DNA of 64,000 nt from Eledone cirrhosa (taxonomy: Eukaryota). This document shows, in pieces, positions 1-64,000 of this stretch. The notes beneath the pieces were generated by a model. That model was not told where the DNA came from and made no database searches. It worked only from the letters and a program-made list of their open reading frames with translations. The stretch is taken from positions 8,866,001-8,930,000 of the forward strand of contig OZ024757.1 in NCBI GenBank assembly GCA_964016885.1. Direction: 5' to 3'. Both the position numbers and the translations under genes were made by a program. How positions within the stretch are numbered: the stretch's first letter is position 1; every line of letters starts with the position of its first letter.

Positions 1-86
1 ACAGTTATTAGATTCATTATCTCTGATATACTGATAAATACACCAGGTCCGAACACAAAAAGAAACAAGTTACCATGTCCTTACCA

Positions 87-87
87 A

Positions 88-172
<85 letters not shown>
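87..172. repeat. (TA)n microsatellite; others at about 906-965, 14848-14932, 17586-17618, 18505-18572
   Basis: Direct reading. Confidence 0.97.
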
Positions 173-176
<4 letters not shown>

Positions 177-623
177 AACACGGCGTCTTAGCTTCCTCGT
201 AAATATACATTTACTACTGAATTTTCTCTAATCTTGATAACAGTCGTTATAACTAAAATGTATTCTTACATACACACGCATACCGTGTGTGTACACAGAA
301 TCTCACAGTCACACACGCACACACATGGTTCACACACTCAAAAAGCCACCAAACCAACGGAGAAACACACACACACTGTTACTCGTTAATGTTATATACA
401 ACCCAATATACATATATGTACAGATCAACATACGCAAAACACTAGCATGACTTCACTTATATATATATACACACTATTTTAATTCATCAGTTCCAGCATA
501 CACAATATGTAGACTTTCATGTTTACAAATATATAATGTAATCTCGATTTGACATTAATGTTGAAACACGTGTCATAGTTCTCTGTACAGACTAATAGAA
601 ATTGTGTTTGAAATAAATCTTAC

Positions 624-689
624 CTTTTTTGGAGACAGCGTCTCTTTTTATGACTGGCTCAGAGATAATGTCCTCTACAGGACTCACAA
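624..689 (-). CDS. 66-nt phase 1-1 repeat exon (xVSPVEDIISEPVIKRDAVSKK)
   Basis: Acceptor ttcttttccag, donor AAG|GTAAGA, open frame. Confidence 0.65.
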
Positions 690-901
690 CTGGAAAAGAA
701 TACGGAAGAAAATAATAGGAAAGCTAGAAGGGTTTCTTGGGAAGAGTTTGTTGTCAATTTGAAGAAAACGTAGAATAAGGTGTTAGTATTTTAAATTAGC
801 TAGAACAATTTAGTTATATATGGGCTGTCTGGTATTATGAGACAAATATTGTAGTTTCCCATTGGGCCTAAAGAACAAAAAGAACCAAGTTACCATGTCC
901 T

Positions 902-970
<69 letters not shown>

Positions 971-1448
971 CATATTCAAGTATTTTTATAAATGCACGAT
1001 TCAGGACCACGGCGTCTTATCTCCGTAAATATACATTTACTACCAAATTTTCTCTAATCATGATAACAGTCGTTACAACTAAAATTTATTCTTACATACA
1101 CACGCATACAGTGTGTGTACACATAATCTCACCGTCACACACGCACACACATAGCTCACACACTCAAAAAGCCACCAAACCAACGGACAAACACACGCAA
1201 ACTGTTACTCGTTAATGTTATATACAACCCAATATACATATGTGTATACATCAACATACGCAAAACACTAGCATGACTTCACTTATATATATATACACAC
1301 TATTTTATTCATCAGTTCCAGCATACACAATATATAGACTTCCATGTTTACAAATATATAATGTATTCTCGATTTGACATTAATGTTGAAACACGTGTCA
1401 TAGTTTTCTGTACAGACTAATAGAAAGTTTGTTTGAAATACAATTTTC

Positions 1449-1514
1449 ATTCTTTGGAGACAGCATTAGTAGGTATGCTTGGCTCAGAGACAAATTTCTC
1501 TACAGGGGAAATAA
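1449..1514 (-). pseudogene. Repeat exon copy with lost splice donor
   Basis: Acceptor ttttattccag is intact and the frame is open, but the donor position reads AAT|GAAAAT instead of GT. Confidence 0.5.
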
Positions 1515-2261
1515 CTGGAATAAAATACGGAAGAAAATATTAGGAAAGCTACAAGGTTTTCTTGGCAAGAGATTGTTGTCAATTTGAGGAAATGGTAGAA
1601 TAATGTGTCGTATTTTAAATTAGCTATAACTCTTTAGTTATATGTGGGGCGTCTGGAATCGTAATACAGATATTACGGGTTCCCACTGGTCCTAAAGAAC
1701 AAATATATATGATGGTATAACCAAATATTTAGAGCAATGCCGATCTACTGGATACGTGTATGAGGAGTATGAACAACGAAGGGGGACCAGAAATAGTGAA
1801 GAAGTGTGGGAGGTAATTTTGTTAAATATGAGAACACCGATGTGTCTGATAATTCCATCTACCTCAATGTATCTAGTGCAACATTCACCTTTTCTTTTGA
1901 ACCAGATATAATGTCATTCTTTCTTAGATAACTCTGAAAATGCGCTGAAAAGTTGTATCTTTACTTTTGACTACATTGTAAGATCTCTGATGATGGAAGT
2001 GAATAAAATGTTTATCCTTGATTATATTAGTGTGTTTGTAATATAAAGTGTGATATTCATGACTGAATTAGGTAGTTACAAATTTACAGTTCAAAATATA
2101 AACAAATTACTGAATAATTAATAAATAAACTTTAAATTATAACTTACTATTGTGAAAACGTTTGGTTTTTGATGTTGATCTTCGAGAAGACACATAAGAT
2201 GTGTCAGCTAGAAAATATAAAGAAAATAATAGTAAACCTATATGTATATATAGACATAATT

Positions 2262-2437
2262 GTTTTTACATTTGGCACAAGCCCAGCAATTACCCAGTAC
2301 ATTACTGGAACTTTCTTTTATCGGCCCCGTAGTTATGAAAGGCAAAGTTAACCTCGGCGGTATTTGAACTCAGAATGGCAAGGGCCGTAGCACTATGCGT
2401 CAAAGCATCGCGTCCGACTCTCTACCAATACTGCCAA
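2262..2437 (-). mobile_element. tRNA-derived SINE
   Basis: Minus strand has an A-box-like TGGCAGTATTGG and a B-box-like GAGTTCAAATAC, then GAGGTTAACTTTGCCTTTCAT and a CTTGTGCC tail. Homologous to 8017-8222 and 42887-43167. Confidence 0.8.
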
Positions 2438-2547
2438 ATAATATTACAAATACATGAAACAGTTATTAGACTCATTATCTCTGATATACTGATATATACA
2501 CCAGGCCCGTTCACAAAAAGTACAATGCACCCGCTGTCCTTGCCATT

Positions 2548-2581
<34 letters not shown>

Positions 2582-3074
2582 TGTATATGTATTTATATAA
2601 ATGAAAACATTCAGGATCACGGCGTCTTACCTTCGTGAATATACATTTACTACCAAGTTTTCTTTAGTCATGATGACAGTTGTTATGCCTAAAATGTATG
2701 TTTACATACACACGAATATGGAGTGTGCACACAGAAACTCACACTCGCTCACGCACACACAGTGCTCAAACACATCATTACACAAAACACACTGCAAAAG
2801 CCACCAACGGACAAACGCACACAGACAGTTACTCGATAATGTTATATACAAACCAATATACATATATGTATACAGCAACATACGCAAAATACCAGCATGA
2901 CTTCATTTATATATATATATACACACTATTTTATTCATCAGTTCCAGCATACACAATATATAGTCTTCCATGTTTACAAATATATAATGTAATCTCGATT
3001 TGATATTAAGGTTAAAAAACGTGTTATAGTTTTCTGTACAGACAAATAGAAAATGTGTTTGAAATACAATTTAC

Positions 3075-3140
3075 GTTCTTTGGAGACAGCATTAGTAGGT
3101 ATGCTTGGCGCAGAGACTAAGTTCTCTACAGGGGAAATAA
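3075..3140 (-). CDS. 66-nt phase 1-1 repeat exon (xISPVENLVSAPSIPTNAVSKE)
   Basis: Acceptor ttttttccag, donor AAC|GTAAAT, open frame. Confidence 0.6.
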
Positions 3141-4036
3141 CTGGAAAAAATACGGAAGCAAATAATAGGAAAGCTACAAGGTTTTCTTGGCAAGAGTTTG
3201 TTGTCAATTTGAGGAAATGGTAGAATAACGTATCGTATTTTAAATTAGCTATAACTCTTTAGTTATATCTGGGGCGTCTGGAATCGTAATACAAATATTA
3301 CGGATTCCCACTGGTCCTAAAGAACAAATATATATGATGGTATAACCAAATATTTAGAGCATTGTCAGATCTAGGGGATACATGTATGAGGAGTATGAAC
3401 AACGAAGGTAGATCAGAAATAGTGAAGAAGTGTTGGAGGAAATTTTGTTAAATATGAGAACACTGAATCTGTGAGATAATTCCATCTACCTCAATGTATC
3501 TAGTGCAACATTCATCTTCTCTTTTGAGCCAAATATAAAGAAAATAATAGTAAACCTATATGTATATATAGGAATAATTGTTTTTATTTTGGCACAAGGC
3601 CAGCAATTACCCAGTAGATTACTGGAACTTTATTTTATCCACCCCGTTATAACTAAAATGTATTCTTACATACACACGCATACAGTGTGTGCACACAGAA
3701 CATCACACTCACTTACGCACACACAGTACTCAAACACATCATTACACAAACTACACTGCAAAAGCCGCCAATGGACAAACGCACACAACCTGTTACTCGA
3801 TAATGTTATATACAACCCAATATACATATATGTATACATCAACATACGCAAAACACCAGCATGACTTCATTTATATATATATATACACTATTTTATTCAT
3901 CAGTTCCAGCATACACAATATATAGTCTTCCATGTTTACAAATATATAATGTAATCTCGATTTGAGATTAATGTTGAAACACGTGTCATAGTTTTCTGTA
4001 CAGACTAATAGAAAGTTTGGTTGAAATATAACTTAC

Positions 4037-4102
4037 GTTCTTTGGAGACAGTATCTGTTAGTTTGTCTGGCTGAGAGACAAGGTTCTCTACAGGAGACAT
4101 AA
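4037..4102 (-). CDS. 66-nt phase 1-1 repeat exon (VMSPVENLVSQPDKLTDTVSKE)
   Basis: Acceptor ttttttttccag, donor AAC|GTAAGT, open frame. Confidence 0.65.
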
Positions 4103-4698
4103 CTGGAAAAAAAATACGGAATAAATTAATAGGAAAACTAGAAGGTTTTTTTGTGAAGAGTTTGTTGTTAATTTGAGGAAATGGTAGAATAAGTTGTTTT
4201 TTTAATCAATTCGAACCATTTCTTTGGTTTGTTCTGTCAATGTCATTCTTTCTTATTCCACACATGTAAAACTTCCGAAAGGAGTAAAGTGTGGCTAGTC
4301 ATATGTGAGGTGTCTGCTATTATGACACAAATATTGTACAGTTTCCTACTGGTCCGGAAGAACAGATATACTATTTCTCTACAGCAGTCTTAACTGGAAT
4401 ATGTAAGGATGAAAATAATAAGTAACCCTTTCTTTTACCCCCCTTTGAACGTCCCTAATTATAGAGGTCAATAAAATATTTATCCTGGATTATGATAGGG
4501 AGTTTTTAATATAAAAATGTGTTATTCTTGCCTGAATTAAGTTGTTTGAAATTTACGGTTCAAAACTTAAATAAATTACTGAATAACTTAATATATAATG
4601 TTTAAATTAGACGTTTTAAAAGTATTTTAGGCATTATTGGTGCACTGAGAAGAGAATACAGTGGAACGGTCACCTGGAAAATATATTGAGAATATTAA

Positions 4699-4798
4699 AC
4701 CAGTCTGCTGATAAGCAAATCTGGCTAATCAGTGGATCTGCTAATATGCAGATTTGACTGATCAACCAGTCTGCTAATATGCAAATCAGGCCGATCAG
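4699..4798 (+). repeat. 33-bp minisatellite x3 containing an octamer motif ATGCAAAT (4779-4786)
   Basis: 'accagtctgct' at 4699 and 4765 (66 bp apart) with a degenerate middle copy. Confidence 0.7.
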
Positions 4799-4864
4799 TC
4801 ACTGTGTATTTTTGAAAATAGCATATATTTTCACTAGCTCTGACAGTTTGGCAGGTGAACAGTA

Positions 4865-4912
4865 GGCTGTACTGATGAAGGGTGATACCTAGAAACATTA
4901 GTGTCTGCAGTT
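4865..4912 (+). ncRNA. Type I hammerhead ribozyme candidate
   Basis: Stem I ggctgta/tgcagtt, core CTGATGA (4872-4878), stem II AGG-gtgata-CCT with one extra A, GAAA, stem III ACA-ttag-TGT, cleavage triplet GTC (4903-4905). Confidence 0.6.
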
Positions 4913-5129
4913 CTGTTCACATGCCAACACAAGAGCAAGAATGAAGGGTTCATTATACTGACATGGCTATAAAATTGAGGCTTGTTTGTATAATTGCAAT
5001 CAGCTTTCAAGTCTGTTGATTTGAATTCGGGTATTGAAACAAATATTGATATAGTTCGGGAGAGTTATGTTTGCAATGAAATCATATATACTAATTGAAT
5101 ATTCTGCTTGTGACGCTAAACTCCGCCTG

Positions 5130-5300
5130 TTGCAGACTGCGCAGCAACCATTCCATTGCTGTTTGATGATAGTTTGTGACAGAGATATACAAACTCCGTA
5201 ACTTGAGCAATTGCTGGGTTTATTACTAGTTAAGTAACGAACTCCCGACCTCATCAACAGAACCACTGAATGCAACTTTCACCTGTGACCTGACAAGTTG
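5130..5300 (-). mobile_element. Possible decayed RTE-like LINE fragment
   Basis: One frame reads IAQVTEFVYLCHKLSS, resembling the post-RT FxYLG motif of RTE elements. No other motif was recognised. Confidence 0.25.
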
Positions 5301-6343
5301 TGTGATATTTAGTATGTATGTACTATTCCTTCACCCATCTATTGACGTTGCTGTTACTGTGGAAAACTGTGAGGTTATGGTCCCCGTGAGTGATGTAGAA
5401 TGCCCTGAGTGTCAATCAGGGTCCAGTGAATCCTCCCTAGACTCATTTGTGACAAAGAATATCTACACAATTATTATGTTTTGCCGTCTCTGTCCCACCA
5501 GTTTGTGATGTAGCAGACCACCACCCATTATTCCAATGACAAAAAAGATGGAGCGCGTGGACCTGAGCTATAAAGACCCCCCGAAAACCATGATCAGACA
5601 AGGAAAATTGTCAGTATAAGAACAATATTGAGGGGCTAACATCGGTCAGCATCACCCGTGATTTAGCCAATCTCTTTATTATATTGTTGGAAAGGGCACA
5701 TAAAGAAAGAGTAGCCAATAACTATTTACCCCTAAATATGTACTCCCATTATGTAGAGATTATTTGTATAGTAGTATAGACATGCCGCTAAAGAAATCAT
5801 CAAGGGACTAGAAATAAACGGTATGGAAATCATTCAGCAAATAAATACCCAACTCCATCCACTAGAGTATCAACATACACTGCCCAAACCACAGACTACC
5901 TGTCTTAGACACACAACTCTGTATTCTTCTTCTTTTCGTGTCCAAAAGAGTGCCAGTTATAAAGCTTGGCTAGATGTATTCTATTTTTATTGTCATTTTG
6001 ACTTATTTATACTTTCTTAAACGAAAATCTCATTGCTGAATTCTAACAATAGTGAATACTCACTTCCACCATTATAGGCTTACTGATGAAGTGTGATAAA
6101 TAATTAAGTATTGCATATGATTGAACAATATATATTGTAGTCAGCACATGTAGACAATTATCTATATATATAAAACTGATGTTGTCTGTATGTCCTCATT
6201 TTTGCAAAGTCTATACAACTCCACATTTCTACTCCGATTGACTTCAAACTTGTTAAATTTTTTGTGTCTCTCCTTTGTTCTATCCTACACCATCTTGTTT
6301 TTGTATGTTGTGTGTTGTGTGCTCAGTTTGCGTATGCAATACA

Positions 6344-6470
<127 letters not shown>

Positions 6471-6599
6471 TTATTTATTATTTATGTTTATTTATTTGTC
6501 ACTAGTTGGTTGTTTGTTCTATCTGTGTGTGTTTGTTTTGTTAGTTTGTTTTTTTGTGTGTGTCTTTATGTCTTCATTTTGTCCTTAATTGCTAGTTGT

Positions 6600-7115
6600 G
6601 ATGTTGCTATTCCACTCATGTTTTCTGTTTAATTTTGGGTGGAGTTCGTTTATATTCGTCGCCCCTGTGATTTGCCTGAGCATTGCATCTTTTTCTGTGC
6701 GTGCATATCATTTTTAATCTCTGTTCTCTAATGTGCCCCAATGTTCTATTTTGGCATGTTGGTGGAGTACTGATGAGTTTTTCCCATCCTGGAGTTCTCG
6801 CCAGTATTCACTTGCTCCTATGCTACGGAGTGTTTCACCTATGTATGTTATATTCTTATTCCTACACTGTCCGTCAGTACATCTTATGCTATATACTACG
6901 TTCCTAATTGTTGCAGTTGGTTTGCGGGCTTAGCTTGCAGACTTTGCATTTCCTATCAGCACAGGGGGTTCTTTGAAATGGGTGTGTTTTGCTAATTAGG
7001 GTTTTTATGGAATACCTGGTCTTTCAACTACCTTAATATTTGATTTGAGCTTATCTAGGGCCCTTCTAAATCTGTAAGCCAGTTCGCCTCTAGGGATTGT
7101 ATTGACGAACATTAC
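6600..7115 (-). mobile_element. Penelope-like element 3' fragment with GIY-YIG endonuclease
   Basis: Manual translation with a stop and a frameshift: IKVVERPG..HPFQRTPCADRKCKVC..NC / RNVVYSIRCTDGQCRNKNITYIGETLRSIG. This is a Cys-rich linker followed by a VVY-YIG motif. Confidence 0.75.
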
Positions 7116-8016
7116 TTATTCCTAATCCTTTCTATTCTGTTCCAAAATTGCTCCTATACATGGGACAAGTTCCATATATATATATATATTAATAAAAACG
7201 ATGAAGATTCGTGGCATGTATTTAGTTTTTGTATTGTGTATCAACCTGTTACGCGCGTTTCGTAGAGGATTGGCTCAGGGTAACCCATAGAAGTTATGGA
7301 TCCGACTCCATTATCGATCTGCTCTTCTTACTGGCGATCCGACAAAAAATATCGTATATATATATATGTGTGTTGAAAGAGGGAGAAAAAGTAAAGGGGA
7401 GATTATATTATTTATTCAAGTGTGGGCCACATAAGCACTGATATAGAGTTACTGTCCTTGAGTTCAAACTTCATCCCCTTCTTTTTTCACTATGTGGGAC
7501 GTTTCCCTCACCACATCACATTGAATGATGTTATTTAAAGAGTGACAATTTTGCTGTTTTTTAGGCATAACTGGAACTGGTTGGTCTTAACCACGGTGAT
7601 ACTTAGTGTCGCGGAGGTGTAACTCCTTTTATCATTCAACGAGGGAAATGATTCCATGTTTTGTGACATACTCCAGCGCTAAAATTGTCACTTCAGCCAA
7701 TGATCAAAATACAGCCACTCACAAGGCAGAAGAGGAACAGAAAATGGATAAATTAACAAGATTTTTTTTTACAATCTCTTCGCGCTTCTGCGACTAGCAT
7801 TTCCCTCCGTTGAGAGGAAGGGTATCATGCCTGAGAAATAAGTCCGGAGAGATACATTGGCTTATACAGCTAATATTGCTAGTCTTCTGTTCTGTGGGGC
7901 GGCGTAAAACAGACAAGTTGTTTAGAAGTTGTGTACTTATATTTTGGAGAAATAAAATTATATCCTAGTGTGTTATTTACAATTTAACAAACTGGGTTTA
8001 TTATAACGTACTTTAA

Positions 8017-8222
8017 GGGCGGTGGATTGGCAGTATTGGTAGAGTGTCGGACAGCATGCTTTGTGGCATATAGTTACAGCATTTTACGTTCTGAGTTCAA
8101 AACTTACCGAGATTAGCTTTGCCAGTAACATGTACGGGGTCAATAACATAAACTACTAGTAATACACTAGGGTAGATTTAATCGACTTTCCCTTCAAATT
8201 ACTGGCTTTGTGTAGAAAGAAT
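8017..8222 (+). mobile_element. tRNA-derived SINE
   Basis: GGCGGTGGATTGGCAGTATTGGTAGAGTGTCGGAC head, TCTGAGTTCAAA B-box, CTGGCTTTGTG tail. Confidence 0.75.
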
Positions 8223-8232
8223 TATAACTTAC

Positions 8233-8458
8233 CAGGCTGCATATCGATTGTGTGCGATTCATTAACATTCGCTGTGGCTGTTGGAAACTCCACAGTCTGA
8301 GGTGCAGGATCGATAGGTGTTATATTATATTGTTCCTGCTTCTTTTGTCGCCGTCGGCGACGTTTGTCACGATAGCACGGGCAGACGGACTCAGCAAGCC
8401 GTCGGGCCCTTTCAGCACATCTTCGGAGAAAGCCGCGGCGCTTTTTTGGCTCCGACAT
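8233..8458 (-). CDS. Putative first coding exon of an unknown host gene (MSEPKKRRGFLRRCAERARRLAESVCPCYRDKRRRRRQKK...DMQP)
   Basis: ATG at 8458, 226 nt open and GC-richer than the flanks. Ends in a consensus phase-1 donor CCTG|GTAAGT, compatible with the downstream 66-nt exons. Confidence 0.6.
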
Positions 8459-8719
8459 TATCAAAAAAAATTAATAAAGAAACAAAAAGATAAAAACAAA
8501 ACAAACAAACAGATAAACACAAAAACAAATGAGATCAGTTATCAAACACTCAATCAATCAAACAAACAATCAGACAATGTAGATCAATTATCAGCAGTAA
8601 TAAATTTCTGGATTGTTATACAGAAGAATAATTTGTATAAAATACAAAATACACTTGTACACTTTCGAGAAAATATTTCACTAATGGCGGAAAATATTGA
8701 TATAGTATGAATCTATAGG

Positions 8720-8886
8720 TATACATACATATATATATATACATACACAAATACATACATACACACATATATACATACACACATACATACATACACACAT
8801 ATATATATACACACAGTCACATTTATATATATATATACATGCACATACATGTATACATGCATAAACACACCCATACATACAGATAG

Positions 8887-8919
<33 letters not shown>

Positions 8920-8941
8920 GATATATATATATATTTGCCTC

Positions 8942-9033
<92 letters not shown>
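8720..9033. repeat. Compound (TA)/(CA)/(TACA) microsatellite
   Basis: Direct reading. Confidence 0.95.
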
Positions 9034-9035
<2 letters not shown>

Positions 9036-9036
<1 letters not shown>

Positions 9037-9061
9037 GACGTCATAATAGCAAATGACGTCA
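9036..9061. promoter_or_regulatory. Two perfect palindromic CRE sites (TGACGTCA at 9036-9043 and 9054-9061)
   Basis: Exact CREB/ATF consensus twice, 18 bp apart, about 580 bp upstream of the ATG at 8458. Function is untested. Confidence 0.35.
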
Positions 9062-9120
9062 TATAGCAAATCGAGAAATCCGTGAAAATACATTCAAATA
9101 ATTTAACGTCCTGGATTCGA

Positions 9121-9810
9121 ATGATGGTGGTGGTGGTGGTGCTGGTGATGGTGGTGGTGTTGGAGGTGGTGGTGCTGGTGCTGGTTGTGCTGGTGATGGT
9201 TGTGGTGGTGGTGGTGATGGTGGTGGTGGTGCTGGTGATGGTTTTGCTGGTGATGGTTGTGGTGGTGGTGGTGGTAATGGTGGTGGTGTTGGAGGTGGTG
9301 GTGCTGGTGGTGGTGGTAATGGTGGTGGTAATGGTGGTGGTGTTGGAGGTGGTGGTGCTGGTGGTGGTGGTAATGGTGGTGGTGGTGGTGGTGGTGGTAA
9401 TGGTGGTGGTGTTGGAGGTGGTGGTGCTGGTGGTGGTGGTAATGGTGGTGGTGGTAATGGTGGTGGTGTTGGAGGTGGTGGTGTTGGGGGTGGTGGTGCT
9501 GGTGGTGGTGGTGGTGGTGGTGCTGGTGGTGGTGGTGCTGGTGATGGTTGTGGTGGTGATGGTTGTGGTGGTGGTGGTGCTGGTGGTGGTGGTGGTGGTG
9601 GTGGTGGTGGTGGTGATGGTGGTGGTGGTGATGGTTGTGGTGGTACTGGTGGTGGTGGTGCTGGTGGTGGTGGTGCTGGTGGTGGTGGTGCTGGTGGTGG
9701 TGGTGCTGGTGGTGGTGGTGCTGGTGGTGATGGTTGTGGTGGTGCTGGTGGTGCTGGTGGTGGTGGTGGTGGTGGTGGTGATGGTGGAGGTGGTGGTGGT
9801 GATGGTGCTG
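9121..9810. repeat. Degenerate (GGT)n/(ACC)n tract with higher-order repeats
   Basis: About 690 bp of triplet repeat; the minus frame repeats PPPPAPPPPTPPPL. Confidence 0.92.
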
Positions 9811-9889
9811 GAGAAAAAAATCTTATGTAGTTTTCTTCCAAATTAATTTCACCGCCTTCTCTTTCATCTTGTCTTCCTTCGCCTCCATA

Positions 9890-11830
9890 TCTGGTGTAGG
9901 TGAGCTATGAGGTCTCAGTCATACCAACACTTTCCCTTCTACCCATGTGCAGCCACTCACCCCTGATGCCGCTTGGTGTCCCAGTCCCCGGCTCCATGCC
10001 CCATCCTCCATCCCCAACAGTCGACATCTGCAGTACTTGCAGCACCACGAACAAACGGAAGAGGGGCCGGAACTGTTCGGGGTGCGACTGCTTCCACCAC
10101 CTCACCTGTGTTGGCTTGACGCGTCGAGCTTACAGTGCCCTCGTAGCGTGGAGATGCAGAATCTGTCTCTTCCCTTCGTCTGCCCAGCCACGGACGTCTG
10201 GTACTCCACCAGATGAGACAGCGAGCTTGTCTGATGTCCAAGCCTCGCTGGTGAACATCCGAGAGCGGCTTGAGTGCCGGTAGCCGATGCCCTCGCTTCC
10301 TCGATCGAGAGTGCTCTAGACTCCAATAGAGCCAGGGACTGGGAGCGCATCTTCTATTTCGCCCCACTCACCCTCGGTCTCCTCAGCTCTGGCGCTGACC
10401 GAGGCGGCCTGTCGACAGCAGCCTTTGTCAAGGCCAATGTTTCGTCCTTTGGGCAAGCGCCCATTCAAACGTGCCAAAGGACTCCACAACCTCTGCTCTT
10501 GGGTGACTCCAATCCTCCACCCCCGAGGCCAGCGTCAAGCGTTTGCGTGAGAGCGTAAACGCTACATTTATCATGGGTGATGGCTCGGCTGCAGTCAGAG
10601 TGGTTTCCTCAGAGGACACTGTCCTCCATCCCACAAAAGAGGTCCTGGATGCCCTGCGACTCAAGCACCCTGAGCATGCCCCTTGCTGCTGATACGGTCA
10701 TATCTTCGGCCACTGGGGTCCAACAGGGCGACCCTTTGGGCCCCCTCCTGTTTGCCCTTGGTATAGACCACATTGCTCGGAGTATCACGGCCCCTCTCAA
10801 CGTTTGGTTCCTGGATGATGCTATGCTGGGCGGGCCCGTGGAGACTGTCTGCCATGACCTTCAATCGGTGGTTCCTCCCTGGCGCGAATCGGCCTCCAGG
10901 TCAACTTGTCCAAGTCGGAGTTGGTGATGTCACCCATGATGCTGAGAGCTTTGCAGCCACCCTCTCCATTCTCCACCAGGTACAGGTGACCCCCCCCCAA
11001 AGAGGATGTCCTCATTCTCGGGTCACCGATTCACCCACCGGCCATCCTATCCACCACCAGGTCTAGGCTCCAACAACTCCAGACCCTCACGAGTCGACTG
11101 GGCTTGATCGACAGCCACCCAGCTCTCTTCCCGTTGAGGAACTGCTTCGCCATGCCGAAGCTCCTCTACACTCTTCGCAGCGCTCCATCAAGTCCCCCCA
11201 AATCATATGGGATGCCATCCAGTGCAATCTGGCCTCAGACAGGCTCACGCGCCAGCTCGACCAGAACCGCCTTGCTTGTTTTCGCACGAGGTGCCTGGCT
11301 CCTTTCCCTGTCCTCCTTCTCAACTGGCACGCAGCTGGATAACGATAGCCTGCGCATCGGCGTTTCCTTGAGGCTTGGACTCCGAATCTGCGAGCCACAT
11401 AAATGTCGCTGTACATCCACCGTAGACTCTTTCGGCCTCCATCCGCTTTCCTGTCGCCACAGTGCCGGCCGCCTTCCACGCCATGCTGTCGTCAACGAGT
11501 TCATAAAGCATGGCTTGGACGATGCAGGCTACTCCTCCCAAGCTCGAACCGGTGGAGCTGAGGGGATGGCAAAAGGCCAGATTGAATGACTATCTTCCCG
11601 TTTCGCGGTGGCAAACCCCTCGTCTGAGATGCCACTTGCAGCGATACTTTCTCCAGTCACTAACCCAGGTACTGCTGCACGTCGGGCTGAGGAGGCCAAA
11701 CTCTCCAAGTACCGGTCGCTCTCCGATAGGTTCGTGGTCGTGCCTTTGGCAGGTGAGACTTCTGGTGTTCTTGGCCCTAGGGCTACCTCCCTATTCACCA
11801 CAATAGGCGCATCTCACTTACCATCCTCCG
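9890..11830 (+). mobile_element. Degenerate CRE-clade (RLE) non-LTR retrotransposon with an N-terminal PHD finger
   Basis: PHD-like C4HC3 (CSTC..CSGC..FHHLTC..WRCRIC), RT motifs GVQQGDPLGPLLFAL and WFLDD, C-terminal LRLGL..CRC..HPLSC..RH, KRPD and EEAKLSKY..VPLAGET. Many stops, frameshifts and deletions. Confidence 0.8.
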
Positions 11831-11842
11831 GGGATGTTAAGC

Positions 11843-14834
11843 AAATGCAAATGTTTGTCCACAAATGCAAATGGTTGCCTATTCAGACCACAAACTAGTC
11901 ATCTGCATAGTCAACCGTGATAGAATACATAGACAAGGACCCGGATACTGGAAGCTGAACGTGTCGCTACCGACACATAAAGCCTACAGTGAACTGATAA
12001 GTAGATTAGTTAAGCAACAATTGACGGGAGCCATCGTCAACAATTGATGGTGGTACTCCCTCAAGAAAGGAATTAGAGTAGAGTCGATAGACTTTAGCAG
12101 AGAGTTAGCCTTAGAAATAAATAAAACAGAAACGGAACTAGTAGTCAAGGTAGAGGAAGCGCTTAGGAGTGGCAACGTAGTTAGAGTGCTAGCAACGAGA
12201 ACGGCACTGGACCAGTTCTTCGACGCGAAACATGAAGGCTGAGTGGTCAGAAGTAAATCACGTGCTCTAGAAAACGAGGGAGCAAAAGCTGTTAGCTGGG
12301 CCCGAGTGACAGAGGCGAAAAGTGGCACCAAGTCCACGATTCTGTCTTTGAAAGACCAAAACGGACGCGTGCTACTTGACCCCAAGCGGATGTGTGCGGC
12401 TTTTCAGTGGCACTTTGCGCAACTGTTCGAGCAGAGTGGTGGTGCATCGAACGGGGCAATAGACTTCGGTTCATACCTCGACGGCCTGCCGCGTCTCTCG
12501 AGCATGGACGCCGAGTTCTCCGAAAGACCGATCACAGCCACTGAGATACGGGCCACTCTGGGAAACGCAAATCACCCGGTCTAGATGGTCTACCCTATGA
12601 GTTTTATATAGGCATGCCGGTCTTGTTCTCTGGCTTCCTTGAGGCCGTCTACTGCAACTGGCAGCAGAACGGGAGAATACCAATTCTGCAGGCAGGGGCG
12701 TAGTAACGCTGATCAGGAAAGACGAGAACAAGGGGGACGAACTAAGCAACTTTAGGCCCATAACTCTTCTCAACACAGAGTTAAAGATTTTGACCAAGGT
12801 GTTGGCAACGAGGCTGGCGCTTGTCGTTGAGAACCTAGTAGGGGAAGCGCAAACGTGTGCAATCCCGACCAGGTCCATACACGACAACCTCCACCTCATG
12901 CGATACATCATAGAGAGGGTGGGGTCTAAACTCGGATTCGATGGGGCTCTGATCTATTTAGATCAGTCTAAGGCGTTCGATAGAGACGACCATCGATAGT
13001 TGGAAGCGGTTCTCAAGGCGGCCGGTTTCACCTGTCTTCAGAGGCTGGATCGCCGCAATGCACACCAACATCTTCTCGATGGTCAAGGTGAACGGCTACC
13101 TATCGGAGCCGTTCGCAATCACGCGTTCCATCCAACAGGGATGCCCTCTCTCCTCCATTCTGTACGTACAGACTCTAGAGCCACTACTGCGGAAGTTGGA
13201 GCTGCTGTAGGGCATCCCGTTGGAACTAGGACTGCGGTAAGCAACGTCGGCTTATGCCGACGACGTGAAAGTAATGGTGTCGGAAACCTCGCAAATCGGG
13301 GTGATCGGTAACTTACTGCAGGAATACGAAAGGCTCAGAGGAGCAAAATTGAACCCGAACAAGTCTGTCTGTTTGCAACTCGGAACGTGGAGAGGCAAAC
13401 ATATGCCGTCCGATAGCGTCGTCGGACGCTGGACGCACGGACCGGTGAAATTGCTCGGGGTATAGTTCGGTCCGGACCTCCAGGGGAAGAAAAACTGGAA
13501 CGGGGTCACGGCCAAGGTATTTGCGCTCACCCAGAAGTGGGAAGAGTGCAAACTATCCTTGAAAGGTCGAGCGGAGGTGGCGAACACTTTCATAGCTTCC
13601 GTCATCTACTACCGCTTGATCGTAGTGCCTTGTCCCCGCGAAGACCTCACCAAGATAGAACGCATGCTCTTCTAGTTTCTTTGGAAGAAGCAGACTCCAC
13701 TGGTGAGGAGATCCGTCTACTGTCAGCACCCTTCATGCGCTGAGGCTACGACATCTATAGGTATTCCTCACCGAACCCCAACCAGTGTAGGCACCGTTTG
13801 TGAGACAGGCCTTCCCGCAACTTGTCTCGCTGACGGAGCTGCAGTCCTGGGTCAAACGGAGACGGAAGAAGATGGGCGCCTGGCACATTGAATGCGCTCA
13901 GGTGCTTACAGTCCTCTTTCAAGCGGGCACGGCAACCAGTGGAGACTCCACTTCGACATTCTATATAGGGTTAGTACGTCACAAGGGCGACGACGTGCTC
14001 GGAGAGACTCTGGGCGTCGAAGGAAGACGACGAACTCACCAGTCTGTTTCGTAGGACTTTCTGCTCGGGACCTATAGACAACTTCCAGATGTCCCTGACC
14101 TGGCAGTGCTACCGAGGAGCTCTACTAGTTCGTGACAAGATCTACAGGCACGGACGCCCAGGCAGGGATCCTTCAAAGAGGACGTGTCCAAGATGCGGGC
14201 AGGACATTGAAACTGTCTTGCACACAATTGTACACTGCCCGGGCGTAACCGACCTGTGGAACTACGCAGAACAACTGCAGTCGCGTATGGGACAAATCCA
14301 GTTGACTGCCGAGTCCATAGTAAGGATCAAACCCCCAATTTCTTTCAAAAACGAAAGAGAGAAGGTTTTCCTCTGTATAGTGGCTATGGTGAAAGAGGTT
14401 ATATGGTGGACGAGATTTAGAGGACTGAGGACAGATGCCTTTCTCTCCGGAAAACAACTCATTCCCTTCTTTAGGTACCACTTTAGAAGGAGAATCAGAG
14501 TGGAGAGAGAAGCACTGCACCCCAGTAACTTTACTGAAAGGTAGGTGAATATGGCAAAAATGGCCCGAGAGATTAGGCCTTCTCTGCATATAAACCTGTA
14601 GGTTGAAGAAGAGAGCAAAAGGAAGAAAGGACCACTTTCACAACACGCTCATGAAGTTGAGGGTTTTTCAATCTACGGGGTATCAAACAACCCATTTGTG
14701 GCGCCTCCCCCTTATTAGGGATTTCGATTGTTATATTTGTTTGTTTTATATTTTTAGACGATTGTATGTAAAATCCCCGACATGTCTTAGTTGTGTCTCC
14801 TTTCCTTGTGCGCCCTTGTGGCTAATAAAGAAAT
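11843..14834 (+). mobile_element. 5'-truncated Tx1-clade LINE (family C), degenerate ORF2, 3' end at (TA)n
   Basis: SDHK..GPGYWKLN (end of APE domain), LDQSKAFDR, QGCPLS, AYADDV, C-terminal CPRC..ETVLHTIVHC. 3' terminus CCTTGTGGCTAATAAAGAAAT followed by TA repeats. Confidence 0.9.
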
Positions 14835-14846
14835 ATATCTATCTAT

Positions 14847-14936
<90 letters not shown>

Positions 14937-14944
14937 TTATTTAT

Positions 14945-17582
14945 ATATTCATATTTGGGTTGGTGCGGACGGATAAGCCCTGGTGGTGTTTCTACCAAGG
15001 TTATTGGGCTGCTGCCTATTGTGTGCTCTGCGCATCTTAGCCCCATGTGCTAACCTACCCCCTGCTGGACCGCACTGGGTTACCCTATGCTTGCCGGTAG
15101 GTGTTGGTGAGATACCGTCACCATTATTAAGCCTGTATGCGGGGAATTTTTCTAGTAGGTTGCTGTTAATTCTATTGACCGAACGAAATTGGTACGGGTG
15201 TGGGGGTCTCCCTGGCCTACCGCCCTTGTTGTTATGATGCTGGCCAAAGCTAGCCGCATTACTAGTTCGACCTGTATGTTTCCCTTTAACAATCCCACTG
15301 CCACGGTGGTTATTGGTGCGGCACGCTATTACACTGGTCCTATGGGAAGGGGGCCTAGTAGAGCCTGCGTCATAGATATACGAAATCCTGTTGCTATAAC
15401 CTCATTCAGCCAGCGCTTTGTTGTAGTAGTCGGCAGTTTGGTCAAAGTGGTCCTTGTTGGCCGACAGCCTCGAGATTCTATGTGAGATGCTACTCACTAT
15501 AGAGTTAAGTGTAGATTTGGGGTGATTAGATGCTTTGTTGATGTAAGACAGGACCTCATCTGGCTTGTGGTATGGTCTGTATGAGCCAGTATCTTATTCT
15601 AACGTTACATCCAGGAAGTTAACTATTTTATGGTTGTGGTAAATTGTAACTGAGAGGCCGTACGTTTTAAAGAACTTATGTATATGCTTATTGAGGTTTT
15701 CTATCCTACGGGGTCTGTGATTCCTTACAGTAAATAAGGCGTCGTCCCTATATATACCTCTTTGTAGTACAGGGGTCTCGTCTCTGAGCTTGTGTAGGGG
15801 ATATATTCCAGCCAGGTCGGTTACCTGCGCCGAGTCGCTTGACCCCCATCGTGATATCAAAATTTTCAGGACGGTTGGCTCGGGTCCAGTAAGAGCCTTC
15901 GAAGTGAATGATAGTTCGTCTCGCTGCAAGCATTATGTCTATTTCTTTTTTTAGTTAAACTAGCTAAGATGATGGCCTTATTTAGGAGTATAGGGGAGAT
16001 AGAGGCGTAGTAATTATCTATGTCGAACTGAATAAATTTTAAAGAGACCTTATCAGGTATATCTGTGAACCATTTGATGACCTGCTCAGTATTGTTCCAA
16101 AGACGGACCTTGGCCTTACTATTTAGTACGAGTATTATCCTATCAATGATCACTTTGCTAATTCTACCTATATCCGAAGTGGAGGGGCATATTAATCTAA
16201 CTGAAGGTCTTTTAAAATTACATTTATGATCCTTAAGAGTCTGTGTATTTATCTATATCTAAGCCAGTTACAATATTCTTACCTAATCTATTTATGTCGT
16301 TTAATGTGCTTCTTGGTGATTTTTTGTAATTTTTGCTGAGCTTATTTGAGATGAATTGTCTATATCTACTTACATCCAACTTATACAGGTTCTTGGTTTT
16401 ATCAGAGGCTACAAAAAGGTGCTTATTGTTCTTGATTTTAGTGATTAGGGAGTCCAGAGAAGTCAGGAAAGCATTAGTATACTTGCGTCTATTCTTAAAC
16501 TTGACATTCTTGATCATATTGAGCAGGTCTTCGGCAAAGGCGTCCAACAGTTTGTTGTGCGGTGGGTTCCTGTAGGCCTTAAATCCATACCTTTCTTTAA
16601 GTGCCGGTTGTTTATCTGTATCCTTGTCCATATGGTAGGCCTTCCATCTGACTCTGCGTATAAACGAATTAGTCGCGGCGATGAGTTGTTTGAGATAAGT
16701 TTTTTCTGCTTGGTAACGCTATTGACTTGAGAGACATCGGTAACGGTTGTTTCTCCTACATAATGGCAAGTAGCGTGTTGAGATCTACTGATTGGAGAAC
16801 GATAATAATAAGGTTAAAGTATCGTAGGAGAGGATGAAGCAGAGAGATACAAAGAGGTACGATACAGAATACTAAATGCCAATAGCCGAAGCGTAGCGTG
16901 CTCGATACTTGGGTTAGCAGGGTTAAATATTAGAGGAGGTTAATATTTAGCGTATGGTTTAAGCAGAGCGGGAATAAGCAAATGAATGAGTCAGTGAAAG
17001 TGTTACAAGCCGTTAAAACATTTCTTTATATAGCTCATACACGTGTTTCGCACAGAGGGGCTCATCGGAAGCAGATATTCCAATAGTTAGGTCTGTAAGT
17101 ATAATTACCGTTGAGAAATTATCACAACTTCACATATTCCTGCATTCTGTTCGAAAATAGTAAACACAATGGCGTCGGTGAAAGGGACATAACTCGCTAA
17201 GGGAGGTAATTACCCGGTGCCTGGCTGGATGTCACTCAGTTAGTTCTGGCCAACCCCAGCTATGGGAAATTTTTAACATTTTTTTTAACATTAGCAGGGT
17301 GGGTCTGACCTAGTAGATATCATGCAGTGTTTTGGTGGGAAACGAACAGACGGTTGATAGTGACATCATACCTTGCACACTGGTATACCTAATGCAGGGG
17401 AGCTGTAGTAGGGTGTGATGTAGAAGGCTGTGGAGGTATGATGCTATTCAGGTTCAAGTTGTATGTTCATAAGTTTAATTAATCAATGATGTTATTCGGG
17501 TTCAGGCAGTAGGTTCATTGTATCTCTCTGCTTTCATTCTTTGTATCTCTCCGCTTCATCCTCTTCTACGATACTTTAACCC

Positions 17583-17588
<6 letters not shown>
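14945..17588 (-). mobile_element. Degenerate Penelope-like element (RT at about 15490-16700) with an inverted-repeat terminal region
   Basis: SDKTKNLY, FIQFDIDNYYASIS, ITMG..DSAQVTDL, GIYRDDAL, VNFLDVTL, YRPYHKP motifs. 16805-16855 is an inverted repeat of 17538-17588. Boundaries are uncertain. Confidence 0.75.
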
Positions 17589-17620
<32 letters not shown>

Positions 17621-18501
17621 AAATAAAGATCCGAAGGCATGGTATAAATTTCCAATCATTCTAATCACGACACATGTTTCAATAAGGGATAGATCGATCG
17701 TGTGGTCATGATCGATTATCACTCACTAGAGTTTTCCTCCCCATATGAAGATTCAGCAGCCAAAACACGCCAGCTGCTATCGTCTTCAGTCAGGGTCACA
17801 AATCTCTTAAGTCTCTATCTCTCAATAGCTGTAAAAGACGCTGGACAGGTTTAATCTCAGCATCAGATCTGTAGAATTTTGGTCGGTCACAATTAGTGTT
17901 AGTGAGTACGCACACACTTACACACACCGACGCGAGGTCAGGGAGAAAATATATATACACACCAACACAGTATGCAGCAAAAGTTAGCTTACAAAACAAC
18001 AAACGTTATATTGGTCAAATCTAAATTTTCACGATGTAAATTAGAAAAAAATTGAGTCAACCACAGCCCTATACACACGCAAGTAAATTCCGTTCAACGT
18101 TCTGCTATACGTGTATATATTGAATTGTAACATCCGTATCGTCTAAATAGTGTATGTTTTGGTATATACACATCCATGTGAAGAGCAAGTAGTCAGCTCG
18201 TATCGAACTCTATATGTGCCGGTGTCCCGTTGAGAGTCTGAGTCCCCGAGTCTGTGCGTGCAAGCACCCGCCATGTAGGCCAACAAGGGGCTCCATGTAG
18301 GGTTGGGTATTTGAGTTAGGGTGTCAGTGTGTGCGTTTACCCGTCAAATGGGCCCTCGGGCCCTTAAGATAAGCGTTTGAGACTTAAGATAAGTGTTATT
18401 AAATGAAATTGGAGATATACAAAAGCGTGGAGAACTTAATATTGCTAACAAAAGTTTATTGGACTGTATGAAACAACCAATAATACACCTTACTACATAA
18501 C

Positions 18502-18572
<71 letters not shown>

Positions 18573-18575
<3 letters not shown>

Positions 18576-20700
18576 TGATTACTTCAACTTTGCAGATGAT
18601 TGCCGTCTCCCGATGCACCCCCATCAACCATCACCAACTCCAAACGTCCATCCATGGCCTCTTAGGTGGCTTTTAAGTTCAGTATTAGATTTGCACGGTC
18701 TGCAGTAAATGTGACAGACAAAAGGTGTGCCCTCTATTGGATTTATTGGATCAGTTTGTGGGATATCATCCCTATGTGCCCTCATATGCCTATATAGACC
18801 AGAGATTGATTTGCAGGTCTTTTTGCACACCACACATGTCTCACCTAGCATTGGAGGGATAGAGCTGCATACCGTTGGCTTTTTATGAGATTTTAAATGA
18901 GTGATGGCCCCAGATTTAGTGAGCTGTAAACGACCACACACCTTACATATCCAGCACCTTATGTTCATACTGTGGTTCCTCCGAAGCTAACGTTTAAGTC
19001 TTCATGATCAAGACGTCTCTCTTCAAACATTCTGAAGCCTTCCATCACATGTCCTCTCCATTTACCCCTCTTTCAAGCAAGCACTTCCAAGTTCTGAACT
19101 TCAAACCGTTGATCTTTAAGGTTGTTTCTTTAGGCAATCCTTATATCTTTTTCTTGGTTTGTGTTGAGGGCGCTTCCCAGTGTGCAATTGACTGTAAAAT
19201 AGTTGTTTTGGGAGTATTTCCTCATTCATGCGCACAGCATGGCCTACCCAACGCATTTGAGAGGATATGATGGTAGATTCAATGCTCGTGCAAACAGCAT
19301 CTATACGGATTTGTGTGCCAGCTATTTTTGTTGCCATTTGATGTTTAGGATTCGTCTTAAACACTTTTGATTAAAGTGTTCAAGCAAATTAATGTGTCTA
19401 CAATGTACTGTCCACGTTTCTGAAGAGTACATCAGAGCACTCAGAATGTAGACTTTGTACACACTAATCTTGGTCTTGATATTGATTCCATGATCCGCCC
19501 ACACTCTCTTTTCAAGTTTTCTGAAGGCTACAGAGGCCTTTTGAATGCGCAGGTGTATTTCTGCATCCAGTGAACCATCCCCTGATAATGCACTACCCAA
19601 ATAAACAAAAGCGTCAACTACACCCAACCTAGTTTCATGCACCATTATATTTGGTTAATATATGCTGATGGTGTGAACATTACCTTGGTACTTTTTAGAT
19701 TAATTTTCATGCCAAGGGCATTCCAGGTCGCTGCAAAACAATTGCATGTCATCTTGAGAGTGAGCCAGAAAGTCAGCATCGTCTGAATGCAGGAGTTCAC
19801 TAATTAATATTTGGAACACCTTGAATTTAAATTGAACCTTCTTTGGTCAAAGATTCTTTCTGTAGTTCTAACTTGCAATAGAACACCCTTTGCACAGTCC
19901 TGGAATGCATGAGTCAGCATCACAGCAAAAAATATTGCAAACCGTGTGGGAGCCGGGATATCTCCCTCCTTCACGCCATTATCAATTAGGATTTCATTTG
20001 ACAATTCTCCATTCAAGACAACCCGAACTTTCATATTTCTGTGCAGACGGACGAACATATCAATAAACTTTGGTGGGCACTCTATACATACAATTGATCC
20101 CTGAAGTTTATCCACGTTCCATCGAAGTCAAGATTATTCAAAAGTTTTTTCAAAGCCTCATGTACCTCTAGCTGTTTTAACTTTCCAACATCAATACGCT
20201 TCAGTGTTTTGATCTCACATATGCGAGATTTTTTCCGAATATGTAACTTAAACTTCCCCCGAACCATCTTAGGGTATGTGTAGCATTCTGCACTACACAC
20301 GACGAACACATTACAGACATCATTCAGGTCGCATTTCCGGGTTACTATTGTATCTATCATGTGGCCATCTTTTGATCTTGGGTGTATCCAGGTAACTTTA
20401 TGCTTCTTCTTTTGGCAGAAGAATGCAAATTGCTAGGTTTAGTTCCCAACAGAGCTCAAGCAGCTTCAAACCATTGGCATTCATCTTACCGATGCCGCAA
20501 TGGCCTAGTGCATACCATTTCTCATGGTCTCTGCCAACTTGGGATTTGAAATCACCAAGAATGATCACATTTTTTTCGACTGGAGTAGATGTAATTGTAA
20601 CACGGAGGGATTCATAGAATGTCATAATACTTTCTTTACTGGCCAGGAGAGTTGATTCTAAAGGGGCACTCTAAATGTTGTGCTAGAGTTTCTCGATCAT
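18573..20700 (-). mobile_element. Degenerate RTE-clade LINE with C-terminal C2H2 fingers
   Basis: APE motif IILGDF..VG..GIGKMNANGLKLLELC, RT GVKEGDIPAPTRF, FVYLGS..IQKASVAF, MRWVGH..LPKQLFYSQL. Internal deletion; 3' end abuts (TA)n. Confidence 0.85.
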
Positions 20701-20782
20701 TGTCTGGTGACAAGCCTAAGCCAGATGACAAGTAATCACACACACACATATATAATAATAATAATAATGATAATAATAATAA

Positions 20783-21484
20783 GGGAAGAAGACGCACATG
20801 GTGGAAAGAAGGTCATGAAATCGCTCCCGTAAGTTTTTGATTTTTAATATATTTAAATCAATTGTGAAATAACAATTCTTAGTACGAATGATGCATAAAG
20901 CATCCGACTCAAGCCTCAGGAAGATTCGGATCCATAATATATTGTTATATCGCTCAAATATTCAATTTTGTAACATACATTTTACATTCAAAAAAGAAAA
21001 TGGTTATAAATGGAAGAAAACCACCCCCTCTGTCTACACTATATAGAACAGCCAAATAACAGCAATTTCACCAACACCACAAACTAGATACACCACCTAT
21101 CCCATCACTCCTCTGTGTACACTAAATACAACAGCCAGATAGCGGCAATTTCACCACCACCAATCCCAGCATAATAATTATAATTACTATTATTATTGTC
21201 TCAAGTCTTCACAAAATGTTTAATTCCAATATTAAGAAAAATATGTCACCACATATATTAAACAACGCCATCACTACAGTCACCGCCGCCACCACACATC
21301 CATCATTACTACCACTATCCCATCACCGCCGCCACCACCCATCCATCATTACTACCACTATCCCATCACCGCCGCCACCACCCATCCATCATTACTACCA
21401 CTATCCCATCACCGCCGCCACCACTCCTTCATTGCTACCACCGCTATTCCCCCATTACCTTCTGTTAACTTACGAAAGGGGAAG
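20783..21484 (+). repeat. Shared non-coding leader, copy 1
   Basis: Follows (AAT)n at 20753-20782. Carries GCTCAAATATTCAA, GAAAATGG(C/T)TATAAATGGAA, CTACACTATATAG and CCATCACCGCCGCCACCAC blocks, as do the four other copies. Confidence 0.85.
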
Positions 21485-22522
21485 GAGTCATGTCGATAGA
21501 CTCTACTTAAGGAGATCTGAAGGTGGAAGAGGTCTTATCAGCATAGAGGACTGTGTTCAGATGGAGAAAAACAACCTACACAAATACGTGACTGATAGTA
21601 AGGAGCCAATGCTCAGAACTGTACTGAAGGAGGGGACAATAGGCCAGCGGATGTCCAAGGAGGAAATAACATCAAGGAGAAAGAGCAGCCTTCAGGAAAA
21701 ATCCCTTCATAGTACCTTCTTTGAGAAAACTGAATTTAGAGATCCACAGATGTGGAACTGGTTGAAAAGAGGAGACCTTAAAAAGGCTACAGAAGGAATG
21801 TTAATGGCTGCGCAGGAGCAGGCCCTAAAAACGAAGTGGTTGAAACACCATATTTACAAGGGGAAGGCTAGCCCACTGTGCAGGATCTGTGGACAGAGAG
21901 AGGAGAATGTGGCTCACATTGTATCCGAGTGTAAACACCTAGCCCAGACTCACTATAAGGGCTGGAGACATGATGTGATGGGCAGGGTGATCTACTGGCA
22001 CCTATGCAAAGTAAACAATTTACCACATTCTGGGAAGTGGTATGAGCATAAGCCAGAGTCGGTGATAGAAAACGATCAGGTGAAGGTGCTGTGGGACTTT
22101 AGGATACAGACGGACAAGAAACTGGAACAAAATAGACCTGACCTGGTGGTTGTGGACAAAGAAGAAAGATCGTGACTGATTGTGGATGTGGCTTGCCCAT
22201 TCGACACGAGAGTGCAAGAGAAGGAGAGGGAGAAAATTAACCGATACCAGAACTTAAAGTGGGTAAAAATGATTTGGAACTGCCATGAAGTCAAAGTGAT
22301 CCCGATTGTCATAGGTGCACAAGGGACTATCTCAAAAGGTGTCCAGAGATGGTTAAAGAAAATTGGCCCCTACACGCTTTTTGGAACACTTCAAAAGGCA
22401 TGCTTGCTGGGAACAGCAACAACCGTGCGATACGTCCTGAATATCTGAGGCTGCAGGTAGTGGCTTGATATTCATTTCAACAAACTTTCCAGTTAACTAA
22501 CATCAATGACTGAGACTCAAAG
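21483..22522 (+). mobile_element. R4/Dong family A, 3' fragment (CCHC + RLE)
   Basis: Closely matches 25060-26101: [23 protein letters not shown]. Followed by a TAA-type tract. Confidence 0.9.
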
Positions 22523-22556
22523 AGTAATAGTAATAGTAATAATAATAATAATAATA

Positions 22557-25500
22557 GGCTATGTAACCATACATTCGCCAATCCTCGATAAGAGTGTTTA
22601 AATATCGAACATAAACAGTTCGAATAACGGTGAAATGGAGACTAGAACGTCATGTGACAGACTCTCACCCAACAGGTGCCCCCTGACTCAGCAGCAGGAA
22701 CCTGACTGTCAACCAAATACTGCTGATGTTGGAGGAAGGAGAAGAAGGAAAGGGGCCAGAACCAACTGGACGAAAGAATTGAATAGAACTGTTATGCAAT
22801 GTTACCTGAAAAGTAACCCCAAGGAGAGGGGCTACAGGAGACGGATGCATAACATCTGGAACGAGATTTGTTTATTTAAATTAGATGAACAAAAATTGGC
22901 CGGGCAGACTCGGGTAATAAGAACTAATGGGTGGATAAGCGAGCTGGAACTGGAGGAACTGAGCAGAGAGAATGGCTTGGAGATGGCGGGTGTAGTATGC
23001 CAGACAAGCGAGCCAGTGGGAAATGAAGGTGAAGAGGTCCTGAGAACGGAAGAACCACCCGAAGCAGACAATGATCTGAATACTGAGATAAATAATACCT
23101 GGAACAGAGATACGGCCACTGAGGAGATGAATGCTGACGGGCTAGGACAAGACTCGGTTGACATCCTAAATTTAGTGGTAGATGAATTGAACAATGATAG
23201 TGGGAGACCTATGAACCTAAGATTTGTAGACAGGAAAAAGTTAAAAGAAACAACAGCTAAGGTAAACAAAGTCATCCCATACCTTGAGGCGAGGAGCCTT
23301 CACCAGTGCAACAATATCCTCAAAGCAACAACAAATACGGTGAGGAAACTACTTGGTATAAAAGCGAGAGGAAACAACAGACAAGAAAGAGCAGAGCCGT
23401 GGTGGAAGAAGCGACTGAGTGGGCAAATCGGGGAAATGGGAAATGACATAGGAAAGCTTGAGTCACTACTGAATGGGACACTAAAAAACATAGGCACTAA
23501 AAATAGACTGGAAATAAAATACAAAACTAGGAGGAAAAAGCTAAATATTATCATAGAGGAACTGAAGCAACGCATTGTAGCAAAGAGTGCAAAAATCAGG
23601 CGATACGAGAACAGAGTCAGTCAGTATAAACAGAACCGCATGTTCGACAACAACCAGAAGATGCTGTTTGGACAGCTTGAGGGGAAAGAAAGAGGCAACG
23701 ACTTGATCCCTGGGGCGGAGCAAACTAAAACATTCTGGAGAGGAATATGGGAGCAGGATGTTAGACATAATGACCAGGCAGGGTGGATTGAGACAGTACA
23801 GAGGAAGATCGGTGAGCAGGCACAACAACAAACTGATTTGTGTATCAGAGTTGAAACTCTTAAGGGGCAGGCCAAAAAACTAACCAACTGGAAATCACCA
23901 GGCCCAGATGGTGTGCAGGGGTATTGGATTAAACATTTAACATCCCTCCACCCGAAGCTGACGGCCATGTTCAATGACTGCTTGGTGTCGGGTGAGGTGC
24001 CAGAGTGGTTGACAAAAGGTACCACAGTTCTGATAATGAAAGACCGAATCAAGGGTAATGATGTTACCAACTATAGAGCTATCACATGTCTGTCCGTAAT
24101 GTGGAAACTGTTGACGAGCATTGTGTCTGAGGAAATCTACCATCACCTCCACACAAACAACTTGTTACCGGACGAACAGAAAGGATGCTGAAAGAAGTCA
24201 CGTGGTACAAAGGACCAGTTACTTATTGATAAGATGGTAATGGGGAATTGCAGGAGGAGACACACTGATCTTGCCATGGGATGGATAGACTACAGAAAGG
24301 CATTTGACATGGTGCCTCATTCTTGGATCACCAAAAGCCTGGAGATCTTCAGGGTGGCAGATAACATCAGACAGTTGCTAGGCAGGAGTATGGGGTCCTG
24401 GGAGACAGAGTTGACATCAACTGGAGTATCCTTGGGAAGCGTGAAGATCAAGAGAGGTATCTTCCAGGGAGATAGCCTGTCCCCTCTGTTGTTTGCCCTT
24501 GCCCTGATGCCCTTGACCATTATGCTGCGAAAAGTGAGAGCAGGATACAAGTTGGGAAGGGGAGAGCTTACCATCAATCACCTCCACTTCATGGACGATC
24601 TTAAGCTCTTCGGGAAAAGTGAGAAGGAGTTGGATGTGCTTGTTGACACTGTCCGTATTTTCAGCAGTGATATATGTACGCAGTTTGGTATTGGTAAATG
24701 TGGAGTCATTGTGATGAGGAGGGGTAGGTCGAGCAGAAGTAACGGGATCCAGATACCAACAGGTGAGATGATAAAGGAAATTGACTATGAGGAAGGATAC
24801 AAGTATCTGGGAGTTCTGGAGGCTGATGGCATAAAGAACAAAAAAATGAAGGAATTGTTAAGAACTGAATACATTCGGAGAGTAAGGAGCGTATTGAAGT
24901 CACATCTGAACAGCAGAAATGCCATAAGCGCAGTAAATTCCCGAGCTGTGTCTATTATTAGGTACAGTGCGGGAATTCTGAGATGGAATATTGCTGAACA
25001 AAAAGAAATGGATAGGAAGACTAGGAAGCTATTGACTATCTACAACATGTTCCACAAGAGGAGTGATGTCGATAGACTCTACCTAAGGAGATCTGAGGGT
25101 GGAAGAGGTCTTATCAGCATAGAGGACTGTGTTCAGATGGAGAAAAACAACCTATACAAATACGTGACCTATAGTAAGGAGCCAATGCTCAGAGCTGTAC
25201 TGAAGGAGGGGACAGTAGGCCAGGGGATGTCCAAGGAGGAAATAACATCAAGGAGGAAGAGCAGCCTTAAGGGAAAATCCCTTCATAGTACCTTCTTTGA
25301 GAAAACTGAATTTAGAGATCCACAGACATGGAACTGGTTGAGAAGAGGAGACCTCAAAAAGGCTACAGAAGGAATGCTAATGGCTGCGCAGGAGCAGGCC
25401 CTCAAAACGAAGTGGTTGAAGCACCATATTTACAAGGAGGAGGCTAGCCCACTGTGCAGGATCTGTGGACAGAGAGAGGAGACTGTGGCTCACATTGTGT

Positions 25501-26101
25501 CCGAGTGTAAACGCCTAGCCCAGACCCACTATAAGGGCTGGAGACACGATGTGATGGGCAGGGTGATCCACTGGCACCTGTGCAAAGTAAACAATTTACC
25601 ACATTCTGAGAAATGGTATGAGCATAGGACAGAGGCGGTGATGGAGAACAATCAGGTGAAGGTGCTGTGGGATTTTAGGATACAGACGGACAAAAAACTG
25701 GAACACAATAGACCTGACCTGGTGGTTGTGGACAAAGAAAAAAGATCGTGTCTGATTGTGGATGTGGCCTGCCCATTCGACCCGAGAGTGCAAGAGAAGG
25801 AGAGGGAGAAAATTAACCGATACCAGGACCTAAAATGGGAGGTGAAAAGGATTTGGAACTGCCATGAAGTCAAAGTGATCCCGATTGTCATAGGCACACT
25901 GGGGACTATCTCCAAAAGTTTCCAGGGATGGTTAAAGAAAATCGGCCCCTTCACGCTTTTTGGAGCGCTTCAAAAGGCATGCTTGCTTGGAACAGCAAGA
26001 ACCCTCCGATACGTCCTGAATATCTGAGGCTGCAGGTAGTGGCTTGATATTCAATCCAACGGACTTTCCAGTTAACTAACATCAATGACTGAGACTCAAG
26101 G
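22557..26101 (+). mobile_element. R4/Dong-clade non-LTR retrotransposon family A, copy 1 (ORF 22635-26027, one internal TGA at 24189-24191)
   Basis: R4-type N-terminus (WTKELNRTVMQCY..GYRRRMHNIW..EQKLAGQ), RT motifs [23 protein letters not shown] and FMDDLKL, CCHC, RLE PD..D motif. Flanked on both sides by (AAT)n. Confidence 0.95.
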
Positions 26102-26110
26102 AATAACAAC

Positions 26111-26140
<30 letters not shown>

Positions 26141-26142
<2 letters not shown>

Positions 26143-29100
26143 TTTCTTTATTAACCACAAGGGTTTACATAAATTAGACATTAAGGAGAGTGCAGGACAA
26201 TACAGGACGGTACAAATGGGCATTTCTGCGTGTAAAAAACAAAAACAGAGGATGTAACAAAAAATAAAAATGAAAAATTCCCCAATAGGGGGAAGACTTC
26301 GGAGGGACATTTGTGGAGAAAGCCCAGTAAAAGGCCACAATGACCCTGACCACCTAGCCAAGTGCCCTCTCCCAGTTTTCCACCTTTAATTTACAGATAT
26401 ATACTCAGAGTAGGCCCATTCACTCGGGCCATTCTTGCTTCTCTCACCCATCTTTCAACAAAATGCTGGGAAGAGAGCACTTCCCTCTCTACTCTGATTT
26501 TCCTTTTCAAATGAAATTTGAAAAAGTCAATCAGAGCATCACCGAAGAGGTAAGTGCTCGTCTTCAGCCCTTTCAAACGTGTCCACCATACTATCTCTTT
26601 CGCCATGGCCACCAGACAGATAAAAACTGCCTGCCCTTCCCGGCTAAAGGAGGAGGGCGGGGCAATCCTCACGATGGACTCAGATGATATCCGGATCCGT
26701 CCTAAACGCGACAGCAGGTGTTCGATATAAACCCACAAGTCAGCAATTTTCGGACACTGGACGAGTGTGTGCAGGCGGTTTCGTCGCCCTGCGCGCATCT
26801 CGGACATGCCCGGCTGACTGCACCTCCATGCCTGTAAAGTTTATCCCGAACTGGCAAGCCTCCTCGGTAGCACTGCCTGGCCAGAGATTTCTGGAAGTTG
26901 TCCATAGGCCCTGGCCCGAAAGTTCTTCCGAAGAGATTGGCTAGTTAATATTCGTCGACGCCTAGAGTTTTCCCAAGTACGTCGTCGCTCTTCCCCTCCA
27001 CTAATCCTCTATAGAACGCCGAGGTGGAGTTTCCACCGATCACATTGCCCGATTGGTCGAGGGCTGTGAGCGCCTGAAGACATTCCAGTCTCCAGGCGCT
27101 CCCTCTCGGTCTTCGCTTGATCCAGGACTGCAGCTCCGTCAAGGAAACGAGCTGGGGAAATACGTGTCTAGCAAACGGTGACCACACCTGATCACCGTCG
27201 AGGAAGAGGTGGAAATGTAGCCTGAGCGCGTGCCTGCGCATCATCAGCCACGGCATGCCCGGCCCTCCACGTAGCGGGTGTTGACAACAAATGCACCGCC
27301 TGACCATCGGAGCGCGTCCCTTCCACAAAAAGCGAAAGAGCAAACGCTCCAGCGCAGTCAGGCGAGGCTTAGGACAAGGTACGACGGTCAGGCGGTAGCA
27401 GATGACAGACGCGATGTACGCGTTAGCCACCTCCGCTCGACCTTTCAGGGATAGCTTCCTCTCCACCCATTTCTGTGTGAGAGAAGCCACCCTGCTCGTT
27501 ACCTCGTCCCAGTTTTTGTCCGTCTGGAGGTCCGGACCGAACCAGACCCCTAGCAATTTAACCGGTCCGTCCGTCCAGCGTCCGACGACGCTGTTGGACG
27601 GCATGGACCTGCCTCTCCAGGTGCCGAGCTGCAGGCCCACTGACTTTTCCTGGTTGATCATTGCTCCTGTCACCGCTTCGTATTCTCTTAGTGTAGTGCC
27701 GATCGCCTCGATGTGTTTGGCATTCGACACCACTACGGTGACATCGTCCGCATATGCTGACACGGATCTTCCGCATCCTAGTTCGCGTGGGACGCCCCTC
27801 AACGTCTCCAGTTTGTGCAGTAATGACTCGAGAGTCACTACGTACAAGAGGGACGAGAGGGGACATCCTTGGCGGACCGAGCGCATGATGTTGAACGGTT
27901 CCGACAGGTGACCGTTCACTCTCACCACAGAGCAGATGTCGCTGTGCATGGCAGTGATCCAGCCTCTGAAGACGGGCCCAAAGCCAGCCGCCCTCAGGAC
28001 TACCGCTAGTTAACGATGGTCGACCCTATCGAAAGCTTTCGACTGATCTAAATTGATCAAGGACCCACCCGTGCCAGGTTCCTTAGCTACCCTCTCTACG
28101 GTGTATCGCATGAGGTGGAGGTTGTCGTGGATGGGTCTGTCGGGAATGGCGCATGTCTGCGCCTCTCCCACCAGACCACCAATGACAAGCGCCAACCACT
28201 TTGCTAGCACCTTGGCCAAAATCTTGAACTCTGTGTTTAGCAGAGTTATGGGCCGGAAATTATCTATGTTATCCCCCTTGTTTGGATCCTTTCTCAGCAG
28301 TTCCACCGCTCCTCGGCTCACAGAACTGGGAATTCTCCCGTTCTGTTGCCAGTTGCAGTAGACGTCCGCCAAGAGGCCTCCGAACAAGTCTGGCATCTGT
28401 ACGTAAAGTTCATAAGGCAGACCATCCAAACCAGGCGATTTACCCCTTGTGCAGCCAGTCATTGCCTCCCTTACTTCAGCGGCTGTTATCTGCTTTTCGC
28501 AACACTTCGCCTCAGTGGCCGAGAGCCGCGGCAGTCCGTCGCGGTAGACACTAAAGTCCATCCCTCGACCCGGCCCACCGCTGCCCCCGAACAGCTGAGC
28601 GAAGTGTTGCTGAAAAGCTTCACACATTTGCCCGGGATCGAGTACCATGCGCCCGTCGTGGTCCACCAAAGACCGGATCGTGGCTTTGTTGCCACGACGC
28701 GCCTCCGCCACTCGGGCCCATTGAACGGCTTTCGTCCCCTCGTGTCTGAGAGCACGCACCCTTGCTCTGACAACGCTGCCTTCGTGCTTTGCATTGAAGA
28801 ATTGGTCAAGGGCCAATTTCGCCGCAAGCACGTCGGTCGCAATGCCTTTGCTAAGCGCCTTGTCTAATTTTCTAACTAGTTCTCCCTCTGCTCTATTTTT
28901 CTCTATTGCAAAAGCCTTACTAAACCTAATGGATTCTATTCTAATCGCTCTTTTCAGAGCAAACCACCACTTGTTGTTGATGATGGCCCCCGTCAACGCC
29001 CGCTTAACTAGTTCGCTAATCCGGTCTCTGTAGGCCTTGCGCGCTGGTAAGGACGCGTTTAGCTTCCAGTAGCCGGGTCCTCGTCTATGAAGCCTATCTA

Positions 29101-32100
29101 AGTCAAGCACACAGATCACGAATTTGTGGTCCGTGTAGCTGACTATCTTGAATTGTGGACAGCCTATGCTAGACCTATCTATTTCCCTACAAAATACTCT
29201 ATCTAGATATGATCTGGATGACCCTATGCGATTTGTCCAAGTCCACATTGGCACATTCGGGAAATCCAATTGGTACCTGTCAGACAGTTCAAAACGTCTG
29301 AGCAGGTTGGTGAGGCTCTTGAAAACTCCACCCCTATCCGCTAATCCCACAAAGTCCAGGCGTGCATCTAAGATCCCGTTCCAGTCGCCCACTAACACTA
29401 AAGAGCGGGACGTTCCAAGAAAGGTCTCCAGACGCCGGAAGAAATCAGGCCGCCCTGCTCCTGTCGGGGTATAGACGGCCACTAGCCTGAAAGCTTGCCC
29501 GTCTCCGCTGGTCACGTCCAGCACCACCAGCTTACCCTCTGGGTCCAGGAAGATGGCCCGTATGGCGAGATCCAAACCTCTCCGAAAAAGCACAGCAACT
29601 CCTCCCCCCGATCCAGGACGGCTGGGAGATGCGTACACATCGTAGCCGCCGAAGATCGGTGCGAAGGCCCGTGCTTCTGAGATTCTGGTCTCGCTGATGG
29701 CCACTACATCTATGTTTAGTGACCTGAGGTCGTTGAGCAGGTGACCCTGCTTCCATGACGACCCCAAGCCACGCGCATTTATGCTGCCTATTCTGAGTGA
29801 GGTCATGTTTAAAATAGAGTGGAAAAGATGGGAAAGACCACTTACCGTACTTTTCGAAGAGGAGGGATGGTTTTTACATCTCTTTTCACTTGATCGTCTG
29901 GTGAAGGGACCGTTGAATCGTCCCTTCGGCTAGTCGTCGGCTCTTCTATGAGAATGTCTGAATATACTCTTCGATTGATAGTTCCTCCTAGGTCCCTGAA
30001 ATCACCAACTGCGTTGGGGAATTTCGTTTTAATGTTTGTGTATTGTTTCTGTGCTAGTTTTAGCAGTCTTATGTTAGTTGGCGTTTTGATTGGTGCTGGT
30101 ATTATGTAGTCGTGTTGTGAAATGTCTGTGTGTTCAATTATGTAAGTCATTATTTTCTTGTTGTGTGTATTTATTGCCGTGCATTTGTTTTTCTTGGGGT
30201 GGGGTGTGGTTCTGCTATTTTCTTGTCGTTGTTGCTGGGTGTGTGTGTCTTGTTGTGTTTGCGATGTTGGTGCTTGTGGTGGTGGTGTTGAAGGTGTTGT
30301 TGGCGGTGGGGTTGTCGCCGGTGGTGATGGTGGTGCTAGTGTGGGTGGTGATGGTGTTGGTGGTGTTGCTGCTGTGGGTCTCTTTGCAGTAGACTTTACC
30401 CTTTTTTCATTTCTTTCCTCCCTTTTCAAAGGCGATGATGCGCTGCTTCTGCGTTTGTGCCTTCTTACGACCTTTTGCCATCCCTCTTCCACCTCACACT
30501 CCATGTCTGATTCTGTGAGGTCGGGGAGGGGTACCAGCTCCACTCTTTCACTTGTTGTTGTTGGTGATGTTTGCAGTGGAGTCTCTGTTGGAGCTGCTGT
30601 TGATATTATTGTTGTTGTTGTTAATACTTCCACTGCTGTTGCTGTTCTTGATTTCCGTGGCGGGGTATGGGTGCCACGGTCCTATCGTTCCTGGTTGCCG
30701 CTTGTCCTGTTGCTGGTAGCAGTGGAGCCGGTTTCGGTAGGAGGGGGTTTTCTCCTTTCTCAGGGTCTTCTCGTTGCAGAAGGCCCTGAGCTGAGTCTTC
30801 GATCTACAGCGAAAGCATTTTGGGCGTTTGCCCTCAACACTTATGGGCAGTTGAGTGCCGTTATCGAAGTCTATTACATCCAGGATAGCTTCCATGCACT
30901 CCTGGTTGGTTTGCATTAACATCTCAATGGCGGTGCCGACCCAATCTTCTCTTACTCTTTTCTGTACTTGCAGTACAGTTGTTTTGTCCTCGATTCCGAC
31001 GAGGACAGACGCGGCCAGCCAAGAAGGGGCCATCCCGGGGGGGGGGGGGGTCAGTTTGACACTCACAATTTTTTCCCGCAGTAGGAGGGCACCAACACCA
31101 TTTCCTCGCTCCTTAGGGTCACTACGGATTGAGCCTTTGCCTCCTGGGGTGTGGCAAAAAGCACGTCTACGGTGGCATATTTCTTGCCTCGGGTGATATG
31201 CGTTTTACGCTGCCACAGAGACCCTAAGGCTTTTTGTATTTGAGCCTCTGTGGCTCTTTCAACCCTACGGGATTTTGTGCTTACTGTACAGTACGTGACC
31301 GTACAGTGCTATTGGGTTTCGAAAAATGTTTCGGCTGCCTTGCAGATTGCTCGGTGTCCGGTTTTCGTCACCATCTTCTTCGCTTCATCTAATTCCTCAT
31401 TTGCTATGATGATGGTTTCCAGGTTCTTTGCGATACCTGCAAACGAGGTTGGTTTTTCTTTGCTGCTGTTGTTGTTGTTGTTGTTGTCGTAAGAGCTGCT
31501 GTTACTTTTGTTGTTGCTGCAGGTAGTACGACTACTGCCGCCGTCGCTGTTGCTGTGGTTGTTGTTGCTGTTGTTGCTGTTGCTGCTAATGCTGTTGTTG
31601 TTTATGATGCTGCTGATGCTGCTTCGGCTGCTACTGTTGTTTTACTTGTCACTGTTGCTGCTGCTGCTGTTATTACGGCTGCTACTGCTATTATTCATGA
31701 CGTCAGACGAATGAAATGGCTTTTCGTATTTGCGGCACACCTTTTTCGTCGTTGTCGTCGTCGTGGAGAAATGTTCCATGCTTTGCACGTGATTTTGTAA
31801 ACTATTTTTCTTTACTGGCGTCGCTTGCGAAAGAGAAGGGAGGGAGAGAGACAATCTTCTCTCTGCTGTAGTGACGATTGAGGAAGAAGACGGAATGAGT
31901 GGGAGTGACTTGTGAAAATTATTTTTCGTAGCCATGTTTTTTTTTGACTTAAAATAAATATTGGGCACAAAACCCAATAAGCGGTTATTTAACCCCGAAG
32001 GGCCAAATAACGGACAGAAAGACCCCTCTCACGAGGAGGAGGGTGTTTTTGTCTACAATTTGGTTAAAGTTTTAAACAATTTACAATTGTTATAGCGGTC

Positions 32101-32149
32101 AAAATTTACAATACCTTACAGAGCCGAGCCTCGGTCAACCATGGCATTC
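26141..32149 (-). mobile_element. Full-length Tx1-clade LINE subfamily A, copy 1 (ORF1 31935-29842; ORF2 29806-26391)
   Basis: ORF2 has APE (SINARGL, SET, GDWN, SYLDR, TDH), RT (YADD) and CPRC. ORF1 is low-complexity with a degenerate zinc knuckle. Stops at 28010 and 26945. (AAT)n at both ends; AATAAA just before the 3' end. Confidence 0.95.
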
Positions 32150-32200
<51 letters not shown>

Positions 32201-32201
<1 letters not shown>

Positions 32202-35200
32202 GTGATTTCTTTATTAACCACAAGGGTTTACATAAAGTAGACATTAAAGACAGTACAGTACAATACAGGACGGTTCAAATGGGCCTTTCTGCGTGTAAAA
32301 TAAAAAAGTGTGTAATAAAAAATAATGAAAAATTCCCCAATGGGGGGGAGACTTCCGAGGGACATTTGTGGAGAAAGCCCATTAAAAGGCCACAGTGACC
32401 CTGACCACCAAGGCAAGTGCCAGTTTTCCACCTTTAATTTACAGACACATACTCAGAGTAACAAAATACTGGGAAGAGAGCACAAATGATATTTGAAAAA
32501 GTCAATCAGGGCATCACCGAAGAGGTAAGTGCTCGTCTTCAGCCCTTTCAAACATGTCCACCATACTATCTCTTTCGCCATGGCCACCAGACGGATAAAA
32601 ACTGCCTACCCTTCCCGGCTAAAGGAAGAGGGCGGGGCAATCCTCACGATGGACTCAGCTGATAGCCGGATCTGTCCTACTCGCGACAGCAAGTGTTCCA
32701 CATAAACCCACAAGTCAGCAATTCTCGGACACTGGACGAGTGCGTGCAGGACGGTTTCGTCGCCCTGCGCGCATCTCGGACATGCCCGGCTGACGGCACC
32801 TCCATGCCTGTAGAGTTTATATATAACTGGCAAGGCGCCTCGGTAGCACTGCCAGGCCAGGGGTTTCTGGTAGTTATCCATAGGCCCCGGCCCGAAAGTT
32901 CTTCCGAAGAGATTGGCTAGTTGATTTTCGTCGACGTCTAGAGTTTCCCCAAGTACGTCGTCGCTCTTTCCCTGCACTAATCCTCTATAGAACGCCGATG
33001 TGGAGTTTCCACCGATCACATTGCCCAATTGGTCGAGGGCTGTGAGCGCCTGAAGACATTCCAGTCTCCAAGCGCTCCCTCTCGGTCTTCGCTTGACCCA
33101 GAACTGCAGCTCCGTCAAGGAAACGAGCTGGGGAAAGACGTGACTAGCAAACGGTGACCACACCTGATCACCGTCAAAGAAGAAGTGGAGATGTTCTGGC
33201 ATGAGCGCGCGTCTGCGCATCATCAGCCACGGCATACCCAGCCCTCCACGTAGCGGGTGTTGACAGCAGATCGACCGCCTGACCATCGGAGCGCGTCCCT
33301 TCCACAAAAAGCGAAAGAGCAAACGCTCCAGCGCAGTCAGGCGGGGCTTAGGACAAGGTACGATGGTCAGGCGGTAGCAGATGACAGACGCGATGTACGC
33401 GTTAGCCACCTCTGCTCGACCTTTCAGGGATAGCTTCCTCTCCGTCCATTTCTGGGTGAGAGAAGCCACCCTGCACGTCACCTGGTCCCAGTTTTTGTCT
33501 GTCTGGAGGTCCGGACCAAACCAGACCCCTAGCAATTTAACCGGTCCGTCCGTCCAGCGTCCGACGACGCTATTTGACGGCATGGACTTGCTCTCCAGGT
33601 GGCGAGCTGCAGGCCCACTGACTTTTCCTGGTTGATCATTGCTCCTGTCACCGCTTCGTATTCCCTTAGTGTAGTGCCGATCGCCTCGATGTGTTTGGCG
33701 TTCGATACCACTACGGTGATATCGTCCGCATATGCTGACACGGATCTTCCGCATCCTAGTTCGCGCGGGACTCCCCTTAACGTCTCCAATTTGTGCAGTA
33801 ATGGCTCGAGAGTCAATACGTACAAGTGGTACGAGAGGAGACATCCTTGGCGGACCGAACGCATGATGTTGAACGGTTCCGACAGGTGACCGTTCACTCT
33901 CACCAGAGAACAGATGTCGCTGTGCATGGCAGCGATCAAGCCTCTGAAACGGGCCCAAAGCCAGCCGCCTTCAGGACTGCCGCCAGGTAACGATGGTCGA
34001 CCCTATCGAAAGCTTTCGACTGATCTAAATTGATCAATCCACCCGTGGCAGGTTCCCTAGCTACCCTCTCTACGAGGTGGAGGTTGTCGTGGATGGATCT
34101 GTCGGGAATGGCGCATGTCTGCACCTCTCCCACCAGACCACCAACGACAAGCGCTAACCTCTTTTCTAGCCCCTTGGCCAAATTCTTGAACTCTGTGTTT
34201 AGCAGAGTTATGGGCCTGAAATTATCTGTTATCCTCCATGTTCGGATCCTTTCTCAGCATCGTCACCGCTCCTGGGCTCACAGATCTGGGAATTCTCCCG
34301 TTCTGTTGCCAGTTGCAGTAGATGTTCGCCAAGAAGCCTCCGAACAAGTCTGGCATCTGTAAGTAAAGTTCATAGGGCAGACCCACCAAACCAGGCGATT
34401 TACCCCTTGTGCAGCCAGTCATTGCCTCCCGTACTTCAGCGGCTGTTATCGGCTTTTCGCAACACTCCGCCTCAGTGGCCGAGAACCGCGGCAGCCCGTC
34501 GACGTAGCCACTAAAGTCCATCCCTCGATCCGGCCCGCCGCTGCCCCCGAACAGCTGAGCGAAGTGTCGCTGAAAAGCTTCACACATTTGCCCGGGATCG
34601 AGTACGATGCGCCCGTCGTGGTCCAACAAAGACCGGATCGTGGCTTTGTTGCCACGACGCGCCTCCGCCACTCGGGCCCATTGAACGGCTTTCGTCCCCT
34701 CGTATCTGAGAGCACGCACCCTAGCTCTGAGAACGCAGCCTTCGTACTTTGCATTGAAGAATTGGTCAAGGGCCAATTTCGCCGCAAGTACGTCGGTCGC
34801 GATGCCTTTGCTAAGCGCCTCGTCTAATTTTCTAACTAGTTCTCCCTCTGCTCTATTTTTCTCTATAGCTAAAGCCTTACTAAACCTAATGGACTCTATT
34901 CTAATCGCTCTTTTCAGAGCCAACCACCACTTGTTGTTGACGATGGCAACCCTCAACACCCGCTTAATGAGTTTGCCCAATCCGGTCTCTGTATGCCTTG
35001 CGGGCTGGTAAGGACGCGTTTAGCTTCCAGTAGCCGGGTCCTCGTCTATGAAGCCTATCTTAGTCAAGCACACAGATCACGATTTTGGGGTCCGTGTAGC
35101 TGACTATCTTGATATTTTGAATTGTGGACAGCCTATGCTAGACCTATCTATTTCCCTACAAATTAATATATCTAGATATGATCTGGATGACCCAATGCGT

Positions 35201-37971
35201 TTTGGCCAAGTCCACAATGGCACATTCGGGAAATCCAATCGGTACCTGTCAGACAGTTCAAAACGCCTGAGCAGATATGCGAGTCTCTTGCACCCACCTC
35301 CCCTATAAGCTAATCCCACACACTCCCAGCGTGCATCTAAGATCCCGTTCCAGTCGCCCACTAACACTAAAGAGCGGGACGTTCCAAGAATGGTCTCCAG
35401 ACGCCGGGAGAAATCAGGCCGCCCTGCTGCTGTCAGCCACTAGCCTGAAAGCTTTCCCGTCTCCGCTGGTCACGTTCAGCACCACTAACTTACCTTCTGG
35501 GTCCAGGAAGATGGCCCGTATGGTGAGATCCAAACCTCTCCGAAAAAGCACAGCAACTCCTCCCCCACGATCCAGGACGGTTGAGAGATGCGAACACATC
35601 GTAGCCGCCGAAGATCGGTGCGAAGGCCCGTGCTTCGTAGATTCTGGCCTCGCTGATGGCCACTACATCTATGTTTAGTGACCTGAGGTCGTTGAGCAGG
35701 TGGCCCTGCTTTCATGACGACCCCAAGTCACGCGGATTTATGCTGCCTATTCTGAGTGTGGTCATGTTGAAATGGAGTTGAAAAGAAGGGAAAGACCACT
35801 TACCTTACTTCTCGTAGAGAAAGGATGGTTTCTCCATCCTTTTCACTGCTTCTGGCCTCCTCCGGAAGGATGTCCTTATAAATCCTCCTGGAGAGTGCTT
35901 GTCGGAAATCTCCGATGTCTTTGGGAAATGTTTGTTTTAATGTCGTGTACGTTTTCTGTGTGATGCGAGTGATTTTTATGTGTGTAGGTTGTGTGAACTT
36001 TTGGGGTGTTGTGTATTCTTTTTCTGTGGTTCTGGTGTTGTGTTGGATGTAGTGTAGTAATTGGTTGTTGTTCAAATGCAATTCTGTGTCGTGTGTATAG
36101 TTTTGGTTGTTTTGTTTTGATTGCGTTTGTGGTGGGTTTGTTTCTGTTTCGCTTTTTGGTGACTTTTGTGGTGTTGGTGATGGTGGTGTTGGGGTTAATG
36201 ATGGTGATGGTGTTGGTGTTTGTGGTGATGGGGTTGGTCATGCTGGTGTGGATGGTGGCATAGCTGTCCTAACTTTTTTTGTTTGATAGTTTATTTGTTT
36301 CTCTCTGTATTTTGTTTTTGGAGGGGGAAGGAAGAGGATTTTTTTCTTTTTAGGCTTCTTTTTCTTTTTTTCTATTTTTGCTTCTTTTCCTTTTTTTCTT
36401 TTTTCCTGATACCGTTTTCCACTCCTCGTCGTCACAATCTGTCTCCAGTTGCGATAGGTCGGGGAGTGGAAAATCCTCCACAGGCGTTAGTTTTGGTTGT
36501 GGCGTGGTGGATGGTGTAGGCGCTGGTGCTAGTTCTGAAGCGTTGGGTGGTGGTAGTGTTCGTTTTGCTACTGTTGCTGGGGTTGCTGCTGCTACAGTTG
36601 CTTCTATTGTTGCTGCTACAGTTGTTGCTGCCATTTCTGCTGCTGGTGGTGTTGATGGTTGAGCCACTGGGGTGGGTAAGAGAGGTGGCCTCAACTTTTT
36701 AACCTGAGGGCAGAAAGCCCTTAGGTTGGTTCCTTCACCACAAACGACACACCTAGGCCTTATACCCTCGACGATTACGGTGAGGTAGCTGCCGTCAGTG
36801 AGATCTATTACCTCTGGGATTTCCTGAATGCTTTTTTGGTCCGCTTGGATCAGGAGCTCCATCCCAGATCCGGACCAGTTCTCCTGCTTTTCATTTTGCT
36901 ATTTCGATTATTTTAGTTTTGGCCTCGATGTCGGCGAGGACGGCAGCCATTACCCAGGAAATTTCGATGGCTGGTGGAACGTGGATCACCCTGATCTTTA
37001 TGAGTCTCTGGCCACAATAGTTTGGGACGAGTGTGAAGTCGTCGCTTCTTAATGGGGCCATGGAGTACTCTCTGGCCTCCTGTGGTGTTCCAAAGAACAC
37101 GTCCACGATTCCATATTTCTGCCCACGTCTGATGTGGGTTTTTTTGCCCACACATGTCCCAAAGCTTTTTGGATTTGGGACTCTGATGCCCGTTCCACTT
37201 GGCGCGATTTTATGTTAATCGTCCGATAAGACACGATGCATAGGCGCCGATGCTCCATTTCTATTAGGTGGGGGGGCTGTACCTGTACCCATCTTTCTTT
37301 ACCATTCTCTTGGTTTCATCTAATTCTTCCTGAGTTACCTCGATTGTTTCGCATTTTTGGGCTGCTTTGGCAAAGGACACGGTGGTGTTGATGTGTTTGT
37401 TGTTATTCTCATTGTTGTTGTTGCTCTTGTTGTTATTGTTATTTTTATTATTGTTATTTTTAGTTTCAGTTGTGGAGGTGGTGGTGGCGTCAGTGGTGTT
37501 CGGTGTGGAAGAGTCGATTCTAGCTGAATCCATTTCGATGTCACGAGATAATTTTTTTTTGTTTCTGTTATCGCTGTGGTGGTGGTGGGGGTGGCGGCTT
37601 CAACACCTGCAGTCAGTGGTAATGGCGGGAAATGAATGTATGCATGAGACAAATTTAATTTATTGCTACTGCTTATATTTTTAGTGTTGGCAAACGTAGT
37701 AATATTTACAATGGTGGTGTCGGTGTGAGGTGTTAATTTGTGAGGAAGGCTCTCAGCCAGGTGTAGCTGTGAGTCGTCCATGTTTTTTTCAAACTAATTT
37801 TTTGTTTGATAATTATAAAAGTTTAAATTTTGGGCTCAAGGCCCCAATCTTTTTGAGTGCCCTTTTCCGAGAGCAAATTATGTGACCTTATAAACACCTA
37901 ACAACAAAAATTTTCCATAAATGGCAATTTGAAACAACTGAAAACAACAAACCTTTGCGGAGCTCACGATG
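32201..37971 (-). mobile_element. Near full-length Tx1-clade LINE subfamily B, copy 1 (ORF1 37781-35800; ORF2 from 35765, frameshifted)
   Basis: ORF2 and 3' UTR align closely with subfamily A, while the 5' UTR and ORF1 differ. (AAT)n at both ends. Confidence 0.95.
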
Positions 37972-38028
<57 letters not shown>

Positions 38029-38030
<2 letters not shown>

Positions 38031-38952
38031 CCACCGAATCAAGTCCCATAAAATTTCGGATCCATATTATATTGTTATATCGCTCAAATATTCAATTTTG
38101 TATTATATATTTTGTATTCAAAAAAGAAAATGGCTATAAATGGAAGAAAACACCCTCTGTCTACACTATATAGAACAGCCAAATAACAGCAATTTCACCA
38201 ACACCAGAAACTTGATGCACCACCTACCCCATCACACTAAATATAACAGCCAGATAACGGCAATTTCACCACCACCACCACCAATCCCAGCATCATAATA
38301 ATAATTACTATTATTATTGTCTCAATTGCACTGGGTAATTGGTGGCCTTGTGCCTAAAATAGAAACAATTATTATTGTCTCAAGTTTTAACAAAATGTTT
38401 AATTCCAATTTAACGGGAATATGTCAACACAATATATATTAAACATACGCGACACAAACTCATAGATACTACATATCACAAAACTCAGTAACGACAACGC
38501 CACCGCCGCCACCACTCCATCCATCATTGCTACCACTATCCCATCACCGCCGCCACCACTCCTTCATTGCTACCACCACTATTCCCCTGTTAACTTGAGA
38601 GAGAATGGGGAAGGTGGCGGTATCACTTGACAAGGGAGAGGCTAGCAAAAGATATAAATAGATTGACTTAGTGACCGGCCAAACGTCAACATCAACAACT
38701 ATGGCACTGCTGGCTCACCCCTTCCTCACCAACAATATAAAAAGCCCCAGCACCCCCACCGACATAGCCAACAACAATAACAGGCAACTTCAGCAAAAAG
38801 TATATTATATTATTGTAATGCACTGGGTGATTGCTGGCCTTGTGCCTGGAGTGGAGACAATTATTAATAATTTCATTCTTAAGCCACGCAATGCTCACAT
38901 TAAGGAACCACTCATGATAATAACAATTTAAAAAAAAACAACAAAAAGAAAA
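38029..38952 (+). repeat. Shared leader, copy 2 (R4B-associated; SINE-tail fragments; ends in an A-rich tract)
   Basis: Same blocks as copy 1; GATATAAATAGA at about 38651. Paralogous to 56718-57557. Confidence 0.85.
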
Positions 38953-41900
38953 CCCCGTGACCAAGAAATACCGGGATGGCGGCCGGCGGGGAATAGCCGT
39001 GTCTCTAGGGGAGAACGACCCCTCTAGTCTTGGTTGACACTCGTTCTAGAAGTGGTAACACGAAATGATTACCCCTTGGCGGATAAGGATAAAACGCGAC
39101 AAAATAAAGTAAATGTCTAATGATAAAATCTCATACCGGATCGGCCGTCACCCGGTTAAAAAAGGGCCACGTCCCTCAGAGAGGAACCAGACTGGGGTCG
39201 AAAAATCAGCTAATGGTTCCAACCTTCCCATCACTTCGGAGCTGGAGACCTCCCATAACCGGAATACTCCTACTGTTGGCCCTCTATGCTCACCACCAAG
39301 AAATCCAAAGAAAAAGAGAGAGAAATGGTCAAGGGAAGATAATAAAGAAGTCCTTGAGGCTTTCTACACTGCCATGTACTACCCATCAAATACATCGAAT
39401 ACAGAACAGACATATATATCAACTGGAAAAAGAAACATCCCGAAAACAGAGGCTATATTGACAGTAACAAACTAGCCAATATACGAAGAATATTGTAAGA
39501 AAAAAGTTACTAACTGATATTGAAATTGATCAGATCAAGCTATTAGCACAAAGTCAGCGAAGGGAAAATGAAACATGTGTCAGTAAAAACGAGGTAAATT
39601 GTAACACTTCAAATCCCAGGGTTGGGGTGGAATCACTGGCAACAGAACAAATTAAAGAAAGGATCGAAAAAGTGGAGGGACTGCATGCTCAAGATGAAAC
39701 TCCAAATGAAAATAATGAGATCGTAAATGATAAAGAAATGAATGAGAACGAACTTACCAACTTGAAGGATGAAATTATGATCGAATGGATGAAAATGAAA
39801 GAATCTGACATGGGGCAACGAGACACCCTCCCTAAGATCCAGAACTCCAAACAGAACCAAAAGATAATACACAAGACTAACATAATTCTCAAAAACATTA
39901 TCATCACAAACAAACTAAACATTACTCATTTAAATCATCTCTATTATGCATCGGCTAAAGTCACCACTCACTTATGTGGAGTGAAAATGAAAAAACAAAG
40001 GAATTCAATCGCCAAATAAACCTTCTCCGATCTGACATAGAAATGTTAACAAACTATAAAGTAGGTGAACATGTTAAACAAACTAAACTTAGAAAATTGA
40101 AAAAGAAGTACAGTATAAAATCAACAAGTGACAAAGACATGCTGATAGAAATAATCAAGCAAAAAGTGTCGGCCAAAGCTGCTCGTATAAGGCGCTTTGA
40201 AAAACGATCTAGATTCTATAAGGACAATAATATGTTCAAAAACAACCAAAGAAATTTCTACAGAAAAATTGGTAAGTCAACAATAACTGCTAAATCAATA
40301 CCACCCAAGGAGGAAGTGCAAACATTCTGGGAAAAGATCTGGGCCGAAGAAAAAGTTCATAACATACATGCCCCATGGATAGACAGACAAATGAATGATA
40401 CAGCTCACCTTGAGGAACAAATATGGGAAAATATAACAGTTGAACAGCTGCGCTTGGCTCTAAGAAAAACCAGCAAATGGAAATCCCCAGGAAAAGACAA
40501 AATACAAAACTTTTGGATAAATGCCTTCACAGAGTCTCATGAGCTGTTAGCCCAACTTTACAATAAAATAGTTAAGGAGCCAGAAAAGATACCATCATGG
40601 CTAGTTAACGGCATTACATTCCTGCTTCCGAAGAATGATGAGACAAACAATCCCCAAAATTACAGACCGATAACTTGCTTGACCACAATGTATAAAATTT
40701 TAAAATCAGTCCTAACTGAATACACATATGACCACCTGATAACAAATGACCTATTTCCCATTGAGCAGAAAGGGTGTAAACGAGGCTCATATGGCTGTAA
40801 GGATCAGCTTCTGGTTAACAAAATGATACTGGAAGATTGTCCTAATAGACACAAAAATCTATCGATTGCTTGGATAGATTATAAAAAAGCATTCGATAGT
40901 TTGCCACACAGTTGGATTGAAAAATGTTTACAGCTTTTCAAAATATTTCCCGTTGTCAGGAGGTTTTTGTCATTCAGTATGAAGACATGGAAAACGACAC
41001 TCTTTTTGAATAGTGAAACAAAATCACTGGAAGCTGGAGAAGTTAATATTAATTGTGGAATTTTTCAGGGTGACTCTTTATCACCGCTTTTATTCTGCAT
41101 CGCACTTATACCATTAAGTAAAATGCTCAATGAAACAAAACATGGATATAAAGTCTATGACAAAACCATTAATCACTTGTTCTACATGGATGACCTGAAA
41201 CTATTTGCAAAAAATGATGAACAATTGCAAGGGCTATTATCCACTGTGGAGCAGTTCAGTGATGACATTAAAATGGACTTTGGACTAGATAAATGCGCCA
41301 ATGCAACGTTCACCAGAGGAAAGCTGCTGAAGAGTTCAGACATTAATCTTGATCGGGGGAACGTGATAAGAGAACTTGATCAAGAAAAAACTTACAAATA
41401 TCTAGGTGTTTGTGAAGGAGACGGAATCAAGCACTCGACAATGAGGGAAAGGATAAGGAAGGAATGTTACCTCAGAGTAAGAGCAATCTTAAGAACGGAA
41501 TTGAATGCAAGGAATAGGATCGATGCCATAAGCACGCTTGCCATACCAGTAGTAACCTACAGTTACAATGTCATCAACTGGTCAAACACAGAGATCCGTA
41601 GGCTCGATACAAAAATTCGAAAATTCTTAACCATGCACAGAATGCATCACCCTAAGGCAGATATAGATAGAATATATCTCCCCAGGAAAGGAGGACGTGG
41701 GTTAATCCAGTTAGACATTGCGTTGAAAACTGCAACAATTGGATTATCTACATATCTAAGGGAATCACATGATTGGATGATCAAACTCGTTTTGAAACAC
41801 GAAAGCATCACAAGATCATATTCTCATTACAAAAGATGCACAAAGATACAATAATGAACTACAAATTTCAGAAGTCCCATTTACTGCTGAAATGGAAAAC

Positions 41901-42867
41901 ACAGAAAAAGCAAAGCAGGTAAAAGTAACTGCAAAGAAAGAACTGCTACAGAAACTGGCTAAGAAATGGCAAGAAAAGCCTCTGTTTGGAAAATACCCAG
42001 AGCGAGCTAACAATCCTGATGTTGACAAAATTTTAACTCATCAGTGGTTGGCATCCTCTGGACTGAAATCGGAGACTAATTATATCAGCACAAGATCAGT
42101 GTCTGCCAACAAAAAATTACCAAGCCAACATAATAAAAAATGGATGCAGCCCATTATGCCGTGTATGCAAAAAACAACCAGAGACCATTGACCATATAAT
42201 TTCAATGTGCAGTCCTATAGCTCCAACCGAATACCTAATGAGGCATGACAGAGCTGCACAATACATACATTGGATAATGTGTAAGCATTTTGACCTGCCC
42301 CATCAAAAGAATTGGTGGGAGCATCAACCACCTCCCATACTTGAAAAAGATCACATCTCAATCTTGTGGAACTTTAGCATCCAAACAGACCGAAAAATAG
42401 ATGCAAATAGACCTGATATAATATTGAAGGAATTTCAAAGGAGGGTATGCCTGCTAATTGATATGTCTGTTCCAATAGACAAGAATGTTTCTATAAAAAC
42501 ATTTGAAAAATTGAGCAAGTATAAGGACCTGGAGATAGAAATTGGAAAAATGTGGAAATTGAGAACTAAACCAATACCTGTGGTTGTTGGCGCTCTGGGA
42601 ATGATACCTAAGGGGTCTAATGATTACTCATCGCAAATCCCAGGAAACCCGCGTATAGGAGAAATACAAAAGATAGTACTAATGGAAACTGCCCATATAC
42701 TAAGGAAGATTCTGTCAATATAAGTACATCACAAGTCTAAACACTAAAGATGCATGTGTGAATATGTATGTTCTTTCTTGAACATGGCGGACCTTGTTGT
42801 CTCTTGAGGTCACTGGTTGTGACTTGGTGATAACTCGTATGAACATAAAGCAAGATAAATGCAACTG
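38953..42867 (+). mobile_element. R4/Dong-clade family B, copy 1 (ORF 39113-42723, frameshifted)
   Basis: WSREDNKEVLEAFY N-terminus, [55 protein letters not shown]. (TAA)n tail. Confidence 0.95.
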
Positions 42868-42886
42868 TAATAATAATAATAATAAT

Positions 42887-43167
42887 GGTTTCTACTTTTG
42901 GCACAAGGCCAGCAACTATCAATGCATTACTGGTACTTTATTCTATCGACCCTGGAAGGTTGAAAGGCAAAGTTAACCTCGGCGGGATAAATTAGGCACA
43001 AGGCCAAAAATTACCCAGTGTATTACTGGTACTTTATTTTATCGACCCCGTAAGGATGAAAGGCAAAGTTAACCTCGGCGGGATTGGAACTCAGAATGGC
43101 AATGGCCGTAACTCTATACCTCAAAGCATAGCGTCCGACCCTCTACCGATAATGCCAATCCACCGCC
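42887..43167 (-). mobile_element. tRNA-derived SINE (full copy plus duplicated 3' half) inserted in (AAT)n
   Basis: Head GGCGGTGGATTGGC at 43167; AAT repeats on both sides. Absent at the paralogous site 61510-61548. Confidence 0.88.
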
Positions 43168-43210
<43 letters not shown>

Positions 43211-44089
43211 GGGAAGAAGACGCACGAGGTGGTGGAAGGTCATGAAATCGCTCCCGTAAGTTTTGAATTTTTAACATATTTAAATCATTTGTGAAATAAC
43301 AACTCTTAGTACAAATGCTACGTAAAGCATCCGGCTTGAGCCCAAAACAATTCGGACCCAAAATATATTGTTATAAGGCTCAAATATTCAAATATTCAAC
43401 TTTGTATTGTACATTGTATATCCAAAAAAGAAAATGGCTATAAATGGAAGAAGAACCCCCCCCCCCTCCTCTGTCTACACTATATAGAACAACCATTTCA
43501 ATTTCACCACCACCACTCACTGCTGCCATCATTACCACCACTATCCCATCACCGCCGCCACCACTCCTTCATTGCTGCCACCGCTACAACACCATCACTA
43601 CAGTAATACGATCACATCACCACCAACACTGCCTCGGTATCGACATCACCACCACCACTGTCTCAGTATCGCTACCGCCGCTACTGTCAACCACATCTCT
43701 CAGCTGGCTGCTGCCACCACATTATAGAATCCCTACTACTAAAAAAGAGGAAGGCATCAAAATATATAAATAGACTCAAAAGAAAAAAGAAAAAACAAAC
43801 AACAAAACCAAAGCAGCACAGCAAAAGCAAACAGAGAAAAAAAAAAACAAAAAAACGTAAAGAAAATAAGAATGAAGAGAGGAACAAGCGGACGGACAGA
43901 GAAGAGGGGGGAAAAACTAAGTCAGACATTCGAACACTACATTACAATGAAACTTATGCTTATTCATTTTTGGGGTCTTTTCTGCCTGTGTGTTTGTTTG
44001 TTTATTTGTGTTCGTCTACAGCGTGGTGATAATGCCACGCAAGCGCCAATTGGAGCGGCGCAAACACCGGCGGCGGTGAATCCACAGAT
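43211..44089 (+). repeat. Shared leader, copy 3 (R4A-associated)
   Basis: Starts GGGAAGAAGACGCAC like copies 1 and 5; TATAAATAGA at about 43764. Confidence 0.85.
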
Positions 44090-47000
44090 GGCTAAGTAAC
44101 CATACATTCGCCGATCCTCGATAAGAGTGTTTAAATATCGAACCTAAACAGTTCGAATAACGGTGAAATGGAGACTAGAACGTCATGTGACAGACTCTCA
44201 CCCAACAGGTGCCCCCTGGCTCAGCAGCAGGAACCTGACTGTCAACCAAATACTGCTGACGGTGGAGGAAGACGAAGAAGGAAAGGGGCCAGAACCAACT
44301 TGACGAAATAATTGAATAGAACTGTTATGCAATGTTACCTGAAAAGTAACCCCAAGGAGAGGGGCTATAGGAGACGGATGCATAACATCTGGAACGAGAT
44401 TGGTCTATTTACATTAGATGAACAAAAATTGGCCGGGCAGGCTCGGGTAATAAGAACTAATGGGTGGATAAGCGAGCTGGAACTGGAGGAACTGAGCAGA
44501 GAGATTAGCTTGGAGATGGAGGGTGTAATATGCCAGACAAACGAGCCAGAGGGAAATGAAGGTGAAGAGGTTGAGGGAACGGAGGAACCACCCGAAGCAG
44601 ACAATGATCTGAATGCTGAGATAAATAATACCTGGAACAGAGATACGGCCACTGAGGAGATGAATGCTGACGGGCTAGGACAAGATTCGGTTGACATCCT
44701 AAATTTAGTGGTAGATGAATTGAACATTGATAGTGGGAGACCTATGAACCTAAGATTTGTAGACAGGAAAAAGTTAAATGAAACAACAGCTAAGGTAAAC
44801 AAAGTCATCCCATACCTTGAGGCGAGGAGCCTTCACCAGTGCAACAATATCCTCAAAGCAACAGCAAATACGGTGAGGAAACTACTTGGTATAAAAGCGA
44901 GAGGAAACAACAGACAAGAAAGAGCAGAGCCTTGGTGGAAGAAACGACTGAGTGGTCAAATCAAGGAAATGAGGAATGACATAGGAAAGCTTGAGTCACT
45001 ACTGAATGGGACACTAAAAAACATAGGCACTAAAAATAGACTGGAAATAAAGTACAAATCTAGGTGGAAAAAGCTAAATATTATCATAGAGGAACTGAAG
45101 CAACGCATTGTAGCCGAGACTGCAAAAATCAGGCGATACGAGAACAGAGTCAGTCAGTATAAACAGAACCGCATGTTCGACAACAACCAGAAGATGCTGT
45201 TTGGACAGCTTGAGGGGAAAGAAAGAGGCAACGACTTGATCCCTGGGGCGGAACAAACTAAAACATTCTGGAGAGGAATATGGGAGCAGGATGTTAGACA
45301 TAATGACCAGGCAGGGTGGATTGAGACAGTACAGAGGGAGATCGGTGAACAGGCACACCAACAAACTGATTTGAGTATCACAGTTGAAACTCTTAAGGGG
45401 CAGGCCAAAAAACTAACCAACTGGAAATCACCAGGCCCAGATGGTGTGCAGGGGTATTGGATTAAACATTTAACATCCCTCCACCCGAAGCTGACGGCCA
45501 TGTTCAATGACTGCTTGGTGTCGGGTGAGGTGCCAGAGTGGTTGACAAAAGGTACCACAGTTTTGATAATGAAAGACCGAATCAAGGGTAATGATGTTAC
45601 CAACTATAGACCTATCACATGTCTGTCCGTAGTGTGGAAACTGTTGACGAGCATTGTGTCTGAGGAAATCTACCATCACCTCCACACAAACAACTTGTTA
45701 CCGGACGAACAGAAAGGATGCCGAAAGAAGTCACGTGGTACAAAGGACCAGTTACTTATTGATAAGATGGTAATGGGGAATTGCAGGAGGAGACACACTG
45801 ATCTTGCCATGGGATGGATAGACTACAGAATGGCATTTGACATGGTGCCTCATTCTTGGATCACCAAAAGCCTGGAGATCTTCAAGGTGGCAGATAACAT
45901 CAGACAGTTGCTGGGCAGGAGTATGGGGTCCTGGGAGACAGAGTTGACATCAACTGGAGAATCCTTGGGAAGCGTGAAGATCAAGAGAGGTATCTTCCAG
46001 GGAGATAGCCTGTCCCCTCTGTTGTGTGTCCTTGCCCTGATGCCCTTGACCATTATGCTGCGAAAAGTGAGAGCAGGATACAAGTTGGGAAGTGGAGAGC
46101 TTACCATCAATCACCTCCTCTTCATGGACGATCTTAAGCTCTTCGGGAAGAGTGAGAAGGAGTTGGATGTGCTTGTTGACACTGTCCGTATTTTCAGCAG
46201 TGATATATGTATGCAGTTTAGTGTTGGTAAATGTGGAGTCATTGTGATGAGGAGGGGTAGGTTGAGCAGAAGTAACGGAATCCAGATACCAACAGGTGAG
46301 ATGATAAAGGAAATTGACTCTGAGGAAGGATACAAGTATTTGAGAGTTCTGGAGGCTGATGGCATAAAGAACAAAAGAATGAAGGAATTGTTAAGAACTG
46401 AATACATTCGGAGAGTAAGGAGCGTATTGAAGTCACATCTGAACAGCAGAAATGCCATAAGCGCAGTAAATTCCCGAGCTGTGTCTATTATTAGGTACAG
46501 TGCGGGAATTCTGAGATGGAATGTTGCTGAACAAAAAGAAATGGATAGGAAGACTAGGAAGCTATTGACTATCTACAACATGTTCCACAAGAGGAGTGAT
46601 GTCGATAGACTCTACCTAAGGAGATCTGAGGGTGGAAGAGGTCTTATCAGCATAGAGGACTGTGTTCAGATGGAGAAAAACAACCTACACAAATACGTGA
46701 CTGATAGTAAGGAGCCAATGCTCAGAACTGTACTGAAGGAGGGGACAATAGGCCAGGGGATGTCCAAGGAGGAAAAAACATCAAGGAGAAAGAGCAGCTT
46801 TCAGGAAAAATCCTTCATAATACCTTCTTTGAGAAAAATGAATTTAGAGATCCACAGACGTGGAACTGGTTGAAAAGAGGAGACCTTAAAAAGGCTATAG
46901 AAGGAATGTTAATGGCTGCGCAGGAGCAGGCCCTCAAAACGAAGTGGTTGAAACACCACATTTAGAAGGAGGAGGCTAGCCCACTGTGCAGGATCTGTGG

Positions 47001-47624
47001 AGAGAGAGAGGAGACTGTGGCTCACATTGTATCCGAGTATAAACACCTATCCCAGACACACTATAAGGGCTGGAGACACGATGTGATGGGCAGGGTGATC
47101 CACTGGCACCTGTGCAAAGTGAACAATTTACCACATTCTGAGAAATGGTATGAGCATAGGCCAGAGGCGGTGACGGAGAACGATCAGGTGAAGGTGCTGT
47201 GGGATTTTAGGATACAGACGGACAAGAAACTGGAACACAATAGACCTGACCTGGTGGTTGTGGACAAAGAAAAAAGATCGTGTCTGATTGTGGATGTGGC
47301 CTGCCCATTCGACACGAGAGTGCAAGAGAAGGAGAAGGAGAAAATTAACCGATACCAGGACCTAAAGTGGGAGGTGAAAAGGATTTGGAACTGCCATGAA
47401 GTCAAAGTGATCCCGATTGTCATAGGCGCACTGGGGACTATCTCCAAAAGTTTCCAGGGATGGTTAAAGAAAATCGGCCCCTTCACGCTTTTTGGAACGC
47501 TTCAAAAGGCATGCTTGCTGGGAACAGCAAGAACCCTCCGATACGTCCTGAATATCTGAGGCTGCAGGTAGTGGCTTGATATTCATTCCAACGGACTTTC
47601 CAGTTAACCAACTGAGATTCAAGG
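44090..47624 (+). mobile_element. R4/Dong family A, copy 2 (ATG 44168; early TAA, late frameshift and stop)
   Basis: Colinear with 22557-26101; 853-aa open segment 44312-46873; (AAT)n tail. Confidence 0.95.
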
Positions 47625-47654
47625 AATAAAAACAATAATAATAATAATAATAAT

Positions 47655-50600
47655 GATTTATTTATTAACCACAAGGTTTTACATAAAGTAGACATTAAGG
47701 ACAGTGCAGGACAATACAGGACGGTACAAATGGGCATTTCTGCGTGTAAAAAACAAAAACAGAGGATGTAACCAAAAATAAAAATGAAAAATTCCCCAAT
47801 AGGGGGGAGACTTCGGAGGGACATTTGTGGAGAAATCCCAATAAAAAGCCACAGTGACCCTGACCACCAAGGCAAGTGCCGTCTCCCAGTTTTCCACCTT
47901 TAATTTACAGATATATACTCAGAGTAGGCCCATTCACTCGGGCCATTCTTGCTTCTCTCACCCATCTTTCAACAAAATGCTGGGAAGAGAGCACTTCCCT
48001 CTCTACTCTGATTTTCCTTTTCAAATGAAATTTGAAAAAGTCAATCAGAGCATCACCGAAGAGGTAAGTGCTCGTCTTCAGCCCTTTCAAACGTGTCCAC
48101 CATACTATCTCTTTCGCCATGGCCACCAGACAGATAAAAACTGCCTGCCCTTCCCGGCTAAAGGAGGAGGGCGGGGCAATCCTCACGATGGACTCAGATG
48201 ATATCCGGATCCGTCCTAAACGCGACAGCAGGTGTTCGATATAAACCCACAAGTCAGCAATTTTCGGACACTGGACGAGTGTGTGCAGGCGGTTTCGTCG
48301 CCCTGCGCGCATCTCGGACATGCCCGGCTGACTGCACCTCCATGCCTGTAAAGTTTATCCCGAACTGGCAAGCCTCCTCGGTAGCACTGCCTGGCCAGAG
48401 ATTTCTGGAAGTTGTCCATAGGCCCTGGCCCGAAAGTTCTTCCGAAGAGATTGGCTAGTTAATATTCGTCGACGCCTAGAGTTTTCCCAAGTACGTCGTC
48501 GCTCTTCCCCTCCACTAATCCTCTATAGAACGCCGAGGTGGAGTTTCCACCGATCACATAGCCCGATTGGTCGAGGGCTGTGAGCGCCTGAAGACATTCC
48601 AGTCTCCAGGCGCTCCCTCTCGGTCTTCGCTTGATCCAGGACTGCAGCTCCGTCAAGGAAACGAGCTGGGGAAATACGTGTCTAGCAAACGGTGACCACA
48701 CCTGATCACCGTCGAGGAAGAGGTGGAAATGTAGCCTGAGCGCGTGCCTGCGCATCATCAGCCACGGCATGCCCGGCCCTCCACGTAGCGGGTGTTGACA
48801 ACAAATGCACCGCCTGACCATCGGAGCGCGTCCCTTCCACAAAAAGCGAAAGAGCAAACGCTCCAGCGCAGTCAGGCGAGGCTTAGGACAAGGTACGACG
48901 GTCAGGCGGTAGCAGATGACAGACGCGATGTACGCGTTAGCCACCTCCGCTCGACCTTTCAGGGATAGCTTCCTCTCCACCCATTTCTGTGTGAGAGAAG
49001 CCACCCTGCTCGTTACCTCGTCCCAGTTTTTGTCCGTCTGGAGGTCCGGACCGAACCAGACCCCTAGCAATTTAACCGGTCCGTCCGTCCAGCGTCCGAC
49101 GACGCTGTTGGACGGCATGGACCTGCCTCTCCAGGTGCCGAGCTGCAGGCCCACTGACTTTTCCTGGTTGATCATTGCTCCTGTCACCGCTTCGTATTCT
49201 CTTAGTGTAGTGCCGATCGCCTCGATGTGTTTGGCGTTCGACACCACTACGGTGACATCGTTCGCATATGCTGACACGGATCTTCCGCATCCTAGTTTGC
49301 GCGGGATGCCCCTCAACGTCTCCAGTTTGTGCAGTAATGACTCGAGAGTCACTACGTACAAGAGGGACGAGAGGGGACATCCTTGGCGGACCGAGCGCAT
49401 GATGTTGAACGGTTCCGACAGGTGACCGTTCACTCTCACCACAGAGCAGATGTCGCTGTGCATGGCAGTGATCCAGCCTCTGAAGACGGGCCCAAAGCCA
49501 GCCGCCATCAGGACTGCCGCTAGGTAACGATGGTCGACCCTATCGAAAGCTTTCGAGTGATCTAAATTGATCAAGGACACAACCGTGCCAGGTTCCCTAG
49601 CTACTACATCTATGTTTAATAACCTGAGGTCGTTGAGCAGGTGAACCTGCTTCCATGACGACCCCAGGCCACGCGCATTTATGCTGCCTATTCTGAGTGA
49701 GGTCATGTTTAAAATAGAGTGGAAAAGATGAGAAAGACCTCTTACCGTACTTTTCGTAGAGGAGGGATGGATTTTACATCCCTTTTCACTTGATCGTCTG
49801 GTGAAGGGACCGTTGAATCGTCCCTTCTACTGGTCATCGGCTCTTCTATGAGTATGTCCGAATATACTCTTCGGTTGATAGTACCTCCTAGGTCTCTGAA
49901 ATCACCAACTGCGTTGGGGAATTTCGTTTTAGTGTTTGTGTATTGTTTCTGTGCTATTTTTAGCAGTCTTATGTTAGTTGGCGTTTTGAGTTTTGAGCTG
50001 CTGTTACTTTTGTTGTTGCTGCAGGTACTACGACTACTGCCGCCGCCGCTGTTGCTGTGGTTGTTGTTGTTGTTGCTGCTGCTAATGCTGTTGTTGTTTA
50101 TGCTGCTGCTGATGCTGTTGCGGCTGCTGCTGTTGTTTTCATTGTCACTGTTGCTGTTGTTATTACGGCTGCTACTGCTATTATTCCTGACGTCAGACGA
50201 ATGAAATGGGTTTTCGTATTTCCCGCACACCTGTTTCGTCGTCGTTGTTGTCGTGGAGAAATCTTGCACGCTTTGCACGAGACTTTTCTTTTCTGTCGCC
50301 GCTTGCGAAAGAGAAGGGAGGGAGAGAGACACATTTAAAGAAGGGAGGGAGAGAGACAATCTTCTCTCTGCTGTAGTGACGATTGAGCAAGAAGAAGTCG
50401 GAATGAGTGGGAGTGACCTATGAAATTTCTTTTTCGTAGCCATGTTGTTTTTTTTTGTTTAAATTAAATATTGGGCACAAAACCCTAATAAGCAGTTATT
50501 TAACCCCGAAGGGCCAAATAACAGGCAGAAAGACCCGTCTCACGAGGAGGAGGGTGTTTTTGTCTACAAGTTGGTAAAAGTTTTAACAATTTACAATTGT

Positions 50601-50659
50601 TATAGCGTTCAAAATTTGCAATACCTTACAGAGCCGAGCCTCCGTCAACTATAGCATTC
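47655..50659 (-). mobile_element. Tx1 subfamily A, copy 2, with two large internal deletions
   Basis: Both termini match copy 1. ORF2 junction VVA|REPG at about 49600, ORF1 junction at about 49990. (AAT)n at both ends. Confidence 0.95.
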
Positions 50660-50694
<35 letters not shown>

Positions 50695-50695
<1 letters not shown>

Positions 50696-50934
50696 TACTT
50701 ATCGCAAATCCCAGGAAACCCGCGTATAGGAGAAATACAAAAGATAGTACTAATGGGAACTGCCCATATATTAAGGAAGATCCTGTCAATATAAGTACAT
50801 CACAAGTCTAAACACTAAGGATGCATGTGTGAATATGTATGTTCTTTCTTGAACATGGCGGACCTTGTTGTCTCTTGAGGTCACTGGTTGTGACTTGGTG
50901 ATAACTCGTATAAACATAAAGTAAGATAAATGCA
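50695..50934 (+). mobile_element. R4 family B, short 3' fragment
   Basis: Matches about 42627-42864; sits between AAT tracts. Confidence 0.9.
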
Positions 50935-50951
50935 AATAATAATAATAATAA

Positions 50952-51948
50952 TAAGGGAATCACATGATTGGATGATCAAACTCGTTTTGAAACACGAAAG
51001 CATCAAAAGATCATATTCCATTACAAAAGATGCACAAAGATACAGTAATGGACTACAAATTTCAGAAGTCCCATTTACTGCTGAAATGGAAAACACAGAA
51101 AAAGCAAAGCAGGTAAAAGTAACTGCAAAGAAAGAACTGCTACAGAAACTGGCTAAGAAATGGCAAGAAAAGCCTCTGTATGGAAAATACCCAGAGCGAG
51201 CTAACAATCCTGATGTTGACAACACTTTAACCCATCAGTGGTTGGCATCCTCTGGACTGAAATCGGAGACTGAAGGACTGATTATATCAGCACAAGATCA
51301 GTGACTGCCAACAAAAAATTACCAAGCCAACATAATAAAAAATGGGTGCAGCCCATTATGCCGTGTATGCAAAAAACAACCAGAGACCATTGACCATATA
51401 ATTTCAATGTGCAGTCCTATAGCTCCAACCGAATACCTAAACAGGCATGACAGAGCTGCACAATACATACATTGTATAATGTGTAAGCATTTTGACCTTC
51501 CCAATCAAAAGAATTGGTGGGAGCATCAACCACCTCCCATACTTGAAAAAGATCACATCTCAATCTTGTGGAACTTTAGCATCCAAACAGACTGAAAAAT
51601 AGATGCAAATAGACCTGATATAATATTGAAGGACTTCCAAAAGAGGGTATGCCTGTTAATTGATATGTCTGTTCCAATAGACAAGAATGTATCTATAAAA
51701 ACATTTGAAAAATTGAGCAAGTATAAGGACATGGAGATAGAAATTGGAAAAATGTGGAAATTGAGAACTAAAACAATACCAGTGGTTGTAGGCGCTCTGG
51801 GAATGATACCAAAGGGGACTAATGATTAATTATCGCAAATCCCAGGAAACCCGCGTATAGGAGAAATACAAAAGATAGTACTAATGGGAACTGCCCATAT
51901 ACTAAGGAAGATTCTGTCAATATAAGTACATCACAAGTCTAAACACTA
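50952..51948 (+). mobile_element. R4 family B, 5'-truncated fragment, 3' UTR cut
   Basis: Matches about 41757-42746. Begins TAAGGGAATC, overlapping the AAT tract, and is fused to Tx1B at about 51950. Confidence 0.9.
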
Positions 51949-51950
51949 GT

Positions 51951-54900
51951 AGGCGGTAGTAGATGACGGACGCGATGTACGCGTTAGCCACCACCGCTCG
52001 ACCTTTCAGGCATAGCTTCCTCTCGGCCCATTTCTGGGTGAGAGAAGCCACCCTGCTCGTCACCTCGTCCCAGTTTTTGTCCGTCTGGAGGTCTGGACCG
52101 AACCAGACCCCTAGCAATTTAACCGGTCCGTCTGTCCAGCGCCCGACGACGCTGTTGGACGGCATGGACCTGCCTCTCCAGGTGCCGAGCTGCAGGCCCA
52201 CTGACTTTTCCTGGTTGATCATTGCTCCTGTCACCGCTTCGTATTCTCTTAGTGTAGTGCCGATCGCCTCGATGTGTTTGGCGTTCGACACCCCTACGGT
52301 GACATCGTCGGCATATGCTGACACGGATCTTCCGCATCCTAGTTCGCGCGGGATCCCCCTCAACGTCTCCAGTTTGTGCAGTAATGGCTCGAGAGTCAAT
52401 ACGTACAAGAGGGACGAGAGGGGACATCCTTGGCGGACCGAGCGCATGATGTTGAACGGTTCCGAAAGGTGACCGTTCACTCTCACCACAGAGCAGATGT
52501 TGTTGTGCATGGCAGCGATCCAGCCTCTGAAGACGGGCCCAAAACCAGCCGCCCTCAAGACTGCCTCTAGGTAACGATGGTCGACCCTATCGAAGGCTTT
52601 CGACTGATCTAAATTGATCAAAGACCCACCCGTGCCAGGTTCCCTAGCTACCCTCTCTACGATGTATTGCATGAGGTGGAGGTTGTCGTGGATGGATCTG
52701 TCGGGAATGGCGCATGTCTGTGCCTCTTCCACCAGACCACCAACGACAAGCGCCAACCTCTTTGCTAGCACCTTGGCCAAAATCTTGAACTCTGTGTTTA
52801 GCAGAGTTATGGGCCTAAAAATATCTTTGTTATCCCCCTTGTTCGGATCCTTTCTCAGCAGCGCCACCGCTCCTCGGCTCACAGAGCAGGGATTTCTCCC
52901 GTTCTGTTGCCAGTTGCAGTAGACGTCCGCCAAGAGGCCTCCGAACAAGTTTGGCATTTGTACGTAAAGTTCATAGGGCAGACCATCCAAACCAGGCGAT
53001 TTACCCCTTGTGCAACTAGTCATTGCATCCCGTACTTCAGTGGTTGTTATCGCCTCAGTGGACGAAAGCCGCGGCAGTCCATCGAGGTAGACACTAAAGT
53101 CCATCCCTCGATCCGGCCCGCCACTGCCCCCGAACAGTTGAGCGAAGTGTCGCTGAAAAGCTTCACACATTTGCCCGGGATCGAGTAGCATGCGCCCGTC
53201 GTGGTCCACCAAAGACCGGATCGTGGCTTTGTTGCCACGACGTGCCTCCGCCACTCGGGCCCATTGAACGGCTTTCGTCCCCTCGTGTCTGAGAGCACGC
53301 ACCCTAGCTCTGACAACGCAGCCTTCGTGCTTTGCATTGAAGAATTGGTCAAGGGCCAATTTCGCCGCAAGTACGTCGGTCGCGATGCCTTTGCTAAGCG
53401 CCTCATCTAATTTTCTAACTAATTCTCCCTCTGCTCTATTTTTCTCTATTGCTAAAGTCTTACTAAACCTAATGGACTCTATTCTAATTGCTCTTTTCAG
53501 AGCAAACCACCACTTGATGTTGACGATGGCCCCCGTCAACGCCCGCTTAACTAGTTCGCTAATCCGGTCTCTGTAGGCCTTGCGCGATGGTAAGGACGCG
53601 TTTAGCTTCCAGTAGCCGGGTCCTCGCCTATGAAGCCTATCTAAGTCAAGCACACAGATCACGAATTCGTGGTCCGTGTAGCTGACTATTTTGAATTGTG
53701 GACAGCCTATGCTAGACCTATCTATTTCCCTACAAAATACTCTATCTAGATATGATCTGGATGACCCTATGCGATTTGTGCAAGTCCACATTGGTACATT
53801 CGGGAAATCCATTCGGTACCTGTCAGACAGTTCAAAACGTCTGAGCAGGTTGGTGAGACACTTGCACCCTCCTTCCCTATCCACTAATCCCACACAATCC
53901 CAGCGTGCATCTAAGATCCCGTTCCAGTCGCCCACTAACACTAAAGAGCGGGACGTTCCAAGAAAGGTCTCCAGACGCCGGAAGAAATCACGCCGCCCTG
54001 CTCCTGTCGGGGCATAGACGGCCACTAACCTGAAAGCTTGGCCGTCTCCGCTGGTCACGTCCAGCACCACCAACTTACCTTCTGCGTCCAGGAAGATGGC
54101 CCGTATGGCAAGATCCAAACCTCTCCGAAAAAGCACAGCAACTCCTCCCCCCGATCCCGGACGGCTGGAGATGCGTACACATCGTAGCCGCCGAAGATCG
54201 GTGCGAAAGCCTGTGCTTCTGAGATTCTGGTCTCGCTGATGGCCACTACATCTATGTTTAGTGACCAGAGGTCGTTGAGCAGGTGGCCCTGCTTCCATGA
54301 CGACCCCAAGCCACGCGCATTTATGCTGCCTATTCTGAGTGAGGTCATGTTGAAAAGGAGTGGAAAAGATGGGAAAGACCACTTACCTTACTTCTCGTAG
54401 GGGAAGGACGGTTTTTCCATCCTTTTCACTGCTTGTGGCCTCCTCAGGAAGGATGTCCTTATAAATCCTCCTGGAGAGTGCTTGTCGGAAGTCTCCGATG
54501 TCTTTGGGGAATTTTTGTTTTAGTGTCATGTACGTTTTCTGTGTGATGCGAGTGATTTGTATGTGTGGAGGTGGTGTGAATTTTGGGGTTGTTTTGTTGT
54601 CTTTTTCTGTGATGCTGGTGTTGTGTTAGATGTAGTGTAATAATTGCTTGTTGTTCAAATTTAATGCTGTGTAGTGTGTATCGTTTTGGTTGTTCTGTTT
54701 TGTTTGCGTTTGTTGTGCGTTTGTTTCTGTTTCGCATTTTGATGACTTTTGTGGTGTAGGTGATGGTGGTGTTGGGGTTAATGATGGTGATGGTGTTGGT
54801 GTTTGGGTTGATGGGGTTGGTGATGCTGGTGTGGATGGTGGCATATCTGTCCTAACTTTTTTGTTTCTTAATTTATTTGTTTCCCTCTGTATTTTGTTTT

Positions 54901-56580
54901 TGGAGGAGGAAGGAAGAGAATTTTTTCTTTTTTGGTTTCTTTTTTTTTTCCGGATACGTTTCCCACTCCTCGTCGTCACAATCTGTCTCCAGTTGTGATA
55001 GGCCGGGGAGTGGAAAATCCTCCACAGCCGTTAGTTTTGGTTGTGGCGTGGTGGATGGTGTAGGCGCTGGTGCTAGTTCTGAAGCGTTGGGTGGTGGTGG
55101 TGTTGGTTTTGCTGGTGGTGGTGGTGGTGTTGGTTTTTCTACTGTTGCTGGGGTTGTTGCTGTTATAGTTGCTTCTGTTGTTGCTGCTACAGTTGTTGCT
55201 GCCATCTCTGCTACTGGTGGTGTTGATGGTTGTGTCACTGGGGTGGGTTGGAGAGGTGGCCTCAACCTTTTAGCCTGAGGGCAGAAAGCCCTTAGGTGGA
55301 TTCCTTCACCACAAACGACACACCTAGGTCTTCTGCCCTCGCCAATTACCGTGAGGTGGCTGCCGTCAGTGAGGTCTATTACCTCTGGGATCTCCTCAAT
55401 GCTTTTTTGGTCCGCTTGGATCAGGAGCTCCATCCCAGATCCGCACCAGTTCTCCTGCTTTTCTTTTGCTATTGCTATTATCTTTGTGTTGGCTTCTATT
55501 AGCCAGGGAATTTCGATGGCCGGTGGAACGTGGGTCACCCTGATCTTTACGAGTCTCTGGCCACAATAGCTTGGGACGAGTGTGAAGTCGTCACTTCTTA
55601 ATGGGGCCATGGAGTGTTCTCTAGCCTCCTCTGGTGTTTCAAAGAACACGTCCACTGTTCCATACTTTTGCCCACGTCTGATGTGGGTTTTTCTTGCCCA
55701 CACATGTCCCAAAGCTTTTTGGATTTGGGACTCGGATGCCCGTTCAACTCGGCGCGATTTTACATTTATTGTTCTATACGACACGGTGCATAGGCGCCGA
55801 TGCTCCATTTTATTAGGTGGGGGGTGAGGTTGACCCTGTACCCATCTTTCTTTACCATTTGTTAGGCATTTTCTAAATCCTCCTGAGTTACCGTAAATGC
55901 TTCGAATTGTTTTGCTACTCTGGCGAAACTGAGGGGGGGGGGTTATAATGTCATTGTTGTTGGTGTTGCTATCGTTAATATTAATTTTAGTTTCAGTTGT
56001 GGTGGTGGTAACATCAGTCGTCTTTGGTGGGGAAGAGTCCATTTTGCTTGATTTCATTTCGACATCACGAGTTAATTTATTTTTTTCTTCTTTTGTTTCT
56101 GTTGTCGCGGTGGTGGTGGTAGTGGTGGTTGTCGCGGTGGTGGTGGTGGTGGTGGTGGTGGTGGTGGTGGTGGTGGTGGAGGCTTTAACACCTGCAGTCA
56201 TTGGTAATGGCGGGAAATGTATGTCTGCCTGAGACAAATTTAAAATATTGCTAGTGCTTATATTTTTTTTTGTGTTGGCAAACGTAGTAACATTTACAAT
56301 GGTGGTGTCGGTGTGAGGTGTTATTTTGTGAGGAAGGCTTTCAGCTGCTTGGTGCAGAGGTGAATTAGCCATTTTTTTCAAAGAAATTTTTTGATAATAA
56401 TAAAAGTTTAAATTTTGGGCACAAGGCCCCAATCTTTTTGGGTGTCCTTTTCGGAAAACAATGTATGTGCGCTTATAAACAGTTAACAATAAAAAATTTC
56501 CATAAATGACAATTTTTAACAAACGGAAATAACAAACCTTTGCGGAGCTCACGATGATACGATTTACTACGTAGGTCGCC
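51951..56580 (-). mobile_element. Tx1 subfamily B, copy 2 (complete 5' end; ORF1 ATG 56372; ORF2 ATG 54348; 3' end deleted)
   Basis: ORF1 has an intact knuckle CVVCGEGIHLRAFC; ORF2 has APE and RT (YADD). The 5' end GGCGACC abuts (AAT)n 56581-56629, followed by (AAG)n. Confidence 0.95.
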
Positions 56581-56658
<78 letters not shown>

Positions 56659-56717
56659 AAGAAGAAGAAGAAAGAACAATAAGAAAGAACTATTCTTAGC
56701 ACAAATGTTGCATAAAG

Positions 56718-57520
56718 GCACCGAATGAGGTCCCATAAAGTTTCGAATCCATATTATATTGTTGTATCGCTCAAATATTCAATTTTGTATTATATATTTT
56801 GTATTCAAAAAAGAAAATGGTTATAAATGGAACAAAACACCCTCTGTCTACACTATATAGAACAGCGGCAATTTCAATTTCACCTACACCAGAAACTTGA
56901 TACACTTGATACACTACCTATCCCATCACACTAAATATAATTTCACCAGCATCATAATAATAATTACTAGTATTATTGTCTCAAATTTTAAAAAATGTTT
57001 AATTCAAATTTTACGGGAATATGTCAACACAAAATATAATGAAAATATATATTAAACATACGAACACAAACTCATAGATACTATATCAGTAACCACAACA
57101 CCACCGCTGCCACCACCCCACCACATCCATCATCGCCGCCATCACTCATTCAATGCTACTGACACTATTCCCCTGTTAACTTGAGAGAGAAAAGGGAAGG
57201 TGACGGTAGCACTAGACAAGAGAGAGGCTAGCAAAAGATATAAATAGACTGACTTGGTGACCTTGCCACGGCCAAACGTCTACATCAACAATTATGGGAC
57301 TGCTGGCTCACCCCTTCCTCACCAACAATATAAAAAGCCCCGGCACCACCACCGGCATAGCCAACAACAATAACAGCCAACTACAACAAAAAGTATATTA
57401 TATTATTGTAATGCACTGGGTGATTGCTGGCCTTGTGCCTGGAGTGGAGACAATTATTAATAATTTCATTCTTAAGCCACGCAATGCTCACATTAAGGAA
57501 CCACTCATGATAATAACAAT

Positions 57521-57557
<37 letters not shown>
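56718..57557 (+). repeat. Shared leader, copy 4, ending in a ~31-nt poly(A)
   Basis: Paralog of 38029-38952. Confidence 0.85.
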
Positions 57558-57559
<2 letters not shown>

Positions 57560-60500
57560 CGTGACCAAGAAATACCGGGATGGCGGCCGGCGGGGAATAG
57601 CCATGTCTCTAGGGGAGAACGACCCCTCTAGTCTTGGTTGACACTCGTTCTAGAAGTGGTAACACGAAATGATTACCCCTTGGCGGATAAGGATAAAACG
57701 CGACAAAATAAAGTAAATGTCTAATGATAAAATCTCATACCGCATCGGCCGTCACCCGGGTAAAAAAGGGCCGCGTCCCTCAGAGAGGAACCAGACTGGG
57801 TTCGAAAAATCAGCTAATGGTTCAAACCTTCCCATCACTTCGGAGCTGGAGACCTCCCATAACCGGAATACTCCTACTGTTGGCCCTCCATGCTCACCAC
57901 CAAGAAATCCAAAGAAAAAGAGAGAAAAATGGTCAAGGGAAGATAATAAAGAAGTCCTTGAGGCTTTCTACACTGCCATGTACTACCCATCAAATACATC
58001 GAATACAGAACAAACATATATCAACTGAAAAAAGAAACATCCCGAAAACAGAGGCTATATTGACAGTAACAAACTAGCCAATATACGAAGAAATATTGTA
58101 AGAAAAAAGTTACTAACTGATATAGAAATTGATCAGATCAAGCTAGTAGCACAAAGTCAGCGAAGGGAAAATGAAGCATGTGTCAGTGAAAACGAGGTAA
58201 ACTGTAACACTTCGAATCCCAGGGTTGGGGCGGAATCACTGGCAACAGAACAAATTAAAGAAAGGAGCGAAAAGTGGAGGGAGTGCATGCTCAGGATGAT
58301 ACTCCAAATGAAAATAATGAGATCGTAAAAGATAAAGAGATGAATGAGAATGAACTTGCCAACTTGAAGGATGAAATTATGATCGAATGGATGAAAATGA
58401 AAGAATCTGACATGGGGCAACGAGACACCCTCCCTAAGATCCAGAACTCCAAACAGAACCAAAAGATAATACACAAGACTAACATAATTCTCAAAAACAT
58501 TATCATCACAAACAAACTAAACATTACTGATTTAAATCATCTCTATTATGCATCGGCTAAAGTCACCACTCACTTATGTGGAGTGAAAATGAAAAAACAA
58601 AGGAATTCCCACAAGAAATATACTTGGCAAGAGAACATCAATCGACAAATAAACCTTCTCCGATCTGACATAGAAATTTTAACAAACTATAAAGTAGGTG
58701 AACATGTTAAACAAACTAAACTTAGAAAATTGAAAAAAAAGTACAGTATAAAATCAACATGTGACATAGACATGCTGATAGAAATAATCAAGCAAAAAGT
58801 GTCGGCCAAAGCTGCTCGTATCAGGCGCTTTGAAAAACGATCTAGATTCTATAAGGACAATAACATGTTCAAAAACAACCAAAGAAACTTCTACTGAAAA
58901 ATTGGTAAGTCAACAATAACTGCTAAATCAATACCACCCATGGAGGAAGTGCAAGAATTCTGGGAAAAGTTCTGGGCCGAAGAAAAAGTTCATAACATAC
59001 ATGCCCCATGGATAGACAGACAAATGAAAGATACAGCTCACCTTGAGGAACAAATATGGGAAAATATAACAGTTGAACAGTTGCGCTTGGCTCTAAGAAA
59101 AACCAGCAAATGGAAATCCCCAGGAAAAGACAAAATAAAAAACTTTCGGATAAATAACCTCACTGAGTCTAATGAGCTGTTAGCCCAACTTTACAATGAA
59201 ATAGTTAAGGAGCCAGAAAAGATACCATCATGGCTAGTTAACGGCATTACATTCCTCCTTCCGAAGAATGATGAAACAAACAATCCCCAAAATTACAGAC
59301 CGATAACTTGCTTGACCACAATGTATAAAATTTTAACATCAGTCCTAACTGAATACACATATGACCACCTGATAACAAATGACCTATTTCCCATTGAGCA
59401 GAAAGGGTGTAAACGAGGCTCATATGGCGGTAAGGATCAGCTTCTGGTTAACAAAATGATACTGGAAGATTGTCATAATAGACACAAAAATCTATCGATT
59501 GCTTGGATAGATTATAAAAAAGCATTCGATAGTTTGCCACACAGTTGGATTGAAAAATGTTTAGAGATTTTCAAAATATCACCCGTTGTCAGGAGGTTTT
59601 TGTCATTCAGTATGAAGACATGGAAAACGCCACTCCGTTTGAATAGTGAAACAAAATCACTGGAAGCTGGAGAAGTTAATATTAATTGTGGAATTTTTCA
59701 GGGTGACTCTTTATCACCGCTTTTATTCTGCATGGCACTTATACCATTAAGTAAAATGCCCAATGAGACAAAACATGGATATAAAGTCTATGACAAAACC
59801 ATTAATCACCTGTTCTACATGGATGACCTGAAACTATTTGCAAAAAATGACGAACAATTGCAAGGGCTATTATCCACTGTGGAGCAGTTCAGTGATGACA
59901 TTAAAATGAAGTTTGGACTAGATAAATGCGCCAAAGCAACGTTCACCAGAGGAAAGCTGCTGAAGAGTTCAGACATTAATCTTGATCGGGGGAACGTGAT
60001 AAGAGAACTTGATCAAGAAAAAACTTACAAATATCTAGGTGTTTGTGAAGGAGACGGAATCAAGCACTCGACAATGTGGGAAAGGATAAGGAAGGAATGT
60101 TACCGCAGAGTAAGAACAATCTTAAGAACGGAATTGAATGCAAGGAATAGGATCGATGCCATAAACACGCTTGCCCTACCAGTAGTAACCTACAGTTACA
60201 ATGTCATCAACTGGTCAAGCACAGAGATCCGTAGGCTCGATACAAAAATTCGAAAATTCTTAACCATGCACAGAATCATCACCATAAGGCAGATATAGAT
60301 AGAATATACCTCCCTAGGAAAGAAGGAGGACGTGGGTTAATCCAGTTAGACATTGCGTTGAAAACTGCAACAATTGGATTATCTACATATCTAAGGGAAT
60401 CACATGATTGGATGATCAAACTCGTTTTGAAACACGAAAGCATTAAAAGATCATATTCCATTACAAAAGATGCACAAAGATACAGTAATGGACTACAAAT

Positions 60501-61508
60501 TTCAGAAGTCCCATTTACTGGTGAAATGGAAAACACAGAAAAAGCAAAGCAGGTAAAAGTAACTGCAAAGAAAGAACTGCTACAGAAACTGGCTAAGAAA
60601 TGGCAAGAAAAGCCTCTATATGGAAAATACGCAGAGCGAGCTAACAATCCTGATGTTGACAAAACTTTAACCCATCAGTGGTTGGCATCCTCTGGACTGA
60701 AATCGGAGACTGAAGGACTGATTATATCAGCACAAGATCAGTGTCTGCCAACAAAAAATTACCAAGCCAACATAATAAAAAATGGGTGCAGCCCATTATG
60801 CCGTGTATGCAAAAAACAACCAGAGAGCATTGACCATATAATTTCAATGTGCAGTCCTATAGCTCCAACCAAATACCTAAACAGGCATGACAGAGCTGCA
60901 CAATACATACATTGGATAATGTGTAAGCATTTTGACCTGCCCCATCAAAAGAATTGGTGGGAGCATCAACCACCTCCCATAGTTGAAAAAGATCACATCT
61001 CAATCTTGTGGAACTTTAGCATCCATACAGACCGAAAAATAGATGCAAATAGACCTGATATAATATTGAAGGACTTTAAAAAGAGGGTATGCCTGCTAAT
61101 TGATATGTCTGTTCCAATAGACAAGAATGTATCTATAAAAACATTTTAAAAATTGAGCAAGTATAAGGACCTGGAGATAGAAATTGGAAAAATGTGGAAA
61201 TTGAGAACTAAAAGAATACCAGTAGTTGTAGGCGCTCTCGGAATGATACCTAAGGGGTCTAATGATTACTTATCGCAAATCCCAGGAAACCCGCGTATAG
61301 GAGAAATACAAAAGAGAGTACTAATGGGAACTGCCCATATACTAAGGAAGATTCTGTCAATATAAGTACATCACAAGTCTAAACACTAAAGATGCATGTG
61401 TGAGTATGTATGTTCTTTCTTGAACATGGCGTACCTTGTTGTCTCTTGAGGGCACTGGTTGTGACTTGGTGATAACTCGTATGAACATAAAGCAAGATAA
61501 ATGCAACT

Positions 61509-61509
<1 letters not shown>
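57558..61509 (+). mobile_element. R4/Dong family B, copy 2 (ORF 57717-61365, stops and frameshifts)
   Basis: Colinear with 38953-42867; (TAA)n tail. Confidence 0.95.
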
Positions 61510-61548
<39 letters not shown>

Positions 61549-62851
61549 GGGAAGAAGACGCACGAGGTGACGGAGGTCATGAAATCGCTCCCGTAAGTTT
61601 TGAATTTTTAACATATTTAAATCATTTGTGAAATAACAACTCCTAGTACAAATGCTACGTAAAGCACCCGGCTTGAGCCCCAAAAAAATTCGGACCCAAA
61701 ATATATTGTTATAAGGCTCAAATATTCAAATATTCAACTTTGTATTGTACACTGTATATCCAAAAAAAAATGGCTATAAATGGAAGAAGAAGAACCCCCC
61801 CCCCCTCCTCTCCTCTGGCTACACTATATAGGACAGCTAAACTCACCAACACCAGAAACTAGATACACCACCCACCCCATCATCTGTGTACACTAAACAC
61901 AACAGCATTTTCACCTTCACCGCCACCGCTCACTACGGCCATCATTACCACCACTATCCCATCACCGCCGCCACCACCCCTTGACTCCTTCACTGCTGCT
62001 GCCACCGCTACAGCACCATCACTACAGTAATACGGCTCAAATATTCAAATATTCAACTTTGTATTGTACACTGTATATCCAAAAAAAAATAAAATGGCTA
62101 TAAATGGAAGAAGAAGAACCCCCCCCCCCCTCCTCTCCTCTGGCTACACTATATAGGACAGCGAAACTCACCAACACCAGAAACTAGATACACCACCCAC
62201 CCCATCATCTGTGTACACTAAACACAACAGCATTTTCACCTTCACCGCCACCGCTCACTACGGCCATCATTACCACCACTATCCCATCACCGCCGCCACC
62301 ACCCCCTGACTCCTTCACTGCTGCTGCCACCGCTACAGCACCATCACTACAGTAATACGGTCGCATCAGCGCCACCACTGCCTCGGTATCGACATCACCA
62401 CCACCACTGTCTCAGTATCGCCAACGCCGCCAGCCTCTGCTGGCTACCACTTCCACATTATAGAATTCCTACTACTAACAAAGAGGAAGGCATCAAAATA
62501 TATAGATAGACTCAAAAGAAAAAAGAAAAAACAAACAACAAAAGCAGCACAGCAACAACAGTAAAAAACGAGAAAAACAGAGAAAAACAAAAACAAAAAA
62601 AGAAACCCCAAAAACGTAAAGAAAATAAGAATGAAGAGAGAAGCAGGCGGACGGACAGAGAAGAGGGGGGAAAAAGTAAAACTTAAAAAACAAAAACTAA
62701 GTCAGACATTCGAATACTACATTACAATGAAACTTATGCTTATTCATTTTTGGGGCCCTTTCTGCCCGTGTGTTTGTTTGTTTATGTGTGTCCGTATACA
62801 GCGTGGTGATAATGCCACACAAGGGCCAAGTGGGATGGCGGATCCACAGAT
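61549..62851 (+). repeat. Shared leader, copy 5, with an internal ~320-bp tandem duplication (61715-62033 / 62034-62358)
   Basis: GGCTCAAATATTCAAATATTC starts at both 61715 and 62034. Confidence 0.88.
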
Positions 62852-64000
62852 GGCTATGTAAACATACATTCGCCAATCCTCGATAAGAGTGTTTAAATAT
62901 CGAACATAAACAGTTCGAATAACGGTGAAATGGAGACTAGAACGTCATGTGACAGACTCTCACCCAACAGGTGCCCCCTGGCTCAGCAGCAGGAACCTGA
63001 CTGTCAACCAAATACTGCTGATGTTGGAGGAAGAAGAAGAAGGAAAGGGGCCAGAACCAACTGGACGAAATAATTGAATAGAACTGTTATGCAATGCTAC
63101 CTGAAAAGTAACCCCAAGGAGAGGGGCTACAGGAGACGGATGCATAACATCTGGAACGAGATTGGTTTATTTAAATTAGATGAACAAAAATTGGCCGGGC
63201 AGGCTCGGGTAATAAGAACTAATGGGTGGATAAGCGAGCTGGAACTGGAGGAACTGAGCAGAGAGAATGGCTTGGAGATGGCGGGTGTAGTATGCCAGAC
63301 AAGCGAGCCGGCGGGAAATGAAGGTGAGGAGGTCCTGAGAACGGAGGAACCACCCGAAGCAGACAATGATCTGAATACTGAGATAAATAATACCTGGAAC
63401 AGAGATACGGCCACTGAGGAGATGAATGCTGACGGGCTAGGACAAGATTCGGTTGACATCCTAAATTTAGTGGTAGATGAGTTGAACAATGATAGTGGGA
63501 GACCTATGAACCTAAGATTTGTAGACAGGAAAAAGTTAAAAGAAACAACAGCTAAGTTAAACAAAGTCATCCCATACCTTGAGGCGAGGAGTCTTCACCA
63601 GTGCAACAATATCCTCAAAGCAACAGCAAATACGGTGAGGAAACTACTTGGTATAAAAGCGAGAGGAAACAACAGACAAGAAAGAGCAGAGCCGTGGTGG
63701 AAGAAGCGACTGAGTGGGCAAATCGGGGAAATGAGAAATGACATAGGAAAGCTTGAGTCACTACTGAATGGGACACTAAAAAACATAGGCACTAAAAATA
63801 GACTGGAAATAAAATACAAAACTAGGAGTAAAAAGCTAAATATTATCATAGAGGAATTGAAGCAACGCATTGTAGCAAAGAGTGCCAAAATCAGGCGATA
63901 CGAGAACAGAGTCAGTCAGTATAAACAGAACCGCATGTTCGACAACAACCAGAAGATGCTGTTTGGACAGCTTGAGGGGAAAGAAAGAGGCAACGACTTG
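62852..64000 (+). mobile_element. R4/Dong family A, copy 3 (ATG 62930; runs off the window)
   Basis: Colinear with 22557-23705; shares the early TAA stop with copy 2. Confidence 0.93.

What the first reader, a model, noticed from the sequence alone, without database searches (positions are those of the whole stretch)
20753..64000. Two unrelated retrotransposon clades share (AAT)n tracts with strict opposite polarity
Seen: every AAT tract in the array reads AAT on +. All eight R4 pieces lie on +, and each intact 3' end runs into (AAT)n. All four Tx1 copies lie on -, and each surviving terminus abuts an AAT tract (26141/32149, 32201/37971, 47655/50659, 56580). Known: Dong (R4 clade, RLE nuclease) targets TAA repeats; Tx1 lineages Kibi and Koshi target TC and TTC repeats; TRAS and SART insert into (TTAGG)n in opposite orientations. 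Inference: an RLE and an APE nuclease converged on one microsatellite but nick opposite strands. Each insertion leaves AAT flanks, so the array can keep extending itself. I do not recall an (AAT)n-specific Tx1.
Basis: partly seen in the sequence, partly recalled or inferred. Interest (0 to 1): 0.85.

Follow-up and report, generated by a model that had tools for sequence, protein, structure and literature searches.

The report
Rival retrotransposons share AAT, opposite strands
Two unrelated kinds of jumping gene in a likely octopus genome insert into the same AAT repeats and always face opposite ways, building long mixed chains; repeat targeting is a known habit, but I found no paper on an AAT-seeking element of the Tx1-like kind, which likely cuts a short five-letter motif rather than the whole repeat.

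Summary
Confirmed, and it holds across the genome. All 12 (AAT)≥4 tracts read AAT on +, with eight R4 pieces on + and four Tx1-like copies on −. At unlinked loci, 0 of 216 Tx ends (201 ATT, 15 other) and 0 of 135 R4 ends (128 AAT, 7 other) showed reversed polarity. The tracts are targets, not tails: 44 of 52 truncated R4 copies have AAT at the 5' junction, and duplicated copies of this array carry different new insertions in tracts that are empty here. Corrections: the two Tx 'families' share one ORF2 (94%), and a tRNA-like SINE was missed. That SINE and short Tx copies also insert at dispersed ATTAT sites (SINE duplications 9–20 bp), so the nick motif is likely short (5'-ATAAT↓R). All 59 full-length Tx copies had (ATT)n at the 5' junction; their RNA likely carries upstream (AUU)n. 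A sister Tx lineage uses (ATCT)n/(AT)n. Dong on TAA and opposite-facing TRAS/SART are known; ten literature searches found no (ATT)n Tx1, but Repbase and Dfam could not be searched. This scan noted the same pattern elsewhere in this genome. New variant of a known kind.

The parts
20754..20780 (+). (AAT)n tract with one GAT unit, left edge of the array
20781..22523 (+). R4 piece 1: 5' leader (77% to the R4A leader) fused near 21480 to an older R4A 3' part (93%)
22524..22556 (+). AGT/AAT tail and (AAT)6 tract
22557..26102 (+). R4A, 5'-truncated (element 996–4541), RT + CCHC + RLE, 98.3% to an intact copy
26103..26140 (+). AAC/AAT tail and (AAT)10 tract between the R4A 3' end and the TxA 3' end
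26141..32149 (-). TxA, full-length Tx1-like LINE (ORF1; APE-RT-zinc finger ORF2, broken by stops)
32150..32200 (+). (AAT)17 tract between the TxA 5' end and the TxB 3' end
32204..37974 (-). TxB, Tx1-like, lacking its first ~21 bases; older subfamily (89%)
37974..38027 (+). (AAT)18 tract
38030..42868 (+). R4B, nearly full-length
42869..42886 (+). (AAT)6 tract
42887..43167 (-). tRNA-like SINE with an internal ~96-bp duplication; 3' end resembles the Tx 3' end; A and B boxes recognised by eye
43170..43208 (+). (AAT)13 tract; empty here, filled by three different R4 pieces in three C18 paralogues
43209..47625 (+). R4A, full-length
47634..47654 (+). (AAT)7 tract
47655..50659 (-). TxA with two internal deletions, both ends present
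50660..50692 (+). (AAT)11 tract
50693..50934 (+). R4B, 3'-terminal ~245 bp
50935..50952 (+). (AAT)6 tract
50953..51948 (+). R4B fragment (element 3676–4672), 3' end lost, fused to TxB with no tract
51951..56580 (-). TxB, 5' end intact, 3' ~1.2 kb lost
56581..56685 (+). (AAT)16 then (AAG)n tract; empty here, filled by R4A (+) in one paralogue and by a full-length Tx (−) plus R4B (+) in another
56717..61509 (+). R4B, nearly full-length (exact 5' end not fixed)
61511..61546 (+). (AAT)12 tract
61547..64000 (+). R4A 5' part with a 325-bp leader duplication, runs off the window

Best explanation
Two R4/Dong-type retrotransposon families and one Tx1-like lineage insert into existing (AAT)n tracts in fixed opposite orientations throughout this genome, likely because the Tx enzyme primes from a nick in the AAT strand (5'-ATAAT↓R-3') while R4 would prime from the ATT strand. 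Shown: polarity at unlinked loci; tracts exist before insertion; each insertion leaves a tract on both sides; arrays keep growing after duplication. Inferred (about 0.8): the Tx nick motif is short, read from the target duplications of a SINE that likely uses the Tx enzyme and of short Tx copies at dispersed sites. Inferred (about 0.55): full-length Tx RNA begins inside the upstream tract, so the cDNA ends in (AAT)n and pairs with (ATT)n of the target; this would explain why full-length copies lie only in tracts, have uniform 5' junctions and show no ~15-bp duplication. R4A has ragged 5' junctions, as expected for priming by chance microhomology.
For: Top hits chosen without the flank in the query: TxA 5' 30 of 30 and TxB 5' 30 of 30 abut (ATT)n; Tx 3' 30 of 30 begin ATT; R4A 3' 30 of 30 AAT-like. 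Census without C18 paralogues: TxA5 50/50 ATT, TxB5 46/47, Tx3 105/119, R4A5 29/35 AAT, R4A3 76/77, R4B3 23/23, none reversed. Truncated R4 5' junctions: 44 of 52 AAT, 0 ATT. Filled and empty paralogues at two tracts, six new pieces, all in the expected orientation. One of 20 evenly spaced 10-kb windows holds such an array. SINE: 23 of 45 full-length copies gave an exact duplication of 9–20 bp, 21 of 23 beginning ATTA, preceding base C 14, T 6, A 3. Young truncated Tx copies at non-tract ATTAT sites with duplications (L185, L190, L191). 59 full-length Tx: perfect ATT run ≥13 nt at the 5' side in 58, but <12 nt at the 3' side in 13 (p=0.001). 5' junctions precise in 93 of 94 Tx against 18 of 34 R4A (counted by eye; p=3e-10). 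PMC3774820 (passages) links uniform R2 5' junctions to target sequence carried on the RNA.
Against: No full-length Tx copy showed a carried (ATT)n leader flanked by a unique duplication (0 of 59), so the leader is not shown. A second nick at the only TpA step of (ATT)n would also give in-register junctions. Some of the 13 short 3' arms are single substitutions next to the junction; about 8 are informative by eye. Of 34 truncated Tx calls only 9 had an ATT tract at the 5' side and 25 did not (about 10 of those are alignment breaks or internal rearrangements by eye). The SINE–Tx link rests on a similar 3' end and the same ATTAT signature. Census loci are top hits and their neighbours, so they lean towards arrays. 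No nuclease was assayed.
Confidence: 0.7

Rival explanations
1. The nucleases are not strand-selective on the tract; polarity is set by pairing of the RNA's 3' end, (AUU)n for Tx and (AAU)n for R4, with the nicked strand, and is inherited from each copy's own downstream flank.
For: Every intact 3' end runs straight into its repeat; R4A carries conserved AAC/AAT units in its own tail. PMC6007223 (passages) proposes that repeat tails steer site choice or priming in RTE elements. Not exclusive with the best explanation.
Against: The base just upstream of the SINE duplication, which an RNA tail cannot pair with, is a pyrimidine in 20 of 23 cases, as expected for a nuclease preference. EN swaps between TRAS1 and SART1 moved specificity (PMC7265360, passage).
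Confidence: 0.35
2. Full-length Tx copies are confined to tracts because the Tx enzyme itself reads several repeat units, or because selection removes long copies elsewhere; the dispersed SINE is moved by a different, laxer Tx family.
For: Tx 3' ends lie in tracts in 105 of 119 cases against 26 of 133 for the SINE. Other Tx-like families with related 3' ends exist. SART1 needs three repeat units (PMC7265360, passage).
Against: Young truncated copies of the same Tx family (98% or more alike) sit at non-tract ATTAT sites with duplications. Full-length copies with short 3' arms show no duplicated non-ATT letters.
Confidence: 0.3
3. The tracts are element-made tails, or the pattern comes from duplicating a few insertions.
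For: The array is present six times on C18, and two TxA copies share a near-identical 1.2 kb.
Against: Tracts lie at 5' junctions of full-length and truncated copies on many contigs; paralogues carry different insertions in tracts that are empty here; short Tx copies at unique sites have no long tail.
Confidence: 0.02

Closest known systems
Dong (R4 clade; Bombyx, Anopheles, snail DongBg, ostracod Dong1/2)
   Same: Single ORF with RT, CCHC and restriction-like nuclease; (TAA)n target, described for insects, molluscs and cnidarians (PMC3812793, PMC7998251; passages).
   Different: Nothing essential. Two families here, 37% identical in protein, with a related 5' leader. No HDV-like ribozyme was found with an uncalibrated descriptor.
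Kibi (TC)n, Koshi (TTC)n and crocodilian Tx1 on (TTCC)n/(TTTC)n
   Same: L1-group APE-RT elements that prefer a microsatellite (PMC4494074; passages and section 15 read, figure 3 not visible).
   Different: Target is (ATT)n, with a sister lineage on (ATCT)n/(AT)n; the host is likely a mollusc; the target is shared with an RLE element.
TRAS1 and SART1 of Bombyx in (TTAGG)n
   Same: Two elements in one simple repeat in opposite directions; about 10–12 bp recognised (PMC7265360; passages).
   Different: TRAS and SART both carry APE nucleases (R1 clade, recalled) and are telomeric; here the partners use unrelated nucleases and the arrays are dispersed.
R2 elements whose RNA carries upstream 28S sequence
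   Same: Uniform 5' junctions attributed to cDNA–target pairing; ragged junctions where no leader is carried (PMC3774820; passages).
   Different: Here the carried leader would be a microsatellite on a Tx1-like element; it is inferred, not shown.
SINEU mobilised by Tx1-Mar in crocodilians
   Same: A SINE that shares 3' end and site preference with a Tx1 family, with weaker specificity (PMC4494074; passages).
   Different: tRNA-like head; ATTAT motif instead of a Mariner target.

Membership tests
R4/Dong | Single ORF: RT, C-terminal CCHC, PD-(D/E)xK restriction-like nuclease, no APE | tested here: met
   Intact ORFs of 1141 and 1075 aa with RVT_1, a CxxC..H..C knuckle and an RP(D/G)..D motif; no Exo_endo_phos; nearest solved structures are R2 proteins
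R4/Dong | (TAA)n target | tested here: met
R4/Dong | N-terminal divergent Myb/SANT domain without zinc fingers | tested here: inconclusive
   No zinc finger by eye and no Myb hit in Pfam at E≤1; no profile-profile search was run
R4/Dong | RT tree groups with named Dong or R4 | not testable with these tools
   None of the 120 homologues listed (of 125 found) was named Dong or R4
R4/Dong | HDV-like ribozyme at the 5' end | tested here: inconclusive
   0 of 40 R4A 5' ends by a home-made descriptor without positive control; no such Rfam hit
Tx1 (L1 group) | ORF2 = APE + RT + C-terminal zinc finger, closest to L1 | tested here: met
   Pfam PF03372, PF00078, PF13966; human L1 ORF2p E=7.5e-54 against R2 9e-20
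Tx1 (L1 group) | ORF1 of RRM + CCHC type rather than Transposase_22 | tested here: met
   CxxCxxxxHxxxxC in ORF1; ESM Atlas hits 0.93–0.90 to zf-CCHC and ZCCHC3-type RNA-binding clusters; weak tandem-RRM Foldseek hits, E≥0.008, from a model with pLDDT 48; no Transposase_22; ORF1 types from PMC5203782 (passages)
Tx1 (L1 group) | Target preference (more than 20% of flanks, rule of PMC4494074) | tested here: met
   105 of 119 3' ends and 96 of 97 5' ends at ATT tracts
Tx1 (L1 group) | RT tree groups with named Tx1L, Keno, Kibi or Koshi | not testable with these tools
   No named Tx1 among listed homologues; the quick tree has no named reference
TRAS/SART pair | Both partners APE-type and target telomeric | tested here: not met
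   One partner is RLE-type; arrays are interstitial on many contigs. It works like the pair but is not a member.

The most novel reading that the evidence does not exclude
First (ATT)n-seeking Tx1 lineage, and a microsatellite niche shared by two unrelated nuclease classes on opposite strands. A loose five-base nuclease is locked onto long tracts because the full-length RNA carries the upstream repeat and must pair with it; every insertion regenerates both the target and the leader, so R4, Tx1 and a Tx1-borrowing SINE jointly seed and extend polarised arrays across the genome, while sister Tx1 lineages have switched to other repeats.
Probability: 0.4. Interest if true: 0.7.

Novelty: new variant of a known kind. 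Interest (0 to 1): 0.5.

Why it matters
It is a natural experiment on how LINEs gain site specificity. Close Tx1-like relatives in one genome (about 70% alike in RT) use ATT or ATCT/AT repeats; full-length, truncated and SINE copies differ in how tightly they follow the tract; and an unrelated RLE element uses the other strand. With intact natural ORFs on hand (loci L248, L204, L219), the question 'nuclease specificity or RNA–target pairing' can be tested directly. It also offers a mechanism for the mixed LINE–microsatellite arrays that appear common in this genome (1 of 20 sampled 10-kb windows).

Tried and rejected
Tails-only and duplication-only explanations: rejected. Four separate families: rejected, TxA and TxB share ORF2. 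A carried leader shown by flanking duplications: 0 of 59. HDV-like ribozyme at TxA, TxB or R4A 5' ends: 0 of 40 each with an uncalibrated descriptor; Rfam gave five chance-level matches and did not report the SINE head. Expression: no RNA holder listed; four runs laid as contigs showed the Tx 3' part in three runs of unrecorded type and nothing on RNA ends. Named Tx1 or Dong references: none among the homologues listed, so the tree (quick method, careful search unfinished; some rows frameshifted) only shows that the ATT and ATCT lineages belong to one clade (support 100) with an Argonauta protein. The single-sequence ORF1 model was poor (pLDDT 48) and a deeper alignment was not obtained. The background sample is only 200 kb. 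No supplements were read, and Kojima and Fujiwara 2004, the Fujiwara 2015 review, Repbase and Dfam were not seen; any of these could list an ATT-targeting Tx1.
Full report
Setting. The window is G000:C18:8866001–8930000 of a 3.0-Gb assembly. The closest named relative of the Tx reverse transcriptase is an Argonauta hians protein at 72% identity, so the host is likely an octopod (inference).

Observation. There are 12 (AAT)≥4 tracts and no (ATT)≥4 tract in the window; in 200 kb of evenly spaced background the split is 6 to 6 and tracts are about 4.6 times sparser. Mapping with natural copies gives eight R4 pieces on + and four Tx1-like copies on −, as reported. Additions: a SINE at 42887–43167 (−), a tract-less fusion at 51948/51951, and six near-identical copies of the array on C18, which I left out of the counts below.

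What the elements are. Intact natural ORFs exist elsewhere. R4A (1141 aa) and R4B (1075 aa) have RT, a CCHC knuckle and a PD..D nuclease motif, no APE, and are nearest to R2 among solved structures; they are 37% identical. The Tx ORF2 (1139 aa) is APE–RT–zinc finger and far closer to human L1 ORF2p than to R2. ORF1 has a CCHC knuckle and looks like tandem RRMs (weakly 107), the ORF1 type tied to Tx1 in PMC5203782 (passages). No named Tx1 or Dong sequence was available for a tree, so the clade labels rest on architecture. TxA and TxB share ORF2 and 3' UTR at 94% and differ in 5' UTR and ORF1: one enzyme, two front ends.

Polarity at unlinked loci. Queries excluded the flank. Among the 30 best hits each, TxA 5' ends (24 off C18) and TxB 5' ends (26 off C18) all abut (ATT)n in element sense, all Tx 3' ends begin ATT, and all R4A 3' ends run into AAC/AAT units. 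A census over all fetched loci except 40 C18 paralogues gave TxA 5' 50/50 ATT, TxB 5' 46/47, Tx 3' 105/119, R4A 5' 29/35 AAT, R4A 3' 76/77, R4B 3' 23/23; the rest were 'other' and none was reversed. Two further Tx-like 3' ends behave alike (8/9 and 10/11). These loci are top hits and their neighbours, so the shares lean towards arrays.

Target, not tail. 5'-truncated R4 copies have AAT at the 5' junction in 44 of 52 cases and ATT in none. The tract at 43170–43208 is empty here and in two paralogues and holds three different R4 pieces, all on +, in three others. The tract at 56581 is empty here and in one paralogue, holds an R4A piece (+) in a second, and a full-length Tx (−) between (AAT)11 and (AAT)16 followed by R4B (+) in a third. 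Different fillers in one tract point to independent insertion after duplication (inference). Against full independence, the two TxA copies in the window share 1.2 kb with one difference, probably local conversion or duplication; the other pairs are no closer than unlinked copies.

The Tx motif is short. Young truncated Tx copies occur at ordinary ATTAT sites with duplications of about 6–12 bp (L185, L190, L191). Of 34 truncated Tx calls, 9 had an ATT tract at the 5' side and 25 did not, about 10 of the latter being alignment breaks or rearrangements by eye. The SINE ends like Tx and has the same polarity, but only 26 of 133 of its 3' ends lie in tracts, against 5.5% of ATTAT pentamers in the background. 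Of 45 full-length SINE copies, 23 gave an exact duplication of 9–20 bp; 21 begin ATTA and 20 are preceded by C or T. Read on the primer strand this is 5'-ATAAT↓R-3', a pyrimidine–purine step like L1's TTTT↓A (recalled). The Tx 3' end itself (…C^ATTAT) fits the motif, which favours head-to-tail stacking.

Why full-length copies stay in tracts. All 59 full-length copies examined have (ATT)n at the 5' junction; the perfect run is ≥13 nt on the 5' side in 58 but <12 nt on the 3' side in 13. Three unlinked copies have (ATT)n upstream and ATT(CTT)n downstream. A 15-bp duplication would copy such letters to the 5' junction; it does not. 5' junctions are precise in 93 of 94 Tx copies and in 18 of 34 R4A copies, the rest trimmed or partly duplicated (by eye). 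PMC3774820 (passages) reports this contrast for R2 RNAs with and without upstream target sequence, and self-cleavage of Dong at its 5' end. I therefore infer that full-length Tx RNA carries upstream (AUU)n (about 0.55). No copy showed the leader directly (0 of 59), and a second nick at the tract's TpA step is an alternative.

Target shift. A sister element at 11856–14832 (+), 69–72% identical in DNA, is followed by (ATCT)n or (AT)n, with 0 of 26 3' ends at ATT tracts; it lies in the same clade as the ATT type in a quick RT tree.

What is known. Dong targets TAA, also in molluscs (PMC3812793, PMC7998251; passages). Tx1 microsatellite targets in text are TC, TTC, TTCC and TTTC (PMC4494074; passages and section 15; figure 3 not visible). 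TRAS1 and SART1 face opposite ways in (TTAGG)n (PMC7265360; passages). A 2026 Octopus vulgaris annotation lists recently active Dong-R4 (5 families) and L1-Tx1 (13 families), and the word 'target' does not occur in its main text (PMC13282606; passages); PMC8967140 (passages) lists both as expanded in coleoids. PMC4640811, PMC6007223 and PMC9004415 were seen as passages only. Ten searches found no (ATT)n-targeting Tx1 and no RLE–APE pair sharing a repeat. Repbase, Dfam, subscription papers and supplements were not seen. Earlier notes of this scan describe the same pattern on other pieces of this genome; they are not independent evidence.

Verdict. Real, genome-wide and mechanistically informative. 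Each ingredient has precedent; the ATT target for a Tx1-like element, the cross-class pairing and the full-length versus short contrast appear undescribed. New variant of a known kind, interest 0.5.

Noticed in passing
window 11856–14832 (+): Older sister Tx1-like element (TxC) whose relatives are flanked by (ATCT)n or (AT)n instead of (ATT)n: a target shift within one lineage.
   Followed up: partly
window 42887–43167 (−); loci L297–L320: Abundant tRNA-like SINE (4179 first-look candidates) with a Tx-like 3' end and 9–20-bp duplications starting ATTA(T).
   Followed up: yes
G000:C18 near 7.1, 7.7, 8.25, 8.9, 9.4, 9.88 Mb: The array lies in six near-identical segments, some inverted, with different recent insertions; a ready set of filled and empty sites.
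   Followed up: partly
window 20781–21480, 38030–38580, 43209–43600, 56717–57030, 61547–62360: R4A and R4B (37% protein identity) share a related 5' leader (about 67–77% DNA); piece 1 joins a B-type leader to an A-type 3' part.
   Followed up: partly
L184, L187, L349, L354, L359: Copies with a TxB front end and TxA-type 3' part, and many internal deletions or tandem duplications, suggest frequent template switching between the two Tx subfamilies.
   Followed up: no
L199, L341, L342: Three unlinked full-length TxA copies with ATT(CTT)n downstream; (TTC)n is the Koshi target. (AAG)n also often precedes R4A 5' ends.
   Followed up: partly
L200: 5'-inverted truncated Tx copy between tracts, as twin priming would give.
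   Followed up: no
L343, L355, L283: Head-to-head fusions of truncated R4 and Tx pieces with no tract between them; the window has a tail-to-tail fusion at 51948/51951.
   Followed up: no
L041, L043, L055, L057, L073, L117; L070, L076, L108: At least two more Tx-like 3' ends, and one further unidentified repeat end, recur beside AAT tracts.
   Followed up: partly
window 9125–11850 and 15000–16200: A long (TGG)n-type tract followed by a GC-rich decayed segment that looks like another RT element, and a further decayed element on − behind the (TA)n tract at 14833–14948; not classified.
   Followed up: no
window 1–4600: Several 80–88% identical copies of a ~0.9–1.7-kb unit with (AT)n tracts.
   Followed up: no

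Follow-up and report, generated by a model that had tools for sequence, protein, structure and literature searches.

A stack of retroelements starts at position 20,783 of the 64,000-nucleotide stretch of Eledone cirrhosa DNA analysed here (hereafter the window) and runs over more than 43 kb, 99% of it being retroelement; most of its copies probably arose through repeated target-primed insertion into one (AAT)n microsatellite, with local conversion in addition. The stack reaches the window end (64,000) inside the third copy of R4A, which is, with R4B, one of two R4/Dong-type families found together with the Tx1-type elements Tx1A and Tx1B. A first-pass annotation had described the region as built almost wholly of four retrotransposons: it had the element classes right, but missed the start at 20,783 with the hybrid lying there, as well as two truncated R4B pieces.

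Element boundaries and the AAT repeat

The features are as follows (window coordinates, strand):

20752..20782, +: (AAT)n run bounding the stack on the left, a leftover of the microsatellite target and tail of no element
20783..22524, +: hybrid in which a B-type leader (20783-21482) runs straight into an R4A 3' end (21483-22524); newly recognised
22557..26101, +: R4A copy 1, without leader, read as 5'-truncated
26141..32149, -: Tx1A copy 1, full length, with ORF1 (putatively of RRM/CCHC type) and ORF2 (APE endonuclease, RT)
26368..27721, no strand: tract near-identical between Tx1A copies 1 and 2 (one mismatch in 1,354 bp), holding the DEY* stop
32202..37971, -: Tx1B copy 1, decayed, with 11 indels relative to copy 2 in ORF2 and neutral private changes
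38030..42868, +: leader B1 (5'-truncated) and R4B copy 1
42887..43167, -: SINE with an internal 96-bp duplication and AAT runs on both sides
43211..47624, +: leader A2 and R4A copy 2, with the E48 stop at 44309-44311
47655..50659, -: Tx1A copy 2, with two internal deletions and a 5' end identical to that of copy 1
50695-50934 (~240 bp) and 50953-51948 (~1 kb), +: two 5'-truncated R4B insertions; newly recognised
51951..56580, -: Tx1B copy 2, its 3' end lost at a deletion junction
56686..61509, +: leader B2 and R4B copy 2, the 5' end unlike that of B1 and following (AAT)n(AAG)n
61549..64000, +: leader A3, with a 325-bp internal duplication, and the 5' part of R4A copy 3

An (AAT)n run, always on the + strand, is found at 12 of the 13 element boundaries of the stack, the remaining one being a deletion junction. 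The perfect (AAT)4+ runs of the window are also 12 in number, all of them on the + strand and at element boundaries, and no ATT run was found on the + strand of the window. Since five of the 12 AAT runs either mark the left edge or separate elements that meet by their 5' ends, these five represent the target and not an element tail. Relative to the AAT strand, the R4/Dong-type elements stand in sense and the Tx1-type elements and the SINE in antisense, so that the presence of both strands results from the opposite insertion polarity of two families on one microsatellite. AAT runs adjoin every R4 3' end that is intact and every 5' end of an R4 element or leader, one of these 5' ends through an (AAG)n extension. 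In the same way, the AAT/ATT repeat is adjoined, at this one locus, by 4/4 5' ends and 3/3 intact 3' ends of Tx1A and Tx1B. A relative of about 70% identity, at 11856-14834 of the window, ends in (AT)n and not in (ATT)n. As for the SINE, whose 3' end resembles the Tx1 3' end, a strict AAT specificity was rejected, three other copies (2256, 3575 and 8018-8179) lying outside AAT runs.

Under the favoured reading, the (AAT)n microsatellite would have been turned into an insertion sink by target-primed reverse transcription of two R4/Dong-type families and of one L1-group (Tx1-type) family with two ORF1 versions. As R4 stands in sense and the Tx1-type in antisense, their endonucleases would nick opposite strands, and such enzymatic targeting would leave AAT repeats on both sides of each insertion, thereby regenerating the target and letting the stack grow. 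The source elements may have been active at different times, most copies arriving separately, and later deletions together with local gene conversion between neighbours would have mixed the copies, as in the 1.35-kb Tx1A tract and perhaps at the R4A stop.

Neither strand of the window holds a TTAGGG or TTAGG array. A multicopy RNA gene as target or leader was rejected, the window having given no Rfam match at gathering score and no tRNA gene. CpG depletion follows the family, not the position (0.41-0.50 for R4, about 0.9 for Tx1), and is uninformative on heterochromatin.

Coding capacity and the R4 leader

The R4 ORF extends over 1,142 positions in a single frame, interrupted by one premature stop, and has an RVT_1 domain. 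In R4A copy 1, this single ORF counts 1,130 codons from the first ATG, including one premature stop, and displays RT, CCHC and PD..D-type endonuclease motifs; the CCHC finger and the PD..D restriction-like endonuclease were read in the translation. The best solved relatives of the R4 ORF are R2 proteins (5/5 matches), while Pfam gave no Exo_endo_phos match, that is, no APE domain, in the R4 ORFs. The putative N-terminal Myb/SANT-like region is without Pfam match and keeps W45 in 10/10 homologues. The R4A and R4B proteins are about 40% identical. Regarding the Tx1-type elements, ORF2 carries PF03372, PF00078 and PF13966 (APE endonuclease, RT and C-terminal zinc-binding domains), and its best solved match, LINE-1 ORF2p (residues 15-747, E 4e-33), suggests that the element belongs to the L1 group, the "Tx1" label being that of the first-pass annotation. 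In ORF1, a CCHC motif is visible in the translation, and Atlas look-alikes (0.88-0.92) from CCHC and ZCCHC3-type RNA-binding clusters provide a lead only; ORF1 gave no Pfam or sequence match, and 0/228 candidates passed the homologue search.

The R4 leader is homologous to the Tx1A 5' UTR and ORF1 start, a relationship newly noted here. This homology suggests that a 5' module of Tx1 type was acquired by R4A and R4B alike, and the leader is read as an R4 5' UTR derived from a Tx1-type 5' end, with a putative promoter function. Homology is claimed on the strength of the comparison with Tx1A, because those involving Tx1B score low: z is only 2.6-3.3 between the leader and the Tx1B 5' end, and 1.6 between the 5' ends of Tx1A and Tx1B. 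An AAT run separates leader and R4 body in 0/5 cases, and the R4A "start" is set only by the 5' junction of copy 1. The leader of the hybrid differs by 9.1% from leader B1 and by 16-18% from the A leaders (~175 bp compared). The duplication inside leader A3, previously given as 320 bp, is present with a period of 325 and a divergence of 0.9%. Leader B1 alone has received a SINE-tail insertion of 42 bp, which duplicated 16 bp of its target (38310-38325 / 38368-38383), and a second SINE-tail fragment is common to leaders B1 and B2. An HDV-like ribozyme at the R4 5' ends was rejected on 0 matches, on either strand, to a search pattern that may be too strict, the folds being uninformative.

Separate insertion, composites or duplication

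The similarity between copies begins where the first-pass annotation had placed it, at 22557, 44090 and 62852 for R4A and at 38953 and 57558 for R4B, with spacings of 21,533 and 18,762 bp. Three marks shared between units had then been taken as signs of duplication; all are present, but only one keeps this meaning. The DEY* stop of both Tx1A copies (26945-26947 and 48459-48461) cannot date the unit, since it sits in the near-identical tract between far more diverged flanks (13/227 and 12/365 mismatches). The imperfect AAT junctions after R4A, at about 26101 and 47624, are the natural 3' end. What remains is the early TAA of R4A copies 2 and 3 (44309-44311 and 63071-63073), namely the E48 stop, at a position where 8/10 homologues have E. 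The events described as private to one unit, the SINE at 42887-43167 and the two deletions of Tx1A copy 2, were also recovered. Local DNA-level copying between units did happen, as seen in the 1.35-kb tract, which reflects either conversion or polishing.

When only the nine long elements are considered, the repeated order that had been proposed exceeds chance expectation, with P 0.0008 by adjacencies and 0.02 by tandem subsequence, whereas counting the short pieces gives P 0.14-0.28 and 0.36-0.54, respectively. The Tx1A-Tx1B adjacency is seen only once in the window: in unit 2, the two elements are separated by two R4B pieces, each beginning at an AAT run, and by the deletion junction beside Tx1B copy 2, where ~1.2 kb of the Tx1B 3' end was removed. 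Besides, the Tx1B/leader-B junction differs on both sides between units, the 5' end of Tx1B copy 2 being ~22 nt longer than that of copy 1 and leader B copy 2 starting ~40 nt further 5', with an added (AAG)n run. No truncation or deletion breakpoint common to the units was detected, and no common premature stop or frame change was found between R4B1 and R4B2, R4A1 and R4A2, or the ORF2 of Tx1B1 and Tx1B2.

Divergence between units ranges from 0.07% to 11.7% and is heterogeneous even for R4A, Tx1B ORF2 and R4B alone (chi-square 73.5, 2 df). The truncated R4B differs by 3.0% from R4B1 and by 2.6% from R4B2, against 3.2% between these two (private sites 18/14/12); being inserted independently and yet as close to both as they are to each other, it counts for separate insertion. 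Selection was assessed with a spectrum-matched permutation, which replaced a plain Nei-Gojobori dN/dS that ignored transition bias. A synonymous excess passed Bonferroni correction in three of 16 tests, all on unit pairs: Tx1B ORF2 (57 vs 39.8 expected, P 0.002), the Tx1B ORF1 core (24 vs 13.2, P 0.0015) and R4A2/A3 (18 vs 10.1, P 0.0025). At the lineage level, the excess found in Tx1B2 (30/62 synonymous vs 18.4 expected, P 0.0017; P 0.023 without CpG sites) and in R4A3 (7/9 vs 2.6, P 0.002; P 0.005 without CpG sites) indicates that both lineages were active after the split. In addition to its private changes enriched for synonymous ones, Tx1B copy 2 has no premature stop over 730 aligned ORF2 codons, the branches of Tx1B1 and Tx1B2 are unequal (103 vs 63, P 0.002), and their grouping as sisters, when rooted with Tx1C, receives the least support (2 sites vs 13 and 10). 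A single duplication would predict divergence that is uniform, neutral and of one age, with outer junctions in common. The heterogeneity, the excess of synonymous changes, the unequal branches and the different 5' ends observed instead do not support duplication of a whole unit.

Other data count against separate insertion. The synonymous excess is weak in R4B (28 vs 20.1, pooled, P 0.03) and not significant in R4A1/A2 (34 vs 28.2, P 0.13), and Tx1A1/A2 are neutral outside the tract (15 vs 16.1, P 0.67, a broken frame having been read in one of four segments), which is what copying at the DNA level would give. The same direction is indicated by the SINE-tail fragment common to leaders B1 and B2, and by the recurrence of the B-then-A adjacency, which is seen twice, directly or across the SINE, the hybrid at 20783 probably reflecting a third case. 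The repeated order of the long elements and the E48 stop common to R4A copies 2 and 3 point that way too, and stay unexplained by stacking.

In this context, a weaker form of the duplication first proposed is possible, though unlikely: shortly after its insertion, a four-element stack would have been doubled in tandem through unequal exchange, and a large part of it would subsequently have been replaced through conversion or exchange involving other copies, yielding a heterogeneous macrosatellite. Such a scenario accommodates the long-element order, the similar between-unit divergence of R4A and R4B (3.2% and 2.9%) and the E48 stop, conversion being active here, and bioRxiv 10.1101/158386 reports a heterogeneous array in Drosophila that grew out of R1 dimers. 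Nevertheless, it has to replace the Tx1B copy entirely, 5' end included, along with the spacer and the 5' end of leader B, and the selection signatures and the lack of any common breakpoint speak against it. A crossover between the flanking R4A copies moreover predicts copies 2 and 3 to be the closest, whereas copies 1 and 3 are (1.7% vs 3.9%), and a single unequal crossover of this kind is rejected. It also appears unlikely that two-element composites, made by read-through or template jumping at source stacks, move as one RNA and insert into AAT, a composite X being leaderB-R4B-AAT-leaderA-R4A (sense) and a composite Y being Tx1B-ATT-Tx1A (antisense), so that the window would read X X Y X Y X. 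The coincidence of the order would thereby be removed, the hybrid at 20783 does join a B leader to an A 3' end, and template jumps and R2/R1 hybrids are documented in passages of PMC3414825. The inner 5' ends (Tx1A, leader A) are identical between units while the outer ones (Tx1B, leader B) vary, as expected from reverse transcription of a composite, but full-length single elements also give identical 5' ends. Similarly, Tx1A diverges neutrally, as a passenger would, and Tx1B is under selection, but R4A3, another supposed passenger, has a synonymous excess. Finally, near-complete reverse transcription of 9-12 kb RNAs would be required repeatedly, and in unit 2 insertions and a deletion have interrupted the Tx1A-Tx1B link.

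A cooperative system on (AAT)n, in which R4B-R4A and Tx1B-Tx1A pairs, mobilised as read-through composites, would nick opposite strands and ordered blocks would spread by retrotransposition and not by DNA duplication, is distinctly unlikely; its premise is that R4/Dong elements need a promoter once outside transcribed targets and captured a Tx1-type 5' UTR, which two distant families have in common. If composites did move, ordered TE blocks could propagate through RNA. Since assembly is difficult at loci rich in repeats, the two units might be haplotypes of a single stack that were placed in tandem, the 1.35-kb tract with its one mismatch then coming from polishing. This is highly improbable, because alleles of one insertion should differ uniformly and neutrally and have the same 5' ends, which the divergence range, the synonymous excess and the different 5' ends contradict, and a third R4A copy and the hybrid are also present.

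Relation to known systems

Excerpts of PMC7998251 and PMC3812793 describe Dong, of the R4 clade, as targeting (TAA)n in Bombyx, Anopheles, Biomphalaria and Darwinula, and name insects, molluscs and cnidarians as hosts. The R4 elements of the stack resemble Dong as depicted there by their single ORF, their RT and C-terminal restriction-like endonuclease motifs and their insertion in (TAA)n. In contrast to Dong, two R4 families here share a stack of more than 43 kb with an L1-group element, and their long leader shows homology to the 5' end of a Tx1-type element; such a cross-clade 5' UTR capture would bear on the transcription of promoter-less R2-group elements outside rDNA. The LINE groups with recent activity in Octopus vulgaris include Dong-R4 and L1-Tx1 (PMC13282606, Table 1), and stacking would explain, in a way open to test, why octopus-type genomes have LINE hotspots.

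Among microsatellite-targeting Tx1 elements, parts of PMC4494074 list Kibi in (TC)n, Koshi in (TTC)n and crocodilian families in (TTCC)n/(TTTC)n, which are likewise two-ORF APE-RT elements in simple repeats. The target here differs in being (ATT)n in element sense and in being used also by R4 in opposite polarity, which points to a predicted AAT/ATT-preferring L1-group endonuclease. In arrangement, the stack resembles SART and TRAS of Bombyx mori, two families lying in arrays and in opposite orientations in one simple repeat, (TTAGG)n, as presented in sections of PMC10088271; these are both R1-clade and telomeric, whereas different endonuclease classes and an interstitial-type microsatellite are involved here. 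Site-specific insertion alone could build a satellite-like block tens of kb long out of a single trinucleotide microsatellite, both strands resulting from enzyme polarity. In Drosophila, tandem R1 arrays similarly show repeated insertion at one site with target sequence between tandems (10.1101/158386, in part), and R2/R1 hybrid SIDEs join the 5' end of one element to the 3' end of another (PMC3414825, in part); in contrast to the present stack, the target is there 28S rDNA and the arrays have a single orientation.

Composition of the stack

Self-comparison and reading of the sequence confirmed the element coordinates of the first-pass annotation, with units spaced by 21,533 and 18,762 bp. This retroelement stack is a real feature, its left edge lying earlier than first noted, at 20,783. 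From there to the end of the window, with boundaries as drawn in this analysis, retroelements account for 42,747 of 43,218 bases.

Element order along the stack (leader, sequence 5' of an R4 body; digit, copy number; R4 elements on the + strand, Tx1-type elements on the - strand)
First half: leader joined directly to the 3' end of an R4A (A0), R4A1, Tx1A1, Tx1B1, leader-R4B1, SINE
Second half: leader-R4A2, Tx1A2, two 5'-truncated R4B pieces, Tx1B2, leader-R4B2, leader-R4A3

The R4-type copies contain a single ORF with RT, CCHC and PD..D motifs, matching solved R2 proteins, while the Tx1-type ORF2 is an APE-RT whose top match is LINE-1 ORF2p, and the corresponding ORF1 bears a CCHC motif. The R4A and R4B families are distant, with 63% identity between a close R4A homologue and R4A1 against about 41% between that homologue and R4B1. 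The best named match, Argonauta hians (55%), suggests that the host is probably an octopod. Tx1A and Tx1B (26141-37971 and 51951-56580) have a common ORF2 and 3' UTR (5-7% divergence), whereas their ORF1 cores show just 35-65% protein identity and their 5' UTRs are also strongly diverged, which suggests that modules may have been exchanged within this family. The SINE is probably octopus-type, and its head carries A- and B-box-like motifs.

The AAT spacer and insertion polarity

The AAT spacer is the organising feature of the stack. All 12 perfect runs of at least four AAT units in the window lie on the + strand and at element boundaries, and no perfect run of four or more was found on the opposite strand within the window. 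An AAT run is present at 12 of the 13 stack boundaries, the exception (51948/51951) being a deletion junction. Relative to AAT, every R4 element is sense, while Tx1-type elements and the SINE are antisense without exception. The runs at 20754, 37974, 43170, 50660 and 56581, five in all, either mark the left edge or have a 5' end on each side, and are therefore not 3' tails. Besides, a 42-bp SINE-tail insertion private to leader B1 (38310-38383) is accompanied by a target-site duplication of 16 bp, whose first bases are three ATT units, the Tx1 polarity.

Dong elements are described as having a (TAA)n target in insects, molluscs and cnidarians (PMC7998251, PMC3812793), and the Tx1 families reported in PMC4494074 as targeting TC, TTC, TTCC and TTTC microsatellites. 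No published Tx1 family on AAT/ATT was found in a literature search exclusive of Repbase, Dfam and Kojima and Fujiwara 2004. The stack would work similarly to the SART/TRAS arrays in TTAGG, as presented in PMC10088271, and to the tandem R1 arrays with R2/R1 hybrids treated in bioRxiv 10.1101/158386 and PMC3414825.

Repeated insertion versus duplication

From marks common to its units, the repeated block had been taken for a duplicated retrotransposon macrosatellite. While the feature is real, it was partly misread: a macrosatellite is not demonstrated, and the sequence of this one locus points instead to a microsatellite-targeted, two-polarity retrotransposon array. Its most likely origin, which we consider probable, would be repeated target-primed insertion into a single AAT tract, one strand being nicked by the R4 endonuclease and the other by the Tx1-type endonuclease, and every insertion regenerating the target; deletions and local conversion would have followed.

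Substitution divergence between the two units is 3.2% for R4A, 2.9% for R4B, 6.9% for Tx1B ORF2, 11.7% for Tx1B ORF1 and 5' end, and 8.5% for leader B, and in Tx1A it is 0.07% within a 1,354-bp tract and 3-8% elsewhere (heterogeneity chi-square 73.5, 2 df, calculated solely on the three ORF-rich parts). The DEY* stop of both Tx1A copies, previously regarded as a duplication mark, loses that value, lying inside the near-identical tract; another Tx1A1 stop, found beyond this tract at 28010, is private to that copy. The two units have no truncation or deletion breakpoint in common, and the Tx1B/leader-B junction differs between them on both sides. Neither was a common premature stop or frame change found in R4B1/B2, R4A1/A2 or Tx1B1/B2 ORF2, a test made less sensitive by short segments in which two frames are open. 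R4B1, R4B2 and an independently truncated R4B are related as a star, and Tx1B1 and Tx1B2 have unequal branches, their sister pairing being the least supported when a distant Tx1-type copy, Tx1C, serves as root. Finally, under a null preserving the substitution spectrum (16 tests), a synonymous excess was detected in Tx1B ORF2 (P 0.002), the Tx1B ORF1 core (P 0.0015) and R4A2/A3 (P 0.0025); it is located on the Tx1B2 and R4A3 branches and persists without CpG sites.

Other results run against separate insertions. No clear departure from neutrality was recorded for R4A1/A2 (P 0.13), R4B (P 0.03, pooled) or Tx1A outside the tract (P 0.67). R4A2 and R4A3 have a common stop at codon 48, which encodes glutamate in 8 of 10 homologues, yet the closest R4A pair is R4A1/R4A3 (1.7% versus 3.8-3.9% for other pairs); possible causes of the common stop are a short conversion, a tolerated source-element stop or recurrence. 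For the nine long elements, the order gives P 0.0008 for repeated adjacencies and 0.02 for a tandem subsequence, and with the short R4 pieces included 0.14-0.23 and 0.36-0.54, respectively. The fair count of elements is model-dependent, and the repeated order therefore is still partly unexplained. An early duplication, mostly overwritten by conversion, is an unlikely source of these patterns. Two-element composites mobilised through RNA are about as unlikely, although they would fit the B-leader/A-tail hybrid and the pattern of 5' ends, identical where inner and variable where outer; haplotypes misassembled in tandem are very improbable.

The R4 leader and neighbouring repeats

Despite the distance between R4A and R4B, the five leaders are related to one another, differing by 8-22% across some 175 bp, and all five run into R4 sequence without an intervening AAT. 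Three begin at the identical nucleotide, and two B leaders are cut at differing points, as 5' truncation would give. The first ~250 leader bases can be aligned, in the same orientation, to the 5' UTR of Tx1A and the beginning of its ORF1, and the A-rich context of the start codon is part of this match (z 7.1 and 5.4, with 0 of 300 shuffles in either case; 11 pairs tested). Reverse-strand controls gave z 1.7 and 1.0, and 3' UTR controls 1.6 and 0.2. Leader and body may be read together as the full R4 element (4.4-4.8 kb), its 5' module having come from an element of Tx1 type. Near-full-length Dong-R4 copies of Octopus vulgaris average ~4.2 kb in Table 1 of PMC13282606 (4,732,901 bp over 1,129 copies), which is compatible with this length, if weakly so. 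Alternatively, an R4 could have landed downstream of a decayed Tx1-type copy, after which the two were copied together. By analogy with known L1-group 5' UTRs, the leader might act as a promoter; no published Tx1 promoter capture was evident in a title-level search exclusive of Repbase, Dfam and Kojima and Fujiwara 2004. A probably AAT-directed L1-group element and a putatively Tx1-derived leader are the features raising the interest of the stack.

Repeats to the left of the stack
1-4220: AT-rich repeat of ~820 bp, several copies (80-89% identity), accompanied by (AT)n runs and SINE fragments
9125-9811: 690-bp (GGT)n-type repeat, adjoining the next feature
9900-11850, +: pieces of another non-LTR element, presumably CRE-like, with GVQQGDPLGPLLF-type RT and late endonuclease-like motifs
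11856-14834, +: decayed Tx1A/B relative, about 70% DNA identity, nearly the same 22-nt 3' terminus
15400-17000, -: decayed RT-like frames
18600-20700, -: decayed RT-like frames

The decayed frames, which seem to resemble a Penelope-type and an RTE-type element, indicate that the left flank is also rich in transposons. The relative at 11856-14834 terminates in (AT)n, not (ATT)n, suggesting a possible switch of microsatellite target within the Tx1A/B family. By eye, the 3' end of the SINE (42887-42921, -) looks like a Tx1 3' end (26141-26175, -), a resemblance suggesting that the SINE may use Tx1-type machinery.
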